In this document: one piece after another, positions 1-64,000 of the stretch
Layout of the letters: the number at the start of each line of letters is the position of its first letter
How positions within the stretch are numbered: position 1 is the first letter of the stretch
From: Marsupella aquatica
Lineage: Eukaryota > Plantae > Marchantiophyta
Direction: 5' to 3'
DNA: 64,000 nucleotides
Assembly: GCA_973895155.1 (NCBI GenBank)
Contig: OZ316894.1
Coordinates: 24,054,709 to 24,118,708 of the forward strand
Translations under genes and position numbers: made by a program
Notes under the pieces: generated by a model
The model's input: only the letters and a program-made list of their open reading frames with translations
The model's database searches: none
Told to the model about the DNA's origin: nothing

Positions 1-376
1 GGTAAGACAGATCGATAATCCAGAAACCACTGTGCTAGCTAGAAATTCAATGCCTTGAGCGCAATTGGCAGAATTGGAAACTGTGGAGCTCTCTAGGGTT
101 CGCTAATGTGAAACCTTGATCGACTGCTACCTCGGTCAACGGTTCCATAAGGTTATATAAGAAATCTTTAAATTTCCATTTCTTTTGACATGTCAGTCTC
201 TACCAAAGAGTTTGAAAATATAAGTCATGAACATAACGAAGATATCTTTTTGAAGCATCCATTTTCAAGCCAAATGCTGCAAAGTTAGTCTCAAAACTCA
301 GAACGTCATTGTAAATTTCACTACCCCGGCTGAGAAAATCGCTAAATTTGTTGAAAGCTGACTTGCACTTTGAACA

Positions 377-3300
377 GTGATACTGGCCTACAAGAGGACC
401 GAAGTGTTCATGTACACGTGGTTTCCGCTCGCCTTGGTTGTAACGATTATCAAAGACGGGGCTTTGGTACCCGCGGGTCTTGCTTATGTGGTGAGTTTCC
501 TTTTCTTACCTTTTGAAAGAAAGTTTCCATTTTCCAGTACCTTTGAGAAAATGGGCTCCTACATCCTGAAGTCGAAGAAATCGGGCTTAGATGTTTCAAT
601 GAAGAATTTTGAAAAGACTGGAAAAACGTTCTTATAGAACTTTACTCACCTCTTGTTGTCGCTCTGCTTTCCTTGCCCTCCGTTTTCCTTGCCCTCCTTA
701 TTCCAAAAAACCGATTTGCTATGTGGTTATCCACGACAGGCAGATGTAGTAGACGAGAAGCACCGAGCAGCAGCTATGGCCTTGGCCATCAGCGCCATCA
801 CAAGCGGTGTTCTAGTGGGAACAGGGCTTGCATATTTCTCCAAGGTGGACAACGCATTCTGGGTAAGTTGCTAGTCCCAGTTGTGAGTATCGATCATCCC
901 AACTTTAATTCAGAATGACACAGGGTGGACAGGTTTTTGCTTCTGTTTTATACTTGTTCAAGGACATCGAATGATACACCTACTACTTGTGGTCGACTAT
1001 TAAAAAACAAAACAAATGAAATTAAAACAATGAACATTTGGGCTACTAATTGAAGCTTGGTGTGGACAATTTCCATTCAGATTGCGGCGGGGCTTTACAT
1101 CTCAGCGGCAATCTATCTGCAGCTCTTTGTGAAAGAATCCAACCCAAGAATTGCTCTACTTCCCGCAGACCTATCATCACGCTCAGAGCTGACAGCGAAG
1201 TTGATATCAAAGCCTGCATGGACAAGACAATCTCTCAAACAATCTTTCCACTTTCTGGAAACTGCGAAGACTGTTTGGAGGAGGTGAGAATCCTAGTCTG
1301 GTTGTAAACTATGAGACAAGAAACCTAAACTTGCAATTGATCATGCGTTTTAATTTTTATATGAATATGCCGGATGCCTGCTTTGTGATTCAGTCCATGG
1401 CTGAGGACTCTAGCTTTGGTGGACTTCATGAACGGCTTTGCTGTATCAGGCGGTACGAGCTTTCTATTGGTACAGTTCTGTCTTCGCAGACCTGACCCGT
1501 GCACTTGGTGTTTCAACATGTGGCATTCGGCCTTTACCTAGAAAGCAATTACGCCGTTAACAGCTGTCTCTTCGTTTGATGTGCTCTTTAGTTAGTGTCC
1601 ACTTTTCAGATCTTGTATTTGTTTGTTTATGATGCAGTTTTTCTTAAAGGCTGCCTTCGGATTTGGAAAAGATGAATACTCCGTGATTGTTATGGCTGGG
1701 GCAGTAAGTGCTGTTGGTGGACAGGTAAGTTAAATGCCAGCTGGCCAATTTTGGAATGTTCGACTTAATATCTTGACAAGTTTGTCCAATTCAATGTGCC
1801 TACTTGGAGCTCGCCAGAATTTGATAAGAAATACAACGAGTCCCACATGCAAATGCTTCTCACAGGCGAATTGATTCAGCAGATTCTGATCCAATGATAA
1901 ATTTCCTTCCAGATGTTCATTTATCCAGCAATGGTTGATATCTTAGGTGAGCGACGGGTGCTCTGGATAGCTCTTCTAGGGACTGCTGGACAAGTGAGTG
2001 CCGTCCGTACCTGAAACACTGCCTGCTTGCCTCAATGTGTTTCAGATGCTCAATTTTTCTTCATGGACTTTTAAGTGAGCAGAAATTTGGATCGATTCGG
2101 TCTTTGGCAGATTCTAGTTTGCTCTCCTCTTGTATACCCACCAGTTTTCTGCACACAGATAGAGATGGAATGTGCACAGTGTTGATTCTTCTTGGATTTT
2201 CAATTCAGCACGTCGGTACTAAAACCTCTAGGCTGATACCTTCCAAGTACTCCTGCAATACTTTAATTACTCTTGTGCAATTGTGCCTCATCAACATGAG
2301 CTGAGCTGCTCTCCTGTTGCATTGCAGTATTTCCTCTATAGCTTTGCCTGGACGGGCTGGGTAGCCTATGCAGCAGCTGCAGCAGGGATATTTCCATCGC
2401 TTTTCCATCCAACTGTAAGTATTGTCGTAATGACTCCATAGCATTCTTTACCAACCTCTTAGGTGGCTGCATGTGACGTTCAACATTGATGCATTTTAAC
2501 GAACCAAATTGGTATCTTGTCAACCAGTGAAATGATTCACTGGACATGACTAAGATCTCTTTTAACTAGGGAGCCCATTTCAGATAAACGTCGCACATAA
2601 GTATTGCCACGCAGGCTTAACTTCGACGAGGAAACAAAGACTCTCAAATATTCTTGGTTAGCTTAGATGAAAACGTCCATTGATATTTGATGCATTTTGT
2701 TACAAAGGTAGCACAACTTACGTTCGTCCCATCAACAGACGTTTCCGAAAGAAAATTTCTTTTCCTAGGTACAGAAGCCACATTGGCCGTGATAACCATG
2801 CGACTGCACTGATATTAGAGCTTAAAACTGTCATCACAGCTCTTGCAATAAAAATCTGTTCCAAGGAAATCATAGTGAAATGCCATTTTGTCCATGATCC
2901 CCAACATAGACTACATCACAATGACCCTGTTATTGTGCAGGTTGGCACCATGGTGTCCAGAGGACTACATAATGATCAACAGGTACGGAGAGTCGTCAAT
3001 ACAGGAACCCAATCATGCAGTATTCCTGATAAATTGTGCTGGAAAAGCCCTCTCTTCGCTACACCAGGATGCATGCGGTTGAGACGATAGCTTCCAGACG
3101 ATCTCGCTGTTCAAGACCTGTCTTGGAGGGGGATGAAGTTCTCAAAATCTCTGGTATATCTTGGGGAGTTAAAAAATTTCAGTTGTGATGTTTTCTTGCA
3201 CTGCAGGGTAAGATCCAAGGTTTCATGGGTGGTGTGCGAGCAATGGCTGTGAGCACTGCTCCTTTGGTGTTGACACCACTGGCAGGTAAATCCAACTTCT

Positions 3301-4161
3301 ATCTTTGAGCCTTGGAGTTTGCGTATAAAGGTAAAATTAGAAAACTCTAATCAAAGCACAGATCCCACTATCTGTGAATTTATTTGATCTGCCAGAGAGT
3401 CACGTGATACTACTTGGCTGATTTCCTTGGCCATATGCTATTATGATCAACAAGATTGAATTCAATTTTCTGGTCTTTTGCGTAAACTTCCAGTCTTGCA
3501 GAAAGTTGACAAAGAAATTCCTCTTGACGGAACCTCTGCTGACTGGTGTTCGTGAAATAACTTGCAGCTATATCGTTGGTAGAAGATGCACCCTTCCGAA
3601 TGCCAGGATTGATTTTCATCGTTTGTGGAGCTGCTCTTGTAAGTATTTATCTTCAGCTACACCATATTTCAGTTAGTGCCTTGAGTGCTGTGTGAAAACC
3701 AATAACTGATTCTCCATTGAATGATTATTGTGCCTGTTGTTGGCATAACAGTTGCATGCGCTGGAATACAATTTTATATAAAGTAGAACAATATAACCAG
3801 GAGATCTTATCACAGTGACAGTCTGCACTTGCTGGAATTCAGACTGGTTCTGACGACTTTGTCTTAAGAATGCTCATCCGAATTAGTTGATCAAAACCTA
3901 CAAACAAGAAGACGAGAATGAGGTTTCATATCGAACCAATCGCTGTGTTCATTTCAGTGCTTAGACTTGCACGAGGCCTAACTTCTCTCTGAAACGGCTT
4001 CTGGCATGTAGGTGGTGTCATGGTTGATCTCGTTGGGAATGCCATCTCGGCCCCTACAGTCTACGGACACCCTTGAACAGCCCTATGTTCTGGACTATAA
4101 CATCGATTTCCAGGCACTTCCTCCAGATGCACGTCAAGAGGCCGTCAATAGAGTTCCCTGA
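377..4161 (+). CDS. MFS transporter, hippocampus-abundant-transcript/TetA-like; multi-exon, 5' exons lie upstream of the window
   Basis: GT-AG exons read manually at ~377-490 (ILAYKRTEVFMYTWF...LAYV), ~740-862 (ADVVDEKHRAAAMALA), ~1081-1283, ~1394-1452, ~1638-1724 (FFLKAAFGFGKDEY), ~1913-1993 (LGERRVLWIALLG), ~2328-2414, ~2941-2982, ~3207-3285 (GKIQGFMGGVRAMA), ~3569-3638 and ~4012-4161 (stop TGA). Motifs match plant HIAT1-like MFS proteins. The window begins at a GTAAG donor. Exon limits are approximate. Confidence 0.85.
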
Positions 4162-6289
4162 AAGCTTGAAAGCTGTATATGTCAACCAAATCTCTTACTC
4201 AATGTCTGTGGGATAGACGAAATGTCTTGAAATGTATAAGGTTATCTGTTCATAGGATGATCTTATTAGATGAAATCACGATTTCCTCCACATTTGTAGA
4301 GCACGCACAGGAATCACCCTAATCTCTTGCACTTGGGTCAAGTACGCACAATTCACCATCAAAGCTGTCGGTTAGGTTGTGCATTATGGTTGTGGCTCAG
4401 TTCTGCTTCAAGTCTCGGTGACCGTTTCACCAGGAATTACAGCTAAGTAGTATTGAATCATCTGGACATTGTACAAGTAAAGATACCGTTTTGCTGCTAG
4501 CAGAATGTGTAACTCAATCTAAGCTTCGAGAATCGTCTTAATGTTTGAGTCTGTCCCTCTAGTTGCCCAAACTGGCTCTACGCCATTCCTCGTGGGGGCC
4601 AAGGACCATCCACACGTCAATTGAATCTTTTCAATCCGACTCTGCTTGCTCAAGTGCTGCCCTGTATCATCCTAGCAGATCACCCCTGAAAGTATTATAG
4701 CCCACAGAACGGGTGGTTAAAATTGTATAGTTACTGGGAAACAAATTGTAGGCTTGCCAAGACTCTTGATTCAATGAATTGCATTGGTTCAGGCAAAAAT
4801 GTGGGTCTCCCCACTTTCCGTTGAATATATCAACACCCAATGGGGAGCTTTTATAGGTCCCCTACCCTGTCTGCCTCTCTAAAAAGGTTGGCTGCCCTTC
4901 TAAAGGTTGGGTGCTATAAGTGAGTCTAAACGCTGAGGTTCCATTGAGCCACAAAGGAATTATGGCCATAACTTTTTAGTAAGATTATGTATATATATAT
5001 ATATTTTGTTTTGTCAGTGACTAATGGTAATGACATACATAAGACCAATCCTTATCATGGCAAAAAGTTATGGACTGTGAATTTTGTGGTCAGTAACCTT
5101 TTGCATCCTTAACCCATAACTAGGGAGTTAAGTCAATCAAACTGTCAGCTTTGGAATGGCCTATTATGGATGGAATTGAACATGTTCTCAATCTGTTGAT
5201 GGACAAAACAAATGGTGAGAATGGGCAATCGACAGGACTGGTGATTTAGGGGCCATGAACCCTAAGGATTGATGCGGGAAGTTTGGGGACATGTGCCATT
5301 TCATGCTGCTAGAAGAACAACTAATGTTTCAAAGGGTGGGCAAGCAAAGTATATTGGAAGTTGGGACAGGGAAAGTACCGGCCCCAAGAAGGCTGGGGAG
5401 CCTTAACTAGGTGTTTATTTCACTAAATGTGGTCCCTCCCCTACATAGTGAGACATGGGGATATTAATACAATTGTGAACTGAATCTCCTGTTTTCTTAG
5501 CATTGGAAAAGCCTTGATTAAACACCAGTGTTTCCTAGATTTCTGAAAATCAAAATGGGCTCACTGAACTACGGTAGATGCTCAGATGGCCGTGAAATAA
5601 AACTGTGAATATTCATACAAAATAAAGTTGTTCTTCATATGTAAAAATGTGAACATTCATACTTAATAAAGTTGTTCACCAATAAGATAGCATTTCAAGA
5701 GGTTTTGTGCAAGTTTGGATGGTCCATATGAACCATCTTGTCAAATGTTCTGGTTTATGGGTACTTGAATTTCTACAGTAGTTCACTCCATCGCTAAGAA
5801 AAGTTACAAAGTAGGTAGGATTTGGGAGACATATGCTTAAGTTAGTAGACCCCCTTCTGAAAAACGTTTGCTTAATCAACCTCCTCGATACTTTTCTCTA
5901 ATCTGGACCATTGATGGACCTTTCAATCTCAGATCTGGACCATTGATAAACCTCAGGGGGTCCATCAAGTAACAAGTTTCATTTTGGGGGTAGATCAAGC
6001 AAATGCCTCTAGGATTTGGACATGTTTGAGATACTCTAAGGAGTGATTATTACTGTACCTCTAGTTTCAAGTCATAGATTACGACAGAGCTGAATCGAGT
6101 CAAAGGAAGCACTGTCCAGGGGTCACTCGCTAGGTGGCTTATAAAGCTTATGAGAAATTTCACTTGTGATTTTTCTTCTTCTTAATTTTTCTTCTTCATC
6201 TCAAAATTGTTGAAAAATTGTTTGGAATTAAAACTTTTTCCACCTATTCACCACCCTCACCGTAGTCTGATTAGCCAAGTGTTTATTTT

Positions 6290-7135
6290 TACCACATCCA
6301 CGCGCCTTCGGTTGGGTCTTCCTCACCCTTGCCTCTTGGGTCAGCCCACTTGCGTCTGTGGAGCGCCGCTTGATGGACAAGGCATTCATATTCTTAGGTG
6401 CGGTCATGGTAGTGAGAGGACTGCGACACACGACGACATTCGAGACGTGGTGGCGGCCATTGCCCGTGACTCTGGGTACCATGTCACTATGGGGCAGAGA
6501 CATGTGTTACCTCCACGGGATGGGGTTCGTGATCGTCGTTGGGCAGATTTGGTATTCTCTCGCGCTGGTGTTCGTGCCCTTGGGGATGTCGTTGTTGTTG
6601 ATCCGACTAGTGGGGCCAACGTGGCTTCTGCGGCTCATGTACCAGGCCATGCCGCTGCGAGGGCAGCTCGGCTGAAGGAGGAGGCCTATGCTGTGCGGTG
6701 CCCTGGGGACCTCTTCTATCCGTTTGCCGTGGAGGTCTTTGGGGCGCTACACCCATCCTTTGACCGTTTTCTTCGCTCTTGCGCAGTTCAGTACGTCGAG
6801 CGGAGGCCCTTTCCCCCTGTGTCTGTCATCACTGCATTCTTTAGACAGAGGGTGTCTGTTGCGCTTCAGCGGGCACAGACGTTCACTATTCTTCGTAGGG
6901 GGAGGCTGTTAGTCTTAGGGTCTCTAGTAGGATTCCTTTGCTTGACCCCCCCATGCAGTTCACACCAGAGTTTTACCAGGCTCTCCAGTTTGTTGATAGG
7001 TAGGCGCTTGGGTTCCTGTCTTTGGGTTTGCTTTTCTTGGCCCCTTGGTGGTCTCCCTCCTTGATTGGATCTTTTGCCTGAGGGATCTTGTCTCCCGGTT
7101 CGACGCCCTCTATTTTTTGGCAGTTTGATATATAT
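6290..7135 (+). mobile_element. 5'-truncated non-LTR retrotransposon fragment with restriction-like endonuclease (CRE/R2-group C-terminus)
   Basis: ORF 6207-7064: RLRLGL, zinc knuckle CVCG...H.L.C, HD.IRD, ADLV...L.DVVV, KE..Y, F.P.AVE.FG, QR.S.ALQ. GC-richer than its flanks. No RT domain and no clear TSD, so limits are approximate. Confidence 0.75.
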
Positions 7136-7856
7136 TAAGTTTATGGAAGTCAAGTCGAGCATATCTAGGAAAGCGACGTTTGAAGATTTAAGGATCCGTC
7201 GATTTTTTGACTCCGACAGTACAGATTTTGATCCAAAAGAATTTCTGTCATTTCTCGCTGGTTTCAACGGCCCAGATCTTAAGAATATATTCATTCTCAC
7301 TCAAGAATGCATCCCGTTCCCTGCATCGTCAGTGAGAATCGTGTAGTGGCATTGTACCTCTCTAAGTCAGTACTGCGCTCCACGCAGACTACAGTAACAC
7401 TTCCATTTCGTACTCGTAAAACGTAAATTTAAGCGAATAACCTCTTCCAATTCAGACAATACAGCGCATCACCAGCCGTCGATGCAGGGTACGGACGGCT
7501 GAGATGTATCATCTCTGTAAAGTGCGAGTACGGGAATGATTGAGATGGGGCGGTAATCGGTGTTGATGGCAGCTCAGAGTTATATGCATGCATGCCTCTC
7601 ATGAGCGTATGCATGGTGCTGGCGCACTGGCGCGGGTAACTCTCACTTCACGTCCGCCCCGCGGGACTTGTCTGCCAGTAGTAGTAGGAGTGCGACGGCT
7701 GCCCCGCGCCGCTCCGCTGCACTCCAGAGTAGTACACTAGTGTGTTAGTCCGGTCACTCTCGTCGTTGCCCCGTCTTCAATTTCCCATCCTATCGTCGAT
7801 ACACGCTCTTGACATCAATTCCATTCGAAGCTTTCTTCTACAGTAGTGGCGGTAAC

Positions 7857-7944
7857 GTCGCAGATTGCGGAGCAGTTTCTCGTCCATAGGAATAGCGGTA
7901 ATTGTCGCAGATTGCGGAGCAGTTTCTCGTCCATAGGAATAGCG
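7857..7944. repeat. Two direct copies of a ~41-bp unit (47-bp period)
   Basis: gtcgcagattgcggagcagtttctcgtccataggaatagcg at ~7857 and ~7904. Confidence 0.85.
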
Positions 7945-9771
7945 CTAATCGTCGCATTTGGAACAAGGGGAACGGTGGGAAGGCAGGTTCGTCGTGAGTG
8001 ATCGTCTAGTCTGAAGCATTCGAGGCGATGAGGGAGCTCGCTTGTTGATCTCTCAAATTGCTGTTCGAGTCTTCTACGTACTGTAGAATTTGCATCATAC
8101 TGGCCGCGATTCCTGGTGAATGAACTTTTTCTTCGCTGAGGATCGACTGATTCGTAGCTGCAGCTCTCTCGTATTGGAAGCCCGTTCGTCGTGACAGCGG
8201 TTGACACATAAGTGAGTGCCGAAGACTTCGCTTACAGGTACATTTGAGCAAATGTCGTTGGTGACTCTTCCAATATCGGGTTATCCTAGGATGCTGAGGT
8301 TTATTTGCCCATCGCAAGCAGTGTTTGTCAGCGAATGTGAAGGCATTCAAGACTATTAGTGTGCGTATTGTGTTAGTTATCTTTCCCGCTAAGACTGGTC
8401 TCGAATGCTTGGAGGTCCGTAGGTATGCATTGTAACCTTTGCTAACCCTTGCCAAGGTTCTGAAGATTGGAACCTACGTAAATGGAAAACCTCCAAGGTC
8501 TTTAGATAATTTGTGTCTGGGGATCGGAGGGATATCCCAGCTTTACAGTCAGTGACCAATAGGTAATAGACGTTCTTTTGAGAGAAGAATATTCTTGACA
8601 GAAGTGACGAGAGGGCGAGACAAGTCCACACCCTTTCAGACTATTGATCGCTCTAGACGCAAGAGATCGCTATAGGACGCTATAGACTGAGCGATCTATA
8701 TCGACTTGTACAATCAGTTCCAAATCAGACTTTGGGAATATTGCTGTTGAGGAGTAAGGATCGCAATTAATATTTGGGCACAGAGTATCGACGCCTTGCC
8801 AGCCCCTTCACATTGCATGTTTTTGCGAATCTGCTGTCTGTGCAGTAGGTAGGTACATTCCCGTGAGACTGGAGCATTAGTGTATAGAAACTCTAGAACT
8901 CCACGACGTCTTTCGTGTCAGATTTCTGTCGGAGTTGATTGTGAGCTATGAAGTGGTCCCACCTGGCCCTCTTATCTGCCCTCCTTTCGGCTTAGTTTCC
9001 AGGTGCAAATATTCTTTCTTATGGACAGCAAATAACTGATATCAGCCAATTATCTAAGTCGAAGATCTCGATACCACCGTTCCACACCTTTTTACGGTAC
9101 TTCACTCTATCACGATATCTATACTCTGTACCAAACAGTACATAATTTATTTTTCTGTCACATCTTTGACGAAGAATAACGTGACGAGGAAACACATTCC
9201 GATAGTAGGCGAAAGCTGCAGCGAAATTCCGTAGATTTAGTGTGCAAGATCCTGCGTAGTCGGGCGCTCGAATGAGTTTACCACAGCGTAATGCCACTAC
9301 AGATGAATCACTTGATTCTTTGAGGTTTTATCAGCTTGTGCTTATCATATACGAAGTAACATTTATGCTTATTCGAGCTTGAACAATCTAGTCTCTCGCA
9401 TGTTCGAAATAAACTTATTAACGCTTGACGGCAGTACGTTATCACGAGATCTCCTGGAGAAATCATTGTAATGATTCCCTATCCATGTTGCAAAATCTGT
9501 GCTGATTGCTGTTGCTCACCCGTTCACTGATATATAGGTTAAATGTATGACTACAGTTGCCGCTTCCCAGGTTCAATTCCTTCAGCACGTGCGAGCATTT
9601 TGGGAGCGGTGGTGAATCTGTTTGCTTGATTTCCTTCTGCCGGACATGGACTGTGCCACCTTCAGTTCATGCTGCTGTCCGTGAACACGCAATTATTCGT
9701 TGACTTATCATACTGGTTCGCACTTCGCAGATTTATTCAGGGAAAAGTTGGATTCTCAAGCAGCTTCCTCG

Positions 9772-10554
9772 ATGGCCGTAGTGGCTAACACTCAGAAGTC
9801 ATTTCACCGATCGACACATTTGATATTTTACTTCGTACTTCTGTGTATGGAATTTTCGCCTGTTGTCCCACAGATTCCTGCTGCCTCCCCCGTACCTTCA
9901 CCTGGAGGACTACCACCGGCATCTGCTGAGGTACCATCTCCCGCTGGACCGTTACAACCGGAACCTCAGGTGACGAATCTCATTGAAGCTCTAAGGGATG
10001 CTGGACGATTCGGAGCAATGGCTGGGCTTCTCGACGGGCTGCAAATGAAGAGCCTCACTCCTATGACGACCTGGTTCGTGCCAAACGATCAAGCTTTTTC
10101 TGGCGTTAACTATCCCAAAAATGTTACGACGTTCCTCGACTCTCACGTAATACGGGAGTTTCTTCCATTTTCAAGATTGTTGAGCTTGAGCATTGGCACC
10201 CTCATACCAACGTTCCTCGGAACAGAGGTGCTTGTTGTGACAAACAACAACCAATTCAATTTCTCAGTCGACAACGCGATGATAGTCGTCCCGGATCTTT
10301 ACAGCGACAGCACCGTTGTGGTTCACGGCATTGATGCAGTTATGGATGATGCTAGGTTTAATGGAATAGCTTCCCCCGCTGCACCCATTGTGCCTCCCTT
10401 AGCCGCTCCTCCCACTTCGTTGCCGATCCCAGCGGGAGGAGTTTTTCCGTTCAATGTTACTATTCCAAATGCTGCTCACAGTCTCTATGCGTCTAGAACC
10501 TTATATTTGACAATCGCTTCAGTACCACTCATGGTTGCGGCAGTACTATTATAG
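9772..10554 (+). CDS. Fasciclin-like arabinogalactan protein (single FAS1 domain, probable GPI anchor)
   Basis: Intact ORF (first ATG 9772): hydrophobic N-terminal signal, Pro/Ala/Ser-rich AGP segments, FAS1 H1 (TWFVPNDQAF) and H2 (VVVHGIDAVM) motifs, hydrophobic C-terminal tail. Confidence 0.92.
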   Translation: MAVVANTQKSFHRSTHLIFYFVLLCMEFSPVVPQIPAASPVPSPGGLPPASAEVPSPAGPLQPEPQVTNLIEALRDAGRFGAMAGLLDGLQMKSLTPMTTWFVPNDQAFSGVNYPKNVTTFLDSHVIREFLPFSRLLSLSIGTLIPTFLGTEVLVVTNNNQFNFSVDNAMIVVPDLYSDSTVVVHGIDAVMDDARFNGIASPAAPIVPPLAAPPTSLPIPAGGVFPFNVTIPNAAHSLYASRTLYLTIASVPLMVAAVLL

Positions 10555-11769
10555 AATCTACTTCCGTAATGGTGGCTAGCTAGGTACAGATCTGATCAAA
10601 TACTGTAAATCTTCAATCGTCATCACTTTTAACAAATTTCCATTCAAGCAGACTGTTGATGCAACGAATGCCTGTGCCTTCTTCACCGATTGCACCCTAT
10701 CCAACCGGCAATCAGAACAACGTATGGATGGTTGGCAATAGTCACATTGAGTGTCGATTAATATTCGTCTCGGGTGTATTTGATGAGAAACAAACTTCGG
10801 TGACTTCGATCTACTGAGTTGCGACTTTTGGTAGGATTGTTGTTCGTGCCTGGCTACGTACAGAGCGACAAAGGTTCACAAGCTCTCTGACTTTTGGCTT
10901 AAATCATTGTCAAACATTCTAATGCGTGAATGATAAAAACATGATCAATGCCTCAAGAACATGTGATTCCTACACGTTAATTGACATAGAGTGAAAGATA
11001 GAAAAGATCTTAGTTTCCAGTATTGCTATATGTGACGCATGTATTTAATAGAATGGCAAACTTGAATATTGCCATTCTCAATAAACATATGGAGTTTTGG
11101 GTTGTATGAAGAGTTTGCTGTATAGAGGAAAAAGAAAAACTGGTACAATCTTCGTCATAGTTTTGCTGGATTGATGTTCCTAAGGTGTCGCCTCCCTCCA
11201 ACCCCTCGATGCTTCGATGGATTTTTCATGGACTAATTTTGTGCAACTATAAAAGATGAGATGATCGAGCAGAACACTTGAAGAACATCCTGGCTGCATA
11301 ATTCGCATTGATTGAAGTGGGTTTGTTACATACTACATTTACGTTCTAGAGGGCCCTGTAGCAAAGTTTAAATTGTTTTAAAGTATCCAGTAGTTGTTAA
11401 AAGAGATATTGTTCGTTTCTGGTCCACTGGCATGGAGTTCAACCCCGCCAGTCTTCCAGCGATTAATTTCATTCAGCAAATTAATTTTGAAAAGTAGGCT
11501 CTGGTCAGGGCCGATGGCTGCACTTCACTTCAATCAATAAATCTGCTGATTTGAAAGAGATCCAATCTCCTTGCCATCAAACAATAGGCGCCATCAACAC
11601 CCCAATAAGATCGAACATCATAGGCTGGGTACACCCCTCAGCTTAGTTACTTTTAGGGTCTAATTAGTGCGAGTGACAGTAGTGTTAATGGTGTCTGGGT
11701 ACACTAATTCAGGCAACAATGAAGGATATTAGAGTTTACTAGCCCCATGCCCGTGTGTTGCACGAAAGA

Positions 11770-12005
11770 CTTTGAGTGAGGGCAAGATTTCGAGTGAGAG
11801 CAAGATTTCGAGTGAGGGCAAGATTTCGAGTGAGAGCAAGATTTTGAGTGAGAGCAAGATGCCGAAATGAGGGCAAGATGTCAAAGTGAGGGCAAGATTT
11901 AAAGTGAAGGCAAGATGTTGAGGTGAGGGCAAGATTTGGAGATGAGGGCAAGATGTCAAAGTGAGAGTGAGATGTTGAGGTGAGGGTAAGATTTTGAGGC
12001 AAGGC
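11770..12005. repeat. ~18-bp subterminal tandem repeat of the Helitron (gagtgagggcaagatttc-like)
   Basis: About 12 degenerate copies of tgagggcaagat between the RepHel stop and the 3' hairpin. Confidence 0.85.
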
Positions 12006-12091
12006 AAACATGGTTGTGCATTGCAAACTTATTGTTCAGGCAAAAAGTCAAAGAGATTAATACAAAAGTGATACAATCTTTATTTAGGCGT

Positions 12092-13997
12092 TCAATAAAG
12101 AACCTCATCATATACAACATTTTTTGTCAACTTTGCTTGACCCTCCTCGGAATCTGAAAATAAAACCTTGATAGTTGTAGGTGATGTTGCCCTTGAGAAT
12201 GCTACATACAACTGTCCATGACTAAATACAGGCTTTGAAAGTTGCAACCCTACAGACCTTGAGCCTTGTTTATGGTCATTGCATATGCCACTCGAACGGT
12301 AAATTGGACCCTACGTAATAAAAATGGAAGTGACTCGTCAGACGTCAACGGAATCCGTGGGATAAATGTAAGGGTCCCTGCATGTTTTCCTGCGAGAACA
12401 CGTGCCTCAATGACACGACGATTCATTGCTCTCACAATTAGCCGAGTACCATTACACAACCCCAAAGAGTGATCTATATTCCTAAGTAAAATGATAGGGC
12501 ATCCAACCTTCAGTACCAACTTATGAGGCGGCAGACCACTCGGCGTGAGTGTATTCAAGAACTCCGTAGGGTAGAAATTCTCCCCTTCGAGCTGATCTGG
12601 ACGATCTACGCTAAAAAACTCACTTGATTCCCCGGGAAGTCCTTCTAAGATAGAGTCATTAATTTTTAGTTCCTCGTCATTTGTCGGCGCCAGGATAGTT
12701 CTCTCACTTAAGAACCTATCGTCCACATTAGCAAGAGTCGGGTATATTGCCTGAATCAATGATTCCACTCGTCCCCCATCCACCACCATAAACTCAGGGC
12801 AAGTAATAAGATTATTTGAAGGCCCTCCTTTTGGGAGTTTATCATCGCCCAATTGTAGTAGCCACTCCGCAAATGTAACATTACCAAATTCAGGAGAGGC
12901 ATTAGTTCCTCTTGCCTGCATATTTTCAGTTAGCTTCAAAGTCCGTATACTACTCCACACATAAGACTTCTTCAAACACGACCACACAATCTCCGAACGA
13001 CTTGCCCTTGCCTTCACTGGAAGCACTTGTCAAAAATCACCTGCAAATACAACTACAACCCCTCCAAAGATTTGGTCATTATCTTGTATGTCGTGTAAAG
13101 TTCTATCCAACGCCTCCACTCCATGCCGATGGATCATGGGTGCTTCATCCCACAAAATAAAAGTTTCCCTTTGCAATAATCCAGCAAGGTCAGATTGTTT
13201 TTGGATGCTGCATGTCGATGTCGAGATTGGTTTCAATGGTAGCTTGAATCTTGAGTGTGCGGTGCGACCTCCATTTAGCAAAAGACTTGCAATACCCGAG
13301 GAAGCTACGGCCAATGCAATGTCCCCATCTGCACGGACTCTCCGAAGTAGAACATTCTCCACAAATGTTTTTCCAGTCCCCCCTGGTCCATCAATAAAGA
13401 ATGTCGCTCCATCTCGAGCCCTCATTGCTGCAAGTATTGTAGTGTACGTTGCCCTTTGACCCTCGTTCAACAATGGCTCCTGCTCTGCAAGTTGTTGTCG
13501 AAGTATATCCATCGGGTAATGTGTCTCCTCTCTTATCAACCGGTTTCTATTTCTTCCTCTTGGAAAAACTCCATACCTGGTTCCGGACGACCAAACTTGA
13601 GCAATGTTTTACCCACACTTTTCAAAGCCTCATCCATCAAATGTAGAGCAAAGCTTTGTTGCTGCTGCTCCATAGAATCTAAGAAGCCCATTGATTGCAA
13701 ACAATACCTACAATCATCACTCAAATTGGATGCATGTTGTGTCCACAGGTCGCACGGCTTGGCAACACCTTCAAATAACAATATTGTGATAAATAGTTGC
13801 CGAATTTGCGCACCGGTGTGCATGCTTGCTGCTTCTTGAAGGCATCTATCCCACTCCTCATTGTTCTCATACAAACCCCGGGCAAGAGCCGCGGCGTGAA
13901 AGGTTGGGTAAACATTGCCCTCAAATGTGCGAAGGTCGATGAACGATGTTGCACCTTTGATGCGAAGAAGAAGCGCCCTCAAGTAATACCGTTCACC
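12092..13997 (-). pseudogene. Helitron RepHel, C-terminal part (PIF1 helicase), disrupted
   Basis: GERYYLRALL, DGPGGTGKTF (Walker A), WDEAPM, GDF(R>stop)Q.LPV, GLCNGTRL, YAMTINKAQG, FSHGQLYVAFSR, TKNVVYDEVLY-stop. Contains stops and frameshifts. Confidence 0.93.
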
Positions 13998-14296
13998 TGT
14001 TGTCAAACACTTGTCAAGGAGCTTAAGCAAATTTTCTCCCCAAAAGACTACCTAATACCTGCTCCATATCATACGAGGTCACAAAAGATTGACAAAACTT
14101 CTGAAATGTGCCTACAATGTCTAATCACTCCATACATAAGTAGTTTCAACTCTCCACTTCTAGAGAGGTAGTCTCCTCGACTACTTTTGTACTCACACCC
14201 TTCCCCTCTCCTCTACTCCAAGGATTAGCAAGGGCTGGGGATCTCCGCTCCAAGCTGTCACCTTAGAGTAGATTCTCACACAAACACCCAAGAACC

Positions 14297-14595
14297 CAAA
14301 GTGCTTTCCTCTTCAAGCTTAAGTCTCCTCAAGACCCTCAAAGTAGTGTTACCTCTCAACCTTGCCCCCGGCCTTGGTTTTGGTCCACACATCCCCTTTA
14401 GCTCTAAAGAAGGCTCCTCTATCTAAGGACTCTTCCTCTTGTACTTACTTTTTGTTGTAATTTACAGTCACACACCAAGAAAAGTACTTTCCACCCTCAA
14501 GCTATAATCCTCTCTAAGTCTCAAAGTAGTGCTCTACCTTAACCTTGCCTCCTTGGCCTTGGTTTTGTACTAGCACATCCCCTTTGAGCTTAGAC
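14297..14595. repeat. Imperfect ~180-bp-period direct duplication near the left end of the large insertion
   Basis: aaagt.ctttcc...tcaagct...tcaaagtagtg...aaccttgcc...ggccttggttttg...cacatccccttt at ~14297 and ~14481. Confidence 0.7.
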
Positions 14596-15359
14596 CAAGA
14601 TTACACCATAGCATGGACTCTTCTCTTGCTCCCATACACTTCAAATGGGTATGATAGCCATGACAGAAAACAAAAAACAAAAAACCTGTTACCAGGGGTT
14701 TATTTTCTGTTAACAGGGAAATTGTACCTGTTACTAGTAAGCTTGTCCCTGTTACCAGTTTTGCCTGAACCATAACGTGCATATCCACCACTCTAAGGTG
14801 CATATCCACCACTCTAATGGCATAATTTTTCGGGGGGCAATAAAGTTTAAAACAAACAATTATTTTGTGCCATCCGATGGATGAAGTGTACTATCAATCC
14901 TCCATTGACACAACAATTTATTATAGAAGATAAAAAACATGGTATTAGGAGTGTGCCTAAAGAAACATTCATGCAAATCAATCTATTTTCATCGCCAAAT
15001 AGTGACCCTTAGAGTGGGACCCACCATAGCACATGTCAATCGTGGAGTCCAAATCAACCCAATCTAAAGGAGTTGATTAAATGGACCTTGTAACGTCACA
15101 AACAAATGACAAATCACATCCTCGAGGCTTTGAAGACAGTAGACAATTTAATCAACTTACACATTTTAAATAAAACAAGAGGTCATTCTTCCACAATGCA
15201 CGTACATAATGAAGCAATGAATATCCAGTTTCCTAGAACCAGCGCCCGACGCTAACCAACAAAGTCTCAATAAAACAACTAAAATATCCGTTGGAAAAAG
15301 ACAAAATAGGGAATAACCGTTATATTGAACGACGACCTATTGGGCAGTTTCGATCTCTC

Positions 15360-18300
15360 TCATAAGCCATTCAAGTTCTGCATCTCCAGCACAAGCTTGA
15401 CTTCACCTAAAGTCAAAATAGGTTGGCTACAAAGAGTCGACTCCTCAATCTCAAGTTTGAAAACATTTATGTACACCCAGTATAGATGTTTGCAAGGCAT
15501 GTACGACTTGCCACGCGAATGTCGGAGGAAGAAGTCTTCACAAGAGCAAGCGGGGAAGATACAGATTTGGACGAAGTATGTGCTTGGTGATCGATGGTTC
15601 TCATGGGTTCGAATTCGAAATTGCTTTCCAAAAGCATTTCCGGTCTGAACATTCCATTCCCCATCCAAACTCATCACTTCTTGTCGTGCAGACTCCATTC
15701 GCTTCGTGTGACCCATAGTGAGATTAGACCGAGGCCTTGAGTTCCTCCCATTCCGACTACCAAGTCGGAGATTCAGCTCCAAAAACCTTATTGTTTCTGG
15801 GAACACGTTAACATTTATCCTGAGGTCAAAAGCAGATGGCACAGATTGACTCAATCCTGTTGTTCGCGCTAAGACAAGTCCTTGCTCTTCCAGGAATGTA
15901 ATTTCAGAAGGAGACAGGCTCGTACCCTTCAGAACAGGCAAAATGTCAGGAAAAGGAGGAAGCTTCTGAACACCACGACGCGGATGACTCTTGTAACACG
16001 CTTGGTTCGGGCAAAACCAAATCATTTCGGAGATGGGTTCGCCCCTGAAGAGACGATGGCCCTTCACGACAATTCTGACAACACCTTCAGACGAATGGAA
16101 GCCAACCTTCTTGATACGATTTTGACACTCATCGCGATCCGAACTCCCATTTAGTGTACCATTGCATTGCGGACCTGCTCCATACTTTGATGTCCGTCGC
16201 AACTGCCACTGCCCCGGAGGGACATCCTTCTCTAGCACAATCGTGCGTGGAAGTTGATTCTGAAGTGCTGCTGGGGCACTGAGTGGAGGTTTTGAGGATC
16301 TTGTTGTTTGGGTTGTTTGAGGAGTATAGTCCAGTGAATCAGTATCACTCTCTGATGTGACCATACCTGAGAGATTCACTGCCTTTGTGACAGGATGATC
16401 AGAACTTGAGGGAATAGAAGAAAAGTCAGTTCTGTTCAGGTTCTTCCTTTTCAAACCACGAGTATTTGGTGTGGTTATTAGAACGGTGTCATGCCGATGG
16501 GAATCTTGTGGAGAGACAGTCCCAGTTGCATGTCCCTTCCTCTTCATTGACTTCGTCATTATATCTCCATTCAGGGGAGTACTTCTTTCCAAATCGAATT
16601 CTGCTGCGTTAGATAGAAGCATATTAGTCGCTTCTTCAAACAATCTTGGCGAACCTGCTTGATTGGCAGAACGGAACGCTAATTCCCATATAGTTGGCCC
16701 CTTCCCCCGGTTCAAGCCTTTACGGTATGCACTGTATCCGGCAACTTGAGACAGAGCACGGTTTTGGTCAACTTTGCAAGCTTCATAAAGACCGACCTTT
16801 TTCTTTGTAGCCGAGGCTTTCATGGACGCATGCCTTGATTCTGACCCTGTACAGTTGGGGATCAAGGCACCTTCCTCAGCGCTTTTGCTCTGCCATACGA
16901 AAATGTCAACCGTAAGTAGTATTCTATTACCAGCGCCCGGCGCTGGCAACATAAATATGTAGAACAGGCCTGAAATACAATTTCAATGTTTAATACTGAA
17001 TTCTAACTACATATTGGCTTCAATTTCTTGTACTACTTGTTTTGACGTGTATGGAGAAAATAACCAGCGCCTGGCGCTAATATGAAGTTGATGAACATTA
17101 CAATCTAGATAGATGGATGCCTTACCACTCGAATAAAATTGCCCCACTGGCGCCAGCGAACAACCCACCAAGATATCCAGCTTTGCAGCATCTTCAGCTT
17201 TCCGGGGACACAGTTTCCTGATTGCCACCACACAACAATCTCTCGGGACACCCGGTATGCTGCCACAAATGATGGTGCATTTCTCAGTTTCTCCCAAAGT
17301 CTTCGATGCTCCGATTGACATTCTTCCAGTACTCCTTCCTTGGAATGATGATGAAAAGATTGATAAAAGTGAAATGCATCAGAGCGCTCCCTCTCCGGGT
17401 CCGGGTGTCCACCAAAAAAAACATTTTGCACTGCATTCCATCCAGCTTGTGCATTGTCGGCCATAAATCCTTGGATGACAACCTCCTGAAGTTCATTTTC
17501 TTTGCAAACCTCAATCATCACTCTCCATGCCTTTTTGAAGGACTCAGTGTCTTCACCTTTCAACTCGCATATGAAAATTGTACACAGTGCACGGAAATTG
17601 TGGTCGTAGACGTGTGCGCTGAAAGTAAACCAATCCGTGGTGACACGCTGCATCACATCAAAACTTACCCAGGGTCCTTCGAGTCTTCCACCCGGTTGCA
17701 TCTGCCTCAAAAGATCCACACCGGAACCGTGACCTTTCACGGTCATTTTAAAGATGTGAGGCCTATCGTTCTGACATCCCTGACCTGGAAGCAAATACCT
17801 TTGGAGAAACGACACATGAATCCTCCTCTGCATTTGCAAGAGAAAATCTAATTCACCCCGACCTTTTTGGTCTATCCTAACGCTCCGACAAAGAGATGCA
17901 AACTTCTGCGGAGTGGAAAGGACCATCAGAGACTTCCATATTTCAGTTTCTTTGATATCGACCATGTCGTCAACATGTTCGCAGAGAGATTTCACTAAGG
18001 ACCCTGTAGCAGAATTCAAGATCCCTGCCGGTTTTGACAGAGGATTGGCTTCATGTTTTTTTTTAATTAGATCCTCAGCTATCTTCTCCGCACTCCTACA
18101 GAAGGTTTTTCTACCTGGATGGTTGTGCTCACCTATATGAATTGCCAAGCGGGACATATGACTACATGTTTCCGCATCAAGTAATACTTGGGGGTACATG
18201 TAAAACAAACGAGCAGGGCAGTACTTCACACAAAAAGGAATCTGTTCGCAGTAATGACAAACAACACCTCCCTCTTCGATGAAAGATCCCACAGCATACT

Positions 18301-19111
18301 GACCACTGAGCTTTGGAGTACCCTACCATGCCTTAGCATTTGCCTTCTTCTTCCTTTGGAAATAGTCGCAAGACTTGTTCCTGCATTCAATGAATCCCGT
18401 ACAGGTAACCTTCCCAAACTGCCAAAGGTTTTTAGGATGAACAGTTGCAGTTGTTGGAAATATGCGTGTCCAAATGTAACAATCTTTGGCATGATCCATG
18501 TCCCTAAGCCTAGAGCCTTTAGAGAGCATCTTATCAATGGGTGGCAACTCAAACACGACGTTACCATTGTACTTAGTTGGCAGACAAGACACTTGTTCAT
18601 GCCTGAAATCACCCGCTGATATGAACCATGACAACTCACTATGACTAGTTGATTTGAGTAACGTATCCATCGCATTGCGCCGGTACACGACCTCCAACTG
18701 CTTAGAGCTTCCCGGAGTCTCAGCTTTCACGACAGCAGGGAGCGGGCTTTTCTTCTTCGATGGTGGACTTAGAGTACGATCTCCATCCTCACTTGAAGAA
18801 ATCTCAACCACATCACATGGAACCGACGGGAAACTGGACAGTCCTGCATGCTGTCTTAAACAAACCGAGTACAAGATCCCTGCGTAGAGATGCCAAAACC
18901 GTTCACCGTCATCGACATTGAACGTTGCAGCATCCTCGATATCATCAATGGATTCGAGCTCTCAAACAATGGCCTCAATGTCATTCATCTTCAAATCAAA
19001 TCTCCCGCAGAGATACCTCTCCCGGACCTGCTTGTACGTATCTTCCATGGGGACGGGGATAGTCACAATATCTTCAGAACCGAATCGAGAAAGAACGATA
19101 GACCGAGACAT
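15360..19111 (-). pseudogene. MULE/Mutator-like transposase with GCM/WRKY-like zinc-finger N-terminus and C-terminal SWIM finger
   Basis: ORFs 18962-19111, 18323-18874 and 17105-18292 are in one frame separated by single stops. Cys/His cluster (CTG..C.N..C; C..C...C...CPA...H.G.H.HP), core FDVMQRV...FMADNAQ...DAFH...SESRH, SWIM CSCEDF...PCKHL. Intron ~16890-17125. Confidence 0.75.
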
Positions 19112-19299
19112 GGTGAACAAAAACAAAAACTGAGGGCTATAGCGTTTGAAAGAAGAAAAGTTCATGGTATTGTTCAGCTTATATCTGTCAAACCTGGGAA
19201 TTTGACGTTAACCGATCCGTTTGTATACGACATAAAACATAGACGATGGAGGATCCGTTGGCACCATAAATGATTTTTGTCGTTTTTTCCCCGAGAAGT

Positions 19300-20075
19300 C
19301 CGGATGTCAGACACGAACATATTGCTAAAAAGATCACCAACCTTACTTAAACAGACCATAAGATATGACAAGGTATTGTCAAATTTTAGTAGCGCCTGGC
19401 GCTAACTAAAATACGCCACTAAAAATGTGTCTGAAATCTCGACATTCCAAACTAGCGCCCGGCGCTAGTATAGAATAAATTCCCTGAAAATGAACATTAT
19501 GACCACATACCAGGTGGTAATTGGGAATAAATGGTGCCTTCAAAGGATGGTTTTGATTGATTATGGATGATAAATAAACATTTATACTAGCGCCGGGCGC
19601 TAGTATTACATTTGAGAAATATTTCTCCGTAAACGATGTACTGAAGGATACTTTAATAAAATATGGGGGTGGAAAGGCCAAAATTTATGTCATAGCTCCT
19701 TCAAAAAAGACCTCTAAATTTCTTCCAGTTTATACTAGCGTCGGGCGCTATTATAAGCATACTCTAAATTGTTCACCTTGATGGTCATCATTAATGCTAG
19801 CGCCCGACGCTAGTATTGATATGATGTTAGGAAATGTCTTTAACGGTAACATTCAACGGTAACTTATGACTTCCGTGTGTGTTACGCATCTTCTACCGTT
19901 TGATTTTGGTAATTAAACCTTCCGTATACAGACGTTGGAAACTGCGAAACATCAGAGCTAATGGCTTTCCTCTAGGTTATGTCATCCTCCCGCTAGAATA
20001 TATTACACGTTCAGAGATGATTATAGTTCCATAATTTCATTGTACGATAGTTCGTACACTTCTAGAAGGAAGACG
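19300..20075. promoter_or_regulatory. Divergent intergenic/promoter region with 5 clustered AGCGC palindromes
   Basis: AT-rich spacer between the minus-strand MULE-like gene and the plus-strand ParB-like gene. Palindromes at 19391-19811. Confidence 0.55.
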
Positions 20076-23000
20076 ATGGAGGTATTCCCCTCTTCTTCCA
20101 GAGGGTATAGTGCGGTTCCTGACCAGGAGCGAGCTTATTCTGAATCTTTGCAGTCTTCGTTTACTGGTTCAGTCTATACACGTCGTGTAACTCGTTCCTC
20201 AAAGTTGTTGCCGCTCACTTCTGTCAGCGGTGTTTTGGGTCCAAATCCTTTGCAAAGAAAGATGGACAACGTAGACACAATTGCGATCTAGGATGTTGCG
20301 GATTGCGCGCTTGCTGAGATTGATCTCATTTCGAAACATGTCATGTCTTTTGGAAAGGATTCTCGTGGATTTGACAAGGAGCCGCCTCGAATCCCTCTAT
20401 GTCGATTGGTTCACATGGAGGTGGTTCGTACTCTGCAGAAAGACAGCTCTTCCATCGAGAAGCTGAAAGACTCTTTTCGTAGTATGGGTTACAACTCTTC
20501 GATAGGGATGCGTTTCTATGTGCAGCCAACGGATGAGAACGGAATTGTTCTGACCTGTACCCAGGACATTCGTGATTCATGGGATCCAATATGGCAATTG
20601 GAGAACGAGAAGTTTGAGGCTGAATGCGAGGCTGACCCAGATTTTCTCGTCTTGAAGGATAAGATGTTCTCTGTATTCGATGGAAATCACAGGTTGTACT
20701 CCTGGACGCTTGTAACAGAGGAGAACCCGGACAATCCAAAATATCATCCTCGTGTGCTCTGTACAATATTTAAAGGAGACAAGGGATCTCTCATTGAAAT
20801 TGAGGTAGCTATGCACACGTGAATCAGTAAGTTCTCATGATTTCCAGTTCTTTCCTTAAATCTTGCGAGTGTTGTATTTACTAGCGCTCGGCGCTGCTTA
20901 TACATGAATTGTTTTTCATTGACTCTTACTCTCAACGTTTGTTCGTGTAGGCTTGGCCAAGCAGTTGTAGAGCCTTCCTGGATCCTGGATGCGGACATAA
21001 TCAAACGAATTCTGGCGCATGACCTTGAGTATTACAATAAACTAATTGACCCGGGTAATTTCAAGAAGTTTGAAAGCATTCGGATGAAAACTCGGAAGGG
21101 GTCATAGTATACGAAGAAGATGCCACAAGAAGCACTTGTTTACATTCTTTGTGAGAATAAGATAAAGTTGTACTCGCATCAATTCAAACTCGACATGGAG
21201 GTAGCGGAGGCTCAAGGGAGTCCATGGTAGGCGGACGAGATTTCAAAACGGCATGCGGCCATGATGAAAGACGCAACCAAAGATTGGGCAGTGAAGTCTT
21301 CAAAAATTACGCCCTTATTAAGTCCTGAATTTGAAGATTTCCTTAGTACATGTGCAGAAATGTATGCTGTCACAGAGAGAAACAAGAGAGAGAAGAAGCC
21401 TGACACCGTTGTATGTACGATGGACCGCGCACGATTGTTCACCATTGTTTCTGCTCTAGACCCAAAGTTACGAAGCACTTTACTTGTGGCACATTGCAAT
21501 CCTGAGCTGCGGAGATAGTTTTTTCACCCAGCAAGTGTTAACGATGATTTAGTCAAACAGTGGTGCCACACTTGGATCACTTGGAATAGTGTGGAGGGAA
21601 TTGCTGCTGGCATGTTACATTCATGTCTACGTGAAGTTGAGCAAACCATGCCCGCGAATAGATTGGAAGAGTGGAATTGTAGTTTGTTTGATGATCTAGT
21701 TCAGTTTGTTACAAATGAATTCAAGAGATTTGGTGATTCCGTGAAGAATAAGTTCTTTCACACTATGTGGCCTTCAAAGTACCCTGACAAAGAAGATTAC
21801 ACCCAGAGAAACCAGAAGCGAGCGAAGAGGTTTGTGTATAGGTTCTACATGCACATGGAGGTAACCAAACCTGATTACTTCTGGGCATATCCTGCAGCTT
21901 TTATGAAGTGGATTTCAATAAGTGAAGATGATGCCTTGGCTGATTTGTACTCTATGTACCCCACGGAGGGCATATTTCCTCCGAGACCAATGACAGAATG
22001 GGAGAGAACTCACTGCCCCTGGTATCTAGATATAGATAGATGGGATTCTCTTTTTGATCAAAGGGAAAAAGATGCCTTCCATAAGCTTTCAAAGTCTCAG
22101 ATGCCAGCAAAACTTGTGTCCGACATGAAGCAAGGTCTACTTGACGATGTAGACAAGTCTGCCACAAACTTGCAAACTATCTGTGAAACAACTGTTGTGC
22201 ATGTGGACCGGAGTCGCAAACCTCGCGCGAAAGCCAAAGCGGAGCTAGCAGCACCGAGCGAGTCTACTAAATCTGGAAAGAAGAGTAAGTATTGCTATCC
22301 ATGATTTTGCCAGCGCCAGGCGCTGGCAAAAAATATTTTGTTGAGGGTATTCTCTTTCTTGGTTATTAGGCTTCGGTTGCGACTTAAGTGAATTGCATTT
22401 GGTTAGCGCTAGGCGCTAGCTTCTTTCAATACTTTAAAAGTACTTATTCTAACTACGACCTGGTTATATTTTAGGAGGGAGGAAGTCTAATACGGTGGGA
22501 ACGGGAGATACGAAAAAGGATGCTACACCTGAAGTTTCTGAGGCAAACACGGGAGCTCGATTAGACCCCATTACTCCAGTTGACAAAGGGAAGGTTATAG
22601 TTCCTATCGACGCCACGAGTACCAAGAAGAAACGAAAGAGAGCTGTCGAAGGTGGACAATCTTTAAGGGAGAGTTTTATAGCTTCTGGTTTCCAACGTGA
22701 AGTTGGAAACTTCAAAACAACTATGTCTCGCCATTGCATGGTTGAGACAAGCCTTTCTGAATTTTTTGACTCGATGTTCAACAAGGAGGAGAAGCCCGAG
22801 TGGGTTAGTGATGTGGAGAAATGGGGAAAAGACCTCGTTAAGTTGGGATTTAAAGAGAAGGGAGTTGTTCGGGGGGGAAAAGTAAGATCATTTGGAGTGG
22901 ATGCCGGCTTCATTTACCTACCGACCGGGTTCAAACCATCTATCATTGATAAGAAGGTTCCTAAATGGAACATTCCAGATCACTCAATGGCTAGATCTTT

Positions 23001-24159
23001 TTTCAAATCCATGGATCCATTTTTATCAGATGATGGGTTCCTTGTAATTCTACACAATGGGGAGTACGATCCCATGTCGCAAGTCATTGCTGCCTGTCAG
23101 GAGTCAAGGAAATTTCAGTGTATATGCTCGCATAATGTTGTGATGTCTGACCCGATGTATGCGGCAAAGACATACCGAGAGATGTTTACCCTCAGGCTCA
23201 ACATATTTGGCTGAATTAATGGGAAATGTAAAATTCCCAAAGACCCCAAATTTTGGCCACTGTCCATCAGTGAGGACCCTTCGGTTACCAATTTGATCGG
23301 ACTCTCTTCGCTCAAATCAGATCCATTCCCGCAAATGGAGTTTGCTGGAAATGCTCGTCTGTCTGTGGGTTTTATGCAATCTGTTATAGAGCTTGTCACA
23401 CGGCCTCGTGATATTTTTATGGATTGGACTGCTGGGGCTGGAGGCTCTTACATTGCTGACGACTTCTCTGGACGATTTGTACTCGGGATAGAACACCGGA
23501 AAGAATTTATTGAAACCGCTTCAAAGGTTTTCATGGATTTGTTGTCTCCCAAAGAGATTGCAGTGTTACCTCCACCTGTTCCTACTGCCGACAGAAAAAA
23601 AAAAGATAAGCTTTGATCGGTTCTCAATTTTGATTTTGATGATGAATCGAGTGAAGGTGGAGAGGAACAAGGTACAAGAAACTCCGAGGAGGAAAAGGGT
23701 GAGCGTCGTGCAGCTGTAGATGAAACCGATAGTGATGACTCTTCCGAGTAATGTTCATAAACTCGTAAGCTTCTTTCTCCATTCCCGTCAATTCATAACA
23801 TTTCTTTTGTTGTTTTGGGGAAAGGCACCTTACAAAATGGACTTTGTTATATCAGGTCAGAGTGGAATGCAAGGAGACAATTCAAACTGCGGAGGAAGAT
23901 CGCGAGACACAACGTAGAAATACCGGAAAAACCGTTTGTTCTTCCCTCCTATGCAGAGAAAGCCGCAAGGAAAGCAGAAAGTGCAAGGACACTTTGCTGG
24001 GAAAACAAAGGTCTTCGGTTACGAAGGGGTGTTGACCGAAAGTTCATTAAACATCCTTATGTTGATGACTTCTCCCGCAGCCAGTACGTAGATGATGAGG
24101 CTGTGTCCACGGACAGATCCCAGAGTACAGATTCTGGTTCCGACTCAGAATCTTGGTAG
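20076..24159 (+). pseudogene. Large spliced gene: ParB/Srx-like N-terminal domain + C-terminal beta-class amino-methyltransferase-like domain
   Basis: IEKLKDSFRSMGY...VFDGNHRLYSW (ParB-N signature GxHR) at 20343-20822. C-terminal FMQSVIELVTRPRDIFMDWTAGAGGS.IA..FSGRFVLGIE (SAM-binding motif I in beta order) at 23293-23616. Degenerate motif IV candidate FIYLPTG and FLSDDG.L in 22495-23214. Introns ~20827-20950 and ~22286-22474. Several premature stops. 3' end uncertain. Confidence 0.65.
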
Positions 24160-24419
24160 TTGAGGCTAAATCTTTTAGCAGCGCCCGGCGCTTGTAACAT
24201 CTGTATTATTTCCCTCTGCTGAGGGTCCTTTTAAATTGTTGATTTCTCTCTACTTGTTGATTACTTTTGACTTTTGTTCTTTACAAGCGCCTGGCGCTCG
24301 CCAAATGGAATCTCTAAATGGCCGTTTAGTCTTTGTTGTTTCCTGTCAACGGTCATCGTCATTGGATACCAACTGCCATTTGGATTGTGTTCTTTAGTCA
24401 GTCGTCGGAAAACCGTTGG

Positions 24420-24800
24420 GGACCATAGTTTCGGGACGATGATTCCATAGTTTAGGGACCGGGCGGAAGAGACGACTATAGTTTCAGTTTAGGTTTGTTC
24501 GGGATGACGAGAGTTGGGGACGTCGATAGTTGAGGACAATGATAGTTTCGAGAGGATGATAGAACGGGATGATAGAATGGGAGGGGAGACTTTGTTTCGA
24601 GATGACGATAGAACGTGACGATAGAACGGGATGATAGTTCATTTGGGAAGACTTTGTTTCAGGAAGACAATAGAACGGGACGTTAGAGTAGGGCGATAGA
24701 ACGGGACGATACCTGTTACCAAGGTGAAGATAGTTTCGGGAGGCAATAGAACGGGACGATGATAGTTTGATGGTCGTTTCGGAACGGTAGTGTACGCGAA
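24420..24800. repeat. Degenerate short tandem repeat (gatagaacgggac / gatagtttcggga)
   Basis: More than 10 imperfect copies of gatagaacggga and gatagtttcg units. Confidence 0.75.
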
Positions 24801-24973
24801 CCTTTATCTGGCGTCTTAGTCTTCGCGGACCTTTCTTTGACCTTTGTCGGCTATAGCACTCGCGGACGACGTTCTTACGGGAGGAGAGGTTACATATTAG
24901 ATCGGGATCTTTGAAACATGGCGAGTCAGTATGAGCCAATGGATTGGGAGGCAGCTTTTCGTCCTTCTCGTGT

Positions 24974-25400
24974 CACTACTACATATTGGCCCCTTTTGCA
25001 AAGCTTTTTTTTGACGTCGGGATGGTCTTGCGATGTCATCAACTTCAGATATTTTGTGATCAAACACGCATCACAATAAACCATGCTCACAGGTTCGTAA
25101 CATGGTGTTGCGAAGCTAAATACCTTGCAATTTGTTTGAGATCGGATTGAATTTGCAACTCTTTCAGATACTATTTGTCTCGCAAAGTATTTGTGGATCC
25201 GCGATCATCGCGACTGCATTTGGATCTCTTTTGTTTCATAATTTAGCGATAATAATGTACTCAAATATATATTGTGAACCTATTAGCTTCGCACAATATT
25301 GTGAAGCATAAATAGTCGCAAGTTACCGAATCCAGTTGATTCGCAAAGTTGAGAACACATTGGCATCACAATTACCGATGGTGTGTTATTCACAAAGTGT
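24974..25400 (+). mobile_element. CACTA-like terminus (CACTACTACA) with ttgcga/tcgcaa subterminal repeats
   Basis: CACTACTACAT at 24974 followed by many (t)tgcga/tcgca(a) motifs in both orientations. Partner end not confirmed. Confidence 0.5.
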
Positions 25401-25728
25401 TCAGAAGTTGCTTCTTGACAAGCTTGAAAATGCTTTGCAAAGAGAGTTGTTTGAAAATTTTGTAGAATGGAAATGTTTGAGAGAGTTTCTTTACAAGATG
25501 GAGAATGCATGTGTTTAGGTTACAGCTAGGGTTTTCAAAAAGGTGGCATGCATGAGGATAGCTTTGGAAACGGCTAAGGTTGCATATATAACAGTGAGAT
25601 GAAATTTCAAAGTCCAATTAAGTGTTTGTAAAACAAAAGAAGAAAAGTAATATGTTAATATAAATAAAACCATGATAGTTAGTTTAGGGTCAAATTCTGG
25701 GCCCACAACAAGTTTTACTACTAGTGCA

Positions 25729-28700
25729 TCAAACCTGGTCCTCATCCTCGCCTCCATTTGACACAATAATAACGTCAGGTTTTTCCGAGATAATGGAACG
25801 GGACCGTGGCACATACGGTATAACAATTGACCACTCTAGGTCTGGTGGGTACGGAATATAGAAACACTGCTCAAGGTGACTTGGGAATGTAAATGGTTCA
25901 GATGTTTGCCAATGAGATGGTTGAAAGCTAGTTGCTGATGTCTTCAGTCGAGTAAACCCACACTCATCAAGAAGTACCGTGCGATTATCACCAACCAGGT
26001 GAATTTTGAACCACTTACACTTGAAGATATACTCTTCAAATTTGGAATCGGCATCATAGGATATGATCAAGATCTCCTCAATCTTCCCATAGTGAGGCAC
26101 CACATCTCTGATCACATTAGTGTCATGACGGCTACTTTGTGAATCTTGCATGAACTGCCCTTGAACTCCACAATCAAAAGTTCTTCCCCTCTTCTCATCA
26201 AGGTCAGAAATCCTGAAATGCCTCCCTTGTGTCCACATTGCTGTTCTGGTTTGAACAAGTCTTAAAGGACCATGAACAATTGTTCGAACCTCAGGAGTCA
26301 TATCTGGAAAATGTGATACATTCTCACCTTGGGCCACCATAGCATCCAATTGAAGTACTTTCTCCTTCATATACTCAAGGAACTTTGGAAAGATCCTTGG
26401 GCGACGACTCTCCCTCTTTGCATCCTCATAAAACTCTCTCCAATCTTCCATCACATTGTTGTTACTCAACATGAAAGTACTAACCTGTGTCAACTCCACT
26501 GCGGTTAGTAAGCGTGTTTTTTTTGCACCTGTTAAACGGTCCTCCTCCACTTCCCTCTCTTCCATCCAAGTGCGTGGAAAACTAGGATCAATGGTAGCTA
26601 AGATGTTACTACAATAAAACATACTCTCAGCTGCCAAGTATCCAGTTGCCATGCTCCCCTCCACTCGTGCACGGTTCCGTACATAAGCCTTTAACACGGC
26701 CATATACCTTTCCAGCCAATACATCCACCTACAATGCACCGGACCGGCAATGGCAACCTCCCTCACAAGATGAACGAGAAGATGCACCTGACAATCAAAG
26801 AAGGAAGGAGGGAGGGCCTTCTCCAACTTGCATACCACCTCTGCTGCCAATACCTCCATCCGTGGTATCTCTTCTTCATATATTTCCTTTGAGCATATCC
26901 ATCTCAACAAAGTGCCCAGTGACCAAAGGGCGTCTTGCACTTCTTCACTCCCCAAACCTATGATTGCCACAGGAAGTATATGTTGTAGTAAACGATGATA
27001 GTCATGTGTCTTGAGATACATTGGCCATTTATGACTGTCCTCCATCCCAAAAGCCTTACGTAGATTGGCACCATAGCCTGTAGGAAACCGCATCTGCCCT
27101 ATGCGTTGTCGAAACTCTCTTCTTTCACCAACACTCAAAACCCATGGAGCTGAAGGACGATGTTCCATCCCTGTGGATTCATCAACTATTATCCATACAT
27201 CTGGATGTCGTTCTAGATCCTGGCATGCCTCCCTAAAATTAATGTTCTTTTCCCCATAAAAGTGCTTGATCAAAGCCTTCCCAACATTTCCCTCTATATG
27301 CATGGGGTCTAACAAGTGATGAATCTTCAACTCAGACCAATAGGGCAAAGTGGCCAGTATACCCCACCTTGTCAATCCACTACCATCAAATCCCATGGCA
27401 TCTTCAGGGTCTGCCACCCTATCAGCTATGGACTTCCAATACGAAAATGTGGTGCGGTCAGGTATCTCACGCTCATCACCATTGATCATGTCAAAGTCTG
27501 AAAACAAAAGGGGGTCAGACCTCATGTGATGCCCAAGTGGAAGAAACTTGGTATGACCAAGGTAGATTATCTTGTGCAGCCATTTTGAGTACTTGGCCAT
27601 ATCGTGAAGGCTTGGACCACAAAGTGGAGCATGCCTTGTACCCTTGAGTTTGGAACCCAGAAACAAACCCAAACCCTGCTCACAAAATAACATTCTCAAT
27701 TAGAGTCAAAGGAATTGAAAAGTTCATGTACATAGAATTAAAGAGGGACTTCCTTCCAAACAAACTTGATCTCCAATACATGAAAAAAATACAAATCCAT
27801 ACCACTCACCTGGATAGTCATGCATGGTCCACATAATGATTCCCTTCAATTGGAAGACACGTGGTAACCCTCCTGTAGTTGTCCGATCATCATATGCCCA
27901 TACACCCCCCCATAATTTATGGAGTTCCCCAACCAAGAGCGCCAAGTAGGTGTCCATGTTTTTTACCTTAGATGGACCTGGGATAATCAATGATAGCAAT
28001 AAGAATCCCTTTTTCATGGACAACCATGGGGGAAGGTTGTAATTCATAACAACCACCGGCCAAACCGAAGTAGGGCGCCCTTTCCCTCCAAGGGAGTGTG
28101 GGCTTACCCCATCTGATGCCAACCCCAACCTCACATGACGAGGGTCACGTGCAAATTCTGGCCATTGTGACTCCACATGCTTGTGAGCAGGGGAATCAAC
28201 TGGCAACCGCATGACACCGGCCTCTAATCGATGTGTCTTATGCCATACCATCAATTCTGCCAAGTCAGAACATCGGTACATGTGCAACAATCGAGGAATA
28301 ATAGGAAACCAACGAACAGCTTTTCTAGGCACCTTTGAGGTCAACATGTTGGTTTCATATCGAGGCTCTTGACAAATTGGACACTCAGTTGCGTTGGCAT
28401 TGGTCTCATGATAGAGAATGCAGTCATTCACACAAGCATGAATGATATGGTATTCCATGCCAATGGATGATAGAACCCTCTTTGCCTCCTTCCAAGTTCC
28501 TGGCAACACATTTTCACTAGGTAACAAGAGATCATGGCAAATTGCAAACAAATCCGATAGTAGCGCATTGCTTGCCTTGTGTTTTGCCTGAAGATTCATC
28601 AATGCCAAGATGGCAGATAGTCTATTCAAACGAGCACCCCCATAAATAGGTGTTCTAGCATGTGCCTCAGCTTCTTCCCATTGTTTTTGTCCTTCAGGTG

Positions 28701-28999
28701 TACGTTGAGGCCTTGGATCATGTGCAACATTTGGTGGAGGGTCTCCTTCATTGGGTGGGACACCTCCTTCACCACCAATGTCTACACCAAACCAATCTGT
28801 CATGAAGTCATCCATGGCTGACTCTTGGTCTTGCATGACCTCATAATCTGTCCGAGGTGCCCCTTCATCTGGACTGTCATTATCATTGTCACTTGATGAG
28901 GAATCTGCTGATGATGTTTCCCCGTCTTGTGGCAAGCCCATTTCTTGATATGTAGCTCTCAACCTCCTTGGCAACATATCTTGACTAGGCCGCACATTC
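25729..28999 (-). pseudogene. EnSpm/CACTA Tnp2-type transposase (Transposase_21 + DUF4218 + DUF4216-like)
   Basis: IHACVNDCILY, CPICQEPRY, WFPIIPRL, RHVRLGLASDG, YNLPPW, HDYPG, LDPMHIEGN, KTHDYH, PPSFFD..VHLLVHL, WMY.LERYM.VLK.YVRNRARVEGS, YGKIEEI, FKCKWF. Intron ~27677-27808 and an apparent frameshift just after it. Confidence 0.93.
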
Positions 29000-29148
29000 T
29001 ATAGAAAATACAATAAAGTATTCACAATGAAATTAACGCCAAATATAGTAGTGCTCGAAACATATTATTAACAATATAAAAAGAACATATCATTACAAAA
29101 CATACGTTCACATACGATGAACGTATAATACATGTCCCTAAAGTAATC

Positions 29149-29965
29149 CTAATCCCATTCATAATGTGTAAACAACTCCTCTCCAACCAGAATGGTCCTA
29201 TTAGCTACAACTAGACAATGGTCATGATGATATCTCTGCCCATAAGGGGCTGGAGGGGGACCATCAACAAAAACCCATTCATAGTTTTTCCTACGCTTAG
29301 GCCGGGTCCCCACAGTACTGTTGATGAAACCGGCAATATTCCCACTACGGATGGGATCACCATCAATTATACGCTGGTCACAATACTTTCTGGTGCAACC
29401 ATCAAAAGTATCCATGTCCAATGCATAAGTCTTCCACTCAGGGTGTTGAACAAGGATCATGTTCCAATGTCTCCTCTTGTAAATGGGTCCACCATACGGG
29501 AACAACGTTGGTCCATCTGAAGAGCGCCCTTTTCCACCCATATCATCCACAATAATGTCCTGACAAGAGAAAATCCCATACCCATGCCTCTCCCCTAGGG
29601 TCGAACTCTTGACAACCCAACGTCTTCCCCAAACTTCTATCTCCTCACCATAGGTTATATCACATGGCAAACCAAGGCACTCCGGATTCCAATCCTTTAT
29701 GATAGGAACACACTTCCCTGTGAAGGTACAAGGGCCCCATCTACCATCAACCCTACAAGTGTACTGATCCACTTCCCCTCTAGGCTGTCTTTTTGACTTT
29801 TTTTTCCCTCTTGTAACAATACCGCCACCCTTAATTGTCCCAACACTACCTTGCCCTGCTGCCACTAAACGAAAAGCTTGTGAAAGTGCCGAGCCTATAG
29901 CATCTAGAACTCCTTGTGAGGGAACATAGGGTGTTGGTGTAGTGGGTGTAGGCCTACTGGATACC
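29149..29965 (-). CDS. SET-domain (lysine methyltransferase-like) exon carried in the CACTA transcription unit
   Basis: Open frame with VKSS...HGYGIFSCQDI, FPYGG, IDG...GNIAGFINS...N, VVANRTILVGEELFTHY: the SET signature motifs. Acceptor AG at ~29966. Confidence 0.8.
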
Positions 29966-30075
29966 TATAGGAAGAAATGGAACCAAGTGAGTGTGATGAA
30001 CCTCCCAAATTTTATTTTATGCTACCTAGCAAGATTTACAAAATAAAATGGAAATCACAGTAAGTTTACAACTCA

Positions 30076-30310
30076 CCATACGGGATGAAGAAGCTCCCGG
30101 TGTAAGACCTCGATGTTGGCCATATCGAGCAATGTGCTCCGCACATACATATGACTTTTGGACAACCATCCCCACACTTTTTTTACAACCACAAAGTTGG
30201 CGTGGTGGACCACTAGGTCGACGTACGGTTGGTTCAGGTTGAGGAGGAGGATGACTTTCTTCATCGGAAGAGGAATCTGATGTGGTGGAAGTTGTAGAGG
30301 ATGAAGACAT
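30076..30310 (-). CDS. Putative shared first exon of the CACTA unit (Ser/acidic tract + C-x-C...H motif)
   Basis: MSSSSTTS...QLCGCKK...CAEHIARYG, ending in a GTGAG donor at ~30075. Resembles the transposase-associated domain N-terminal to Tnp2. Confidence 0.55.
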
Positions 30311-31619
30311 CTGACAAGTATAGCAATTGGAAGGCAATTAGTAAAAACTTCACCAAAACCATCATTGATAATCCCTACCTAAATATATTAAAAAGAATTG
30401 ACAGAAAAATACCTTTATGAGACCCGGGCTTAGCAATGCCTTGACGATTTTGTGGGAGGGAATGGATCTTGACTATGTTGTCTGGGTTTGGACGCATCTT
30501 GTCTCCAAGAAATGACTAGTTTTCTAGTTAGTTTTTGGCTAGCGCCGAGCGCTATTCATGTATTAGTCGAAAACCTCCGACGGTGTCGACCGTGACTTCA
30601 TGGATGGGATTTTTAGGCCAGATTGTTGATGTTGATAACTGCATTTTGTATCACTTAAGCCGAGCGCGTTTTCTATTTTGCGATAATATATGCGAATGTT
30701 TTTTCCGGCCTTTCTTTTCTACTTGTATTTGTCTTGGATTTTGTGTATCTCAATTGGCAGCCATCTTTTATGTTTCAAAAAATTGTTTCCGTGTTGTTCT
30801 TTTATTTATCACGAGGGTTTGGTGGTTTTGTTTTCTATTCTTGTACTTTCAAATGGAGATTTTGAGACCTTTTTTTAAGATCACTTTTCACGACCATCCA
30901 AACACTGTTCACTGGTAACAGCTACCAGTGAACAGTTTCCTGTTACTATTACCAGTGAACAGTTTCCTGTTACTGTTATCTGTTTGCTGTCGTTTGTAAA
31001 TTCCCCCTTCAAATGCACTCACACTTAATGGTCACAATGAAGATTGGTCACAATGAAGATTGACAAGGTGCATTGCAAGATTGAGGACTACCAAAGCAGG
31101 CAAAAAGTCTCAAGTCCTTTCACTAATCCAAAGGACTATCAACGGCCAAGATTAGCACATCTAAAGTCAAAAAGGACTTAAACAAATCAAATGCGTATAA
31201 GATGCATTCATTAGTATTTCAGCTCCCGAGGTAACCCCTTTCTTGTCGCAACTATAATTTATGAGTGAAGGACAACCGGTTCTCTAGGAGAGTGCTGGTG
31301 CTATTAGTTCTGCGTGGAGGACTTTTCAAAAACAAGGAGTCAAAGTCCTTTGGGGAAACTCATTTTTTGTCCCGACATATAATTTACAGTTGGACAACTA
31401 GTTCTGTGGGAGAATGTCGTCGGCGCTACTAGTTTCGCAGGGAATTTTCAAAATCTAGGAGTGAGAGTCCTTCTCACTTAGGCGCGAGCTACAATTTGTT
31501 CAGAAAGTATCGAAGCCGAGCGCAAGGGTCCATACTTAGCCTCGTGAAGCACAAGATGGATGCCTCTGTGAGAATTCATTCAAGAGCAGTCGTGCAATGA
31601 TGTGAGATTCAAGATGTTC

Positions 31620-32560
31620 TAATTTGTGTTGCCTTCAAAGCATGGGGAATGAGCTCATGCAAAAAGGAGGGTAGGGTTTACTTGTTCAAGCGCGCTCTGC
31701 CAAACAGCCAATCAAGCTGCAGATTTAATTTGCGTCTGAAGCTTTGCGGATGACATTCAAATCCGAGCATGAGCAAGGGGAATAAGCGCAAAAGGAGGGC
31801 AATGAAGCTGCAAGTTTTATTAGGGTCTGAAGCATTGCTGATGATGACGGGAACTTCGGGAAAGAGTGCGAAGGAGGTCTGAAGAGGATCAAAGGGTTGA
31901 ACATTGACTCAAATCACTCACTAGCAGCCATCATCGGCAGAATTGAGGTAAATATATGCCTCAATGCTTTTGTTTTCGAAGAGGAGATTTTCTTTGCACT
32001 GAAGAAGCAAGGACGTTGGACAGAGTATGTGATGATTGACAGAATCAAAGTAGCTTAAATTTTGAAAGGCTTTGTTTGTTAACAAGAGTTCAAGTTGCGT
32101 TAAAGTCTGGAATGACCAACAGTGGCCTTTAAAATACCTAGCCTTGTGGAACGCAAAATAGGTAGCAACTCTGGAAAGTTCTATGATTGGGTTAAATTGA
32201 TTGAAAGAGCAAGATCCATGGTGTGATGTGAGATCCATGCTCTGATAAATCCGTGTTGCCTTCAGAGCATGGGGAATGAGTGCAAAAAGGAGGTTCAATG
32301 AAGCTGCAAATTTATTAGGGTCTGAATTAAGCTTTGCTGCCGACGTACATTAATTTGAATCCGAATAGGAACTTCAAGAAAGAGCATGGAGAGGAAGGTC
32401 AAGCAGCCAATCAAATCAGTATTGGCAGCTATCGTGAACAGAATTGAGGTACATTAAATTAAATTGATTTGCTTTTGTTTTGAAGAGGAGAAGTTGCTTT
32501 GGACTGGAGAAGCAAGGACACTAGCTAGACAGAGTATTTGATGATCGACACAATTTAGGG
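31620..32560. repeat. Imperfect direct duplication upstream of the Sola2-like gene
   Basis: Blocks tgttgccttca.agcatggggaatgag, aatgaagctgcaa..tattagggtctgaa, gaattgaggta and gaagcaaggac recur at ~31625-32040 and ~32250-32550. Confidence 0.65.
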
Positions 32561-33170
32561 AGTTCCCAGTTGAAAGGCTTTTCTTAGGGCTTTTCTTTTT
32601 CAAGAGGAGAAGTTGCATTGGACTCGATCAGGAAGGGTAGCAAGTCTAGAGATTAAATGTGATGATTTTGTGAGGTATGTTCTAAGTCATGAATTGAAAT
32701 TGGATCCCTGGGACGTAGGTGAATTTTATTCTATGAGGGTGGGCGGCCTTTGATTGGTAAAGGAAGTTGAACACCCCAACGTATTTGATGCTCCATGATT
32801 AGGCTGAAATGGCTACTCTTAATCAGGTATCCGATGCCCTAGCAAGAGAGAGGTTGGAGAAGCGAAGGTTGGCAAATCGCAAATCCAAGTTGAAAAGACA
32901 AGAGCAAATAGCAAACGGTCAGCACATAGGTGGTCAACAGGCAGTTGATGAAATGATTCATGAAACACAACAACAGTGCAATCTCATGATGGAGAGTGCT
33001 AAGCAGCAATGTCAAGATTTAGTGATTGATGGCAACCAAAGGCAAAGAGAGTTATTGGCTGCTGGGCAATCAGAGGCAATGAGAATTACTAGTGAGGCTC
33101 ATGAAGCTGCCGCTGTGATGTTGCGTACAGCCCGGGAAGAAAGTGAAAATCTCAAGGAGGCTACGCATTC

Positions 33171-33835
33171 CCCTGGGCCCCCAGCCTTTGTAAACTAAAG
33201 AGGTATACGTGCGTACACCCCCCTCCTTAGTACCCCTTATTATTTTTGGAAGCCTATACAAATTTCTCTTGTTATTCTTAAAAACTTAATTTTGGAGAAT
33301 AAATCTGCCCCTTTGAGATATTATAATTTCACATTTTACACCATTTATGAAAGCCTTGAAAAGTTATAAATTCATCATTTGCACACGGTTCTAAAACTGA
33401 CGGGAGTGTTTTGGAAGGGTTTTGGGTACATACATTTTTGTGTTCGTGACCCTTTAACCCCAAACTTCAACTTTGGGGCATTTTTGAACCACACGGCAGG
33501 GTAGTCAGGGTTCAAAAGCTCCAAAGTCCTAAACTACTCTGAATCATAGATATTGCAAGCATAATTATATGTCATATACACATGTTCCAATAAAGGGTGG
33601 CCACAAGGACCAATCCTATTGTGACGCATGTCACATCCATATTACATCACCTCTTGAAGCATATTAACTTGGGCAACATTTATATAAGCCTATATTAGTT
33701 AGAAAGGGTTCTTTGAATAAAACCATCCCTTGATATTTCTAAGCCAATTATAAAAATTAATCTCAAATCAGATTTTTTGCACCCTTCATCCGTTCGCACG
33801 TCCAACCCATTATTAATAATGCTGGGGGCCCAGGG
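33171..33835. mobile_element. 665-bp non-autonomous TIR element (MITE) with 8-bp TSD
   Basis: Perfect 15-bp TIR CCCTGGGCCCCCAGC. TSD ACGCATTC at 33163-33170 and 33836-33843. Removal restores the host frame. Confidence 0.93.
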
Positions 33836-35747
33836 ACGCATTCATACCATTTTGAGATTTTAGAGTCTAGGCGGAGGACCCTAAGGGCAAGCATTCCAAC
33901 ATAGGTCAACGCCCACATTCGAATGCCAAGGCAGAGCACCCAAACTGCTTGCACTCAAGTGCATGCAGCCCACCTTCATCCACTAAATAAAGGTGAGCAC
34001 GATAATTGTGGTTGTGATGACCAATTGCAGGAAGATTCCATTCTTGAGAAGAGGAGGAAGGATGCAGACAGGAAGAGATTTGAGTACCAAAGGAGCAAGC
34101 GCTCTGTTCCAGAAGACGGTGTAACTCCCAACCAAAAGAGAAGGTGCATTACAATTGTGTTATCAGATATAGTTAGGTACATTTTGGAGAAGACCGCTAC
34201 ATTCAATGTAGGTGCAAGGAGGGCAGTACTATCTGGTATCTGGTTGCACAAATACTTGAAGAAGTACCAGCCTACAAGACTAGGTTTGCCTAAAATGGAT
34301 TGGGCTGTAGCTGCTGCATTATAACACGATTTCGGACCGACCGAGAAGTGTGTCGGAGTTCTCGTTTAGCCCGATCCCATTTTTTTTCTAAGGCAATGCA
34401 ATGACCGATAAAACTGGCAAAAACTCTCCAAAATGCCACTTTCCTCCATTGCATCGCCGCGGGAATGTAGGGAGCGATACGTGCATCGGGTTTTACATTC
34501 CATCAGTGAAAAAGTCCAAACTACGAGGTCCAAACCGCATAATCCAGGAACGACCACGCACTAACCCAGGTAAAGGGGAAACTTAACCATGGTTAAGGGG
34601 AAATTAACCATGGTTTAGAGCGTCTCCTATATAAAGAGGAGCGGGCTGCCCATAAAACGTTTGCTTTCGCCAGAGCAAATATCTCTTGACTGAGAGCGAA
34701 TACCAAACTCCCATCGAGTCTTACATTCCTCCCAAGCGATTCGACTCTTTCTACCGAAAACCCGATAAATTTATCGGAACAACCATTCCTGTTCAAGTTC
34801 TCCATGTAAGACTAACTAGTCATTTAGTGTAAAATGTCCAGATCTGAACGGACTACGATAAATTTATCGCATTCTGCATTCCTCTGTTGCAATCATTTGA
34901 TCCAGTGTTTAGAGAGGTGTTGCCTTCATTCCGATAAATTTATCGGAGTCTTCATTCCTTTCATGGAAAGAGGAGTAATTGAGAATCCGATAAATTTATC
35001 GGAGTTATCATTTTTGTGAAAGATTGAATTCAGGGCTTAGGTGTCTGAGGAAGTCATATTTTCAATTCGAATGCGGAGTGCGATAAACTTATCGCATCCT
35101 CCTGTGAGAATCATTTTCCTTTGTTTTGTTTGGAGACTCATCTTCATCTCTGATGTCACAGTGTTGCCGGGTTTAGGAGGCACAACGGAAGGTCGATTGC
35201 ACTCCGTGGACAACAGGTATTGTGACAAATGGCTGTCTTCCATGTATTGTCAAACATGCATGCCGGTTGTACAAGAGACTTGTGCGACTCAAAGTTCTCC
35301 CCATCGGTATAGGAGCATTGTGGATGGGTGGTACTGATCCTGGAGATAGGCAGAATCCTCTCCGCATTGAATTTATGGAATGAATGATGCAGGAGTTCCA
35401 ATTCGTTCGAGGTTGATGTTAACGGCGTGTTTACATTCTTTGGAGTTTTCTTGTAACTATTGTTGTCGTCGTCTTGACAACAAGTACCACAAATAGGCTC
35501 ACTTCTGTTGTAAGATTTGGAACGAAGACCCTTGGGTGAACCTTTCACGATGAGTGTTTTGACCTTTGCATTGAGGCGCGTCTTGTAAGGACATATTTAA
35601 ATAAACAAGTCCTACCCTTGCGCAGCGAATATAATACGTCACGAGTCCTAATCGTTAAACTGTCGTGCAGGGTTGGTATTGTGGATGTGTTCGGTTACAC
35701 CTGGTGATTGAAGGTATTTTTATTGGTGGTTTTGGTAGCTCTGCTTC

Positions 35748-36290
35748 ATGGCTGCGTCGGAGAATCTAATCGTTGCAAAGATGGGATCCGTTTTAGCCCA
35801 CGAGCGTAGGAAATATATTCGAGGAAAAGTGCTCGGTGTGGAATGTGGAACTTTGTTGAATGGACTTCCCGATCAACTCATTGAATCTCACATTTGGCCC
35901 CTCCTAGCCTTGTCTTGCACACAAGATGAACACCTTGGCCTTGACCTAAAACTTCTACCAGAAGAACGACTGACTCGAATGAGAACAATCATTTGTCTTG
36001 GAGCCACCTCAAAGAAATGGAACCATCTTGTTGTTGGTACACGATTTTGGGCGCTATTGAAATATGCAGTCCATGAGATCAATGACATAAACAAAATGCT
36101 TGCAAGCATTCCTAATGCCGACCTTCTCTCAAACATACATATTGCTAGGGTCTTCCAAGAGGAAACTCATTTCCTCCCTCCCATAGATATGCTTGGGTGC
36201 TTTTTGTATGAGCAGTTAGATCAGTTTCGTAGAGTTTGGATAAATCTTGGAGAAAGTGGGAAGCAGACAATTCTTGCATGGCATGGATGA
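35748..36290 (+). CDS. F-box-like protein (cargo of the Sola1-like element)
   Basis: Intact 180-aa ATG ORF with LNGLPDQLIESHIWPLL ... LGATSKKWNHLV, matching the two ends of the F-box signature with an insertion between them. Confidence 0.55.
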   Translation: MAASENLIVAKMGSVLAHERRKYIRGKVLGVECGTLLNGLPDQLIESHIWPLLALSCTQDEHLGLDLKLLPEERLTRMRTIICLGATSKKWNHLVVGTRFWALLKYAVHEINDINKMLASIPNADLLSNIHIARVFQEETHFLPPIDMLGCFLYEQLDQFRRVWINLGESGKQTILAWHG

Positions 36291-36859
36291 GTCTGAGTGG
36301 ATGAGGCATTGCTGTGAACATCCGATAAATTTATCGCACTCCTCATTCCTCTAGTCGATTTTGGGTGCTCTAAGGTTTGCTCAAGAAGAGCTTGTAAAGA
36401 AACACTTTGAATGTAATTGACTCTGCCTCCCCTGACTTCGGGTGGTGTGGTCCAGAGTGTATTTGTTTGCGCCTCTTTGGACGATTAGCTGACAAGTGCA
36501 TTGGCTTCACAGCCCGTTATACAAGGTACTGTAAAGTTGGATGAAACTTGTAGAATTGTAATTAGTATGTTCTCCAAAATTTATTCCTGATTTCTATTCG
36601 GTGATCAGACCATGCTCGAGCGACGCATTTTTGTACCCTACTTGGATCCTCCAGAATGGGGGAATGGAGCCATGCTGGACCAGCTAAGAAGGCTGGATGA
36701 GTCACTAATTTTAAAGATATGCAGGCTGGTAGTAAAACCATAATGCATTTCACTTCTACGTAGATCAGGTACGGGGAGAAATTTATATTTGGTGGGATAG
36801 ATATGTTGGATTTTCTAGAAGAGTTATCCTACTCTTTCTGAAAACCGGTGTAGTAAGAC

Positions 36860-38805
36860 ATTTTATACTCGACTGCTGTCATGTTGTGAAGAGCAATCCT
36901 GCTTATGATCCAGAATTCTATGCCGACAATAGACGTAGAGCATTCGATGAGATTCAGGATGTGATTGACGAGCTGGACAATCCTCTTGCCACCGAGTTTT
37001 TTATTGACACTGGTGGGAAACTATATTCATACAAGATTCGTCAACTCCCCCCCAGCCGGTCTGTGCGCTCTTTAACTTGATCTATGTAAGTTGCCTGTGG
37101 ACGAACGTCCTTGCCAATGGTGAGATCTGTCCATGCTGCACAAATGCTTGTTGTGACATTCCGTCCGCCAAGGTGAAGAAACTATTTTTGCAGATATCTG
37201 GTCAGCCAGATTGGGCAACATGCAGAGAAATGTTTCCCAACGAAACAGATGTCTCGGTCCTTGGCATATGGGCGGAGAAATTGAGTGACGCGGTAAGCAT
37301 TCCTCTCACAACATGCTCTATCGCGAGATTTTTATCAGCTTTAGCATTCCTTTGTTGGTTTCTAAGCGATTGCATCTATCAGCTAGCGTGCTCCATCGCA
37401 AGATTTTTATCGGCTTTAGCATTCCTTTGTTGGTTTCTAAGCGATTGCATCTATCAGCTAGCGTGCTCCATCGCAAGATTTTTATCGGCTTTAGCATTCC
37501 TTTGTTGGTTTCTAAGCGATTGCATCTATCAGCTAGCGTGCTCCATCGCGAGATTTTTATCAGCTTTAGCATTCCTTTGTTGGTTTCTAAGCGATTGCAT
37601 CTATCGGCTAGCGTGCTCCATCGCGAGATTTTTATCGGCTTTAGCATTCATCTCACGCTATTCTAACTGTAGATGTGTCTGACATTTTTACAGCTGAAGA
37701 TTAATTTAAAAAGGAAAAGCAAAGTGGTTCCGGCTGTCACTTATAATTCTGCGGGGGAGGTTATTTTTCCCTCAGCTGAAATCCCTTATGTGTTTAAGAA
37801 TTTTGTGCTTGCTGCAATCGATAAGTACAATCGGCTGAGGTCCTTAGGCGAGGGCACAGCAGAAGCGTTTGAACAAACATGGAAAAATGCAGACGGGGAT
37901 TCTTTTCCCTACTATCTCCATGTTGGTGATGTTCGAATTTTGGATTCTTTTGTTCAGCCAAGGGCTTACACCCTTGTGGTTGCGGATATTCCGTATGGTT
38001 TTAATGCTCCTGGTTCGGAGTTTGATGAAGTGGCCTTCACAGAAAAGGACATTTTAGACATGTTGACAAGTTTCTCAAAGATGACGACCGCTAAGTAGTG
38101 GAGGTTTGTTGTGATCCATTCACTACAACAAACGCATATGGTGATGTCTGCATTGGACAGTGTATGCAACTGTGGGTCGAGGCTGGAATCTGGGAGAAGA
38201 CTAACATTCATGAGCGTCCCGCTGGAGCTCGATTGGCGTGGGGTTTTGAGAACTGGTCGATAGGTTTCTATAGCGAGGAAGGCATTCGGAACATGGACAT
38301 GTACAATTTCCAACCGGATGAGTCTCACGTCAATATCATCAAGGTTCCATGTGTAACCAAGAAGTCCGTTGATCCGTTGGGATTTGTTGTGAACCCGTAT
38401 CAGAAGCCTGTTGGTTTGGGGGCTTGGTTTGTTTCCCATTTTTTTGAGAAAGAGGATTGGGTTATTGATCTTTGTTGTGGAACCAGATTGACATTAGCTG
38501 CTACGCTCCTCAATTCTTGCCAGGGTTGTGCTGTTGATAAGAGTTCTACGCAGATTGATTTTGTGAAATCCCGGATCATGATTCTGGAGTCAAACTGGAA
38601 TTTATATGAAGAATCCCAAATTGAAGGGCACGGCATTGAAGGTCATGAGATTCAACCACCAATTGCAGGCCAATTGGGTGTTCTCGGGACATCGACTTAC
38701 ATAGTTGAGGTCGTGAAGGAGACCGAAGAGGAACAAGAAGAAACTAAGGAAGAGCCTCCCAGAACACCAAATGAGGATGATCTCAACGACATGTTATTAG
38801 ATTAG
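36860..38805 (+). pseudogene. Beta-class N6A/N4C DNA methyltransferase-like gene (cargo of the Sola1-like element)
   Basis: GDV..LD, LVVADIPYG (motif IV, DPPY-like), IWEK.N...FE.W.IG, NPYQKPVGL, WVIDLCCGT..T.AA...G.AVD (motif I): beta-class order. Introns ~37086-37192 and ~37292-37693. One stop (38096-38098) and a frameshift. 5' end uncertain. Confidence 0.8.
37314..37650. repeat. 75-bp tandem repeat x ~4.5 inside the MTase intron
   Basis: Unit gctccatcgcaagatttttatcggctttagcattcctttgttggtttctaagcgattgcatctatcagctagcgt. Each unit carries a cg/caagatttttatcg variant of the element palindrome. Confidence 0.95.
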
Positions 38806-39139
38806 TTGCGTGTGCTCGTTAGGATAATGTCAATCACCAATGGAGTTGTCGATAAATTTATCGGATTCTGTATTCCATGAGGAAGAACCTTGGTCACCTT
38901 TATTAATGCAATAAATTTATTGGACTTTGCATATATCAGACTGTCGCGGTGTTCTAGCTGGGGAATGGAGTTGTCGATAATCTTATCGGACTTAGCATTG
39001 TATGCTCTAATTGGTTTGTCATTGCAATTATTTCAAAAAAAAAGATATCATTATAGCTGCGAAGTACATAGTCCCAGAACGATAACCACTATACATATTC
39101 ATGGGAACGATAACCATTATAACTTAAACCTGCAACTAG

Positions 39140-42100
39140 CTTCGACTATCAACGACTACAGTCTCCATTGCATTTTGAATGATTCGTCTTGTTTGTATAG
39201 GGAGAGTACTATTTGCCAATAACACAAAGTTATACGCATAAATGGCAGTTCTGCTAGGGACAATTCATCCTCCAGTACTTTTTTAGACGAAGCCTCTTTC
39301 TCCGGATAATATCTGCCTTCAATTGCAGACTCTTCCTCCAAATCCATTGCATACCAAGTGATTTTAATCCGCTCCGGGATGTCGTTAATTCTTGTGAGAA
39401 TCTCAGTCACTTTTGCCATCCAGAATGGTCTTCCCTTGGGATCCTGATGGGCTGCTACACATATCATTGCAAATTTAGTATTCACCTCTAGATCCTTGAG
39501 GTCTCCAATTTCCGTGACTTTTCTTCCACTTCCGGAATACATGACAGTCCTCACACCCGCTACTTTATCAACCAAGCTAGGTTCCATTGCTGCTTTTGTA
39601 GGATTACTCAGAAGTTCTCTCTGTACGTTTACCTTGGGCCAACTCCAATCAAAACTCCATTGTGCAGGTTTCAGGTGGTGCTGAATCGCTTCTTTTTGTT
39701 TGTCAAAAAAACGACCCCACCATAGATGATCTTTGTCGTCAAAGTAATTGAATCCATCTTCAATTGCTCTTCGATATTTTTGAAGAGTTGACAAATAACT
39801 TTGAGCCGCCCGCTCATCTTGTTCCTCAGCATCATTCTCTTGCTCTTCATTGTCTCCTGTCGCTCCCGTGGCCGACTTCAATGCCATTTGTGGTGCGACC
39901 CACATTCCAGATGATGGAATGTACCGAACAAAATCCCCCGTCTCCCCCCAATCGGTTGTCGTTGAAAGATGTTTGGCATGGAATACGGACCGAGCACTTC
40001 CATCTTCGAGTACTCTAGTAATCCAAAATTGTTTTTGAGCACTTATGTCGTGGAGAGTACGTAGAACCTGACCATCCATATCCTTGTCATTTGCTTGATC
40101 CTTGTCTGACACAAATTTCTTGAAATCGGCAACCTCGTCGACAAAAAATATCTTTGCCATAGGATTGTAGGATTCCTCTATGATTGCTGAAAGAGTGTCC
40201 AACCGGAAAGCTTTCCGCTTGTTCAATTTTGAAGAAAACTTGCTAAACATTTGATCAATTTGATCATGGGTGTGCCCCACCAATAGGAAACCAACCTTTA
40301 TTTTCTGGAAAACACCTATCTCCACCAACATATTCAAATATGCCATAAGATATTTATTCTTGTTTTCCCGAGCTTTGTTATCAGGCTAGAAGTAAAGCAC
40401 TGGAGGGAGCAGACCTTCCCAGGTATTCAAAATATGCTGGATAATGTGGATGGTCAGGTTGCTATCATTGTGAATATTTGGATAGTTCAAAAAAACATTT
40501 GAACTTAATTGTTTGTTGAAGATCAAACAACCCACTACGTGTACGGTGATGAAATACTTTTCATCCATATTCTTCAGACACCGAATGAAATGAGGTAACT
40601 CTATCTTCTTTTGATCCATTCCATCAATACAGATGCCCAAATATTTCTCCGGACTCTTGTAACATTTCATCCGGTGCTTTGCTAACTTCTCCCTCTCGAC
40701 TGCTTGTGCCTTCCGATGCTCGTTTAGCAATGTTGAGAATTTTCCTACAATAATAAAAATGTTTAGGACAAAACATGATAATAGCAATGTTGAACCCTGA
40801 CAGCGATAAATTTATCGGGTTCAGTATTCAAATACGAGACCGTAATGATAAACCCTGACAACGATAAATTTATCGGGTTCAGTATTCAAACACAAGACCG
40901 TAATGAAAAACTGTGACAGCGATAAATTTATCAAGTTCAGTATTCAAACTATTCAAACGATATATTCACTCACATGGCCAAAGAAGAAGCACATGAATAC
41001 TCAACCCGATAAAATTATCGGGAGTAACACACAGGTTTAGAAACTTACTCTTTTCTGCTTCGAGTGTTGCCTTATCACAGAGTGCTTTGAATTCAGTACA
41101 CGGGGTGCAGGTGGAGAAACGGCTCCTTTTGGGGATGCGCACGCGAGGAAACTCCTTGTTCCAAATGCGAACAAACCACGAATATGTCATGCCTTGTTCT
41201 TGGCGCATTAGAGTTTTGGACTGGAAGGCATCAAAAACTTCTGTTTTTGTCCAATTGTCAGGTAAATGAAAGATATCCTTGTTGGGGAGACTCTCGACAT
41301 TTGTGGAAAAAAAATCATCCAACCATTGGACGAGACCAAGATATGCGGGTGATTTTTCTCGACAAACTGTACCGATCTGTATCCGAGAAAACATGTTCTG
41401 CGAGATTTTTTGGAGACGATTATATCCTAGTGAAAATAATTTCTTAAAACCACTCCAACAAAAGGATCTACCGCTAACTGAGTAACCACTTGCACCAACA
41501 TGCCCACCCTTCACCCATCCTCTTAGAAGGACGTTCTTCTCTGGGTAGGATAGCCCATAGTAATAAGTGCGTTGTTTCGTCACGGCTAGCAGACCCAAAT
41601 TTCTCAGACAATAATTATCACAACACAAATACTTATGAATTTCTCTCATTTTATTTCTATTCAATTTGTCATTTATCACATTGTCTTTCCTCAGTAATTC
41701 GGTCCCTATCTTTTTTACTAGGCTCATTTGACTTCTCTACAGCCTGAAATCCGTTCATAACATTGGCATTTTTGGGTCCTTCAGGTGCCTCGCGAATAGA
41801 TGCATCACTCTCTACTGAGCTACCATCCTCTATAGATCTCCTTGACGCATTTAGAGGGGCACTGAATAGACGACTATAACTATTCTCTTGAATCGATAGC
41901 TCCTTCTAAACATTCAGACACAACTTGTGCTATTATATCGGATTCTCTATCTCCTTCCTCATCTTCGTCCTCCGATGCACTCGACTCATCTGAAAACACA
42001 ATTGGACTCCGTGGCTCTCTATGCATAACCTGAACGCCACTAAGACCTCTCCTCAATACTTGGAGCCTGGAACCAATGATAGTCCGCCCTTGAGAACTTG

Positions 42101-42731
42101 GAGATTCTGGATTTGCACGTGCAGTCCCAACGACTCCGCGAGCTGCTGGAAAATTGATCACTTGTTCACCACGATTCCCACGGACCATTCGAGAAAGGGC
42201 TGAGTCTGGACTTTGCAGTCCGATTCCCTCGCTTGCTCGCACATCCAATCCAGGCAATGCAAAGACCGATCGTCATATCCGTCTTTGTATTTTTGTGTCC
42301 CAATCCTCACCCGGAGACTGAAAGATCCATCGTTGAACTTGTGTTGAATGTGGTGACTTGAATGCCGACTACGATACGCGTATCGGTCGCCGGATACCCT
42401 CTCCATAACCCGGGATGGATGGCCTGAAGCGACGTCTCGGACCTAAACCTGGGATTGAAAGTTTCTCATTTCTTGGCGATGGAATGCTCAAGAGACGACG
42501 CTTCTCAGGTTTACTAGGCGACACATAGTAAGCACTGGGCTCAGGACCAGAACTTGCATCAGAATCTGAGTCAGAGATTTCGGGCACTATTTGCTGTGAG
42601 AGAGGTAGAGCTTTAAGTATGCGACTTGGCAAACAGCGAACGACAAGATTAGGAGATGATTCCACTGAACTGGAAGGTGAATCTGTGTCTGATTGAGACA
42701 TGGCTATCCGAGACACTATGGGGCTTTGCAT
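39140..42731 (-). pseudogene. Sola1-like (DUF7869-type) transposase, disrupted
   Basis: CC...C, C...FKKL, ESLPNKD..HLP, F.RIW..EFP.VRIPK.SRFSTC..C, IDGMDQKK..LPHF, LYF(Q>stop).DN..RENKN.Y.MAYL..LVE.GVF, GFLLVGHTHDQIDQMFS. Intron ~40746-41048. Low-complexity N-terminus with frameshifts. Confidence 0.8.
40790..40950. repeat. 58-bp tandem repeat x3 in the transposase intron, one CGATAAATTTATCG per unit
   Basis: aaccctgaca.cgataaatttatcgggttcagtattcaaa.ac.agaccgtaatga repeated. Confidence 0.92.
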
Positions 42732-42987
42732 TCCTCCCGCAATCAGGGAAAACGAAAGGCTCAACGGACATAATGTTGCTCCAAGAACACAACTCCCAAA
42801 ACTCTACTCTCGATAATGACGCCAAAGACTTATCGGCGGTGGCCCTTTTATAGTGTCTGTTGAGGGGTTGGCCCATGTGTTCACTTTTGATTGGCTGTCA
42901 CCCTAAACAACAAAATAGCATAAAATGGTATATTTCTTGGATTTCCAATTTCATTCTCACACGTGCATCGTGGCAAAATTATATAGT

Positions 42988-43135
42988 TTTGAAATTGAAG
43001 CGATAAATTTATCTGATGTTGGTATTGCAAAAGTGGTTCCTTCATATGGAAGTTGCAATTTGAAATTGAAGCGATAAATTTATCTGATGTTGGTATTGCG
43101 AAGAGTTTTCTTCATATGGATAGGAATTTTGAAAT
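42988..43135. repeat. ~70-bp tandem duplication with palindrome variant upstream of the Sola1-like transposase
   Basis: tttgaaattgaagcgataaatttatctgatgttggtattgc...cttcatatgga x2. Confidence 0.85.
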
Positions 43136-44439
43136 TTAACCGATGAACCGAAGGATCTTAGTATTGTCGACTTGTATTTTTGTCGCCCGTAGTTTTCGCG
43201 ATAATTTTATCGGACTGCGCATTGCTGTTGAAAGAATGGCATGTTGACTATGGTCACTTGCGGAGGTAACTGGTCAATTGCGGAGGTAACTACAAGGTAA
43301 GTTTGACGAACCGTGCAGTAATTCTTATCGACTGTGATGTAAAATATTTTTGGTAAATATCCAAAAACTAAGAAAACTAAGATTGGGTCAGAGCTTTCAT
43401 GGCTCAAATCCGGAGTCCGATACAGTTATCGCACTTGGCTCGAAACGTGGATATGGATTTATAGATAAGACCTTTCATATATCTTCGGAGAGCGTGAATA
43501 TGAGGTTGAGGAGAAAGTTTTTCGGATCTAATTGTTCCTTGATAATATGAATGTTTGTTAGCATGAATTTCATTGGTTTTGATCATTATTAAATTTGCTG
43601 TTTCAATCCGAACTCCGATATGAATTACATTATTTCCCCAAAAACGTGTTTTTGATGAAAAAAACTGTCGATTTCGTGAGATTCGGCGAAAAATGAAAAT
43701 ACACTTCTCGTTTAGAGGAAATAGTTCTCGTTTGGTCCGAAATCGTGTTTTATGTGATGTGAGGAAAACCTTGAGCATAGTGAAGCAAAGGAAGCGCAAA
43801 GACCATCTTGCTGCAAAGTACCAAGTTTTGTCAGCACTTGTAGGAAAGACATGTGTAGATAGAAGGCAACAGACCTCTCTAGCTCAAGCTTTGGGTATAC
43901 AACGGCAAAATCTTCATAGGGCATCTAAGATCAGGATGCAGATTTATGAAGATCGTGAAAAAGCTTATCCTATGGGGGAAAGAAAGGTACGTCGAGATAA
44001 GATTTTTGATGAAGTTCGAAAACAGGTGGAACACTTTTGGGAAACCCACACTCGGATTTCTCCATGTAAGAACAATGAAGCCAGATTGCGACTAGGGCGG
44101 AAAATGTATGAAACACATCAAGTGCACTGGCTGGAGGATACACAGGTGAGAAATTCTCCATGATTGATTTGCCACTTTTGATTTTAACTCATAATACGAT
44201 CTGCAGATGTTGAGAAGTAGTTTTCCTTCATGTGTGCTTTAGCCATTGTGCTTTGCTATAACCGCCTAGTTTTTTCTTTAAGGTAGGATCTCAATAATTT
44301 TGTGAGACCTGACGTCCTATATAGCCTAGCAGGAAGGACTCTGTTCCAGGAAAATTCCTTCAGGAAGCACTGTTGAATCCTTGTCAAGTGAAGTCTGGCA
44401 TGAGACGAGTTGAGTCCTTGGCAAAGTACTATCTAGTTA

Positions 44440-45490
44440 ATCACTAAGGACTATATAGTCCTTGACTCAGGAGTATGGATAGCAGTGAAGTCCTTAGTCA
44501 AAGGACTTTACTCCTTGGATAAAAACTATACTCCTTTGCCCAGGACTATATAGTCCTTATCAAAGGACTTTACTACTTTCTAAAGGACTATAGTCCTTTC
44601 TAAAGGACTATTAATAGTCCTTACTCAAGGACTTTACTGCTTTGTAAAGGACTATAGTCCTTACTCAAGGACTTTACTACTTTGTAAAGAACTATGGTCC
44701 TTTCTCAAGGACTTTACTCCTTTGTGAAGGACTATTAATAGTCCTTACTAAAGGACTTTACTACTTTGTAAAGGACTATAGTCCTTTCTCAAGGACTTTA
44801 CTCCTTTGTGAAGGACTATTAATAGTCCGTACTAAAGGACTTTACTACTTTGTAAAGGACTGTAGTCCTTCCCCAAGGACTTTACTCCTTTGTAAAGGAC
44901 TATAGTCCTTTCTCAAGGACTTTACTCCTTTTAACAGGACTACTAATAGTCCTTGGACTTTACTCCTTGGTACGGGCTTTCGTAAAGGACTATAGTTCTT
45001 ATTCTTTCAAGAACTGTAGTCCTTTCTCAAGGACTTTACTCCTTTTAAAAGGACTACTAATAGTCCTTGGACTTTACTCCTTGGTACGGGCTTTCGTAAA
45101 GGACTATAGTTCTTATTCTTTCAAGAACTGTAGTCCTTTGTAAAGGACTATAGTCCTTACTCAAGTGTTTACTCCTTTGTAAACGACTATAGTACTTACT
45201 TAAGGACTTGACTCCTTTGTAAACTAAGGACTATTTGAAGTACTTTACTCCTTTGTCGAGGACTGTCTTTAGTCCTCATCCGAGGACTATGTAGTCCTTC
45301 GATAAGGACTTTAATCCTTTGTAAAAGACTATAGTCCTGGGTTGTGTTACGTCTATAGACTAGTCCTTTGTCAACGAGTGAAGAGCTTTGACCAAATGAT
45401 TGTAGTAGTCCTCCCCGATGGACTTTAGTCCTTAAGCTTTGCTGGTAGTCTTCCAATGAGGATTCCAACCCTTGCTGAAGGACTTCAGTC
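44440..45490. repeat. ~1-kb intronic array of palindromic AAGGACTATAGTCCTT alternating with AAGGACTTTACT(C/A)CTT
   Basis: Dozens of aaggact/agtcctt half-sites, with higher-order duplications (e.g. ~44910-45025 vs ~45025-45140). Lies in the intron starting GTGAG at 44146. Confidence 0.95.
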
Positions 45491-45722
45491 TAAAAGTAAG
45501 TAGTACCCAGATATCTAGGGATTTTTTTATTTTTTTATTTTTTTATTTATTTTTAAATATAAATGAAACCCGCGAAAACCCACGGGAAAGGGGGCCCAAC
45601 AGGGCAACATAAACATGGGCAGCAGAGTGTAACCCAGGTGAGACCAAAATGAGCACACAAGTGCAAAGGCACAAAGAAGTGTTCCTAGCCAACTAAAGTA
45701 GAATGCAGAAACAAGTATAGCT

Positions 45723-48700
45723 TCAACTAAAAAGCCATGCAGCCGGACGAGTAACCCACCTAAGACGTTCCTGACAGACTAATTCTTTGACTCGCAGTAA
45801 TCTAGTATGTTTTCTACTGGGCCCCGAGGCTTCACATAGGCCATGCAAGGAGTCTAACAAATCTGAAAGGAGTAGATTCAGGTTAAACCTTCTACTATTG
45901 ACACGATTAAAGAGCTGCTCATTCCGTGCCAGCCAAAGAGTCCACAACACATGGTAAACCACAAAGACCCGAATGGTTCTCTCAATTTTGGTGCATCCAA
46001 TGTCTCCCAAGACAGAGAATAAATTCAAATGTCTCCAAGAAGTAGCACCCGGAAAAGTCCTCCCAGCCAGCTGCCAGCACCTCTTAGCGAAGGGACATGT
46101 GAAGAAAAGATGAGGAATTGTTTCAAGAACATTGGTGCATAGTAGGCAGTTTCCATCTCCTTTACCAATCTTTCTAGCTCGTGTTCCAGTGAATAACCCT
46201 TGAGCAGCTAATCTCCAGAGGAATAAGCGGCCTTTTAACGGTAAATCAGATGACCATAGAGCATTCCAGAATTTGTTCCATTCGAGGTCAGAAAAAGAGA
46301 TGTTCCAAATCCCATTGAGCCTGAGAGAATCCGAGCCTTTGGGTCGAATAAGCTGATACGTATGTGCATTGGGCAGAGTGAAACTCTTCAGCCGTTCACG
46401 TTTGTCAGACCAGAACCATTGGGCGGCACGAGCTTGGAGATCTCCAAAGCAATCCACAATATCTTTGATTTTGTCCACGAATGCTAAACAAAGCTCTTTC
46501 GTTGCAGCGTCAGCACCACGTATTCTTGCGATTTTAGTAGAAATGGTTCGAACAACTGAGTCATGAGAACCATTAAAATCCGACATCGTCCTTACTCCAA
46601 TCCTCCCGCACATCTTGATAATGGAACAAATCATGTCATCCTGTAGGTGCTGGAAACCATCCAGGCATCTCACAACATCTTCCACGCTCCACCAGCAGGC
46701 CACGCCAGAAACGCCCGGTGAGAAGATAAGGTGCAGCCGAAGAGACTCCCATGCCTTCCACAAACTACCCGTGTAAAAGAGACAGCCAAAAGAACGAGGT
46801 AGCAGAGCAATAGTCGATCAGAGAGAGAATATCTATTTCTCCTGATGCGCTTAGCATTCCTCCATTTTGCCAATCTCAAGTTTTCCCCAAAGAGCCTAGC
46901 CCATTCAGAGACTTGCGAGTCCAGCACACGGGTGAACCATTGACAGAGTAAAGCGTCAGAGTGACTGCGAAAGTCCTTAAACCCAAGGCCTCCGTCCACC
47001 TTAGGCCGTGCCATCGTCTTCCACGCTACCAGGGGAATTTTCCGTCCGCCATTCTCATTATATCCCCAAAGGAAGTCACGGCAGAGAGCCACTAAAGTCT
47101 TAGCCAAAGAATTTGAGCTTCTGAGGAACATCATATGATAGATAGGAATGGCTTGCAATACATGCTTAACAAGAATAGTGCGTCCTGTGAAAGAAAGAAA
47201 ACGGGTGGCCCAAGCAGAAAGTTGAGAACTAATCTTGTCAAGATAGAAGGTGTGGAGTTGCGAGGAAGAAAGGTCCCATCCCATCGGCGCACCAAGGTAT
47301 CTCTGAATTTCCCCTTTCCGGCTGATCTTGCATCCAGTGTTAACCAGCCATTCCGGAATCTCCTCCAACGCAAGTGGAATGACAGTAGACTTACGTAAGT
47401 TGAGCCGAGCACCAGATGCAAGTTCTTAACAAGCAATTGCTTCCGTGACCTTATTGAAATCTTCTTCAGATGCAGGAATGAACAATCCAAGATCATCTGC
47501 AAATAATCTGTAGCAGATCATGAAGGCCTCAGAGATTTGAATACCTCTCAGTCTTCCATGCAGAATCTCCTGATCCAAGTAATCCATAAGGGGTTGAGTG
47601 GCAATCGCAAATAAAAGAGGAGATAACGGGCAACCTTGACGGACACCACGGAGCAGCTGGATTTCCTTCGAGAACATGCCATTCAAATGAACCCTGGAGC
47701 CCGCGCCAGTGAGTAAGGATCTCACTAAACTAATGTAGTGACTACCGAGTCCAAGAAAATGCATAGCTTCCTAGATGTAGGAGTGGCAGACTCTGTCGAA
47801 GGCCTTCTCAAAGTCCAACATAAGAAAAAGAGCGCTTTTCTTGTTAACTCTTATCCAGTCGACAGTCAGCCAGGCAACCGAGATATTTTCTAAAATGTGC
47901 CTGCCCGGAATGAATCCGGTTTGCTGAGGACTAATAAGTTTGTGCAGAAGTGGTTTAAGGCGTAAGGCCAAGATCTTAGCCACAACCTTGTAGATAGTAT
48001 TGAGCATAGTAAGAGGGCGCCAGTCCTTCAAACATCTTTTATCGGGTTACTTTGGGATCAATTTGATCACACCTTCCTTCATGTTAGCCGAAAATTTTCC
48101 TGTTCTCCATAAATCCATAATCATCTCAAAAATGTCCTCTTTCATAAAGTGCCAACAGGATCTGTACACTTTGGCAGTGATACCATCAGGTCCCGGTGCT
48201 TTGTCAGCCGGAAGTAACCAAAGAGTAGAACGAATCTCCTCCATCGATGGGGGGGATTCCAGTTGCCTAATTTCAGCTGCCGTAAGCGACTTACCGGTGT
48301 TAGCAAAGAGTTTGCGTCTAGCTTCTCTGACTTCATGCGAAGTACTAAAAGCCAAATCCTCCGGCTCCTCGTAAAGAGCACAGTATTGTTTTTCTACTTC
48401 TTTCATAATACTATTCTCTTGAGTTAGTATCTCGCCATTATCAAGGAGTAGCATAGACATGTTTTCTCTAAGTCTTTTAGCTTTAACCGTAGCAAAGTAA
48501 AACTTAGTTGGTTCGTCTCCCTGACCCAGCCATTTGATCCGTGAAAGTCTCCTGCCCATTTGTGCTTCTTCATGTTCAGCTACTCTTACCTGATCGTCCA
48601 CAGTAGCAAAATCAGCAATGTCTGATTCAGATAGTGAACTAATAAGGGCTACCTTGAGTGTTCTCAGACGATTTCTCAAGAGAGAGATTTCCACCTCTCG

Positions 48701-49654
48701 GGCAAGTGGCGCGGATTGTAATTCCTTGTATTTTTCCCGGAGCCTTAAACTAGCCAGATAAAAATGAAGGTGAGGATCCACCACCCGATCTACTTGTACC
48801 TCCCATGCAGCGCAAAGTTTTTCCAAACAACCTTCAACTCTGAGCAGCCCCGCGTTGGCCTTGAAATAGGACGATTTGTGTGAGGTCGTTCCTGACTCCA
48901 CATTAGAAAGACGGAAGTGAAGAACGATTGGGTCGTGATCCGAAAGTGCAGATCCACCTTCATGACAAAGTTCTACAACCGAATCTGTCCACCAGCTTTT
49001 TCCACTAAGGTAAAATCGGTCAAGTCTAGACTGCACCACCCTCCCATTAATCTTTCGTCGCCAGGTGAACTTTGCGCCACGAAAGCTCCGAGTAACACCA
49101 ATAGCATCCTCCAAGTCAAGTCTCATTTTTAAAAACCTCCAGAATTCTGCCTCTCTTCCTCTGATCAATGGCGATGAACCAGATGAATCAATTCTGCTTT
49201 CAGTCATATTGAAATCCCCACAGATAATCCAGTTGTCGTGAGGAAGAGATATTTTGAGTTCATGCCACAGTAGAGCACGGTCACGAGGGAGATTAGGTGC
49301 ATACACACTAACTAGACCGAAGTTTCCCAAAGGGTGAGAGACACACACCCACACAGCGCGGCCTCTGTCTACTACTCCAGACTGAGTGATAGAAAGAGAG
49401 GGGTGAATAAGTAACGAAGTACCCCCGCGGCCGTCATCAGGCTCCGCAGAGAAATATTGATAGGAAGGTAGAATTAACCGAAGTGCTAGCCCTAGTCTAA
49501 AACTATCTGCTTTAACCTCTTGTAAAGCTAAGGCAGTCAATGTGGTCTTGAGCGAAATGATCCAATTTTTCACCACGTGTTTCCTGTTTGCTTCGCACAG
49601 ACCACAGACATTCCATGAAGCTATATACAATTCATTATCCATTTTTGTTTTCAA
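45723..49654 (-). pseudogene. L1 ORF2 (AP endonuclease - RT - zf-RVT), frameshifted
   Basis: SWNVCGL, LQE, GDFN, SRLDRFY, SDHDP, KAPGPDG, WRPLTMLN, LDFEKAFDRV, GVRQGCPLSP, LFADD, YLG.P, C..C...ET..HLFF.C. Confidence 0.95.
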
Positions 49655-49761
49655 AATGATCTTCCAACTCTCATCTGAATCAGGAAACGAGAGAGACCAT
49701 CACAACAGAAAATGCAGATCAGCAGGTTCTGAGGAAAGCCCAACACAGCTTCTCGAAGCAC

Positions 49762-52095
49762 TTATTTGGCACGGCGCCCCGGGGAAGCCGGGACAACCGA
49801 ATTGGAGTTAGCTGCCGAGCGCGTCCGAATTAAAGAGTCTGGGGCAGGAGGTTCCCGTGCAGGGTAATGGAGAGAGCGTCCCTTCTTGTTGTCACCTTTT
49901 TTGTCCTTCTTCTTCTGATCAGCAGGTGGAGTTCGAAGTTCTAGTTTTCTTGCTCGCTCCTTCTTTAACTGACTCTTGGAAATATATTCCTCATATTCTG
50001 ACATCTCTATATCAGATCCACCCCGCAGAGAAGCCTCCTCGACATCAATGGCAGGTTGAATGTCCATGTAATCTGCGTTTGAAGTTAGCTCCGCTGCAAG
50101 AGAGGAGGGGCTCGGTACAGCGACTAGGGAGTCCTGCTTGTTAATTTCTGCTGCTCCATGCTTCCTCAAAGCCTGCGAATCAGATATTCTCTCTAAAGCA
50201 GGCCAATCCACTGAGCCAGGGATACCATCCTATGAACTATGATCTTCAAAGAGAGCATTGTCTCTGAGAAGCGGAGGACGGTTTTCAGTGGAACGATCAG
50301 CCGGGGGAGTCGGAAGGAAGGTGGTAGAAGGAGAAGATTCTTCAATCCCCTCCGGAGTGCCAATACTGGGAGAACACGCTTTTTCAATCAAAACAGCAGC
50401 CGGGGACGAAGTCTGATTTTGATTCAAAGGTGACCTGGGGCTAATGACACTATCCCCTCTAGAAAGGGCAATGATATTACCAATGTTAAGGGTATTTCTC
50501 TCAACCGTAGGATCAGGAGGAATGACCCCAGGAGGGCCAGCAGCCGAAGATCCCCTTACTGCGCCAGCACCAGCTGTCGCAAGCACCTCCTCCGGGCCCC
50601 GAGGAGAGGGACCCAAAGGGACCCCTCCAGACTCGACGCGAACAGAGTCGGAGGACCAAGGAACCACCCGGTCAGAAGCATACGTCTCGTTCGCCTCATT
50701 GTGTGTCCTAACTGGTTCAGGTTCATCTTTATTAATCTCCTCTGTTTCAAAGGCTTTGCACTGTCTGGCCAAATGGCCCCGTTCATTACATCTAAAACAG
50801 TGGTAGGGAATGTTCTTGAACGTGACTGGCTGCCAGATAGTGATATCATCGGTAATCTCGATTCCAACACTTTGAGGGATCTCGCGACACGTATCCCAAA
50901 GTATACATGCGCGATCATGAGGAAAAGAGCTTCGAACGTCTCCCTGGATATAATAAAGAAGTTTCCCAAGGGATTCCGTGATTCTTTTCCGACAACCTTC
51001 AAGAACCAGAGCACGGAAGGGGATCTCAATCCAGACAGGTAATTTGGTGTAAGTTTCACTTCGCACATCAAAAGAAGGCTCCCAAGGGAAAGTGTGGACA
51101 AATTTCCAATCCATGAAGAAAGGGACCAGCTCCAAAGCTGCATCTCTGTGCTCCGGGTGAACAAACGAAATCATGTAAAAATTCTTGCCCACAAATTTAA
51201 TCTGCGATACCGGCCAACCCATATCTCTGATGATGAAGATGCCTTCAACCCAATCACGAAAGACTGGAAGCAGAGGAGTGCGGTCAGTGAAGTAGCACAT
51301 CATGGTGCAATTGTAAAGCTCCGAAACTAAAAGGGCCGCCTCATTGAATGACCACTTGAAAGTAGTGTGGAGCTTATTCGGCCAATCTTCCCTGGAATTG
51401 TTCAAGATTGTCTTCAGAATATCCAAACATGCTTCTGAATTCTCCCTAGAAAAGTCGTCGTGTTCATGGATAGAAGCAAACGTGTTCCAGTGGGCCTGCT
51501 GGCGGCTGGGAGTAGGTTCAGCATTGTTTTCCAATCCCCTGTGATTCCTCGCTATTCCGAGATTAGGATCACTACGTTCTCCCCAACGCTCACGTGGAGA
51601 TTCAGGTTGCACAGGGTCGTTCTGGCAATCTCCAGAGTCAGGGTGAGGTCCCGAGTGAGGAGCAGCAATCGCACCCGGCGGGGAAGCAAGAGGTCTCTCT
51701 TCAACGACAGCAGCTTCTTGAAAATTTGCATCCATTTGATCAGCCCACGAAGGACCATTTCTAGGAATGAATCGAGAAATCCTCGGAGGCTGTTCAGCTG
51801 GTGGTCTTCGGTCATGCTCTGCCGAGTTGTCAAAAAGGTCGTAGGGTGCATTCTTCGGGCCTCCGCGCGCATCCTGCATAGAGAATCTGCTGGGCACATT
51901 TCCTCCAGTATCCCTCCTGATTTCATCTCCATCACGTGTAGTACCCCCCTCAGACAAGGGTGAGCCAACATTCCTCCAAGAAGTGCCATACCGATTTTTG
52001 CCAAAGCCTCTTCCAGACGAAGCAGCACCAAGTCTTCCAGGCCCACGACCGGCATATGCACGAGTATCCATTCCAGAGCGCCAATTGTAATCCAT
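49762..52095 (-). pseudogene. L1 ORF1 (DUF4283-like + CCHC zinc knuckle), one frameshift near the C-terminus
   Basis: FPWEPSFD...LPVWIEIP, CFRCNERGHLARQC. Confidence 0.9.
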
Positions 52096-55000
52096 AGTTC
52101 AATGTTGCTTTAGAATAGGGAGCTCAAAGGGTCCAGGGGCCGTAACGAATGTCAGTGTCGGGACTACCAAGACCAGAGATTCCGCTACAGCATCATCCTA
52201 CCTCAAATGCTCAGAAGTTAGTCAAAATGCAAACTATCACTGCGCAAAAGGTGTCGAGAAGAAGCTCTGATGTTCCTGAATCCAATGAGACCGACGACGT
52301 GTTTACCAGGAATCTTAAACTCGTGTAAACCCGGAACGCAAATGTGAGATGCTCAAGCTCTCTCCGCTCCTCTCCGCTCCTTCAGCTCTAGACCATGAAC
52401 TTTGATAGTGTTATCTCATCTACCATATCTAGGGATTTTTATGGCTGCACATTTGAGGGTGTCTATTTGCTATAGTATTTCTAATAAAACTCTCCTGTAT
52501 GTTTACAGTATCAATTCTATTCAGCATTTCATGACTGGTGCACAAGGGAGCAGAATGGGGTGTCTGTAGGGATGCGATCATTCATATACTTCAAGCCATA
52601 TTATGTTCGCAAGATGAAGGACCGAAATGTTTGTTGCTGCAAACAACATGTGGAGATGGACTTACTAAAGAGGCAATTAACAAATTTAGGTGGCACCAGC
52701 ACAATAAGGACTGTCCTTGTGAATGTGATATCTGTAGACCCTTAGGTGTTGTACCCATTTCTTCTTGTATGGCATCTACAAAGTCCATAACCTCAGTTCG
52801 TGGCTGGATAGAGGAAGCTCTCTGTCCTAGATTGCCTAAGAACGAGTGGCACCAAAAAGCCTGTATTATAGGTGAATGTGACAAATGTGGAGTAGAGAAG
52901 TTGGATTGGTGCACTCAGGAGTTGGACCCTGCACAGAACAAATGATCGATTGGCAGTCGTTTGAATATCATGACCTGGATGACACTGCCCAACAAAAGAG
53001 AGAGAAAAAGAAAGGGTCTGAAGAGAGCGCAACAAAGAAGGCTAGGCAATTGAGGATGGTTTATAAGAAAACTCCCATGGTAGATTTTAAGAGGGCGGTG
53101 TTGGATACCATGAAAACATTTATTGTGCATAACTTTCGAGCACATTGGCAGTCGCAACAATTTAGACAATGTCTCAAAACATTTCCAAGAGGGACAATTG
53201 TTTCTTCAATAGATTTTTCAGAAAATTACACTTTTTTGCCTCAAAATGAGATTCAGAGTCAACATTGGGACAATAAGCAAGGGACATTGTTAATCCATGT
53301 TACCTATAGACATAGGGAAGATGTCGATTCACTTGAAGCTGTAGTGGGTAGGCCTGTGCAAGCAGCACAAAATGCTGATAGGACTCATGATATTATAGCC
53401 GATTACCATTTCTACATTAGTGACGATAACTGTCATGACACTCTTTTTGTGCAACATTGCATGGATGCACATTGGGAGTGGATGGCTGATCAGGGCATTC
53501 ATGTTGATCAACATTGGGTTTGGTCTGATGGGGCTGCCTCTCAGTTCAAGGCCTACAGACCATTTTATTACGTCAGTAGGTACTACTCGAGGTTTGGTGC
53601 ACGGATGAAATGGTTCTTCCATGCCTCTGGCCATGGGAAGGGTGTTGCTGTGAGTATATTTTGAACACACTTTGCAACCAATTCTGTGAATACTCACCTT
53701 TCAACTAAAGTGTAGTAAGTTTCTAATGGAGTTGGATGTCCAGACTTGCACACCTAAGAGACTTCTAATTTGTGTTTCTGGTATGTTGTAATAGGATGCT
53801 CTCGGAGGTCACATCAAGACCGGGCTTGCAACTGAGCAACTGAAAGGCATCAATGGTCATCGTCTGGAGGGTGCATCAGATGTGGTGAAGTTTTGCAAAG
53901 ACAAGTTTGCCGTTGGTCAATTGCAAGAGTATGGTGATGTGCAACTCGTTCGACGTGTTTTTTGGGAAATTCCAGTTGGCACTGTAAACAGAAGGAAGAA
54001 GTGGGATTGTGATCCAATCAAGGGTTGTAGATCTTTGCACTGCTTTGATGGATTTAGTAAGAGTTTGTCAACATTGTTGCAAGTTTGAGAGCTCAATTGT
54101 TTTTGTGTAGCTTGTGTTGATGATGATCCAATGAATTGTGAGAACAAGGAATGGGTAGGCAAGTATCACCTAGAGATGGTCAAAGGGGTATTGCAGGCAG
54201 ATGTCAGACCTAATGTACAGAACATGGGAGAGGGTGAAGGACTGCTTGACAACATCTCTCTGCCAGAATGTGTCCAATTGGGAGATTTCTATGCATGTCG
54301 TGCTTGTCAACCGAATCAAGATAATGTAGATTTCTACATTTATCAGTGCAAAGAGGTGCTCCACACAGTCACAAAGAGTTTTGCTGATGGGTACCAGGTA
54401 CAATTCAAGGCAGGGGACATGGCCTTAAAGGGGAGGTGGTTCCAACCATATCCAGGATCAGAAAACAAGTTTGTCTTGATTCAATTCTGCTTCTCCTTTC
54501 AGCTACTGCCACCCAGGGGAAGTCATTCACATTCGATTTGGTTTGACACCATGTGATGTGCCCAAGGGAGGCAAGGGACGAGGTGCTAGATTTTACACAC
54601 TAGACTTAGACACTATAGAAGCCATTTATGACTCGTTGCAGGTGTAGGTTCTGTAAGACTCGCTGCAGGTGTAGGTTCTGTAGGTTCTGGATGTGTGTGA
54701 TGAGGATATCCAAAGTTTCAATCTCGTAGGTGAGTCTAGTTTTGTCTTACATGAAGATTTCCAAGAATTCTGTCTCGTAGGCGAGGCTGGTTTTTATGGA
54801 ACTGTAAAATTGTTCAGAGATTTAATGTAAGGCGCGCATTGACTTATTTTTCACCTTCATTTCATTTTAGCATCAACAATGGTTGGTCACAACCCGTCAG
54901 GCAGAACCAGTAACATTGTGTAAGTACTGCTGTAATGGTAGTGTCCCTCAAAAGTGTCGGAATGACTAAGTGTCATTATACTTTTTTGACAAAACATACA

Positions 55001-57601
55001 AATCTATCATCTTTGACTATTTTTCACTTCTAATCATAAACTCCAAAAGTGGTGAATCTTAAGCTGTGGCTTCTACTATCTACAATCTCTATGCTAACAA
55101 TTTTTAAGACTTTTTCTGAGTAGCCAAGTGCCTCAATAAAATTGCAGAAAAGTGCTTACGTAGCACAGACCCTAAATCCATCCATATCCATGAACAGATT
55201 CCTTGTCGCCTTTAAATACTTGATGTCTTCAGGTTCTTTCCATGGTTTCCCATTCTACTCGTCCGACCCTGAAGGGGCTTTACTAGGACAATATTGAATA
55301 TCTATCCCTGTGGGAGTTTTATTGGTTTTGAGGCACTTTGTCTCTCAATTGAGAGAGTTAAATTATCATTTTCGCATGTACTCAATATTACATATTCTAT
55401 ATTTCACCGGCGGGGCAATAATTTTGATCACGTTGGGGACACCCGCATGGTTCTGTTGCTCGCCATGACTATTTAAGAACAATAGAAAAAAAATCACATA
55501 AACCATAATAATGCACTTTGCCAGTAATTCAAAGTAAAGCGGGTCTGGAGAAGTGTCCCATGTTGAAGCCAGACATTATCCCGCAAGGAATTTGCAGCAC
55601 CCACACGTAGACAGGATCCTAGTGGAAACAAAAGACGAAATGTATGGAGCTTTCGTGACCAAACCACTCAATTAAAATAGACATGAATGTGGGCATGAAT
55701 AACATGTGCGGTTTTCTTCAAACTCTGTAAATTGTAACCAGGCACCAAATTCTGAGATGAATACATAGTTGGTAAGAAAAAGTCTTACAATGAAAATGAG
55801 GCTCCCAAGGCCTCAATCCCTAACAAAGTATCATCCAAAACCAGATGATTTAACCTAGCCATCCGAAACCCTTCCTCTTGTATAGTGCGAGCCACCGGTA
55901 ACGGCAATGCTGATAGGTGTGAGATGGTTGGTGGCAATGCAGTGAGCTCTGGGATCAGATTTGGCCGTAACTCAGACTGCACCAACACAAAGGGCTCCCC
56001 TACTCCTAGCACGTGATCTACGTCTGGCTCTTCGTCGGGACGTATGGCGCGCCTCATTGTGTTGAGACCCTTCGTGCGGCACACCAACTTGTTCTTCTAG
56101 CTCCCGTGGCAACCTCCTCTCTTCTGCAAGCCGTAATTGTTCTTCGGCAGCAACCTCAGAGGGCACTCGGTCTAGCTCAGGCGTACGTGAGTGTTGGGGG
56201 CTTGCTCTTCCTCCCCTTCTTCCTCTTGGCATCCCATTGAGACCTGCATGCCAAGTTCACGAAAAACAATATCACCAACAAATCTTCCTCAAACATCAAC
56301 CGTTGCATGTTGCGTTGTGGTTGACGTAAAATTACAGAGTAACCAAGAAAAAAAAACTTCTCACGTATCAACCGTTGCAAGCTGCGTTGTGGTTGATATG
56401 CTTGAACTCCAAATAGACGTAGCTCCCCTCCTCCTGCAACCAAACAAGGAGAAGGATCCCCGGCAGCGGCGCCAAAAACAAGGACCACACTTATGTCACC
56501 TGCTTATCAAACGATTTACACGACAAATACGTATTTACTCCTACTAAAATTGTTTGTTATCGTATGACGAGAACGTGGAGGGACGCTATTTGGATTCTAT
56601 TGCACGTAGGATGAGTATGTTTATTTCCGCTCCCGGAAATGTAATTTTTGATCAAGTCTACCGACTAGCCGCTCTGCTTTTGATCAAGTCCTATGGACTA
56701 CATCACACACACACACACTCCTACTGGTCGTTGGTGGAGTGTTGTCACCACCCCTCCTACTCACATGGTTGACCAAACCGTGCAAGGATTCCTTAGACAC
56801 TTCTTGGGGAAAGAACACAATCGTGAACCAGAAAAGATAACGCCACACCAAAACTTGAGGAATCAAACCAAATCCATATCTTTTGGCAAAATGTCGTAAC
56901 ACATTGCAAGGACAACCCAGCCTCCTGCCGTCTGCCCAACTACTGCCTCACTGGGGCAAGTGCTACACCTCTACCTCACTACTCTGGCTTGATTCCCTCT
57001 TCTGGCTACGAGCTAACTTCCCTAAGCAAACACTAGACTGAGTTCCCCCCCTTACTACCCCGGGGATCTCCCCCTAAATACCAAAAAACACACCAAAGCA
57101 CCCTCACGGGGCCACAACGATGGTGGCTACCCTAGCGGCGCCGCTAAAATCCTTCACTAAGAAACCCCTAAACTAAAATCATGCAGCGCACACATGCTTC
57201 TAAAACCCTAAACCCTAAACTAACAATGGGACCGACGGTGCCTTCGATGGCGCCCCAACATTACTCCGTGAACCGTGAAATTGCAAGGAACCCCACAATG
57301 GCCAAAACTAGGTGCCCTTCCACTTGCACTTCTGAGTTCACCCCTGGATAGCCCTCCTCCTCCTGATCATGAATCACTCAACCGTTCTTGAAACGGACAT
57401 CGGACGACCAAGTTATGGTTGTTTCAGTATCCCATAAACCCAACTTCGTCGGGCCCTAACTTGCTCGTCCTGGCTCCGTTTGAGGAGCGCCACCTCTTGT
57501 TGGAATCAGCTCCGCGAGCTCTTTCCAACAAGCCCGTGAGTGACCCCTCACAAAAAATTTGGAAATTCAAGGGGCCGTACAATCACGTCCGTACGCCCAC
57601 T

Positions 57602-59379
57602 CTAATACTCCTCCTCTTCACTCACGGTGCCCTGGCTTGAGCCCCGTGAGTGGGCCTCCTCATCACTCTCCACTGGAGTGAGTGCCACTTCACCCCTCTT
57701 CTTCTTCACCGGGGTACTCCTTGTGCTAGTGCTCCCCTGCTTCCTCAAATTGGCCAAGGCTTGCCACGCCTTGATGTACCCCTCACCAATGGTGTCCTTC
57801 CACAAGGCCGCCTCTTCACCGGACCGCAACTCCAACGGTAAAACCTGCCCGATGGCCATGGGAGTGCCAGGGGTGACAGATCGGGGTGGCATCCCTAGGG
57901 TCCCCGTGTTGACCTGAGCCTCTCGTAACGATTTACGTACCTCCCTGAGCTTCTTCTCTAAGCTCTTGCTCTTCTCTTGACTCTTCTTGGCTGCATCCAA
58001 CAGGGGTCCATACTTCCCACTGACTTCCTTCACCACCATCTCAATGGCCCTGGAGATCAAATCCGGGGAAAGTAAGGAGCTAGGTGTGCAGGGGCTCTTC
58101 CGTTTCCCCAGACTCAAGGCCTCACTCCTCTTAGCCCTTGTCTCAAAGATCACCATTTGACTCCGTAGTGCTCCCACCTGGGCTCTTAACTCCACCACTT
58201 GTCCAGAATTATGCTTCTCTTTGGCCAATGCCTGTTTCAATACTCCAACCTCTTCCGCTTCCTTGGCCTTGGTGGACAAGGCTCCTTTCAAGTTGGAGAT
58301 CTCTACGTGAGCTACTTGGAGAAGCTTAACCTTCTCATGAATGGCCTCCTCCTTGGCCTTGATCACCTCCTTCATAGACAGGGCACTCTGCTCCAAAGTC
58401 TCTACTTGGTGGCCTGTTTGAGAGAATCTCTCAATGCATGGACTAGCTTGAGTCCCTCATGGACTCCCTCCCGGAAATCCAGTAACTCCGCCAGGTAGAC
58501 ATCAGGAATGTCGTAGACCAGGGGCTCCTCCGGATCTCCCACAAGTGATTCAAGCCACTCCAATGTGGAGTCCTCATCCTGGTTTTCTTCCTCTCTATTA
58601 TCATCCCCAACCGCCGACGATGATCCCTCCGTTAGTTTCCCCAAGATGGTAGTGGCAATACTCCTGATTTCCGTGGTAAGGGATGATCCAAAGTCTTCCT
58701 ATCCCAGGGAAACAATCCACCCTTCTGCTCTGGCCAGCAAAAATGACCCCATCAAAAGTATAGCCCCACCTGGTTTCACACTCCCGGGATCGGCGTCCAA
58801 TAGCTTCTTCAACCCGTAGTACCACCATCCGTACACATGGGCTGGATAGTTCTTGATGTCCATAGCTACCACAAAATGCTCTCCATTCACCACCCTGGAT
58901 TGCACGTTACCAAGGATCCGTTGATGAAGCTTGGCCAAAAATCCCTTGTGCTCAGCATCCTTGACGGCGGAAAGAGGAATGGAAGTAGTGGAGGTGGGAT
59001 TAATCACCCAACCGGCCACCATTGTCAACGTGAGCTCTCCCCTTATGTTCCGAGGTGTGAATGAGAATTGCTGGTTCTCCAGAAACAGAAGCTTAGCCAA
59101 CTCCACATGGGGCACTACCCGTTGGAGACATTCAAAGTAGATTCCTTCCGTATGTAACTCCATCCCGGCCTCAATGTTCCAACTCTTCCCTGAAGGGATG
59201 GTAATCTCCACCTTCATGAACTCCGTGAGCCCGGTGGCTTGAAAAATATTCCTACAATCCTCCATCACCTTGGCGGAGGTTTTGGGATAAATTCGACGAA
59301 AAACCTTCCTACTCACCGGTGCGGAACTTGCCGCCAGTCCAGTACTCATCATAGCTTCTCTCTCTTCTCTCTCTTGCAA
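57602..59379 (-). pseudogene. Frameshifted TE accessory-type ORF (globular N-terminus, acidic linker, coiled coil); function unknown
   Basis: Consecutive minus-strand ORFs 58699-59379, 58402-58644 and 57602-58396 with protein-like composition and a long heptad-rich region. No catalytic motif recognised. Confidence 0.5.
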
Positions 59380-59799
59380 TCAATGTCTCAACGTAGTCAC
59401 AATAAGCAGCCTTGTATCTCCGAATGCGTGCCGCACTAAACTCCGGTTGATCCAGCATCCATGCATCCAGAAATCAAATCCTCAATTACCAAATCCCGTC
59501 ACCCATAGCAATGTCAATTCCCTGGCCCAAAACGGCCCCCGTATCCCGATCAATCAATTACCCTCAATTTCCTCAGAAGCCACTCCGTGCTACTGCCGCT
59601 AATGCCCGAAAGAATCATGCCAACAAGCCTCAACAATTGACCATGAGAAAGAGCTTCCAGAATAATTGCAAAATGTGGAGCGAGCTTTTGGCAAGAGTTG
59701 AGAGAGAGCCCAAGTTTTTGCTTTTGGGAATGAGTTGGTCTTGCAAAAGAGAGGAAGTGAGAAAATAGGAAGGAAAAAAAGGAAACCCCATGGCTCCTT

Positions 59800-60600
59800 C
59801 TCGCCATGCGCCCCGGCTGCCCCGCGCCCCGGCTCGCCGCCCTACTCCCTCCTCTCACCAGCTCGCGGGAGCCACCCGGCAGCACGTGGCCCTATGCAGG
59901 GCTCGCACTGCGCCCTGTTACCTCCGAGGCTGGGGGATTTAATTCCCCCCCTTTGCTACACGCTGCCCTATGTAGCACCTCGCGTACCGGTAGCACCCTG
60001 CGCCCTCCTCCTGGCTCACAGAACGGTTTAATACCCCCACCACCTTTACTCGCCCCTCTTTTTTTGGGGGGGGCCCGGCTCCCGGTACGCCTCCCATAGC
60101 GCTCCCCCTGGTATGGGGAATTAAATTCCCTCCTCCCCCCAACTCCACTCACGGGAGAGTTAATACTCCCCCCTGACCTCTTCCTCCTTTCTTCGGCTGT
60201 GGCCCGGCTGCGCCTCGGCTTGCCCCGGCTCGCCCCGGCTGCCCTGGTACCCTCCTGGGAGGGTATAATGTGACTCCCCCCGAATGCGTCCCTTTTGGGG
60301 AATTTAAACCCCCCGTGCCTGGGCGCCTCCCAGGTGCTCCGCGCCCCGGCTGCCCTGCTTACTCGCGGAGCTCCCTCCTTAGCCCCCAAGATTCCACGTG
60401 TCAAGCCCCATGGGTGCCCCTTATGGTCTCCTTGGCAGCGCGTTTCCCTATGCAAGCCCTCGCGGTAGCACCATGGCCTTTTAACAAAAAAAACAAAACA
60501 CCCCCTTATATACCCTTTTTCCCTAACACTTAAAGTTCCACTCCCTACTCCTTGCTATTGGGGTCCTCGGAAATGGTCATAAAATAATGGGGAATTCCCC
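59800..60600. repeat. GC/CpG-rich island with gcgccccggctgccc repeats and GGGG-(AT core)-CCCC hairpin-like palindromes
   Basis: gccccggct at ~59809, 59826, 60221, 60232, 60343. gggggatttaattcccccc (59932), ggggaattaaattccc (60115), gggagagttaatactccc (60153), ggggaatttaaacccc (60297), ggggaattcccc (60589). Confidence 0.75.
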
Positions 60601-61260
60601 CAAAGTAGGGTCTTCTGTCAAATTCTATTTCTAAGGACCCAACGTATAAAATACTCCGGTCCCTCATAAGTGACGGAAGTAACTTCCAAAAATTTTTAAA
60701 AAAAACGGCGCATTTACAATGGTTATTTACATGGCACCACCCCAGTTCACAATCATCGAGGATTTCCAGTGACGGGAACCTCGTCACAATAACCATCCAC
60801 GACTTGGGATAGCTGCAAAACCTCCTCAATTGGGAGGCCCACACAGAGACTCAACTTATACCCATTCCTGTCTTTCTCTCCAAACACTTCGGCCAATTGC
60901 TCCTTGGAAATGTCTTTGATCTTATGAGGATTAACACCTTCATTTGGAAGACCAAATGTGACATGGAAATACTCTGCGTCCTTCACATAATCTTTAGGAT
61001 CCCATGGCTCTAGAGGCGGCTCCACCTTAGTCTTTGGTTTTGCAGTTTTGATACTCTCTACAAGAGCTGGAGAGTCGGGAGAAGCACGATCTGTAGCTTG
61101 GGAGGCATACGTGCCAGTTGGTTTGCTAGTGGACCGGACTCTGCTGAGACGAGGGAGAACAGGGTCTGGGACTATAACTATCTCCATTTCTCCTACAGTA
61201 GCTCAAGAGTAGAAGTTCTAGGAACTTCTGGATTATCAGTTGAGGCATCCATGACGGCAT
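60545..61260 (-). pseudogene. Degraded TE accessory ORF of unknown function
   Basis: ORFs 60753-61187 and 60545-60844 overlap by a frameshift (…FGLPNEG…LAEVFGEKDRNGYKLS…). Assignment is tentative. Confidence 0.35.
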
Positions 61261-62599
61261 TCAAAAATACGCTAGTACAGAGGAAAGTTGTGGTGAAAAC
61301 TCAAAGTATAAGCAAGCGTATTGGGCCAACACCTACATTATTACCTCAGGACTACTGCGGATTGAAAATGGATGTTGGTTGGATTCAATCACCAATGACT
61401 CGGGTAAAATTTCCTCCACTGGCTTCAAACAAACCGCCCGCTCGGCCTACATGCATTACACAATGGAATTAGAAGGTTGCATTACTCCAACCAATGCAGC
61501 TGACGGATAATCCCGTGTTAATAGCACGCAAACAGATAGGGGTACATACGACGGTCTATCAAAAAGTCAGCTAAGGAATCGAAAGAATGCTAGCCATCAT
61601 TTTTGAGAGTTTGATCATCATGTGCAAACCAAACCTATGTCAGCGACCCGTCGAAGTGCTCAGATGTGAAAAAAACAAAGAAATCGCTTCTGGAAGTAAG
61701 TTGGCCGTCCTCCACTAGCTTCCCTTTGTTGCCAATAAACTCTACTGCGACGAGAGCTCTCAGGCTGTAATTATCTCAATGGTTTGAATGGGCCGGGCCG
61801 ACATGGACAATCTTGCAATGCGCAAAAAAATACCTACTTGTTTGCAATTCTCGTCGCTCTCTCTTCCTGCCCCAACACTCGAACACTATTGATTTTGGCT
61901 ATTGACCTCAAGCTGCTTGGTGTCCACCATGAAACACTTTGTAAAATTTGATAGCTCAGGCATAAAACTCTCAATAATACTCCTTTGTGCTCGAGTCCTT
62001 ACTACTGTTGAGACTATCGCGCCAAAGTTGGAAGGACTTGATGTCCTTGTTTTCAAAATGTCCTGGCCGGCGGGGATTGCGAGGACATTTATTGTAGGTT
62101 TCCAAGACTTCCGAGTCTTTTTTTTGAAAAGTAAACGACGGCTACTCGCCTCGAGGACATTAAACACATCATAAGTACTCTATATGAGGATACGAGTGCA
62201 AGCTTTACTAGGGTCCTACTAAATCCAAAAAAGTTCATTTAATGGAATCAGTTCACCAGTTCAAATCTAGCCTTTGATATACGTATCCTCAATCTTGGCC
62301 ATTGAGGGATATATTACACATTTAATGCAAAATGGCAAGGACTCGAGTCCTTTTTGTGGAGAAAAAAGGAGAAAAATGGTAGTCCTCAATCATGCAATCC
62401 ACCACAAGTCTCCTTTTATTGTATCACCTTTACAACAAAAGTTCACTACACATTCTCCACACTAAGCATGGACCACCTCTCCCTTCTCAAGCTTAGCCCT
62501 ACCTTGGCAAGGTAGAGATTCCACTTAAGAGATGAGACTCCCGGTCCCTAACAAATGAAAACTTCCTCCTTATATACTATTCTCCTTCCACACCACACC

Positions 62600-62790
62600 A
62601 AGGTAGCCCACCAAGGACCAACTAAGGACCAAAGTAGAGGACCAAGGTAAAGGACCAAGGATCAAAGTAGCTCACCAAGGACCAAGGACCAAGTACCAAG
62701 GTAGCCCACCAAGGACCAAGGACCAAAGTAACCCACCAAGGACCAAAGACCAAAGTAGAGGACCAAGGACCAAGGTCCAATCACCAAAGT
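62600..62790. repeat. Degenerate 7-bp tandem repeat (accaagg / aaggacc)
   Basis: ccaaggaccaaggaccaaagtag-type units repeated over ~190 bp. Confidence 0.85.
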
Positions 62791-63710
62791 CCTCCTAACT
62801 ACCAAACTCACACTACAACAAAAGTCCAACTAACTACCACTCCCACTCAAGCTCCTTCACCTTGTGATTGCCTGGTCTATTCAACCATCTCCTAGCCACC
62901 CTTGTGCTTGACTTATTCCTGCCTTGTGGTAGCCTCGTCAAAGCGTTTTTACACTTAGTCGGATTTTGTTATTTTGGAAAAATTATAATTCCCCAGCCCA
63001 TATTGTACCCACTGCCAAAAATCACCCATAAGGCCAAAAGGACTTTTGAGTAGATCCATAGATTCTCTGGACATAGGGCTATGTCTTGATTTACTAAGAT
63101 CTAAACAAAACCCTATAACAAATTTTCTAAAATTAGGTAAAGAGGGTTAATTCTTATGTTTTCCAAAATTCTTCTCAACTTTGAGATGCTCCCAAAAAGT
63201 AACCAAAGGTAACCAAGTTCTCCCACAAGTTTCCAGGGATAGAGTGGACCATATTTAACCTACTTTGAAACTTGGAACCCCTACCTTTTCCCATCAGCTA
63301 TTTTTCCCAAGACCCGCTATTTGGTAACTTTAAGTTTTGCCAAAATACTTACAACTCCTAGGTTAAGACCCCACTTGACTTTGTGACTTTTATGTGTGGT
63401 CTAGGGACTACCTAGCACCTATAGGGTGAGTCTTAGCAAAACTTATCACTCAAAAGTATCGGTCATGCCTTCAGCCCGACTTGCCTACTACCATAACTTT
63501 TTTCCGCCCTTACCAAATAACTTACTCAACTCTTGATACTTCTTAGAGAAATATGTCCTCTCCCTCAATTTATTTCCCTACTCTACTTCCTTAGTTATTA
63601 AGTTACCCTAGACCTAACAACTCCGCTAATCACTAAAACTATGTAATTACTACTCCTTAAAAGCAAAAAACTGACGCATTTCCTACTCAAGCCTCCACTG
63701 AGCCATTCCA

Positions 63711-64000
63711 CACCCGCGGCTGGCGGCACAAAATACATCCTACCAATGCTAAACCCTCTTCTTCGTGGGTTCCATGCACGGGAGGATGCATCCCACACAA
63801 ACTCATTGGGGAAATTGTTGTAGAAAAGTTGTCTCTCACGTTCATGTAACGTGTTAGCTTTGAACCACCTTGTGAGGGTTGTGTCCCTATGAGATTCTTG
63901 TTGGACCACATCATTGATCTCAGAATCCTCATTGAACATTACTGATTGTTCCCCCTCACAATGCACCTGCAACCTTTGCACCGAAGTAGTACTCTCAGAC
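63711..64000 (-). pseudogene. Helitron RepHel, upstream part; continues beyond the window
   Basis: VQRLQVHCEGEQ.V.F...TTLTRWF.AN...Y..FP.EFVW...W.PR....IGRMYFVPPAAG, which normally directly precedes ERYYLR.LL. Confidence 0.92.

Follow-up and report, generated by a model that had tools for sequence, protein, structure and literature searches.

Target site duplications (TSDs) of 4 bp occur in 6.2% of plant LTR retrotransposons overall, and in 100% of Phygy, 96% of Selgy and 100% of TatI elements, which are or include Gypsy lineages of non-seed plants, according to the portion of Neumann et al. 2019 used here (PMC6317226; lineage values from supplement 5). As far as that portion describes them, a solo LTR of Phygy, Selgy or TatI resembles the element reported below in its TG...CA termini, 4-bp TSD, length of about 2 kb and lack of coding sequence, and further in a tandem array within U3 and a TATA box followed by a poly(A) signal. 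The TSD found here, CACC, differs from the NCGN preference given for Phygy, and no liverwort lineage is named in that portion. Maize-type nested transposon clusters, in the part of PMC10741241 relied on, show the same multi-layer nesting with a TSD for each layer; they differ from the present case, in which an LTR received the insertions and the large inserts are DNA transposons, not further LTR retrotransposons. Sola elements, which are reported from Physcomitrella, make 4-bp TSDs and have short TIRs (same part of PMC10741241). Ginger and GingerRoot share TG...CA ends with the present element, and Ginger1 makes 4-bp TSDs, but both carry an integrase ORF and TIRs, which measure 100-150 bp in GingerRoot (sections of PMC6839031 referred to), and the backbone unit described below has neither. 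Identity with Ginger or GingerRoot fails because TIRs are absent from the ends of the insert.

The window, a 64,000-nucleotide stretch of the genome of the liverwort Marsupella aquatica in whose coordinates all positions are given, holds a Helitron RepHel gene divided by an insert of 49,713 bp at 13998-63710. The first letters of the insert are TG (13998) and the last CA (63710), and CACC flanks it on both sides.

13994..13997, no strand: left copy of the TSD CACC (sequence inspection)
63711..63714, no strand: right copy of the TSD CACC (sequence inspection)
63715..64000, minus: upstream half of the Helitron RepHel gene, running off the window (Helraiser 7LCC residues 782-866, E 3e-5)
12250..13993, minus: downstream half of the RepHel gene with PIF1 helicase, broken by stops and frameshifts (7LCC residues 874-970)

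The downstream half matches Helraiser (PDB 7LCC) at E 2e-15, and its PIF1 domains lie at 12250-13608 (Pfam, E 4e-51). The residues VPPAA and GE, the latter encoded across one copy of the duplication, correspond exactly to Helraiser residues 867-873; the reading frame passes from one half to the other with no gap. Contigs of four public runs (X1-X4, from two studies and two coded organisms, of unrecorded library kind) were placed on two stretches of the window, 13800-31400 and 44001-64000. The runs share 0.42-0.47 of sampled words with the window and, because none has half of them, represent relatives or related strains and not the source. One X1 contig covers 13831-13997, ends its match exactly at the insert junction and carries a further 23 letters, as would be expected of an uninterrupted Helitron copy. 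It is highly improbable that recombination or misassembly brought the ends of separate elements or Helitron copies together into a chimera and that CACC matches by chance: no read spans the locus and a 4-mer matches by chance about once in 256 at a fixed register, but such a chimera is contradicted by the gap-free reading frame against Helraiser and by the adjacency of the backbone pieces in other copies.

The two ends of the insert are unrelated to each other beyond TG/CA. No self-BLAST match within the window links them, and the left 660 bp reach a best local score of 40 against tiles of 31-33.6 and 54.5-63.7 kb, where the shuffled maximum is 44. Neither Pfam, run on 46 selected ORFs, nor a six-frame motif scan revealed a gag/pol, recombinase or integrase; the sole real match of the motif scan is a LINE zinc knuckle, and the tRNA and Rfam scans were both empty. 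Giant elements mobilized by a tyrosine recombinase (Starship-, Crypton- or DIRS-like) were rejected as candidates, as Pfam on the same 46 ORFs gives no recombinase and backbone ORFs are at most 39 aa. The original prediction thus described the boundaries correctly in that the RepHel halves rejoin exactly with CACC duplicated, the TG...CA ends are neither inverted nor direct repeats, and gag/pol and recombinase are absent. Its statement that there is no TIR or LTR pair holds for the ends of the insert and fails internally, where most of the supposed backbone lies between TIRs at 31067 and 62403.

The 49.7-kb insertion is best read, with a probability of roughly 0.88, as a 2,004-bp likely solo LTR of Gypsy type that is interrupted by two nested DNA transposons (16.4 and 31.3 kb) holding further elements. 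The LTR lies on the minus strand in three pieces:

62408..63710, minus: likely solo LTR, 5' piece, 1303 bp (U3 features; contig loose end joining 31019-31048)
31016..31066, minus: likely solo LTR, middle piece, 51 bp, including one copy of the TSD ACAA (contig joints with both neighbours)
13998..14647, minus: likely solo LTR, 3' piece, 650 bp, including one copy of CTTCAAATG (joint 14638->31007)

The pieces add up to 650+51+1303 = 2,004 bp, and all parts of the insert sum to 49,713 bp. The junction between the 3' and middle pieces is carried by the joint 14638->31007, which is present in all four runs and is the deepest joint listed in each (15 of 73 joints listed), with an overlap of nine letters that suit both sides; three of the four also have a variant, 14643->31019. 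The junction between the middle and 5' pieces rests on one contig, from X2, which enters the window at 62406 and whose preceding 31-letter loose end corresponds to 31019-31048 at 30/30, and this contig shows the empty site of the 31067-62403 element. Another loose end, at 31048, matches 62406 weakly, at 18/30, a value equalled or beaten at 15 other positions of 127,940. A contiguous LTR-sized unit of 2,004 bp in other copies is therefore seen, among the rows listed, for the first junction in 4/4 runs and for the second in 1/4.

As the two ends meet in such a unit, the adjacency that the original prediction associated with an ordinary LTR is found, although the parent family of the LTR was not retrieved. 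The earlier proposal of a very long solo or chimeric LTR with nested transposable elements was right about the solo LTR and wrong about the length, which is an ordinary 2.0 kb or so. The backbone that it had drawn, 13998-14658 plus parts of 31-33 and 55-63.7 kb, is mostly wrong, and only 13998-14647, 31016-31066 and 62408-63710 are retained. Its other proposal, an undescribed giant cargo element in which the whole 49.7 kb moved as a unit, is extremely improbable. A single 4-bp TSD does bound the entire stretch, but in other copies the backbone pieces meet without the 16-kb and 31-kb parts between them, and each layer has its own TSD (CACC; CTTCAAATG; ACAA; ACGCATTC; TTAT; 16 bp for the LINE). 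Against it stand also contig depths that differ more than tenfold between parts of the insert, and the lack of an integrase or recombinase in the 46 ORFs and six frames scanned. Summed X2 contig depth, which is not copy number, reaches 3,470 at the left end of the insert and 2,115 at its right end, compared to 123-412 over 44-55 kb; over 15-25 kb it is 374-1,491, consistent with a repeated unit. The insertion is thus ordinary transposon nesting and offers nothing in favour of a new giant mobile element.

Units of this sort, 2 kb long with TG...CA ends, usually originate as solo LTRs. The backbone unit has the TG...CA termini of LTR retrotransposons, and the 4-bp TSD (CACC) around the single unit is within the 4-6 bp expected for a solo LTR. 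An ACCAAGG-type tandem array occupies 62597-62840 in the U3 of the 5' piece, and it is followed on the minus strand by a TATA box, TATATAAG, at 62576 (unit position 1135) and by AATAAA at 62420 (unit position 1291), from which about 700 bp remain to the terminal CA; the TATA-like and AATAAA motifs anticipated near 62570 and 62415 on that strand are these two. A second AATAAA is located at unit position 137, upstream of the TATA box. The 3' piece is U5-like and contains an internal duplication of ~165 bp. The unit is non-coding, its longest Met-initiated ORF being at most 39 aa, and this together with the order of TATA box and poly(A) signal points to a putative U3-R-U5 anatomy. The two large pieces (A and C, the 3' and 5' pieces) have a minus-strand GC skew in common (+0.36 and +0.32), unlike the adjoining ends of the inserts, which range from -0.10 to +0.13.

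The same unit could be a repeat-less non-autonomous element that moves by itself with the help of an integrase or transposase acting in trans, a reading that is compatible with the high contig depth over both ends, with ends that have no TIRs and with a parent that was not retrieved in the metagenome and viral contig scans. It is nevertheless quite unlikely, as the U3-TATA-poly(A)-U5 order and the length are those of an LTR, and Ginger and GingerRoot require TIRs, going by the available sections of PMC6839031, where none are present here. Exact-pattern scans with both LTR ends gave no loci in metagenome contigs and one match in viral contigs, a chance 18-mer. Among the loose ends listed (24 of 1,680 for 13800-31400 and 24 of 2,535 for 44001-64000), none lies at 13998 or 63710 and none bears a primer binding site (PBS); a full-length parent with PBS, gag-pol or PPT beside the LTR was found neither in these loose ends nor in the metagenome and viral contig scans. 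A literature search for liverwort solo LTRs gave no directly relevant paper among the titles listed, which does not imply absence from print. For the solo LTR, the parent is most likely a non-chromovirus Gypsy element of a leafy liverwort, and its lineage is likely Phygy-, Selgy- or TatI-like, judged from TSD length only.

In the history proposed for the solo LTR, the integrase of a Gypsy retrotransposon would have inserted that element into the RepHel gene, in minus orientation and with a 4-bp stagger. Its two LTRs would have recombined with loss of gag-pol, and a single LTR would have remained, flanked by the original TSDs. Cut-and-paste insertion would have brought the MULE-like and Sola-like elements into this LTR, either before or after that recombination. 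Further elements would then have nested inside these two inserts. The locus neatly documents the order of insertions at one site of a liverwort genome, with a solo LTR as landing site and at least four nesting layers, and it supplies exact termini for several unannotated transposon families.

The first of the two large inserts is a MULE-like element, with a second transposon inside it:

14648..31006, no strand: nested MULE-like DNA transposon, 16,359 bp, with the 9-bp TSD CTTCAAATG (contig joints; Atlas PF10551 score 0.95)
15360-18961, minus: MULE-like transposase ORFs (Atlas PF10551 MULE clusters, 0.95)
24974..29053, minus: CACTA element inside the MULE, with CACTACTA termini and Tnp2 transposase (Pfam Tnp2 domains; termini)

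As the joint 14638->31007 excludes this stretch and CTTCAAATG stands on both sides of it (14639-14647 and 31007-31015), it is an insertion with a 9-bp TSD. This length is in the MULE range of 7-12 bp and is accompanied by a MULE transposase, the ORFs of which give no direct Pfam match among the 46 selected. The element ends in GG...CC with short imperfect subterminal inverted repeats, and a search of 14648-31006 for long TIRs found none beyond this match; non-TIR MULEs exist. It resembles Mutator-like elements and Pack-MULEs in its 9-bp TSD, MULE-like transposase and extra gene-like cargo, and differs from them in being large (12.3 kb without the CACTA element) and in having short imperfect TIRs instead of long ones. 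An X4 joint, 19752->30447, links the left and right arms of the element in a shorter derivative. No matching 3-bp TSD was found for the CACTA element. Dispersed palindromic repeats of the AGCGCCCGGCGCT type are scattered within the MULE-like element, at 15232-30558.

The second large insert is a TIR element that hosts three further insertions:

31067..62403, plus: nested TIR DNA transposon, likely Sola-like, 31,337 bp including nested inserts (TIR 25/27; TSD ACAA)
33171..33835, no strand: MITE, 665 bp, 14/14 TIR, 8-bp TSD ACGCATTC (TIR and TSD comparison)
34323..43749, minus: TIR element with DUF7869 transposase-like ORFs (39156-41736), 9,427 bp (Pfam; TIR; TSD TTAT)
45511..52440, minus: L1-like LINE with DUF4283, zf-CCHC, APE endonuclease and zf-RVT (Pfam; 16-bp TSD)

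The outer element is bounded by an inverted 27-bp pair at 31067-31093 and 62377-62403 (self-BLAST), 25 of 27 positions being identical, with ACAA outside both. The ORF at 52.9-53.6 kb has homologues in Calypogeia fissa (31 matches among 346 candidates), which are colinear by tblastn with 32788-33057, 33932-34342, 43756-44148 and 52503-54638; therefore one transposase gene spans the element from 32788 to 54638. This host gene is split by the MITE, the second TIR element and the LINE. The DUF7869 element, whose TIRs are identical at 27 of 35 positions, including the first 14, interrupts the coding part of this gene, and the LINE, which includes the copies of its TSD at 45511 and 52425, occupies an intron-like gap. 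The outer transposase matches no Pfam family, and its nearest named Atlas cluster is DUF7869 at 0.92. The combination of a 4-bp TSD with TIRs, as in Sola, makes the outer element a likely Sola-like transposon. Like Sola, both it and the inner element at 34323-43749 have a 4-bp TSD, short TIRs and acidic-triad-like transposase motifs seen by eye; Pfam gives the inner element as DUF7869 only.

Two other candidate elements in this region were rejected. One, at 34389-54846 with TTTTTC as TSD, conflicts with an X2 contig that spans 54527-55523 and with the boundaries set by transposase colinearity; the other, a GGGTC...GACCC element at 43.4-55.2 kb, has no TSD and conflicts with the same contig. 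The palindrome CGATAAATTTATCG recurs throughout 34.5-43.3 kb and may represent transposase-binding sites. A quasi-palindromic tandem array of ~1 kb (20/40-bp units, AAGGACT...AGTCCTT) fills 44400-45500 just before the LINE in the intron-like gap.

Toward the right end of the outer element, one stretch stands out by its depth:

55800..60700, minus, boundaries approximate: piece of another repeat, with very deep coverage (depth; PBS-like TGGCGCCGCTGCCGGGG at 56474; ORFs)

X2 depth is 1,208-4,738 over 56.0-60.0 kb, compared to 123-412 over 44-55 kb. The PBS-like TGGCGCCGCTGCCGGGG resembles the tRNA-Asp PBS of Athila. ORFs at 57602-59379 are homologous to a 596-aa Calypogeia fissa protein (P0011), and the repeat is likely a piece of an OTA-type Gypsy element from its extra-ORF region. 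With the ORF at 58.7-59.35 kb as query, a word-index search gave 0 of 435 candidates and a HMMER search gave 7 matches, one of which, the Streptococcus surface protein P0014 (E 6.5e-4), was dropped as chance. A TG...CA plus TSD scan for the ends of this repeat gave 37 pairs, none convincing.

Both large inserts carry ORFs that resemble cargo genes:

20292-24159, plus: ORFs of the MULE-like element that resemble cargo genes (weak N6_N4_Mtase; DGNHR motif, ParB-like by eye)
29149-29964, minus: SET-like ORF in the MULE-like element (SET, below the cut-off)
35739-38805, plus: two ORFs of the DUF7869 element, one F-box-like, the other split and bearing DIPY and DLCCGT, which by eye resemble methyltransferase motifs (F-box E 0.075)

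In the MULE-like element, the Pfam values for N6_N4_Mtase (E 0.0065) and SET (E 6.5e-4) are both sub-threshold, and the split ORF of the DUF7869 element gives no Pfam match. Adenine and cytosine methylases ride on transposons of non-seed plants, and a literature search for methyltransferase-carrying bryophyte transposons gave no directly relevant paper among the titles listed, which again does not imply absence from print. It is conceivable, but rather doubtful, that the MULE-like (12-16 kb) and DUF7869 (9.4-kb) elements are multi-copy families with chromatin-modifying cargo that would mark or shield them from host silencing, the cargo meant being the weakly supported N6/N4 DNA-methyltransferase-like, SET-like, ParB-like and F-box-like ORFs. 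The methyltransferase-like and SET-like genes could matter more if they prove intact and family-wide.

Outside the insert, an ORF at 6186-7064 (plus) has a CCHC-like motif and a restriction-endonuclease-like motif, a pair typical of the C-terminus of RLE-type non-LTR retrotransposons; Pfam and PDB gave no support for this ORF. An 18/19-bp tandem array (11766-11998) lies a short way downstream of PIF1. The 3' end of the Helitron may be near 11739, where a strong hairpin was sought and none was found. Approximately 1.2 kb from the array is an intact-looking, single-ORF gene for a fasciclin-like arabinogalactan protein (9685-10554, plus), which is closest to that of Calypogeia fissa (76% identical) and then to those of Marchantia and Riccia.

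Follow-up and report, generated by a model that had tools for sequence, protein, structure and literature searches.

Two decayed transposons in the window analysed here (64,000 nucleotides of Marsupella aquatica, Marchantiophyta; assembly GCA_973895155.1, contig OZ316894.1, positions 24,054,709 to 24,118,708 of the forward strand) each carry a private palindrome dispersed through their non-coding DNA, together with a methyltransferase-like accessory gene, or cargo, oriented opposite to the transposase gene. We consider it somewhat probable that a ParB-methylase-like accessory protein loads onto these palindromes; acting in trans on members of its own family, it would shield them from silencing by CG methylation. 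An earlier note on this DNA had described the repeated palindromes, their absence from exons and the opposed gene orientation, and these observations are confirmed here. Transposon escape from host methylation is understood in few systems, mainly those of VANC and TnpA.

Element A (14648..31006, strand not assigned; 16,359 bp, 16.4 kb) is a single Mutator-like insertion. Its terminal inverted repeats are degenerate, and CTGTTAC sub-repeats occur on the left as well as the right. As in Mutator/MULE elements, GG..CC ends are combined with a 9-bp duplication, the direct repeat CTTCAAATG at 14639-14647 and 31007-31015. The empty site is represented in run X2, where the loose end before 31007 equals window positions 14609-14638 in 29 of 30 letters, as compared by eye. 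The transposase gene (15360..19111, minus strand, intron 16891-17125) has premature stops at 18964 and 18325. By eye it encodes a DDE-like motif and a C-terminal CxC..CKH, which may be MuDR-type and SWIM-like, respectively; a Pfam scan of its open reading frames gave no family match. Head-to-head with it lies cargo A (20076..23616, plus strand, introns 20827-20950 and 22285-22474), interrupted by six premature stops. Nested in element A is a CACTA-like segment (24974..30400, minus strand) with a CACTA end at 24974, a Tnp2 gene (25729-28998) and a SET-domain gene (29149-about 30320). Motif A is absent from this segment, and its right end was looked for and not found. What the earlier note treated as one MULE/CACTA module is actually this Mutator-like insertion with a motif-free CACTA inside it, separate from element B.

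Element B (34323..43749, strand not assigned; 9,427 bp, 9.4 kb) is a Sola1-like transposon. It has the Sola1 traits of terminal inverted repeats (16 bp, AACACGATTTCGGACC) and a 4-bp target-site duplication (TTAT, 34319-34322 and 43750-43753), and its empty-site joints (34318->43750 and 34320->43755) are found in sequencing runs of three studies. The transposase gene (39156..42703, minus strand, intron about 40746-41050) matches DUF7869 in Pfam (E 6e-31), presumably the Sola1 transposase, and is broken by a stop at 40388 and by frameshifts. Cargo B (37167..38805, plus strand) lies tail-to-tail with it and is a remnant comprising the last 45 codons of a ParB exon, an intron (37293-37693) and a beta-class methylase exon with DIPY and DLCCGT, which is disrupted by a stop codon at 38096 and, further on, by a frameshift near 38173. 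Its 5' part is missing from the window copy; at the loose ends 37165/37167, sister copies run on into the ParB exon. Further plus-strand reading frames (35748..37080, namely 35748-36290 and about 36400-37080) are covered by contigs of four runs, and the open reading frames scanned among them matched nothing in Pfam or PHROG. The window copies of both elements are pseudogenised.

When up to one mismatch is allowed, motif A, AGCGCCNGGCGCT, is matched 14 times within 15241..30553 (15241, 16932, 17066, 19391, 19454, 19589, 19737, 19799, 20883, 22312, 22405, 24180, 24286 and 30541; that is, 15241-24298 plus the copy at 30541), compared with a mean of 0.02 and a maximum of 1 in 100 shuffles. Motif B, CGATAANNTTATCG, has 16 matches within 34763..43431 (34763, 34856, 34932, 34988, 35081, 36323, 38850, 38975, 40804, 40862, 40920, 41007, 43001, 43072, 43199 and 43418; shuffles: mean 0.01, maximum 1), a doubly CpG-decayed 17th copy at 38909 and further variants within a 75-bp repeat. 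Both motifs ranked near the top of an unbiased palindrome census, outranked only by a palindromic satellite at 44.5-45.2 kb (44489-45223), which lies on a third window element without known cargo. Based on exon models drawn by hand, none of the 13 motif A copies in 14650-24970 overlaps an exon (coding fraction 0.71, P about 1e-7), nor does any of the 16 motif B copies (coding fraction 0.57, P about 2e-6). Clusters of copies lie in the promoter region that the two genes of A share (19391-19811) and in the promoters of B, and other copies occupy introns and spacers. The termini of each element carry their own, separate sub-repeats distinct from the palindromes. No dispersed palindrome family was present in the cargo-less elements of the window, including the CACTA and a host DDE element.

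Seven related family-B loci (L001-L007), all from one metagenome assembly, add about two independent motif lineages to that of the window. Palindromes of the form CGA[TG]N6[AC]TCG, an instance of a generic CGA-N8-TCG pattern defined after inspection of the loci, number 3-20 per locus in six of the seven, against at most 2 in shuffles, and 0 in the 54.6 kb of the window outside element B. The CGA-N8-TCG frame is constant across the palindrome-bearing loci, and its three different cores coincide with three cargo groups (L001/3/4/5/6, 71-89% alike; L002, 63-70%; the window, 52-59%). Across these loci the palindromes sit in equivalent introns of the cargo and transposase genes and in equivalent spacers, the same introns being occupied at 52-70% protein identity. 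In L001-L006, 49 of 51 matches fall outside homology-defined coding sequence, and one of the two exceptions (L006:2632) sits in an in-frame transposase intron. By contrast, L007, a distant ParB-methylase relative with 39% identity, lacks any such array over 2 kb that include two introns. The proposed co-occurrence of motif and cargo thus receives support in six of seven family-B loci, where the cargo is accompanied by a non-coding palindrome specific to its family, and fails in L007, which has the cargo without the motif.

These comparisons bear on the idea that host transcription factors bind the motifs, or that local duplication and gene conversion generated them as neutral by-products. Some copies do lie in tandem units (a 58-bp unit at 40786-40949 and a 75-bp unit at 37314-37649), and the third element has its palindromic satellite without known cargo. 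However, the flanks of most copies are unrelated, the rest of the window has none, and subfamilies differ in the core but not in the frame, with the same introns occupied despite protein divergence. Such an origin is very unlikely.

Because cargo and transposase are inherited together, co-occurrence cannot show which protein binds. The transposase itself might bind the palindromes, for synapsis or self-activation, with the cargo merely riding along; its co-inheritance with the motif, the motif copies in transposase introns and close to the ends, and L007 would all fit, and transposases can activate their own copies sequence-specifically, as described for AtMu1 (10.64898/2026.08.24.746577). Yet two unrelated transposases share the dispersed-palindrome design only in company with a ParB-methylase cargo, the design is missing from the CACTA and from the host DDE element, and the termini, with their different sub-repeats, may offer the transposase other sites. 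TnpA binding is described as limited to termini (10.64898/2026.08.24.746577), whereas the palindromes lie deep inside the elements. Overall, we regard binding by the transposase as rather unlikely.

In family-B relatives of cargo B, a predicted ParB/Noc-like domain with a helix-turn-helix is fused to a beta-class methylase, and one protein, P0134, spans the exon junction between the two. The ParB-like part, which the earlier note did not mention, is probably the key component, since such a DNA-binding fold would suit palindromic sites. The fold check suggested in the earlier note covered both parts. The upstream exon is predicted to adopt a Noc/ParB/KorB-like fold (Foldseek E 8e-5; the top 10 matches are Noc/ParB), with a VIA Z of 9.9 over 100 residues (rmsd 3.0) against PadC and a Z of 8.6 against KorB; TM-scores for 7nfu, 6sdk, 7ol9 and 8qa8 are low (0.2-0.5), at 10-21% identity. 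HTH_ParB was matched weakly, below the cut-off, in 5 of 27 sequences (best E 7e-4). The model of the methylase relative P0003 resembles CcrM (E 7e-14), with N4CMT among the fold matches. Motif IV, D(I/V)PY in 16/16 sequences, stands N-terminal to motif I, DLC(C/S)GTG in 15/16, which is the order of beta-class amino-methyltransferases. This (D/N)PP(Y/F)-like motif is of the 6mA type, and family B is a predicted N6-adenine methyltransferase. The SPPY of 4mC methylases is absent from both cargo families; 4mC writing by cargo B, which has D(I/V)PY instead, was considered and is unlikely, contrary to the 4mC marking proposed earlier. In the ParB consensus, an arginine motif binds CTP. Since GGNH(G/S)A(R/C)A (GNHG/GNHS) replaces it in family B, CTP-driven sliding is uncertain in this family.

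Cargo A consists of an N-terminal part with DGNHR followed by a beta-class methylase fold, matched by sequence only, in which motif IV is likewise N-terminal to the SAM-binding motif I but the catalytic aromatic residue is missing. Among 89 aligned relatives, 45 cover motif IV with its proline; none of these has the catalytic Y/F/W, and 29 have T. Family A is thus a predicted pseudo-methylase, for which no amino-methyltransferase activity is expected. Accordingly, the earlier assignment of both cargoes as beta-class amino-methyltransferases holds for the class order in both and for the catalytic motif of family B, but not for catalysis in family A, and 6mA/4mC marking is lost as a shared mechanism. 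A ParB-like part in cargo A is a lead only: its N-terminal part falls into an Atlas cluster in which 11% of the members carry ParB_N, at 0.92, and it had no match to Pfam, PDB or the family-B profile. A search for a second locus of family A found none. Cargoes A and B are distant homologues (hhalign probability 37%, E 3.5e-4), which renders the suggested convergence across superfamilies doubtful and a cassette moving between transposon superfamilies the simpler account. As family B has the catalytic motif and family A lacks it, binding rather than methylation would be the function that they share.

Substitution patterns provide an indirect view of past methylation. In motif A, 0/56 outer-CpG cytosines are mutated, compared with 6/28 CHG cytosines (Fisher p 0.001) and with 8/64 CGA/CAG codons turned stop (p 0.007), so that the outer CpGs look protected from the C-to-T deamination around them. 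Motif B shows 3 CpG transitions among 17 copies. In coding sequence, motif-bearing elements have a CpG o/e of 0.69-0.82. The value drops to 0.33-0.38 for the CACTA and the host DDE element and to 0.56 for L007, which has no motif; a LINE and a Helitron without cargo still reach 0.67-0.74. Against such protection, CG or CHG contexts account for 20 of the 25 C-to-T differences listed for element B, and, read from such differences, the window copies were heavily CG/CHG-methylated themselves. This last result would suit a cargo that binds the palindromes for another end, such as self-repression or copy-number control (as KorB), end-holding in transposition or insertion steering. One of the best fold matches, KorB, is a repressor of the ParB family, and motifs cluster in promoters of both elements. 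On the other hand, reduced CG methylation is indicated by the CpG footprint of motif A and by the higher CpG content of elements that carry motifs, although occupancy alone could give the footprint. We consider these other functions quite unlikely.

If the palindromes are indeed loading sites for the accessory protein, a dimer might recognise the 13-14-bp palindrome in the way that parS is read by ParB and NBS by Noc, and it might spread along the element. Family B may additionally lay 6mA, and the family A pseudo-methylase would act through occupancy or recruitment. The shift of the motif core per subfamily on a retained frame would provide private self-recognition, by analogy with VANC/VANDAL. 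A bolder version is possible, albeit doubtful: bryophyte DNA transposons of several superfamilies borrowed bacterial parS/ParB-type loading, each family writing a private palindrome into its non-coding DNA and its ParB-methylase loading there, spreading, and laying 6mA (B) or forming a dead-enzyme shield (A) against host CG methylation. Were this true, land plants would have a second programmable system against silencing, built independently of the first, and with it a eukaryotic ParB sliding clamp. More generally, family-specific 6mA or ParB-type spreading would join land-plant epigenetics, and the cargoes would supply sequence-specific DNA binders. In the window and its relatives, proteins can be paired with their motifs (family B alone offers three cores on a single frame), loci of the L001/L002 type have naturally intact genes, and the pseudo-enzyme family is a built-in control; the self-marking idea thereby becomes directly testable in a tractable plant group.

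A transposon cargo combining ParB and methylase, with self-marking, has already been proposed for the brown alga Ectocarpus and the red alga Bostrychia; in algae, such cargo has been flagged as a candidate class. What the present analysis adds is its occurrence in land plants, together with candidate target sites and a variant that is a pseudo-enzyme. According to its published description (PMC12477816), Ectocarpus Sola1-1_Ec32 resembles family B in being of Sola1 type with a 4-bp duplication and AAC..GTT termini (tabulated with TSD 4 and AACCG-CGGTT), and in an accessory gene that runs antiparallel to the transposase gene. Its product, a fusion of a ParB-like part and an N4C/N6A methyltransferase, is proposed to bind and modify its own transposon. 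No target motif is named in the passages on this gene, whereas here the motifs are defined, intronic and subfamily-variable on a fixed frame, and a catalytically degenerate cargo also occurs on a Mutator-like element. Red-algal Plavaka PAG2/PAG3, as reported (10.1101/2025.02.11.637652), likewise carry a PF01555 methylase and a ParB-like domain as cargo, inverted-repeat arrays adjoin the ParB gene, the cassette moves between transposon superfamilies and self-binding is proposed. There, however, two separate genes are involved, one joining ParB to a 2OG-oxygenase and the other joining the methylase to SET, and the repeats are tandem arrays next to PAG3. In the present elements a single protein combines ParB and methylase, and the palindromes are dispersed across all non-coding parts.

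Family-specific non-coding motifs are a trait common to both families and the Arabidopsis VANC/VANDAL system. In the account of the latter (PMC5735166), a Mutator-like element has an accessory gene and motifs in intron, intergenic and terminal non-coding DNA, the motifs differ among related families, and CG hypomethylation is local to bound sites. VANC motifs are 8-9-bp and non-palindromic, and VANC function is proven, whereas that of the present cargoes is inferred; the cargo pieces matched no VANC-type family in Pfam and belong to another fold class. Bacterial ParB-parS and Noc-NBS also use short palindromic sites in many copies, as described (PMC8367383). What they and KorB have in common with the modelled relatives, all of family B, is an N-terminal fold of ParB/Srx type and, after it, a helical region for DNA binding; family B differs in its fusion to a methylase, the lack of ParA and the changed arginine motif. 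Finally, MpDN4MT1 of Marchantia (10.1101/2021.02.12.428880) and rotifer N4CMT (PMC8885841) are described as eukaryotic beta-class amino-methylases of prokaryotic origin that are host genes, have SPPY and write 4mC, whereas the cargoes reported here are transposon-borne, with a 6mA-like D(I/V)PY in cargo B and no catalytic motif in cargo A.

Both palindromes are genuine. Motif A, the palindrome of the Mutator-like element A (AGCGCCNGGCGCT), occurs 14 times in the window at no more than one mismatch, and motif B, that of the Sola1-like element B (CGATAANNTTATCG), 16 times; 100 shuffles yielded at most one copy in each case, and an unbiased palindrome census of the window also recovered both. In hand-drawn gene models, none of 13 motif A copies and none of 16 motif B copies is exonic, with exons making up 71% and 57% of the respective elements, and the introns holding motifs are bounded by splice sites. 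The claim of private CG-containing palindromes repeated in noncoding DNA, with none in exons, is thus borne out. Tandem units of 75 bp (37314-37649) and 58 bp (40786-40949) each contain one motif B copy or variant. Such units are a possible route of motif B amplification, as motif amplification through tandem repeats has been described for VANDAL elements (PMC5735166).

Element B (34323-43749) ends in a 16-bp TIR and is flanked by a TTAT duplication; runs from three studies contain its empty site. It contains a DUF7869 transposase and a tail-to-tail cargo gene, the 5' part of which is absent from the window copy; sister copies extend into the absent exon. Between 35748 and 37080, it holds additional reading frames, covered in all four runs, one of them with an F-box-like stretch recognized by eye; a Pfam and PHROG scan of these frames gave no match. 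Element A (14648-31006) is flanked by 9-bp duplications (CTTCAAATG), with a motif A copy at 30541 close to its right end. A loose end in sequencing run X2 connects its right flank with its left flank, indicating an empty site. Inside, a cargo gene is arranged head-to-head with a Mutator-like transposase, and the CACTA/SET segment nested there lacks motif A. Of the MULE/CACTA block described in the earlier note, the motif-bearing Mutator-like element stands, but a single system was rejected because the CACTA part is nested and motif-free. Both window copies are dead, given eight premature stops across the two genes of element A, all TAG or TGA, and two premature stops (TAG or TGA) plus frameshifts in the genes of element B.

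The cargo of element B belongs to a family in which a predicted ParB/Noc-like part and HTH are fused to a beta-class methylase (family B). It has sixteen intact methylase relatives at 51-66% identity, D(I/V)PY precedes the SAM motif in the methylase relatives, and a model of the relative P0003 (mean pLDDT 60) resembles beta-class N6-adenine methylases, CcrM among them. The exon 5' of the methylase exon was found in loci L001, L002 and L004; its model (mean pLDDT 79) best matches Noc, ParB, KorB and PadC, and its HTH_ParB matches were sub-threshold. A further relative, P0134, crosses the junction of the ParB-like and methylase exons. The N-terminal exon (L001:643-1242, L002:393-992) is conserved at 39% identity; for this exon, Atlas faintly suggested SRA, a methylcytosine-reader domain (0.80), which is a lead only, and a comparison with the PDB gave no match.

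Named relatives of cargo A come from two liverworts and one moss (Calypogeia, Riccia and Ceratodon), which makes a bryophyte the likely host. A DGNHR motif is present in cargo A, whose ParB likeness is an Atlas lead only, the ParB exon matching neither the family B profile nor, by sequence, any PDB entry. Its methylase half gave 88 matches by HMMER search and none in a word-based search among longer proteins, and the catalytic aromatic residue is present in none of the 45 family sequences covering motif IV. For the N-terminal part (20292-20819), a fungal cluster in which 31% of members have DUF3723 gave a score of 0.95, which may connect cargo A with the cargo of fungal mobile elements. The methylases of cargoes A and B are distant homologues, and the convergent origin across superfamilies suggested in the earlier note was therefore rejected as the default reading. 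Marking by 4mC was likewise abandoned, since the SPPY motif of the 4mC enzymes (10.1101/2021.02.12.428880, PMC8885841) is absent from both cargoes.

Seven loci related to family B (L001-L007), all in one assembly, were obtained from one metagenome scan. By unbiased census and 9-mer count, a repeated CG-containing motif is present in L001-L005, weak in L006 and absent from L007. The pattern CGA[TG]N6[AC]TCG, formulated after the loci had been examined, occurs 11, 20, 6, 6, 5, 3 and 1 times in L001 to L007, with shuffles giving no more than two per locus, and its matches sit in corresponding introns and spacers across loci. The same pattern occurs 16 times in element B and not once in the remaining 54.6 kb of the window, and it is very improbable that the palindromes are host or neutral repeats. 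The tail-to-tail transposase of element B recurs in L003, L004 and L006. Five loci have a CGAGACNNGT(C/A)TCG-like core, the L002 core is CGATCCAAACATCG and the window core is CGATAAATTTATCG. These cores track cargo similarity, an agreement that reflects shared descent and does not prove co-evolution. The expected co-occurrence of motif and cargo thus holds for L001-L005 and weakly for L006, but fails in L007 (39% identity, 2 kb), a counter-example with a family B cargo relative and no repeated motif. Viral contigs and prokaryote genomes, scanned for related loci, gave none, and family A therefore lacks a second locus in this material.

Comparison of element B with sister copies, among the 33 differences listed in the element (beside 1034 further rows), placed 20 of 25 C-to-T changes at CG or CHG, indicating that host 5mC reached the window copy. 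All six variants of motif A are C-to-T at CHG (6/28), none of its 56 outer-CpG cytosines is changed, and by comparison 8 of 64 CGA/CAG codons of element A became stops, if such codons were indeed the source of these stops. Three CpG transitions occur across 17 copies of motif B. Coding CpG o/e is 0.69-0.82 in the motif-bearing elements, 0.56 in L007 and 0.33-0.38 in the two DDE elements that lack cargo; it is likewise 0.67-0.74 in a cargo-less LINE and Helitron. This footprint modestly fits motif protection. By analogy with ParB and Noc, which bind 16-bp sites, we lean toward a reading in which the ParB-type module of the cargo would load on the palindromes, act in trans on copies of its own family and lower their CG methylation. 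Family B may additionally deposit 6mA, and family A would need no catalysis to function. All these activities of the cargo, from DNA binding, dimerization and the use of CTP to methylation and anti-silencing, are putative. That the palindromes are transposase sites is rather unlikely, and that the cargo binds them for repression or transposition instead is decidedly unlikely.

The feature is genuine and its kind already known, as yet as a proposal in algae. In Ectocarpus, a Sola1 element has an opposite-strand ParB-plus-methylase gene, and self-modification was proposed (PMC12477816). In Bostrychia, ParB cargo adjoins inverted-repeat arrays, and the cassette moves between superfamilies (10.1101/2025.02.11.637652). 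VANC is the proven functional model (PMC5735166), whereas anti-silencing by the cargo here is inferred. ParB-linked methylases were described in chlorophytes and phages, with few N6A methylases in land plants (PMC4738411), and the available part of a report on a retrotransposon Dam does not mention ParB (10.64898/2026.05.21.726589). The mainly open-access literature yielded no description from bryophytes; Iyer et al. 2011, cited in PMC12477816 for green algal elements, may already mention land plants. New here are the occurrence in land plants, the definition of candidate target sites that share a conserved frame, and a family of pseudo-methylases.

In the CACTA-like segment (24974-30400), which is strongly CpG-depleted (o/e 0.33-0.38), a SET-domain gene precedes Tnp2, with both on one strand. 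Because the exon of Tnp2 begins at a splice acceptor (28999), the two genes may share one transcript. A search of the window for the CACTA end in inverted orientation gave no match, and the right end of the segment was not located. The interval from cargo A to the CACTA end contains, at 24400-24800, a cluster of GGGACGAT and GATAGAACG repeats. Element B is hosted by a DDE element, presumably Sola2-like (ORFs at 33905-34318, 43754-44163 and 52882-54556), in which a profile search found no methylase cargo and which contains a palindromic satellite of AAGGACTATAGTCCTT-type units (44489-45223). A 673-bp stretch (33163-33837) skipped by contigs of three runs is a further insertion polymorphism. The regions 9685-14051 and 45520-52300 hold a fasciclin gene, a broken PIF1/Helitron-like fragment and a LINE.

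Follow-up and report, generated by a model that had tools for sequence, protein, structure and literature searches.

Fourteen conserved non-coding palindromes in a giant DNA transposon of Marsupella aquatica: candidate binding sites for an element-encoded protein

Introduction

A 64-kb stretch of Marsupella aquatica DNA (hereafter the window) repeats one short palindrome within and between transposon-like genes, which raises the question of what reads these sites and whether the genes around them form one mobile element or two. Fungal DNA transposons of several superfamilies carry TET/JBP dioxygenases, read as a counter to silencing (PMC12730594). In Arabidopsis, VANC21 binds YAGTATTAY motifs in the Mutator-like element that encodes it, where they are concentrated in introns, between genes and in terminal non-coding DNA (PMC5735166). 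For red algae, a 2025 preprint describes giant Plavaka/Mutator transposons with the accessory genes PAG1-3 and arrays of inverted repeats beside PAG3; ParB-like, methylase and SET genes are among the accessory genes, and self-binding is proposed for the inverted repeats by the ParB-like gene (bioRxiv 10.1101/2025.02.11.637652).

A Single Insertion of 16.4 kb

The initial annotation had suspected that the block between 14.7 and 31 kb is a single unit, and this is borne out by empty-site contigs from three organisms (three from X1, three from X3 and one from X5) that join position 14638 directly to 31007. Since these contigs hold once the nine letters common to both sides, positions 14648-31006 are one insertion with a 9-bp target-site duplication, CTTCAAATG, repeated exactly at 14639-14647 and 31007-31015. 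The insertion is a giant DNA transposon of 16,359 bp that begins with GGTATG and ends with TTCCCC, and blastn finds no similarity between it and the rest of the window. Four CCTGTTACCAG-like subterminal repeats stand 21 nt apart at the left end (14685-14758, forward strand), and CTGGTAACAG / ACCAGTGAACAGTTTCCTGTTACT units with a period of 27 nt at the right end (30904-30978). Despite the Tnp2 gene in the block, the duplication is of a Mutator-like, not a CACTA-like, kind: EnSpm/Plavaka elements are described with duplications of 2-5 bp and CA..TG ends (PMC12730594), whereas here there are 9 bp and GG..CC ends.

Genes of the Element

The leftmost gene, geneA (15360-19111, reverse strand, intron 16890-17125), is transposase-like and likely of the Mutator type. 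It has a Cys/His-rich N-terminal region, a C-terminal CxC..CxH pattern and one in-frame TAG (18323-18325). A Cys/His pattern that ends in H.H is invariant in it and in its relatives P0002-P0004 (34-50% identity), and Pfam reports no family for it at E<=1. Across a divergent intergenic region (19112-20075; GC content 35% without the palindrome cores) lies geneB (20076-24159, forward strand), composed of a ParB-fold N-terminal domain, a middle part of about 440 amino acids with no match in Pfam, and a methylase-like C-terminal part. The window copy of geneB has five in-frame stops (20289, 21105, 21228, 21516 and 23212), and as all contigs covering 21106 read G, the stop at 21105 is private to this copy. 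The third gene (25729-30310, reverse strand) encodes an EnSpm/CACTA-type Tnp2 transposase (Transposase_21 7e-39, DUF4218 3e-34, DUF4216 5e-6) with an upstream SET-like exon whose match, at 6.5e-4, falls under the Pfam cut-off; frame-restoring GT-AG introns are possible in this gene. The gene labels given earlier thus fare unequally: Tnp2 is strongly supported, ParB-like holds at the level of the fold, SET is weak, and Pfam detects no MULE, SWIM or ParB domain in either geneA or geneB.

On its predicted structure (pLDDT 88.1), the N-terminal domain of geneB (20292-20819, forward strand) has a ParB/sulfiredoxin (Srx) fold. Its residues were judged on alignment A3 of 16 sequences, in which FDGNHRL..W and YHPRV are invariant. 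Among the top Foldseek rows are sulfiredoxin, Noc, KorB and ParB, the last with a probability of up to 0.97. Of the 48,161 chains compared by VIA-align, only 10 reach Z>=2, all of them from the ParB/Srx superfamily and with KorB as the best (Z 6.1). With E 0.1-1 and Z 5-6, these fold matches score modestly. At the level of sequence profiles ParB is out of reach, as the A3 profile has no match in Pfam or the PDB; six of the 16 family members give weak DGQHR matches. In canonical ParB, DNA is not read by the N-domain, and no helix-turn-helix was found in geneB. The ParB motif for the CTP site is GERRxR; here its place reads DGNHR, nearer to the sulfiredoxin/DGQHR type, which makes a ParB-like sliding clamp doubtful.

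The methylase-like part (22475-23613, forward strand), for which 39 relatives were found, has a weak N6_N4_Mtase match (E 0.0065 at 23215-23613), and the relatives P0016 (6e-5) and P0011 (1.6e-3) match at the same profile positions. Enzymes of the N6_N4_Mtase type have the catalytic motif (D/N/S)PP(Y/F). With this tetrad replaced by LP(T/N/S)G at the expected place throughout the family, the predicted methylase activity is uncertain.

Number and Form of the Palindromes

All 14 palindromes listed in the initial annotation, with starts from 15241 to 30541 (15241-30553 in all), were recovered exactly, and all are non-coding. The earlier pattern AGCGCNNGGCGCT gives 19 strand-matches at 11 distinct sites (mean of 0.00 in 100 shuffles), while AGCGCNNNGCGCT with at most one mismatch gives 14 sites in the 64-kb window where chance would give 0.32. 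In its true form the palindrome is 6+1+6, AGCGCC-N-GGCGCT, perfect in eight copies and with a single mismatch in the other six, each deviation being a C>T or G>A transition. At this threshold the remaining 47.6 kb of the window hold no copy; two mismatches add one site outside the element, at 1950 (0.65 expected). Shuffle expectations across the 64 kb range from 0.3 to 0.7, and any other 6+1+6 palindrome is present twice at most in the window. The palindromes are non-coding sites, far above chance and confined to the element.

Conserved arms around a variable centre (C in six copies, T in three, G in three and A in two) were seen as described, whereas the description of the flanks as unrelated does not hold, since positions ±7 to ±11 show a palindromic preference across the 14 copies. 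Every copy has A or G at -9 and T or C at +9, and 11 of the 14 have C at -8; farther out, the left flank is rich in T and the right flank in A, so that the real motif is longer, about TTT-RCY-AGCGCC-N-GGCGCT-RGY-AAA. Within single copies, 46 of 84 flank pairs are complementary against a mean of 38.5, a value reached in 1155 of 20,000 shuffles. The column preferences alone would give nearly as much, which points to a symmetric site read as sequence, not to a selected stem. As the initial annotation proposed, the symmetry and the conserved arms with a free centre fit a site for a dimeric protein.

Position of the Palindromes

Non-coding status was judged on gene models with GT-AG introns that restore the reading frame. 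Five copies are intergenic between the divergent genes, five lie in three such introns, three lie past stop codons and one lies upstream of the Tnp2/SET gene. Given that 27.5% of the element is non-coding, 14 of 14 non-coding positions would arise by chance with a probability of 1.4e-8.

Past the geneA stop (by 107 nt) lies AGCGCCCGACGCT at 15241-15253, with one transition, and the geneA intron encloses perfect copies at 16932-16944 and 17066-17078. The intergenic five fall within 421 bp, at upstream distances of 265-685 bp from the geneB ATG and 280-700 bp from the geneA ATG. Three of these are perfect (19391-19403, 19454-19466 and 19589-19601, the last at the centre of the 25-nt palindrome TATACTAGCGCCGGGCGCTAGTAT). 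The other two carry one transition each: AGCGTCGGGCGCT at 19737-19749, whose T is also present in the contigs covering the site, and AGCGCCCGACGCT at 19799-19811, whose transition is private to the window copy, most contig depth at 19807 being G in all four runs. Intron 1 of geneB holds AGCGCTCGGCGCT at 20883-20895 (one transition), and a 190-nt geneB intron holds both the copy at 22312-22324, perfect and at the centre of a 25-nt perfect palindrome, and AGCGCTAGGCGCT at 22405-22417, again with a private transition (at 22410, C makes up most of the contig depth in X1 and X5 but only about half of it in X3). Beyond the geneB stop, perfect copies follow after 21 nt (24180-24192) and after 127 nt (24286-24298). 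The last copy, AGCGCCGAGCGCT at 30541-30553, has one transition and lies 231 nt upstream of the Tnp2/SET ATG. With 13 of the 14 copies in the transposase-like/ParB half, left of 24.3 kb, and none in candidate Tnp2 introns, the motif hardly spans the CACTA genes, contrary to what had been claimed.

Conservation in Related Contigs

In X5, coverage of the intergenic array is limited to 19571-19609 (the unit around the 19589 copy) and 19783-19821, by pieces of 31-38 nt in bins with a summed depth of 750-7200, and the spacers around these units have a depth of 0; of the 33 X5 contigs placed in this comparison, 15 fit two places. Contigs of 117-351 nt from X1 and X2 match only 19382-19412 (a 201-nt X2 contig), 19424-19476 or 19719-19754, and are unlike the window beyond. 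Thus, palindrome units of about 31 nt can still be aligned in diverged copies and in a third organism, and the spacers cannot. One X5 loose end has a further palindrome 30 nt upstream. The X5 unit bins are far deeper than geneB-like DNA of at least 80% likeness, which is a hint only, as depth is not copy number. The copy at 30541 is also kept: a near-identical X1 contig has it over 30446-30923 (five differences), and one contig has it inside a 111-nt tandem duplication. Two of the six imperfect palindromes (19807, 22410) owe their mismatch to mutations private to the window copy, and among near-identical copies four of seven variable places within 541 nt fall in palindrome cores, which indicates rapid decay of the cores once a copy is dead. 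At L001, the one related metagenome locus (51% identity), the 627 nt upstream contain no palindrome of this kind.

Proposed Self-Recognition and Alternative Explanations

We tentatively favor, at a little short of an even chance, the explanation that the 14 palindromes are binding sites for a protein encoded by the element. The likeliest candidate is the ParB-fold product of geneB, a gene that adjoins the densest cluster. A dimer of the protein would read the symmetric site of about 19 bp; the choice of geneB as the reader follows the analogy with ParB-parS, KorB and Noc and the proposal made for the red-algal transposons. The ParB-fold protein may bring its own methylase-like part, and perhaps the SET protein of the element, onto element DNA, and its presence on promoter, intron and gene-end sites could serve self-regulation or self-marking of the element's chromatin, comparable to VANC on VANDAL. 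Because the window copy is itself decayed (geneA and geneB together have six in-frame stops), such a mechanism would act in trans from intact members. If true, a transposon could recognize and mark its own DNA; a role of the ParB-like protein in segregation is implausible. Points against this explanation are that DNA is not read by the N-domain of canonical ParB, that sequence profiles miss ParB, that L001 has no palindrome upstream, that cores decay fast in dead copies, that the methylase-like part lacks the usual tetrad and, as a hint, that the X5 unit bins are so deep.

The same sites could be enhancer-type elements for the Cys/His-rich N-domain of geneA, which resembles WRKY, GCM and FAR1 zinc fingers, or for a host transcription factor, driving the bidirectional promoter and acting from introns too. 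The placement of the five densest sites between two divergent genes and the invariant Cys/His pattern of the geneA family agree with this, as does the binding of GC-rich CACGCGC by FHY3/FAR1, which derive from Mutator transposases; site conservation fits any protein reader. However, the expected transposase sites would be the separate CCTGTTACCAG-like subterminal repeats, geneA lacks any Pfam DNA-binding family, and the absence of the motif from the other 47.6 kb, including other genes and repeats, speaks against a general host factor, so that we regard this explanation as unlikely, though by no means negligible. It is improbable that the sites are targets of a DNA-modifying enzyme (the methylase-like domain or a host methyltransferase) instead of docking sites. 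Each consists of two RGCGCY words around CCNGG with invariant outer A/T, the core is rich in CpG and CCG, and both the exclusively C>T or G>A deviations and the share of variable places in cores are as expected with methylated cytosines; the weak N6_N4_Mtase match would supply the enzyme. Against this, the methylase-like family lacks the usual tetrad, and a symmetric preference over 19-25 bp exceeds the usual site lengths of methylases. More improbable still is a DNA cruciform or RNA hairpin, or tiny mobile palindromes repeatedly inserted in tolerant non-coding DNA. Some copies can form stems of 10-12 bp, with DNA folding energies between -9.6 and -15.2 kcal/mol and z-scores between -4.7 and -5.8, but the stems range in length from 5 to 12 bp, for two copies about a tenth of the shuffles fold at least as well, clear compensatory flank pairing is missing and an Rfam search matches no family. 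Units do recur with unlike flanks in contigs, yet they have no flanking direct repeats and no copies outside the element in the window, and loose ends by several units resemble the window's spacers, which identifies them as diverged homologous positions and not new insertions.

A further explanation concerns structure, not function: the Tnp2-SET unit may be a separate EnSpm/Plavaka-type element that nested in a Mutator-like element before its last jump, which would make the block a pair of elements instead of a designed composite. In all four runs the depth of Tnp2-like DNA far exceeds that of the rest (about 100-fold in X5), so Tnp2 elements exist independently; the long Tnp2 reading frames contrast with the six stops in geneA and geneB, and the palindromes concentrate left of 24.3 kb. 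Nesting is nevertheless rather unlikely. There is a single outer duplication, and around the Tnp2 unit no CA..TG ends with a 2-5-bp duplication rise above chance (best candidate 13/20 with a 2-bp repeat). The depths of near-identical X1 contigs for the left end, geneB and 30446-30923 are alike (604, 562, 604 and 567), depth being a weak measure, and the red-algal preprint presents gene sets of this kind as a regular component of giant elements (bioRxiv 10.1101/2025.02.11.637652).

Comparison With Known Systems

As far as the account in the preprint extends, the red-algal giants are of similar size (17.4-19.1 kb there, 16.4 kb here) and likewise combine a Tnp2/EnSpm-type transposase, a ParB-like domain, a PF01555-type methylase signal and a SET signal. 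The best HHpred match of their ParB-like protein, 7BNR_B, is also in the Foldseek list of geneB, and their inverted repeats cluster beside the ParB-like gene, a likeness in arrangement. There, the ParB-like domain occurs with a 2OG oxygenase, whereas here it forms one reading unit with the methylase-like part; here also SET lies upstream of Tnp2, and the sites extend into introns and gene ends.

With ParB-parS, KorB-OB and Noc-NBS the element shares a ParB/Srx-fold N-domain, at the level of the predicted structure, a symmetric site as expected for a dimer, and multiple GC-containing palindromes clustered beside the encoding gene. Unlike the bacterial and plasmid systems, the element is a eukaryotic transposon with sites in introns, and neither an HTH nor a ParA partner nor a GERRxR motif was detected. 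The fungal TET/JBP transposons are likewise DNA transposons that gained a DNA- or chromatin-modifying gene; the enzyme is another one, and the account of them considered here describes no dedicated binding-site array.

VANDAL21 of Arabidopsis, whose VANC21 acts in anti-silencing, differs in that its motifs are 9 nt long, asymmetric and in one orientation, against a palindrome of 13-25 bp here, and in that hypomethylation was shown for it (PMC5735166). In both cases a Mutator-type element carries a short motif in its own intronic, intergenic and terminal non-coding DNA, and the change in copy number of the VANDAL motif array between relatives has a counterpart here in the 111-nt duplication and in denser arrays.

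Distribution of the Palindrome

The initial annotation had listed 14 copies of a palindrome with a variable centre, and this count is borne out. The pattern as originally written, AGCGCNNGGCGCT, matches 11 distinct sites in the window (19 strand-matches) and none in 100 shuffled sequences, and AGCGCNNNGCGCT with one mismatch allowed yields exactly the same 14 sites, from 15241 to 30541, where 0.32 would be expected. The true palindromic form is AGCGCC-N-GGCGCT (6+1+6), which is perfect in 8 of the 14 sites and altered by a single letter in the other 6, every time by C>T or G>A. The remaining 47.6 kb of the window contain no copy with at most one mismatch, tolerating two mismatches adds a single site (1950, outside the block; 0.65 expected), and no other 6+1+6 palindrome is present more than twice within the window. 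The centre letter does vary (C in six sites, T in three, G in three, A in two). The flanks had been taken to be unrelated, which does not hold: position -9 is a purine and position +9 a pyrimidine in all 14 sites, position -8 is C in 11 of them, and farther out the left flank is rich in T and the right flank in A, giving an extended consensus of approximately TTT-RCY-AGCGCC-N-GGCGCT-RGY-AAA. Viral contigs scanned for CTAGCGCCNGGCGCTAG contained three single sites, which we take as chance.

The gene models of the element comprise geneA (minus strand, ATG at 19111, stop at 15360-15362), geneB (plus strand, ATG at 20076, stop at 24157-24159) and the Tnp2/SET gene (minus strand, ATG at 30310). The divergent intergenic region, with a GC content of 35% once the cores are set aside, holds five sites within a stretch of 421 bp, at distances of 265-685 bp upstream of the geneB start codon; the other nine are found elsewhere in the element. 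Frame-restoring GT-AG introns harbor the sites at 16932 and 17066 (one intron of 236 nt), at 20883 (about 130 nt) and at 22312 and 22405 (one intron of 190 nt), and no site is present in the last geneB intron, recognized by eye, or in the candidate Tnp2 introns. The site at 15241 lies 107 nt beyond the geneA stop, those at 24180 and 24286 follow the geneB stop by 21 and 127 nt, and the site at 30541 precedes the Tnp2/SET ATG by 231 nt. Under these models all 14 sites fall in non-coding DNA, as had been stated at the outset, and since the non-coding share of the element is 27.5%, the chance of this placement is about 1e-8. Between the palindromes at the 3' end of geneB and the end of the Tnp2 gene, an irregular array of GACGATAGAACGG-like 13-mers is present at 24400-24770, also visible as a 62-nt unit in two copies. 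It may represent either a further set of protein sites or the remains of an old subterminal region.

Conservation and Structure of the Sites

Site conservation was followed by aligning the contigs of the coded public sequencing runs to 19330-19870. In X5, which represents a third organism, coverage of this stretch is limited to 19571-19609 and 19783-19821, in pieces of 31-38 nt and bins of 750-7200 summed depth, with a depth of 0 in the spacers; 15 of the 33 aligned contigs each fit at two places. In X1 and X2, the likeness of contigs of 117-351 nt to the window is confined to 19382-19412, 19424-19476 or 19719-19754, beyond which they diverge from it. Several of their loose ends bear a faint likeness to the spacers of the window, which indicates that these are homologous promoters that have diverged, rather than new insertions, and one loose end in X5 carries a further palindrome 30 nt upstream, so that denser arrays are possible there. 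In diverged copies, and in a further organism, the palindrome units remain alignable where the spacers no longer are. Two imperfect copies in the window are private mutations of perfect sites, as 19807 is G in the majority in all four runs and 22410 is C in most of the contig depth of X1 and X5 and in about half of that of X3. Among close copies, four of the seven variable places are inside cores, which counts against a simple picture of constraint; CpG-rich core words decay fast in dead copies. In X5, the palindrome bins at 19571-19821 reach a summed depth of about 7200, geneB-like DNA (at least 80% likeness) 20-70 and Tnp2-like DNA 10^4, and Tnp2-type elements may be the main carriers of the sites in this organism. 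In one X1 contig (depth 567), 30556 is followed, after 12 intervening letters, by 30446, which marks a tandem duplication, in another copy of the family, of a 111-nt piece (30446-30556) that includes the palindrome at 30541.

The symmetry of the site might also reflect a hairpin. Some sites can form stems of 10-12 bp; others reach only 5-6 bp, with a fold that about a tenth of shuffled sequences equal or surpass. Within-copy flank complementarity amounts to 46 of 84, compared to 38.5 from column preferences, and 1155 of 20,000 shuffles reach 46; covariation as a sign of a hairpin was dropped after this shuffle test, since complementarity hardly exceeds the column preferences. An Rfam search of the palindromes returned no family. 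The uneven stems, weak complementarity and lack of an Rfam match together point to a symmetric sequence for a protein dimer and not to a selected hairpin.

Borders and Type of the Insertion

Public contigs of the four coded runs (X1, X2, X3, X5) were aligned to 14400-31300. Seven of them (three in X1, three in X3 and one in X5) span an empty-site joint at 14638-31007 in which 9 letters fit both sides; these contigs are uninterrupted copies of the repeat that received the element. The word CTTCAAATG is found at 14639-14647 and again at 31007-31015, which places the element at 14648-31006 (16,359 bp) with a 9-bp target duplication and GG..CC termini. Short subterminal CCTGTTACCAG-like repeats are present at both ends. 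The insertion flanks (14400-14647 and 31007-31300) belong to a high-copy repeat; summed over the X1 contigs, the joint reaches a depth of about 4000, and several diverged variants are present. A blastn comparison of the element with the rest of the window gave no second copy.

A target duplication of about 9 bp together with GG..CC ends is characteristic of Mutator-type elements. The long terminal inverted repeats of Mutator (MuDR/MULE) elements are not matched here, as the two ends are only weakly alike by eye and the repeat finder reported no pair of terminal repeats. EnSpm, Plavaka and related CACTA-type elements differ in both respects, with target duplications of 2-5 bp and CA..TG termini (PMC12730594).

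The initial annotation had proposed that the MULE-like and CACTA genes form one composite block. The single joint with one 9-bp duplication supports this at the present locus, the more so because no inner CA..TG ends above chance were found around the Tnp2 unit. An older nesting event may nevertheless lie behind the block, which would fit the much greater depth of Tnp2-like DNA than of the rest in all runs, and the lesser damage of the Tnp2 frames compared to geneA and geneB.

Gene Content and Decay of the Copy

The Tnp2 gene was recognized by Pfam through Transposase_21 (7e-39), DUF4218 (3e-34) and DUF4216, and a SET signal in the element is weak (E 6.5e-4, below the Pfam cut-off). For geneA, three relatives with 34-50% identity were found. 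The gene has no Pfam family, and neither a MULE DDE nor a SWIM domain was detected in it by Pfam at E<=1; the same threshold gave no ParB, MULE, SWIM or DUF3723 match in geneA, geneB or the members of A3 (the alignment of the N-terminal domain of geneB). Sequence-profile searches of the PDB with the protein alignments A1 and A3 returned only chance-level rows. GeneA possesses an invariant Cys/His-rich region and a C-terminal CxCx16CxH, and by eye the patterns E..ESF..W and ..ADNA..GWNA..F...FH. We take the latter patterns to be MULE-like and the CxCx16CxH to be SWIM-like, and geneA is likely, as judged by these motifs, to encode a Mutator-type transposase. The present copy is decayed, with five in-frame stops in geneB and one in geneA, and at least the geneB stop at 21106 is confined to this copy. 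Two further in-frame stops, 8 codons apart, are located at 27700-27726 (minus strand) between the two large Tnp2 reading frames and represent either a short intron or damage private to this copy. Base 27621 is missing in most contigs of the family.

The N-terminal domain of geneB has 15 relatives, in which FDGNHRL..W and YHPRV are invariant. A model built from A3 has a pLDDT of 88.1, compared to 36 for the single-sequence fold. The top Foldseek rows are sulfiredoxin, ParB, Noc and KorB (E 0.1-1, probability up to 0.97), and a VIA-align search of 48,161 chains gave ten at Z of at least 2, all ten from the ParB/sulfiredoxin superfamily, with modest best scores for KorB (6.1), sulfiredoxin (5.7) and PadC (5.2). 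The domain is thus predicted to adopt a ParB/sulfiredoxin fold, with modest scores; DGQHR-domain matches are weak and occur in 6 of 16 members. GERRxR is the CTP-binding box of ParB, and at the conserved glycine all 16 sequences have FDGNHRL instead. In an Atlas search by features, the domain (20292-20819, plus strand) falls near clusters with DUF3723 in 31% of members (Ascomycota) and ParB_N in 11%, and a fungal accessory family may share its fold; no literature joining DUF3723 with ParB was found. The 444-aa middle part of geneB, with X at its three stops, matched no Pfam family, helix-turn-helix domains included. For the C-terminal part 39 relatives were found. It gives a weak N6_N4_Mtase match (E 0.0065, below the Pfam cut-off), and two relatives, P0016 and P0011, match the same profile positions. 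In A2, the alignment of this methylase-like part (22453-23211, plus strand), LP(T/N/S)G is present in 23 of 23 aligned relatives, with L156 and P157 invariant, at what we presume to be the position of the catalytic motif (D/N/S)PP(Y/F), so the methylase-like domain may be inactive or have another role. A metagenome scan yielded one short relative, without palindrome, and a scan of prokaryote genomes only a 12-residue motif match.

Comparison With Known Systems and Interpretation

A system of this kind has already been outlined in a preprint on Bostrychia moritziana, which reports Plavaka elements of 17-19 kb with three accessory genes: PAG1 of a function given as unknown, PAG2 with a PF01555 methylase and a SET domain, and PAG3, which is ParB-like (best hit 7BNR_B) and has a 2OG oxygenase domain (10.1101/2025.02.11.637652). 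Homologous genes are described there for giant Plavaka and Mutator elements of Chondrus crispus (10.1101/2025.02.11.637652), for which En/Spm families of 16-20 kb with 4-5 ORFs have also been reviewed (PMC6431247). Our literature search linking Plavaka with ParB returned only this preprint. The element shares with the red-algal ones an EnSpm/Plavaka-type transposase (Transposase_21, DUF4218) and an inverted-repeat array adjoining a ParB-like gene. It differs in its Mutator-type duplication, in the ParB-like domain being joined to a methylase-like part, in having sites also in introns and at gene ends, and in having a defined motif. Pfam detected no 2OG oxygenase family in geneB. Bacterial ParB-parS is resembled in the several palindromes near the parB gene (here five upstream of the geneB ATG) and in the ParB/sulfiredoxin N-domain, but not in the GERRxR box or the ParA partner, as no ParA-type ATPase family was among the Pfam matches of the scanned element reading frames of at least 80 aa. 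VANC21 binds YAGTATTAY motifs, which in VANDAL21 are found mainly in introns and in intergenic and terminal non-coding DNA (PMC5735166), and a comparable concentration of the motif in the element's own non-coding DNA is seen here within the window (14 of 14 sites; no copy with at most one mismatch in the remaining 47.6 kb).

We conclude that the palindromes are genuine: they are conserved, non-coding and, within the window, specific to the element, and all belong to a single giant transposon. We tentatively favor the view that they are bound by a protein encoded by the element, for which the ParB-fold protein beside the densest cluster is the most probable candidate; it would bring a methylase-like, and perhaps a SET, activity onto the element. 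The main rival, which we consider rather unlikely, is that another protein reads the palindromes, either the zinc-finger region of geneA or a host factor.

With binding by the ParB-fold protein as the starting point, a wider scheme can be drawn that we regard as doubtful, in which a eukaryotic transposon would carry a bacterial-style ParB/parS module directed at itself. The parS-like palindromes seeded through promoter, introns and gene ends would load the ParB-fold protein fused to the methylase-like domain, and the loaded protein would mark the DNA or chromatin of the element as 'self' and prevent its silencing. The cassette of site plus reader would move between transposon superfamilies, here combining a Mutator-type backbone with a CACTA-type transposase. 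If true, a prokaryotic partition-type DNA-recognition module would have been re-used by eukaryotic transposons for epigenetic self-marking and would be shuffled between Mutator- and CACTA-type elements. Few cases of transposon self-recognition by a dedicated pair of protein and site are known, VANDAL/VANC being the worked example, and for the red-algal giant elements it has only been proposed, in the preprint. To these the present analysis adds a sequence-defined symmetric site of ~19-25 bp, the exact borders of the element, evidence from diverged copies and from another organism that the site persists where the sequence around it does not, and a candidate reader with a predicted ParB fold.

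Surroundings of the Element

Just left of the host repeat that holds the insertion, PIF1-like helicase frames are present at 12253-14051 (minus strand; PIF1 4e-51, Pif1_2B 1e-20), possibly as part of a Helitron-type element. Two adjacent DUF7869 frames at 39159-40811 (minus strand; 6e-31 and 1e-8) are probably another transposon gene with a break, and a LINE-type retroelement at 45726-52098 (minus strand) contains endonuclease/exonuclease/phosphatase, RVT_1, zf-RVT, DUF4283 and zf-CCHC domains. The sole clear host-type gene signal noticed in the window is a fasciclin-domain frame at 9685-10551 (plus strand; 8e-8).

Follow-up and report, generated by a model that had tools for sequence, protein, structure and literature searches.

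In the present study, a gene on the plus strand was resolved within a 64-kb stretch of liverwort DNA (hereafter the window, meaning the whole stretch analysed). Its frame runs on across four exons separated by GT..AG introns. Exon 1 (20076..20826) was read from the frame and translation up to the donor GTAAGT at 20827. Intron 1 (20827..20950, 124 nt, GTAAGT..TAG) coincides with a loss of similarity in contigs of diverged copies at 20818 and 20949, and the relatives P0002 and L002 pick up again at LGQAVVE, past this intron. Exon 2 (20951..22284), read from translation and relatives, encodes a conserved middle region of approximately 444 residues, and intron 2 (22285..22474, 190 nt, GTAAGT..TAG) separates the end of P0002 from the start of P0004, which lie on opposite sides of the junction. 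Exon 3 (22475..23747) encodes a domain resembling beta-class N6/N4 amino-methyltransferases. After intron 3 (23748..23855, 108 nt, GTAATG..CAG), exon 4 (23856..24159) encodes a conserved acidic C-terminal tail closed by the stop TAG at 24157-24159, and the tail of the Riccia relatives, LP.YAE...P(F/Y)VDD, aligns to this exon. The motifs named in the initial annotation were found in the translation where it had placed them, namely FDGNHR (20676-20693), YLPT (22915-22926) and DWTAGAGG (23422-23445), the last followed by GRFVLGIE.

Two further gene blocks were observed on the minus strand. A divergent, putatively Mutator-type (MULE plus SWIM-like) transposase gene occupies 15360..18961 according to its open reading frames and splice signals, with an intron from about 17125 to 16891 read from splice signals; its frame, too, is interrupted, by an in-frame stop at 18323-18325. 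The clusters of the ESM Atlas nearest to this reading frame carry PF10551 MULE (score 0.95, 179-181 shared features), the frame itself has no match in Pfam, and a SWIM-like motif, CxC...CxH, was read by eye in its translation. On the other side, CACTA-type transposase frames (Transposase_21, DUF4218 and DUF4216) with a SET-like frame before them extend over 25729..29964, and this block may be either part of the same element or nested within it. A 9-nt direct repeat, CTTCAAATG, is present at 14639 and 31007, a length reached in 114 of 2000 shuffles. An ungapped comparison of the element ends gave 14 matches in 40, which is not above shuffles, and no long terminal inverted repeat bearing palindromes was found.

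The state of the gene was revealed by its lesions. The four exons total 3662 nt, a length that one more base would make divisible by three, and the copy in the window carries six premature stops and a one-base loss, in agreement with the initial annotation that the frame needs splicing and repair. The stops are TAG at 20289-20291 in exon 1, TAG at 21105, 21228 and 21516 in exon 2, and TGA at 23212 and 23614 in exon 3; the base is lost in exon 1 near 20817/20818, so that TGA at 20820-20822 falls in frame. In run X1, one family contig carries an additional C after 20817 (depth 559.3 of 559.3), which was not seen in run X2 (0 of 642.1). At five of the six premature stops, high-depth family contigs have a sense codon, with C at 20289, 21229, 21516, 23212 and 23614, and the codon at 21105 (TAG here) is W in the relative P0002. 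T>C and A>G together account for 38 of the 44 majority differences in run X1. The listed positions of this type, 36 in number, fall 15 in CG, 16 in CHG and 5 in CHH contexts, against a background of 300/301/1199 for the remaining cytosines, and the decay lesions of the window copy are almost all C-to-T or G-to-A changes at CG/CHG sites. Contigs with at least 85% identity numbered 780, 429 and 1208 in runs X1, X2 and X3, respectively. Full-length relatives (P0157, 1207 aa; P0010, 1191 aa) are multicopy in the liverwort Riccia sorocarpa, from which 28 of the 29 matches to the profile of the C-terminal domain come as separate proteins, and further named relatives are known from Calypogeia fissa and from the fern Adiantum capillus-veneris. 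The gene thus belongs to a high-copy family of plant, probably liverwort, DNA transposons, and the window copy is a dead pseudogene within it. This context differs from the one assumed in the initial annotation: as a pseudogene, the copy yields no full-length product.

The second feature of the locus is a short palindrome, AGCGCNNGGCGCT, a 13-nt core that was searched with up to one mismatch. Throughout the 64-kb window, 28 strand matches were obtained, corresponding to 14 sites, while shuffled windows gave a mean of 0.22 strand matches and a maximum of 2 (0 of 100 shuffles reached 28). All 14 sites lie in non-coding DNA, that is, in introns, intergenic DNA or flanks, and the remainder of the window has no further site at this tolerance. 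Five lie upstream of the ATG at 20076, in the DNA that separates the divergent gene pair (19391..19811; starts 19391, 19454, 19589, 19737 and 19799), one is in intron 1 (20883-20895), two are in intron 2 (22312-22324 and 22405-22417), none is in intron 3, and two are in the 3' flank beyond the stop (24180..24298; starts 24180 and 24286). This tally of five upstream, three intronic and two downstream sites had been reported before and was reproduced. Four sites had gone unmentioned (starts 15241, 16932, 17066 and 30541), of which those at 17066 and 16932 lie in the transposase-gene intron, that at 15241 lies in its 3' flank, and that at 30541-30553 is upstream of the SET-like/CACTA-type block, whose likely ATG, near 30312, is approximately 230 nt away. 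The array is therefore not centred on the ParB-fold gene alone, as first described, and the transposase becomes an equally good candidate binder. The palindrome contains two GCGC and has CCNGG at its centre, and its flanks often lengthen it with letters that differ between sites. In run X5, the depth over 19391..19811 is far above that of the gene body, and one joint goes back from 19817 to 19587. The mismatched palindromes at 19807 and 22410 are perfect in other copies of the family, the former because these copies read G at 19807.

Exact AGCGCNNGGCGCT is absent from all three related metagenome loci. However, intron 1 of the relative L002 contains 11 AGCCCNNGGGCT sites against 0.05 expected, and that of L003 contains two ATCTCGGC-N7-GCCGAGAT repeats, so two related subfamilies bear other short inverted repeats in the same intron. 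What is conserved is therefore the pattern and not the sequence, with only two further subfamilies behind it. The palindromes hold up as a genuine feature specific to this element. They might nevertheless lack a dedicated partner and be minisatellite-like sequences prone to forming hairpins, small foldback insertions or sites for host transcription factors, gathering in unconstrained DNA. This explanation accords with their restriction to DNA that lacks coding constraint, with the variable extension of their flanks, as expected of hairpin-forming units, and with the L002 array, which resembles a minisatellite. We consider it quite improbable, given that one 13-nt core recurs at 14 separate places, that other copies have it in perfect form where it has decayed in the window copy, and that each of three subfamilies has its own inverted repeat in the same intron. 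The palindromes are more likely to be candidate sites of action of the ParB-fold/methyltransferase-like protein or of the neighbouring transposase.

The N-terminal part of the protein is supported as a ParB/Srx fold by structure prediction, consistent with the ParB-N-like context originally suggested. The predicted domain (20292..20819, plus strand, 176 residues) was modelled by AF2 with a pLDDT of 94.8. The first 11 Foldseek rows listed are all ParB, Noc, KorB, PadC or Srx, although the best E-value is only 0.038. When the model was compared with 48161 chains using VIA-align, 12 chains reached Z>=2 and all 12 belong to the ParB/Srx superfamily, led by KorB (Z 6.7, rmsd 3.0, 92 aligned) and followed by Arabidopsis Srx (Z 6.3, rmsd 3.5, 89 aligned, 25% identity) and PadC (Z 6.3). 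Residues G131, N132, H133 and R134 are nearly invariant among 52 sequences, and DGNHR was likened to Box II (GxxR-type) on the basis of motif resemblance together with the fold match; the conserved DGNHR and VR positions suggest that the domain may bind a nucleoside triphosphate. Pfam ParBc (PF02195) matches neither the window copy nor the 52 members in this domain. Weak matches were obtained to DUF1015 in 4 of the 52 (best E 0.0056) and to DndB in 3 (best E 0.066), both of which we take to be members of the ParB clan. The highest identity among the structural matches is that to Arabidopsis sulfiredoxin. FDGNHR presumably resembles the Srx active-site motif, with an asparagine at what we take to be the position of the catalytic cysteine, but the present domain, unlike sulfiredoxin, is embedded in a transposon protein of 1220 codons.

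The remaining parts of a bacterial partition protein were not recovered. Neither Pfam families nor PDB sequences gave a match for the 444-residue middle region, and searches of Pfam and PDB sequences detected neither a helix-turn-helix (HTH) of the ParB type, nor a C-terminal dimerisation domain, nor a ParA partner. Of the three domains that the initial annotation listed for checking, the ParB/Srx and methyltransferase folds were recovered, and no HTH emerged from these sequence searches. These results bear on the strict form of its model, in which a CTP-gated ParB-like clamp, its methyltransferase fold inactive, loads at parS-like palindromes and moves on along the element by sliding. The bacterial ParB, Noc and KorB clamps do share the N-domain fold, an arginine-containing Box II-like motif and palindromes on the same replicon or element; here, the DGNHR motif stands at a Box II-like position, palindromic sites are strewn along the element, and methyltransferase motif IV is degenerate in all aligned relatives. 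In contrast to ParB-parS, the HTH and dimerisation domains and ParA are missing from the search results. The structural matches have Z-scores of 6.7 or lower and do not set clamp-type ParB ahead of sulfiredoxin, serine kinase and SbnI, in which the fold is described as an ATP-binding module without clamping (PMC12704722). Moreover, the fusions of ParB-fold and SAM-dependent methyltransferase domains reported in that survey bound ATP, not CTP (PMC12704722). We regard the clamp model as the least probable of the explanations considered here.

The C-terminal part is supported as homologous to N6/N4 DNA methyltransferases, its motif IV being non-canonical, in line with the methyltransferase-like domain of the initial annotation. 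The Pfam N6_N4_Mtase family (PF01555, curated cut-off 26.7 bits) scores 19.2 bits in the window copy (16.9 bits for a shorter piece) and 23.7-26.2 bits in the full-length Riccia relatives. It is matched at E<=0.01 in 16 of 24 aligned relatives (best 1.9e-7), and five relatives carry a precomputed PF01555 label. The family profile matches M1.HpyAVI (8e-4) and CcrM (1.4e-3, both segments collinear) in the PDB. With a domain model whose mean pLDDT is only 45.3, the best 19 VIA-align rows are all amino-methyltransferases, headed by M.MboIIA (Z 10.7, rmsd 4.0, 159 aligned), and CcrM has Z 9.8. The motif order, with IV first and I last, is that of beta-class amino-methyltransferases. Motif I (DWTAGAGG in the window, DFAGGWGAT in Riccia) aligns in both cases to DPFxGSGTT of M1.HpyAVI and CcrM. 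The motif IV position, collinear with CcrM, reads YLPT in the window copy and P0004, and D(L/M)P(S/T) in the Riccia copies; the canonical (D/N/S)PP(Y/F) is replaced in every aligned relative, none of which keeps the aromatic residue, and the subfamily of the window has lost the first residue, acidic or polar, as well. Because D(L/M)P(S/T) or YLPT stands in place of DPPY, canonical N6-adenine or N4-cytosine catalysis is doubtful.

Nevertheless, the domain might be active with altered chemistry or target, the palindrome being its methylation site, so that the element would write a non-5mC mark on itself in the manner of a phage ParB-methylase acting on phage DNA. The retention of motif I (FxGxG-like) in the window and Riccia copies is consistent with activity, and the fold and profile matches include active N6A and N4C enzymes, e.g. 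rotifer N4CMT (8s9n, Z 8.2 on the same model, profile E 0.84-0.9). By fold, the eukaryotic N4C methyltransferases MpDN4MT1 and N4CMT share a family with the present domain, and MpDN4MT1, like the host here, is from a liverwort. A PF01555-type N4C methyltransferase is reported to be active in Marchantia sperm (bioRxiv 10.1101/2021.02.12.428880). However, MpDN4MT1 has a canonical TSPPY, and the N4C enzymes as described retain an SPPY-type motif and are encoded by host genes present singly or in tandem, whereas the family studied here lacks the motif throughout its aligned members and is transposon-borne (bioRxiv 10.1101/2021.02.12.428880). Self-methylation of the palindrome therefore appears distinctly unlikely to us.

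Several known systems resemble this arrangement in part. Fusions of ParB-fold and N6_N4 methyltransferase domains are enriched in phages, and phage or prophage proteins joining a ParB-like domain to an N6_N4 methylase (PF01555) have the same folds in the same order and are likewise borne by mobile elements (PMC12704722). Unlike the phage fusions, the present gene is nuclear and eukaryotic, three spliceosomal introns interrupt it, its domains are separated by approximately 444 residues matching no known family, motif IV is not DPPY, and neither domain of the window copy reaches the Pfam cut-off. No phage donor was detectable, the best phage tblastn match having E=4e-3 over 46 residues. Plavaka and Mutator elements of red algae carry PAG2 (PF01555 plus SET) and PAG3 (ParB-like plus 2OG oxygenase), and inverted-repeat arrays adjoin PAG3, for which the authors propose self-binding and self-modification (bioRxiv 10.1101/2025.02.11.637652). 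Compared by description only, these giant DNA transposons have ParB-like, PF01555 and SET modules, as does the present locus, with its SET-like frame and CACTA-type transposase nearby. In contrast, the ParB-fold and PF01555-like domains are here in one polypeptide with SET separate, a 2OG oxygenase was not observed, the element resides in a land plant, and the palindromes are dispersed singly and not gathered in one tandem array. VANC, an anti-silencing protein of the Arabidopsis Mutator element VANDAL, binds motifs in the non-coding regions of its own element, and these are arranged as tandem repeats that vary from one related element to another (PMC5735166). The likeness extends to a Mutator-type accessory gene, short motifs in its own non-coding DNA and variation of the motifs among relatives, whereas the motifs here are palindromes and, as judged by sequence, candidate sites. 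To our knowledge, VANC has not been described with a ParB or methyltransferase fold, and we take the proteins to be unrelated.

Herein, we propose that the locus is a decayed high-copy plant DNA transposon whose accessory protein is predicted to target the palindromes of its own element and to favour expression of that element, a reading to which we assign a probability of approximately 0.45. The accessory product, consisting of a ParB/Srx-fold domain, the 444-residue region and a beta-class N6/N4 methyltransferase-like domain, would be made by an intact copy and would recognise the palindromes in promoters, introns and flanks, either alone or together with the Mutator-type transposase. The bound protein would then act locally on the DNA or chromatin of the element so that its expression is favoured, and the outcome might be a self-targeted anti-silencing or marking system. 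The choice of the palindrome-binding protein, the role of the methyltransferase-like domain and the anti-silencing outcome are what we infer here.

With regard to the first of these, the Mutator-type transposase itself might bind the palindromes, using them in transposition or as 'controlling element' sites for self-activation, while the ParB-fold/methyltransferase-like protein works without reading them, e.g. by being recruited by the transposase or by acting on nucleotides or proteins. Transposases as a rule have sequence-specific DNA-binding domains, and the sites of Mutator transposases are known in terminal inverted repeats. The transposase gene has three palindromes within or next to it and five in the intergenic promoter region that it shares, and no DNA-binding domain was identified in the ParB-fold protein when its middle region was compared with Pfam and PDB sequences. 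In addition, the AtMu1 transposase is reported to activate cognate copies in a sequence-specific manner (2026 preprint, 10.64898/2026.08.24.746577). On the other hand, the sites here are scattered over introns and promoters and not placed in terminal inverted repeats, no long repeat of that kind bearing them was found, and the ParB-fold proteins described from red algae adjoin inverted-repeat arrays (10.1101/2025.02.11.637652). We therefore judge binding by the transposase, with no reading of the sites by its neighbour, to be somewhat unlikely. A bolder form of self-targeting by the accessory protein, which we hold to be unlikely, is that a phage-type ParB-fold/amino-methyltransferase module has been turned into a self-recognition device of a land-plant transposon family. 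Such a device would be switched by nucleoside triphosphate, would dock on fast-evolving palindromes dispersed over the non-coding DNA of its element, and would either mark this DNA other than by 5mC or keep host CG/CHG methylation away, as an anti-silencing eukaryotic counterpart of ParB-parS.

We know of few transposon-encoded proteins that target their own DNA against host silencing, and VANC is the worked example. The system proposed here would be tractable, since the candidate sites are short and defined and the conserved arginine of DGNHR is an evident point for mutation. Liverworts of the Marchantia type can be transformed, and their use of a PF01555 enzyme to make 4mC is already known. 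The red-algal PAG genes have recently led to a proposal of transposon self-targeting (bioRxiv 10.1101/2025.02.11.637652), and a ParB-fold/methyltransferase-like fusion, multicopy in liverworts and with fern relatives, would carry this idea to land plants in another domain arrangement. Moreover, the family adds to the ParB-fold repertoire a eukaryotic, intron-bearing branch that Pfam has missed.

The unit identified in the present analysis is a transposon module, and not a stand-alone gene, which amends the initial annotation. A ParB-fold/methyltransferase-like gene (20076..24159, forward strand) is accompanied by a divergent transposase gene of probable Mutator type (18961 to 15360, reverse strand), the latter assigned from its nearest ESM Atlas clusters, which carry PF10551 (score 0.95; 179-181 features shared), and from a SWIM-like CxC...CxH motif read by eye in its translation; its ORFs gave no match in Pfam. 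Four exons of the former gene, all on the forward strand (20076-20826, 20951-22284, 22475-23747 and 23856-24159), are predicted from relatives and GT..AG signals, and they fall into two reading frames, 20076 to 22284 and 22475 to 24159. The protein motifs quoted earlier were all recovered on this strand in the sequence and its translation: FDGNHR at 20676-20693, YLPT at 22915-22926, and DWTAGAGG at 23422-23445, followed by GRFVLGIE. The copy in the window is a pseudogene, with six premature stops (TAG at 20289, 21105, 21228 and 21516, and TGA at 23212 and 23614, in the forward-strand translation) and a one-base loss next to 20817, the exon total being 3662 nt, 1 nt below a multiple of three. 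An extra C was observed at the latter position in one family contig from the public sequencing run X1 and in none from run X2. Based on this contig, on the sequence ...ACCGTCAATCAGTAAGT in other copies and on the related metagenome locus L002, the candidate intron 1 donor GTGAAT at 20819 was replaced by GTAAGT at 20827 together with the base loss. The transposase gene is broken too, by an in-frame stop at 18323.

At three of the stop positions the relatives carry W, S and Q, and at all but one of the six the high-depth family contigs have a sense codon (the exception, 21105, was absent from the output); both results rule out an alternative genetic code as the source of the in-frame stops. Among the majority differences in run X1, 38 of 44 are T>C or A>G, and 31 of the 36 such positions listed lie in a CG or CHG context, for which one third would be expected. 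Deamination of methylated cytosines usually leaves such a bias in silenced plant transposons, and the changes seen here probably arose in this way. The family is present in high copy number, with 780, 429 and 1208 contigs at 85% identity or more in three public runs. In a HMMER search of 1.84 billion representatives, 293 relatives were obtained at E<=0.001, of which 132 reached E<=1e-10 and 29 reached E<=1e-30. Those with a name belong to the fern Adiantum capillus-veneris and to two liverworts, Calypogeia fissa and Riccia sorocarpa, the latter contributing many separate loci. P0157 (1207 aa) and P0010 (1191 aa), both of them Riccia models, cover the whole architecture, and at several Riccia loci, e.g. 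R1sor_020454/020455 and 021159/021160, the N-terminal and middle part and the C-terminal part are adjoining gene models. The search for related loci was run with seven closer sequences because the 52-sequence alignment was too diverse for it. No phage donor was detectable by tblastn, the best match covering 46 residues at motif I with an E-value of 4e-3.

The domain calls were upheld by structure and by profile. First, the N-terminal domain was without a relevant Pfam match, ParBc included, and its family profile retrieved from the PDB sequences a chance ribosomal-protein match alone (E 0.3). The model predicted from the 52-sequence alignment has a pLDDT of 94.8 and a pTM of 0.88, and the first 11 Foldseek matches listed are all ParB, Noc, KorB, PadC or sulfiredoxin (Srx), with probabilities up to 1.00 and weak E-values, the best being 0.038. 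An independent VIA-align scan of 48161 chains returned 12 at Z>=2, with a top Z of 6.7, and all 12 belong to the ParB/Srx superfamily (KorB, Arabidopsis Srx, human Srx, PadC, serine kinase, Atu1540, pNOB8 ParB, SbnI, Spo0J, SspE, BrxU and Osa). On the strength of the model, of both structural searches and of near-invariant positions in the alignment, including IPLC, VR and GNHR, the ParB/Srx fold is accepted, and the domain is likely to bind nucleotide. Second, the 444 residues between the terminal domains are conserved in the family and have neither a family match nor a PDB relative; no helix-turn-helix (HTH) or dimerisation domain was found in the protein, the middle region having been compared with Pfam and PDB sequences. 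The strict model in which a CTP-dependent clamp loads and spreads finds little specific support, since the HTH and dimerisation domain are not found and the N-terminal fold also occurs in non-clamping ATP-binding enzymes.

Third, the C-terminal domain is methyltransferase-like. The window copy scores 19.2 bits with Pfam N6_N4_Mtase, below the cut-off of 26.7, and this entry (PF01555) is matched at E<=0.01 by 16 of 24 aligned relatives and is the precomputed label of five relatives. The family profile matched M1.HpyAVI (8e-4) and CcrM (1.4e-3, in two collinear segments) in the PDB. The AF2 model of this domain is poor (pLDDT 45.3), and with that caveat its best 19 structural matches are all amino-methyltransferases, with Z-scores of 10.7 for M.MboIIA, 9.9 for M.BceJIV and 9.8 for both M1.HpyAVI and CcrM, against about 5-6 for unrelated Rossmann-like folds. 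SAM-binding motif I is retained. At the position of motif IV, the Riccia copies have D(L/M)P(S/T), the window copy and its closest relative have YLPT, and the canonical catalytic tetrad is therefore missing throughout the family, in agreement with the degenerate catalytic motif suspected at the outset.

The 13-nt palindrome AGCGCNNGGCGCT, allowing at most one mismatch, gave 28 strand matches, i.e. 14 sites, in the 64 kb, against a shuffle mean of 0.22, and none of 100 shuffles came anywhere near 28. The placement originally described around the ParB-fold/methyltransferase-like gene was reproduced, with five sites upstream (265-685 nt from the ATG at 20076), one in intron 1, two in intron 2, and two within 140 nt downstream of the stop codon. 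The remaining four lie at 15241, 16932, 17066 and 30541, and there are no others in the window. Two palindromes fall in the intron of the transposase gene (minus-strand reading) and one in its 3' flank. Accordingly, of the ParB/parS-like arrangement put forward in the initial annotation, the domain calls and the palindromes stand, but the palindromes belong to the whole module rather than to a single gene, and the Mutator-type transposase is a serious rival as their binder. Dyad symmetry reaches 17-27 nt at many sites, the flanking letters vary from site to site, and other copies carry the letter that would perfect the imperfect palindromes at 19807 and 22410. In run X5, which bears a third organism label, the intergenic palindrome segment 19587-19817 has a word depth of 191-1093, the gene body about 4-37, and one joint leads from 19817 back to 19587 in the manner of a tandem duplication, which points to the segment having been amplified independently or duplicated in tandem. 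The window palindrome is absent from all three related metagenome loci. In each of the two loci showing a full intron 1, this intron carries its own short inverted repeat, namely AGCCCNNGGGCT at 11 sites in L002 (0.05 expected) and two ATCTCGGC-N7-GCCGAGAT sites in L003 (0 expected), so that three subfamilies carry three different inverted repeats in one intron. This is the pattern that co-evolving protein-DNA recognition would be expected to leave, albeit in a small sample of three subfamilies. Upstream of the related gene copy, L003:1-170 holds a further repeat array in non-coding DNA, in which a unit of about 57 nt is present three times in tandem, each time closing with a GAAGCGCGCAAA-like motif, one of them decayed.

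Transposons are abundant in this eukaryotic window, which has ORFs for a Helitron-type PIF1 helicase and for CACTA-type and other transposases, as well as LINE-like ORFs. CACTA-type transposase ORFs occupy 27724-28998 and 25729-27699 on the reverse strand (Transposase_21, 7.3e-39; DUF4218, 3.3e-34), and directly upstream on the same strand is a SET-like ORF (29149-29964), which scores 20.5 bits with Pfam SET (E 6.5e-4), under the cut-off of 22.4, and could represent either an accessory gene in its own right or the N-terminal part of the CACTA-type gene. The likely start of this block is preceded, at a distance of about 230 nt, by the fourteenth palindrome. Neither a CACTA...TAGTG pair bracketing 24.3-30.6 kb nor significant terminal inverted repeats for an element of 15.2-24.3 kb or 14.6-31.0 kb were found. 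The eight-base motif CCTGTTAC has seven matches (1.48 expected), six of them at 14685-14755, 24712 (one copy) and 30939-30973, all on the forward strand. A 9-nt direct repeat, CTTCAAATG, at 14639 and 31007 surrounds a block of about 16.4 kb (14648-31006) whose ends have no convincing inverted repeats, and 114 of 2000 shuffles equal it. These motif clusters and the repeat are possible, statistically insecure ends of a composite element. Dense short direct repeats of the GATAGAACGGGACGA and GATAGTTTCGGGA types at 24400-24760, in the gap that separates the ParB-fold gene from the CACTA-type ORFs, look like transposon subterminal repeats. Immediately left of the element are Helitron-type PIF1 helicase ORFs (12250-14051, reverse strand; PIF1 E 4e-51, Pif1_2B E 1.2e-20), and repeat units of about 180 nt occur on either side of the 14.6-31.0 kb block. 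Farther right on the forward strand, the ORF 37008-37682 repeats a 24-residue unit, ACSIARFLSALAFLCWFLSDCIYQL, in frame and in tandem at least four times, and the ORF 38095-38805 contains a stretch resembling methyltransferase motif I (...DWVIDLCCGTRLTLAAT...) and adjoins a DUF7869 ORF (39156-40385, reverse strand; E 6.2e-31), presumably of another transposon. Kinship of ORF 38095-38805 with the C-terminal domain family was rejected, as hhalign aligned the motif-I-like stretch with a probability of just 5.6% and BLASTP gave nothing.

Herein, we propose as the best-supported reading that the ParB-fold/methyltransferase-like protein is a transposon accessory protein acting on its own element. 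Its likely address would be the palindromes, as candidate sites scattered over the non-coding parts of the two-gene module; the ParB-fold domain would serve as a nucleotide-dependent switch; and the methyltransferase-like domain might bind SAM or DNA while lacking canonical catalysis, or perform an altered chemistry. Phage ParB-fold/N6_N4 fusions (PMC12704722) offer a formal precedent at the domain level. No description of this land-plant family was found in the literature searched, and the supplementary tables of a red-algal preprint (bioRxiv 10.1101/2025.02.11.637652) may list green-lineage homologues. In that preprint, red-algal Plavaka and Mutator elements carry the accessory genes PAG2 (PF01555 and SET), which the SET-like ORF of the window recalls, and PAG3 (ParB-like and 2OG oxygenase); inverted-repeat arrays adjoin PAG3, and its authors propose self-binding and self-modification. 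Likewise, VANC, the anti-silencing protein of VANDAL (Mutator) elements, localises to non-coding stretches of the element that encodes it, and the motifs it binds form tandem repeats that differ between related elements (PMC5735166). The self-acting accessory protein proposed here would mirror both systems. The land-plant family itself appears to be undescribed, and it would add to the self-acting transposon accessory genes described for VANDAL elements and proposed for red algae.

Follow-up and report, generated by a model that had tools for sequence, protein, structure and literature searches.

The locus described here is best explained as a CACTA (Tnp2) transposon copy in which a conserved SET cassette exon, closed by its own stop codon, sits within the transposase gene, and in which the first exon would be alternatively spliced (probability about 0.6). 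It lies on the minus strand of a 64,000-nucleotide stretch of Marsupella aquatica DNA, the whole of which is referred to as the window. Splicing of exon 1 to the SET exon would yield a predicted 349-residue protein carrying a zinc finger and a SET domain, and splicing of exon 1 past the SET exon to the Tnp2 exons would yield the transposase. It appears fairly likely that both splice forms would be produced from one promoter.

The gene runs entirely along the minus strand. Exon 1 (30077..30310; 234 nt, 78 codons) starts with an ATG at 30310-30308 and ends in phase 0 with the residues ...SSSRM. It is followed by intron 1 (29965..30076; 112 nt, GT...AG), with a donor GT at 30076-30075 (tatg/gtgagt) and an acceptor AG at 29966-29965 (cctatag/gtatcc). 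The SET exon (29149..29964) consists of 271 codons and a TAG, with the SET core at about residues 100-271; its frame is open from 29964 to 29152 without interruption, and the TAG occupies 29151-29149. As its first in-frame ATG is found only at codon 142, past the GxG motif, the SET exon needs exon 1. A spacer of 150 nt (28999..29148; 73% A+T) separates the SET stop from the Tnp2 exon and ends in a second acceptor AG at 29000-28999 (ttctatag/aatgtg), which opens a 424-codon frame (28998-27727). The Tnp2 exon (27810..28998) encodes the N-terminal half of Transposase_21 (PF02992) and ends at a donor (ccag/gtgagt). Across the second transposase intron (27676..27809; 134 nt, GT...AG), the frame runs on as HDYPG/FGFVSG..., matched by HDYPGYGHVSG in the Riccia model P0098, into the last exon (25729..27675), which encodes the rest of Tnp2, DUF4218, DUF4216 and the stop, and which, read in the correct frame, is 60-77% identical to related loci. 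An earlier note on this DNA had placed the donor at about 30075, the acceptors at about 29966 and 29000 and the SET stop at 29149, with the SET exon between exon 1 and the Tnp2 exon; these positions proved exact to the base, and the exon 1, SET and Tnp2 junctions are all three in phase 0, so that exon 1 can join either downstream exon.

The assignment of the element to the CACTA transposases, also made in that note, was supported by the match of the frame 28998-27727 to Pfam Transposase_21/Tnp2 (PF02992; E 7.3e-39). Further Pfam matches of the transposase were to DUF4218 (E 3.3e-34) and DUF4216 (E 4.6e-6), and the closest long proteins were Riccia and angiosperm Tnp2 transposases. The element family is present at high copy number in several related genomes. 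In the window copy, a 1-bp insertion in a T run (27621..27623, minus strand; extra base at 27621) shifts the transposase frame within a conserved ...GYKAC.. stretch. By depth, the extra T was missing in the contigs of other copies (620/620 in X1, 29248/37206 in X2, 54772/72863 in X3, and 15.5/15.5 in X5). The observation that the SET frame is intact and the transposase frameshifted thus holds for this copy; the contrast carries little weight, since it comes from one extra base in one copy and since related SET exons decay too, with one or two stop codons in seven of the 12 full-length copies. The third Cys of the exon 1 finger is likewise replaced by Ser in the window (codon 30178-30176), other copies having TGT (Cys) at 30178. 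Judging from the frameshift and this substitution, the window copy is probably no longer autonomous.

By profile and by model, the middle exon is a genuine though divergent SET domain, an assignment that is secured at the level of the family. The window copy alone fell below the Pfam gathering score for PF00856 (20.5 against 22.4 bits; E 6.5e-4), and a phmmer search with this single exon against PDB sequences returned no match. The family profile matched SET domains in the PDB, best that of LegAS4 (E 6.5e-7), covered over its whole length. PF00856 passed the threshold in 16 of the 42 relatives scanned and scored below it in nine, the other 17 being without a match at E <= 0.01. An AlphaFold (AF2) model of SET residues 85-271 reached a pLDDT of 91.7 and a pTM of 0.86, and its comparison with the PDB by Foldseek gave 293 matches at E <= 0.001. 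Among the matches listed, only SET methyltransferases were found (SET8, LegAS4, MLL1-3, ATXR5, G9a/EHMT1, SUV39H2, Clr4, and EZH2), with a probability of 1.00 and E values down to 1.2e-7, the closest structures being SET8/KMT5A, LegAS4, MLL1, and ATXR5. Homologues of the exon reached E 5.5e-126, which places the SET frame far beyond chance. The proposal that the middle exon encodes a SET domain is supported. The predicted protein shares the SET fold with SET8/KMT5A, LegAS4, MLL1, and ATXR5 but differs from them by an identity of only 13-23%, a TM score of about 0.5, insertions, and the absence of flanking pre-SET and post-SET segments, and a substrate cannot be assigned to it from such structure matches.

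The protein encoded by exon 1 is Ser-rich and then contains a zinc-finger-like motif, CxCxxC...H. In an hhalign comparison, the N-terminal regions of 88 angiosperm Tnp2 proteins, among which precomputed PF13963 matches are frequent, aligned with exon 1 at a probability of 85.5% (E 5.7e-6). Exon 1 is thus similar to the N-terminal part of ordinary Tnp2 transposases, which in many cases have precomputed PF13963 matches, and the joining of finger and transposase is therefore taken to be the ancestral arrangement. The same exon 1 is joined to SET in the gene models P0001 of Calypogeia fissa and P0003 of Sphagnum jensenii.

The start of the Tnp2 exon bears on whether exon 1 also belongs to the transposase. 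Seven codons (N-V-R-P-S-Q-D) precede a Met at codon 8 (MLPRRL). This residue, conserved between the window, 19 related loci and Riccia P0177, would allow a transposase to be made without exon 1. Together with the conserved stop of the SET exon, this Met would suit an element with two adjacent genes, one for a finger and SET protein that ends in the spacer, and one for a transposase that starts at the MLPRRL Met from its own promoter and is never joined to exon 1. We consider such an arrangement unlikely. The seven codons directly after the AG are themselves conserved (N-[VI]-R-P-S-[QE]-D, shared by the window and 19 related loci), whereas blastn similarity between the window and related loci is limited to 25500-30250 and non-coding DNA is not alignable, and this conservation ahead of the Met implies that the Tnp2 exon needs an upstream coding exon. 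Other points against two separate genes are that exon 1 and the Tnp2 exon match in phase, that exon 1 is similar to the N-terminal zinc-finger region of ordinary Tnp2 transposases, and that the spacer measures a mere 150 nt.

The SET motifs were compared in 52 sequences, down to 21% identity. The GxG, the Asn of the NH motif, the second Asn, and G-E-x4-Y with a Tyr in the catalytic position were invariant or at least 90% conserved; GxG, NH(x)C, and ELxxxY with its catalytic Tyr are the cofactor and catalytic motifs of SET domains. In the window, GxG reads G-Y-G, the Asn is kept, and G-E-E-L-F-T-H-Y is present. In the canonical NHxC, His is replaced by Ser and Cys by Val or Thr (INST, INSTV), and the protein stops three residues past the catalytic-position Tyr, leaving it without a post-SET region. 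Because of this His-to-Ser change and the missing post-SET region, enzyme activity is not assured, and the same two features would fit a SET protein that is catalytically dead and acts as a regulator sharing the transposase finger, for instance by competing with or repressing transposition, or by binding histone tails. Short products with a transposase N-terminus do regulate transposition in other elements, P-element repressors being an example. The near-invariance of GxG, of both Asn and of the catalytic-position Tyr down to 21% identity nevertheless speaks against a loss of catalysis, as does LegAS4, the closest solved relative by profile, which in the alignment also lacks the NHxC His (INFS) and which, according to the title of its structure, was crystallised with a histone H3 peptide. 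We regard a dead enzyme as rather improbable; in the reading favoured here, the SET protein would be an active lysine methyltransferase, a point on which confidence is lower than on the two splice forms.

The cassette arrangement itself recurs in related loci. The collinear order of exon 1, SET and Tnp2 was found in Sphagnum-like metagenome copies, the same domains are present in gene models of two liverworts and Sphagnum, and SET occurs together with Tnp2 in divergent liverwort families (clusters below 50% identity). In four Riccia sorocarpa gene models, SET is likewise N-terminal to Tnp2. As anticipated in the earlier note, sister copies have the SET segment: exon 1 was located upstream of SET in all 18 related loci with room for it, and the Tnp2 exon downstream in 20 of the 24 with room, the SET match itself being broken off in the other four. 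In 19 of these 20 loci, a complete SET end was followed by the Tnp2 exon after 137-150 nt; in the 20th (L014), the SET stop was lost and the frame reads on into the Tnp2 exon. The equivalent of intron 1 measured about 115 nt, with a GT donor in all 16 of the loci assessed and an acceptor aatag/G in 14 of them. The spacer was kept in the seven related loci examined (142-150 nt, 71-73% A+T), and no conserved poly(A) hexamer was found in it in these seven. In contigs of four organisms, no joint removing intron 1 (30076>29965) or skipping the SET exon (30076>28999) was observed, and no clean SET-less copy was found. Two other joints, 28819>29191 and 28977>29191, were each seen in one contig, with unknown letters between.

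These loci also allowed us to consider a SETMAR-type fusion, in which a donor inside the SET exon would join SET and transposase in one protein. A fusion of this kind could be read from P0027 of Sphagnum and from P0098, P0126 and P0177 of Riccia, gene models that join a partial SET to Tnp2. These models, however, cut SET ahead of its catalytic C-terminus and at differing junctions, and we regard them as artefacts of gene prediction or as lineage-specific. At the corresponding codons of the window (AAC TAT GAA TGG) there is no GT, and SET and transposase do not share an open reading frame, the TAG at 29151-29149 lying between them; a stop directly after YEW or YGW is kept in related loci. A search with the SET query for longer SET-bearing proteins gave none above 475 residues, which is weak evidence. 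A fusion therefore appears very unlikely.

The SET exon is under purifying selection. Between the window and Sphagnum-like copies, its dN/dS, a check proposed in the earlier note, was 0.17-0.25 (dS 1.2-1.8); it was 0.40-0.53 between two subfamilies and 0.83 inside a young subfamily. For the Tnp2 exon, dN/dS was 0.15-0.16 at a dS of about 1.28. A SET value of about 0.2, like that of the transposase, suggests that the SET and Tnp2 parts are of the same age and under the same constraint. That the exon is a host gene fragment captured passively (transduplication) and does nothing for the element is highly improbable, for while CACTA elements do pick up host gene fragments and many SET exon copies are decayed, position, phase, stop and splice sites are unchanged across copies at dS above 1, the dN/dS equals that of the transposase, and the liverwort families in which SET accompanies Tnp2 are divergent. 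On the sequences compared, the SET exon is not a chance capture.

The ends of the element were examined in related loci and in the window. In related loci, the 5' end begins with CACTACAACAACAGGGGG at four distinct insertion sites, some 3.3 kb upstream of exon 1; by these ends the relatives are true CACTA elements. For the window copy, neither termini nor a target-site duplication were found: a scan for CACTA/TAGTG pairs returned chance-level pairs only, the Sphagnum-like terminus pattern gave seven matches in the window against 5.3 expected, and in a listing of CACTAC/GTAGTG in the window no two sites matched, the candidate left end at 24974 being without a partner. An upstream repeat unit (30446..30556, minus strand) carries the palindrome AGCGCCGAGCGCT at 30541 and is tandemly duplicated in other copies (joint 30556>30446, with 12 letters between). 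Three candidate ends, namely the joints 19752>30447 and 30556>30446 and a loose end at 31048, were traced to repeat-unit variation and rejected. The palindrome AGCGCCNGGCGCT occurs 14 times in the window, in all cases inside 15241-30541; it is the candidate subterminal repeat of this family, TTGCGAT..ATCRCAA being that of the Sphagnum-like family. Two flanking open reading frames (15363-18961 on the minus strand and 20292-24156 on the plus strand) matched no Pfam family at threshold, and among 34 related loci they had a match in one only (L022), in the opposite orientation. A weak PF01555-like open reading frame adjoins the element in the window.

Under the cassette reading, the SET mRNA would end within the AT-rich 150-nt spacer, which would supply its 3' UTR and poly(A) site, and the same spacer would form the end of a long intron when the SET exon is skipped. 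Were the SET exon included in a transcript running on, the SET stop would fall upstream of later exon junctions. Through the shared N-terminal finger, the SET protein may reach the DNA or partners recognised by the transposase, and its predicted action would be lysine methylation of chromatin proteins in the element or close to it. That such a mark favours the element, for instance by countering host silencing, is a tentative proposal. Equally speculative is the wider picture of an old CACTA lineage of mosses and liverworts, Marsupella aquatica included, that would possess an active histone lysine methyltransferase aimed by the finger at its own DNA, writing its own mark to escape or tune silencing, possibly in concert with an adjacent DNA-methylase-like gene, as in the Plavaka elements of red algae. 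A candidate enzyme built into a transposase gene and sharing its finger would offer a simple and testable route for aiming a histone mark at the element, in hosts whose transposon silencing is unlike that of flowering plants. The high copy number, and a dN/dS of about 0.2 with synonymous sites saturated, make this a tractable system in which to ask if transposons can write chromatin.

To our knowledge, transposons with chromatin enzymes of their own are rare, and very few cases show an element acting on the host silencing machinery. Such cases are the VANDAL anti-silencing protein and fungal TET/JBP-bearing elements, and transposon-borne SET genes are already known from HarbingerS, Helitrons and red-algal Plavaka (PMC12730594; bioRxiv 10.1101/2025.02.11.637652). 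A full-text literature search, outside Repbase Reports and supplements, found no SET exon described in a land-plant CACTA element. HarbingerS resembles the present family in being a DNA transposon family with a SET gene as conserved cargo; it differs in belonging to the PIF/Harbinger superfamily and in that its SET is apparently a separate gene. In Plavaka (EnSpm/CACTA) of Bostrychia moritziana, the accessory gene PAG2 combines a PF01555 DNA methylase with a PF00856 SET domain (bioRxiv 10.1101/2025.02.11.637652). Both are CACTA-superfamily elements with SET accessory coding, and the window too has a weak PF01555-like open reading frame beside the element; PAG2, however, is described as a separate gene with a fused DNA methylase in a red-algal host, whereas the SET here would be a cassette exon sharing the first exon of the transposase, in land plants.

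SETMAR (Metnase) of primates, a host SET gene fused to a captured mariner transposase in one protein, likewise brings SET and transposase sequences together at a single locus. Unlike SETMAR, the SET exon described here ends in a conserved stop and lies inside a multi-copy mobile element. Masson, Strem and Fedoroff reportedly described in 1991 that maize En/Spm makes TnpA and TnpD by alternative splicing of one transcription unit. The present element departs from En/Spm in that its second product is a SET-fold protein and not TnpA, that the part encoding it lies upstream and not downstream of the transposase exons, and that its alternative splicing is predicted; it shares with En/Spm a transposase of the Tnp2 superfamily and a common first exon followed by two alternative downstream coding parts.

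The gene was read on the minus strand. Its start codon (ATG, 30310-30308) opens exon 1 (30310-30077; 78 codons), which ends in ...GASSSRM followed by gtgagt, and the 112-nt intron directly after it runs up to the acceptor cctatag. The SET exon (29964-29149) holds 271 codons from 29964 up to a TAG at 29151-29149 without interruption, as described for this frame in an earlier note. After this stop, a 150-nt A+T-rich spacer leads to a second acceptor, ttctatag (AG at 29000-28999), that opens the Tnp2 frame (28998-27727; Pfam Transposase_21 (Tnp2), E = 7.3e-39), and the next frame (27699-25732) matches DUF4218 (E = 3.3e-34) and DUF4216 (E = 4.6e-6). The end of exon 1 and the starts of the SET and Tnp2 exons are all in phase 0. 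The splice and stop positions previously proposed were all correct to within 2 bases.

Taken by itself, the window copy makes a thin case for a SET domain: it scored 20.5 bits against Pfam SET (threshold 22.4, E = 6.5e-4), and phmmer found no match to it among PDB sequences. At the family level, profiles and models make the SET identity clear. A word-seeded search returned 41 homologues (best E = 5.5e-126), and among 1.84 billion cluster representatives searched with a profile, 133 scored E ≤ 1e-3, of which 85 reached ≤ 1e-10 and 45 reached ≤ 1e-30. When 42 relatives were scanned with Pfam, 16 reached the SET threshold, 9 had SET matches below it, and 17 had no match at E ≤ 0.01. A 52-sequence family profile, compared with solved SET domains, best matched the pair of the Legionella protein LegAS4 over the whole domain (E = 6.5e-7); the next matches were to the C-terminal motif in EZH2, MLL, SET8, and ASH1L. 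AlphaFold reached a pLDDT of only 41.9 with 22 close relatives, and a confident model of residues 85-271 with a 52-row alignment (pLDDT 91.7, pTM 0.86). Foldseek aligned this model with at least 500 PDB entries, 293 of them at E ≤ 0.001; among the matches listed, all were SET lysine methyltransferases (SET8, LegAS4, MLL1-3, ATXR5, G9a/EHMT1, SUV39H2, Clr4, and EZH2), with a probability of 1.00, a TM of ~0.5, and 13-23% identity. Most of the SET motifs are present: the conserved columns include G-x-G, two Asn residues (one of them that of the 'NH' motif), and G-E-x4-Y, whose Tyr takes the catalytic position, 3 residues before the C-terminal end. The NHxC His is replaced by Ser (INST); LegAS4 likewise lacks this His, but has Phe there (INFS). 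We conclude, in line with the SET-domain claim of the earlier note, that the middle exon encodes a divergent SET-fold domain, and methyltransferase activity of its product is plausible but unproven.

Named homologues of the SET exon were all from bryophytes, apart from one borderline Ginkgo protein (E = 3.6e-4): the best came from the liverwort Calypogeia fissa (66% identity), and others from Riccia sorocarpa, also a liverwort, and five Sphagnum species. An exon-1 homologue is spliced onto the SET exon exactly as proposed in the Calypogeia gene model P0001 and the Sphagnum model P0003 (...GASSSRM/VSSRP..., the slash marking the junction), and in Riccia models P0098, P0119, P0126, and P0177 SET sequence lies N-terminal to Tnp2. 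Scanning metagenome contigs yielded 34 SET loci with flanks, called Sphagnum-like because their SET exons closely match named Sphagnum proteins. The SET segment, whose absence from sister CACTA copies would by the earlier note refute the idea, is present in them: exon 1 precedes it in all 18 loci whose upstream flank exceeds 450 nt, and among the 24 loci extending more than 260 nt past the SET match, 20 have the SET end complete and the Tnp2 exon after it. The SET-to-Tnp2 distance was 137-150 nt in 19 of these 20; in the other, L014, the SET stop is lost and the frame reads on into the Tnp2 exon. The four remaining loci (L022, L026, L029, and L030) are fragments, whose SET match ends at residue 182-235 with no Tnp2 after it. 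Complete copies stop one residue after YEW/YGW. The exon-1 donor is GT in 16/16 loci assessed, the SET acceptor aatag/G in 14/16, and the Tnp2 acceptor catag/AAT in 18/19. Upstream flanks share a sharp homology edge ~3.3 kb before exon 1, where copies at four different insertion sites start with CACTACAACAACAGGGGG; these relatives are true CACTA elements. In four Sphagnum-like loci (L010, L011, L013, and L024), the last transposase exon (27675-25729 in the window) is split around residue 180 by an additional gap of ~145 nt, likely an intron; the window frame is continuous there, and an intron was therefore lost or gained within the family.

Three indirect arguments support an exon 1 shared by the SET and Tnp2 products. 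The first ATG of the window SET exon lies at codon 142, past the GxG motif, and a complete SET protein therefore needs the exon 1 start. The first seven Tnp2-exon codons, directly from the AG, are conserved (NVRPSQD in the window, NIRPSED in Sphagnum-like loci), whereas non-coding DNA of the two is not alignable, which argues that these codons are translated. An upstream phase-0 coding exon is thus required and, as a stop closes the SET exon, this must be exon 1. Exon 1 would be spliced either to the SET exon or past it to the Tnp2 exon, giving two predicted products. Maize En/Spm makes two products of one unit through alternative splicing, a precedent in the CACTA superfamily for the proposed mechanism. 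The spacer is 71-73% A+T and of conserved length in the seven related loci examined, and no conserved poly(A) hexamer was found in it. As the third argument, the CxCxxC...H motif of exon 1 resembles the N-termini of 88 Tnp2 proteins from angiosperms (hhalign probability 85.5%, E = 5.7e-6, 36 columns), many of which have precomputed matches to PF13963 (Transposase-associated domain). This likeness to ordinary Tnp2 N-termini implies an ancestral protein made of finger and transposase, between which the SET exon was inserted.

The dN/dS comparison among copies that the earlier note had suggested was run with Nei-Gojobori estimates (custom script). The SET exon of the window against 12 Sphagnum-like copies gave dN 0.28-0.31 and dS 1.2-1.8 (ratio 0.17-0.25), close to the Tnp2 exon against three loci (0.15-0.16, dS ~1.28), these ratios being only rough because dS is near saturation. 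The similar values point to equal divergence depth and constraint, and fit a co-descent of SET and transposase as one unit. Ratios were 0.40-0.53 for subfamily L003 against the others, and had a median of 0.83 in 55 pairs inside the young subfamily, as expected of copies that decay after insertion. Single-copy decay of SET exons is common: stop codons (1-2 each) occur in 7 of 12 full-length Sphagnum-like exons, and frameshifts, seen as two HSPs, in other copies.

The transposase frameshift reported earlier is real, and results from one extra base in a T run (27623-27621, minus strand; ...GYKAC-S-T-(C)...) that is absent from the other copies compared, on contigs of coded organisms. In the exon-1 zinc-finger motif of the window, Ser replaces the third Cys (codon 30178-30176, minus strand), a private change, since all contigs over this codon in coded organisms X1, X3, and X5 have a Cys codon. 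CACTA element ends were not found within the 64-kb window. With the frameshift, the Cys-to-Ser change, and the missing ends, the window copy is probably non-autonomous; its SET exon is nevertheless intact.

A different repeat family starts near 31.1 kb, where the 5' side of the copy may be cut off or interrupted. AAGGACT/AGTCCTT motifs form an array at 44445-45440 (20-nt spacing, ~48 copies in 1 kb) and smaller groups at 31113-31466 and 61994-62346; they resemble the subterminal parts of yet another element, by which the CACTA copy may be interrupted on its 5' side. A 13-base palindrome, AGCGCCNGGCGCT, occurs with small variants in 14 copies, all within 15241-30541 and none in the remaining 48.7 kb, with five clustered at 19391-19799 and one placed 230 nt before the start of exon 1. 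The copies may serve this CACTA family as binding sites or as subterminal repeats. Contigs of several coded organisms cover nearly all of 16000-35000, and do so at very high word depth; the region is repeat DNA throughout, and organism C keeps only 24.9-31.2 kb of it at ≥90% identity. Further away, 35-nt inverted repeats (34320-34354 and 43718-43752, 83% complementary) enclose a DUF7869 ORF (39159-40385, minus strand, E = 6.2e-31), many copies of CGATAAATTTATCG, and a 75-nt tandem repeat (37239-37688), and probably delimit another DNA transposon. Pieces of a PIF1-type helicase ORF (12253-13608, minus strand; PF05970 E = 4e-51, Pif1 2B domain E = 1.2e-20) resemble the helicase of Helitron-like elements.

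Convergent with the transposase gene, an ORF at 22453-23613 (plus strand), with an in-frame TGA at 23212-23214, weakly resembles beta-class N6/N4 DNA methyltransferases at their SAM-binding (motif I) end: PF01555 at E = 0.0065 (16.9 bits, under the threshold of 26.7), DpnA in the PDB (5hek) at E = 0.0014 with the stop read as X, and Atlas feature matches to PF01555 clusters (score 0.85), a lead only. No DPPY-type motif was seen in this ORF, and none of the 34 related loci matched it.

Transposon-borne SET genes are already on record in HarbingerS and Helitrons (bioRxiv 10.1101/2025.02.11.637652; PMC12730594), and the first of these sources also describes PAG2, an accessory gene of red-algal Plavaka (CACTA superfamily) that combines a DNA methylase with SET. 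The ORF at 22453-23613, as a candidate DNA-methylase-like neighbour of the element, recalls this gene. A full-text literature search turned up no account of land-plant CACTA elements with a SET exon.

Follow-up and report, generated by a model that had tools for sequence, protein, structure and literature searches.

We have analysed a 64,000-nucleotide stretch of DNA (the window) in which a transposon encloses a gene for a DNA methyltransferase, raising the question of whether this gene is a regular constituent of the transposon family or a fragment acquired by a single copy and, if the former, what the enzyme would do for the element. Our preferred reading, to which we assign a probability of roughly 65%, is that the locus represents a high-copy plant Sola-type (DUF7869, D-D-D) cut-and-paste transposon in a copy that is dead and internally deleted, and that the transposon family carries, as fixed cargo, a spliced accessory gene whose last part encodes a beta-class DNA amino-methyltransferase, predicted to methylate N6-adenine on the element's own DNA. 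Coordinates of all features are collected in Table 1.

Table 1. Features of the transposon and its immediate surroundings, in window coordinates.
Feature	Position	Strand	Basis or remark
Sola-type transposon	34323..43749		9.4 kb; TIRs, TTAT duplication, empty site
TTAT target-site duplication, left copy	34319..34322		4 letters shared at the empty-site joint
TTAT target-site duplication, right copy	43750..43753
Left TIR	34323..34347	+
Right TIR	43725..43749	-
Left-arm palindrome cluster	34763..35094		5 copies
183-codon left-arm open frame, weakly F-box-like	35739..36290	+	PF12937 E 0.075, below threshold
Upstream-exon remnant, last part, weakly ParB-like	37167..37292	+	tblastn, HMM; ends at GT donor 37293-37294
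Accessory-gene intron, phase 0, GT..AG	37293..37693	+	contains 75-bp x 4.5 tandem array (37314-37649)
Methyltransferase exon, assigned to beta-class PF01555 family, pseudogene here	37694..38805	+	motifs, relatives, model
Motif IV DIPY (ADIPY)	37985-37996	+
In-frame TAG in methylase	38096-38098	+	H, I, M, F or N at this position in relatives
1-bp deletion (frameshift) after 38173	38173..38176	+	extra G in most of the sister-copy depth
NPYQKP (motif X)	38392-38409	+	QKP at 38401
Motif I DLCCGT..	38467-38490	+
Private changes in SAM-binding loop	38485..38490	+	GTRL here, GTGS in relatives and sister copies
Palindromes between the convergent genes	38850..38988		3 copies
Last transposase exon, DUF7869 core	39156..40744	-	ORFs, Pfam, motifs
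Transposase motif GHTHDQIDQ	40251-40277	-
Transposase motif PDNKARENKN	40356-40385	-
In-frame stop inside transposase catalytic core	40386-40388	-
Transposase motif IDGMDQ	40611-40628	-
Transposase intron GT..AG	40745..41048	-	contains 58-bp x 2.8 tandem array including palindrome
Upstream transposase exon, Cys-rich	41049..41736	-	collinear with Riccia DUF7869 proteins
Ser-rich frames, putative transposase N-terminus	41880..42701	-	candidate ATG 42701-42699; exon structure provisional
Right-arm palindrome cluster	43001..43431		4 copies

The boundaries of the element are defined by its termini and by an empty target site. The first 16 nt of the terminal inverted repeat, AACACGATTTCGGACC (34323-34338), are the exact reverse complement of 43734-43749, with 23 of 25 positions matching overall and 27 of 35 over a longer span. 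By itself, the count of this 16-mer is poor evidence for a boundary, as two matches with at most 3 mismatches are present in the window compared with 0.52 expected, a number also reached in 12 of 100 shuffles. The empty site, carrying a single TTAT, is represented in run X3, in which one contig joins 34318 to 43750 through four shared letters, the shorter side of the joint being borderline at 29 nt. Across the rebuilt empty site, a reading frame in the flank remains open over 275 amino acids. Contig and frame together settle the boundaries, and the 25-bp TIRs and TTAT duplication described in the initial annotation are borne out.

The methylase exon, ~370 codons in length and intronless, lies on the plus strand with its motifs in the beta-class order, IV, X, I. 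The initial annotation had proposed a spliced plus-strand gene containing DIPY, QKP and motif I, and the motifs, their order and the strand agree with this proposal. Splicing also stands but occurs upstream, with a donor GT at 37293 and an acceptor AG at 37693, whereas the intron previously placed within the methylase exon, at 38096-38176, is rejected; relatives are collinear across this region without a gap and sister copies contain one extra G, indicating that the change of frame observed there results from a TAG and a 1-bp deletion. The reading frame is thus broken in the window copy and the SAM glycine loop is altered by a Gly-to-Arg change, sister copies differing at 38485 (A>G) and 38489 (T>C) in all four runs. 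With the TAG, the deletion and the loop change in the methylase and a stop in the core of the transposase, the window copy is dead.

The phase-0 GT..AG intron preceding the methylase exon is common to the window and two related loci (L001 and L002), and a further relative (P0191) runs across the same exon junction without an intron. In many long relatives, the region matched by an HMM of the upstream exon precedes the methylase domain on its N-terminal side. Judged by these relatives, the conserved intron joins the methylase exon to the upstream exon in one accessory gene. Most of the upstream half has been lost from the window copy, in which only profile positions 297-341 of 347, ~45 residues, are detected by tblastn and HMM, with loose ends at 37165 and 37167 in run X3. 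The resemblance of the upstream domain to ParB is weak: HTH_ParB is detected in 4 of 14 members with a best E of 8.6e-4, below the gathering score, the best match of the domain profile in the PDB is Spo0J at E 0.1, and a wider profile searched against the PDB identified nothing ParB-like.

The convergent, minus-strand gene encodes a transposase of the DUF7869 family, detected in a Pfam search as two pieces of PF25273 (E 6e-31 and 1e-08) split by the in-frame stop. The element had previously been described as a Sola1-like transposon, of which the Sola-type (DUF7869) assignment is supported. Sola transposases use a D-D-D core. The motifs IDGMDQ, DN..RENKN and GHTH.D.D are collinear with those of eight long DUF7869 proteins, two of which originate from the liverwort Riccia sorocarpa (32% identity), and the ESM Atlas clusters nearest to the transposase are DUF7869 proteins of Streptophyta. 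The collinear, low-complexity N-termini of relatives suggest that the Ser-rich frames form the transposase N-terminus. A literature search on DUF7869 found no paper.

Placement within Sola1 proper is a separate matter. The TTAT insertion (ATAA on the transposase strand) falls outside the AWWT preference given for Sola1 in the relevant passage of PMC3845634, quoting Bao et al. 2009, and represents one insertion only, a preference being defined by many copies. In the sections of the Ectocarpus study concerned with Sola1-1_Ec32 (PMC12477816, Genome Biol 2025), insertions of this element are described as biased to end in A. The mismatch could mean that the element belongs to another superfamily bearing DUF7869, or to a deep branch of Sola that prefers targets of its own. 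The tie to Sola1 is drawn from features shared, by description, with Sola1-1_Ec32, namely a 4-bp target duplication, termini starting with AAC (AACCG in Sola1-1_Ec32) and the same accessory gene, which runs opposite to the transposase. Combined with the D-D-D-type motifs expected of Sola1 and the Physcomitrella Sola1 listed in a review table (PMC9033089), they make a position outside Sola1 unlikely.

The similarity to Sola1-1_Ec32 extends further. According to the same sections, it is a DNA transposon whose opposite-strand gene combines a ParB-like domain with a DNA methyltransferase, predicted there to produce 4mC or 6mA, with pointers to green and red algae, and many Ectocarpus families also contain pseudogenised transposase genes. 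The Ectocarpus element differs from the window element in residing in a brown alga rather than a land-plant-type genome, in its length (21.5 kb compared with 9.4 kb here, where most of the ParB-like half is lost) and in its 282 bp imperfect TIRs, compared with ~25 nt and a TTAT duplication here. Thus, the Sola1 plus ParB-methylase design is already in print as described for Ectocarpus; a literature search for this combination in land plants found none, the Ectocarpus paper being the sole relevant one.

The initial annotation proposed that the methylase moves as part of the element. As examined through Logan contigs in four runs from two organisms, sister copies are very abundant and cover the methylase gene at high depth, at least 50% of the depth carrying the extra G at the deletion site and an intact GTGS loop. 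The majority of sister copies therefore lack the deletion and loop changes observed in the window. The TAG at 38096-38098 is not among the majority differences, again at 50% or more of depth, in any of the four runs, suggesting that much of the subfamily amplified recently in these two organisms may already carry a dead methylase. If so, this argues against a need for the methylase in cis. No RNA dataset is listed as carrying the element.

Association of the two genes is also observed in diverged relatives. In the window and in two diverged metagenome loci (L003 and L004), the methylase gene lies inside the element and runs opposite to the transposase. Both loci retain the convergent layout, with the transposase C-terminus downstream of the methylase at 52-56% identity, the pair occurring in this orientation at about 55-60% protein identity. 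Metagenome loci numbered six, all from one metagenome. The ratio pN/pS was 0.19-0.39 in 15 of 15 pairs and dN/dS was 0.127 in the single unsaturated pair. From conservation of the gene pair and intron in diverged relatives and the purifying selection estimated for the methylase, we infer that the methylase is fixed cargo of the transposon family and not a one-off capture. A capture event, in which a single copy took up a fragment of a host or bacterial methylase in a Pack-type-like manner without a lasting tie, might be suggested by the broken methylase in the window copy and by the unrelated F-box-like frame, which indicates that the element is able to carry foreign pieces. Such an event would not account for the recurrence of both genes, identically oriented, in L003 and L004, high-depth coverage of the gene in four runs, the low pN/pS ratios or an intron conserved in three lineages; this explanation is already largely refuted and retains hardly any credibility. 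Absence of the gene from sister copies and lack of purifying selection, named at the outset as grounds for abandoning the cargo interpretation, are contrary to what was found. With regard to a donor, scans of prokaryote genomes and IMG/VR using the exact peptide patterns of the family returned 32 and 42 candidate stretches, respectively, with no relative among them, a result that says little about the donor since such scans find close relatives only.

Assignment of the methylase to PF01555 depends on intact relatives, as the broken pieces in the window itself yielded no Pfam match at E<=1 and only motif-I-level matches (E 0.39-0.82) in a PDB sequence search. All six intact relatives tested pass the PF01555 gathering score of 26.7 bits, scoring 30.5-36 bits, and 18 of 28 distant relatives reach the cut-off, several along the entire profile; homologues number 30 at E<=0.01. 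An AF2 model of one relative (P0001, 71% identical to the window methylase), built with 52 sequences, has a pLDDT of 91.6. The best Foldseek matches of this model are CcrM (E 1.4e-14), M.BceJIV, rotifer N4CMT, MboIIA, RsrI and PvuII, the top matches (E 1.4e-14 to 3e-10) being beta-class DNA amino-methylases without exception, at 14-21% sequence identity to the solved enzymes. On the evidence of intact relatives and the model, family and fold are those of a beta-class PF01555 methylase, in agreement with the class assigned initially and with the N6_N4_Mtase HMM search proposed at that time.

The variant motif IV, DIPY instead of DPPY, might reflect an accessory protein that is no longer a DNA methylase, with the fold retained for binding in a DNA-binding or partition-like factor or redirected to an RNA or protein target. 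Conservation of catalytic and SAM-binding positions makes this improbable: D76, W145, K147, Q215, K216 and G241 are invariant or near-invariant across 52 sequences, down to ~20% identity. In addition, most aligned rows retain DxPY, the methylase is under purifying selection, and the enzymes that match best in structure act on DNA and were solved with DNA bound. We therefore continue to regard the protein as a probable DNA methylase.

Fold, profile matches and the D-x-P-Y motif IV point to N6-adenine as the predicted target, in place of the 4mC mark known from liverwort sperm. The family profile matches N6-adenine enzymes at E 4.5e-15 to 1.7e-10 and N4-cytosine enzymes at 1.3e-4 to 1e-3, an advantage of ~7 to 11 orders of magnitude. 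Among 122 aligned rows, 113 have D and 3 have S at the first position of motif IV. Having a residue other than proline in second place, this D-x-P-Y is a variant form of the motif, and motifs are not a safe guide to base specificity. The closest enzymatic counterparts are the ParB-linked beta-class N6A methylases of bacteria and phages (PF01555; CcrM, M.BceJIV, M.RsrI, M1.HpyAVI), which share the fold, the arrangement of motifs (IV, X, I), an (H/N)P.QKP signature and the D-x-P-Y catalytic loop. The ESM Atlas clusters nearest to the methylase are mostly phage PF01555 enzymes, which provides a lead only. The gene described here differs in being a eukaryotic one that contains an intron and encodes an acidic C-terminal tail, in residing inside a eukaryotic transposon, and in having I or V rather than P as the second residue of motif IV.

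The initial annotation had suggested relevance to the origin of liverwort 4mC enzymes, and it must be considered whether the enzyme is an N4-cytosine methylase that is related to the liverwort DN4MT1 enzymes or gave rise to them. PF01555 includes both N6A and N4C enzymes, rotifer N4CMT (structures 8s9o, 8s9m and 8s9n) and PvuII are among the Foldseek matches (E 2e-12 to 9e-11), and the nearest named long relatives of the transposase come from a liverwort. The eukaryotic enzymes MpDN4MT1a/b of Marchantia and N4CMT of bdelloid rotifers are likewise amino-methylases of the beta-class PF01555 type with a prokaryotic ancestry. They are, however, host genes bearing (T)SPPY and not transposon cargo with D-x-P-Y: TSPPY is given for MpDN4MT1a/b in the relevant portion of bioRxiv 10.1101/2021.02.12.428880 and SPPY for N4CMT in that of PMC8885841, compared with ADIPY in the window and the predominance of D in the family. 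The profile likewise matches N4CMT at E 1.3e-4 and an N6A enzyme at 4.5e-15. An N4-cytosine specificity is thus highly improbable, the proposed link to liverwort 4mC enzymes is weakened, and the adenine-type catalytic motif calls for caution in tying transposon methylases to them.

If the predicted N6-adenine methylase acts on the element, candidate sites for its recruitment are present. A 14-bp palindrome, CGATAAATTTATCG, has 17 matches in the window, all of which are within the element, compared with 0.14 expected, and 17 is reached in 0 of 100 shuffles. Relatives bear different palindromes, which are thus lineage-specific. The 183-codon left-arm frame is also covered in sister copies, as judged from depth.

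We propose that the weakly ParB-like upstream half would bind these lineage-specific palindromes in the arms, introns and intergenic spacer, thereby bringing the methylase to the element, and that the resulting methyl mark would regulate the element. Dam methylation times transposition of bacterial IS10/Tn5 and, by analogy, the mark might couple the timing of transposition to DNA that has just been replicated and is hemimethylated. Alternatively, it might interfere with host silencing. The window copy itself would be mobile only with proteins supplied by intact copies.

To our knowledge, few transposons encode a DNA-modifying enzyme of their own. Some retrotransposons and giant transposons carry C5 DNA methyltransferases or TET/JBP enzymes, and these resemble the present family as mobile elements encoding a DNA-modifying enzyme, differing in that here the enzyme is an amino-methylase and the vehicle a Sola-type cut-and-paste transposon. 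Self-encoded enzymes of this type bear on the conflict between mobile elements and host silencing. The present case contributes a plant transposon family in which recent copies are very numerous, a deeply conserved gene pair, a conserved intron uniting both parts of the accessory gene, clear purifying selection as estimated from relatives, and lineage-specific palindromes. The plant transposon family thereby provides a concrete, testable system. Beyond this, we raise as a tentative and rather doubtful possibility that bryophyte-type land plants harbour live self-marking transposons, in which a ParB-like-methylase fusion would read the element's own palindromes and write 6mA as a private mark gating transposition or shielding the element from host 5mC silencing. 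If true, some of the 6mA in plant DNA would stem from self-marking transposons, a source so far unrecognised.

The element, described initially as cleanly bounded, starts with AACACGATTTCGGACC and ends with the exact reverse complement of AACACGATTTCGGACC, its arms being identical at 23/25 and 27/35 positions and TTAT flanking it at both ends. The count of 16-mer terminal matches with at most 3 mismatches is by itself poor support for these boundaries (2 against 0.52 expected; 12 of 100 shuffles reach 2). They are settled by two independent results. In X3, a sequencing run whose Logan contigs show sister copies, one contig runs directly across the empty site, with 4 letters common to both sides and a single TTAT, its shorter side of 29 nt being borderline. 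In addition, a flank frame, part of a repeat, is open for 275 codons across the reconstructed empty site. Thus, the element is real and its boundaries are clean. The hosting frame belongs to another repeat, which yielded no Pfam family and in runs X2 and X3 is covered hundreds to thousands of times. Elsewhere the content of the window is plant-like, comprising a CACTA Tnp2/DUF4218 transposase, DUF4283 and zf-RVT LINE frames and a PIF1 helicase. After the CACTA-type frames comes one with a weak, below-cut-off SET-domain match; this may be another transposon with a chromatin-enzyme passenger.

Coordinates of features in and around the element (window positions)
Feature	Position	Strand	Remark
Element	34323-43749		
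Host repeat frame, left and right parts	33905-34322; 43754-44163		
Empty-site junction in X3	34318 to 43750		
Open frame in left arm	35739-36290	+	183 codons; weak F-box-like match, E 0.075
Loose ends in X3	37165; 37167		
Accessory-gene intron	37293-37693	+	donor at 37293, acceptor at 37693
Region compared with sister copies	37660-38820		
Methylase exon	37694-38805	+	
In-frame TAG	38096-38098	+	
1-bp deletion	after 38173	+	extra G in sister copies
SAM-loop change	38485	+	G in sister copies (Arg to Gly)
SAM-loop change	38489	+	C in sister copies (Leu to Ser)
Transposase frame	39156-40385	-	DUF7869, E 6e-31
Transposase frame	40386-40811	-	DUF7869, E 1e-08
Transposase intron	40745-41048	-	GT..AG
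Hairpin repeats	44450-45300 (about)		dense, short; immediately right of element; stems AGGACTA / AGTCCTT, ~12 copies each
CACTA-type frames	25729-29964	-	Tnp2, DUF4218, DUF4216, then SET-domain match, E 6.5e-4

The minus-strand transposase of the initial annotation is borne out by its Pfam matches and by three conserved acidic motifs, IDGMDQ, DN..RENKN and GHTH.D.D, common to the window protein and the 8 long DUF7869 proteins aligned with it. A single in-frame stop, standing in place of the Q of LQ.DN, divides the two DUF7869 frames, which an intron connects to a Cys-rich exon upstream. The closest named long relatives are two proteins of the liverwort Riccia sorocarpa at 32% identity, and the neighbours in the ESM Atlas are DUF7869 clusters of Streptophyta.

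Assignment of the accessory product to the beta-class amino-methylases was upheld through its relatives. Thirty proteins drawn from metagenomes and SRA assemblies align collinearly with the methylase exon and without a gap, the best match being P0001 at 71% identity over the 236-aa query. The window's own pieces have no Pfam match; the PF01555 gathering score is passed by 6/6 intact relatives. An exhaustive profile search retrieved 1399 relatives at E<=1e-3, of which 171 reach E<=1e-10, and several of the relatives match PF01555 over the whole profile. An AF2 model of P0001 (pLDDT 91.6, 52-sequence alignment) gave best Foldseek matches that are all beta-class DNA amino-methylases, namely CcrM (1.4e-14), M.BceJIV, rotifer N4CMT, MboIIA, RsrI, M1.HpyAVI and PvuII. 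The window copy carries three lesions: the in-frame TAG, the 1-bp deletion and a SAM loop that reads GTRL where GTGS is conserved.

The proposal of a spliced plus-strand gene stands in part, as an intron lies upstream of the methylase but the methylase itself is a single gapless exon. In the diverged metagenome loci L001 and L002, a same-strand upstream frame of ~350-380 codons closes at a phase-0 GT donor and the methylase exon opens, also in phase 0, after a CAG acceptor; the window shares this donor and acceptor with both. In P0191 (408 aa, from an SRA assembly) the upstream domain continues directly into the methylase N-terminus, and in many long relatives, e.g. P0043, P0048, P0055, P0061, P0079 and P0170, the upstream-domain HMM has its match on the N-terminal side of the methylase domain. 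The accessory gene is, from its predicted structure, a spliced fusion. P0043 (1825 aa) has two upstream domains and one methylase domain. Resemblance of the upstream domain to ParB is weak, with HTH_ParB matching 4/14 members (best E 8.6e-4, below cut-off), an E of 0.1 against Spo0J and no ParB match with the wider profile. The window retains only upstream-domain profile positions 297-341 of 347, and the loose ends in X3 suggest that this copy, or the subfamily it belongs to, has been internally deleted. A third conserved same-strand frame of ~250-450 codons, without Pfam match, lies upstream of the ParB-like exon in L001 (403-1782) and L002 (138-1238) and is absent from the window. Several relatives have an acceptor-like CAG ahead of the ParB-like exon; together with this frame, it points to a complete accessory protein of perhaps ~1000 residues, like the 1104-aa protein of Ectocarpus.

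Intact methylase genes were found at six loci, all of one metagenome. In L003 and L004, the only two with enough downstream DNA, the C-terminus of DUF7869 lies convergently behind the methylase at 52-56% identity, the same arrangement as in the window. Across four runs from two organisms, the methylase region reaches a depth of hundreds to thousands in Logan contigs and many sister-copy pieces are at least 99% alike, indicating that the element family was recently amplified; internal-deletion derivatives are also present. The open frame in the left arm, covered at high depth by sister copies, could represent either a piece of captured host DNA or an additional accessory exon. At >=50% of depth, sister copies have the extra G and the Gly and Ser codons, and therefore the 1-bp deletion and SAM-loop changes are private to the window copy; the TAG is not listed among these majority differences. 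Sister copies differ from the window over at least half of depth at 20 places; at 14 of these the window has A or T against G or C in the sisters, as expected for C>T / G>A decay through methylated-cytosine deamination in a silenced copy. pN/pS is 0.19-0.39 in 15/15 pairs of five loci and the window, with pS saturated, and dN/dS is 0.127 in the single unsaturated pair. Convergent layout, sister coverage and these ratios combined, the methylase is fixed cargo of the element family and moves with it, as originally supposed.

The palindrome CGATAAATTTATCG occurs 17 times in the window with at most 2 mismatches, always within the element (0.14 expected; 0/100 shuffles reach 17), in both arms, the intergenic spacer and the transposase intron. 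A 75-bp tandem array in the accessory-gene intron contains a related imperfect form. L001, L004 and L005 have GAGCGAGAC..GTCTCGCTC in the same kinds of places, introns and spacers, as L002 has ACCCGAT-N6-ATCGGGT. That each diverged lineage has its own dispersed palindrome suggests that the sites co-evolved with a binding protein; the accessory protein or the transposase may bind them.

Motif IV of the window methylase is ADIPY. In the 122 rows with filled columns, among 196 aligned domain rows of retrieved proteins, its first residue is D in 113, N in 4 and S in 3, the forms including DIPY (51), DVPY (11), DAPY (10) and DPPY (9). The marks quoted from the literature (PMC8885841 on rotifer N4CMT, 10.1101/2021.02.12.428880 on Marchantia DN4MT1) are DPPY for N6A enzymes and SPPY/TSPPY for N4C enzymes, those two included. 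For the family profile, E-values range from 4.5e-15 to 1.7e-10 with N6A enzymes but only from 1.3e-4 to 1e-3 with N4CMT and PvuII. Because motif IV starts with D and the profile favours N6A enzymes, the family is predicted to target N6-adenine. The suggested relevance to the origin of liverwort 4mC enzymes receives no support from the catalytic motif, ADIPY as against the TSPPY quoted for DN4MT1.

By its published description, the Ectocarpus transposon Sola1-1_Ec32 resembles the element in its 4-bp TSD, AAC... termini (AACCG in Sola1-1_Ec32) and accessory gene. TTAT, however, falls outside the AWWT target preference quoted for Sola1 (PMC3845634), and the element is therefore best named Sola-type, as a candidate member of Sola1. 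Sola1-1_Ec32 is described as 21.5 kb long, with an opposite-strand protein of 1104 aa in which a ParB-like domain is joined to a DNA methylase whose predicted product is 4mC or 6mA (PMC12477816). Literature searches found no land-plant report of this Sola1 and ParB-methylase design. The design is therefore already known from Ectocarpus, and the land-plant case is a further member.
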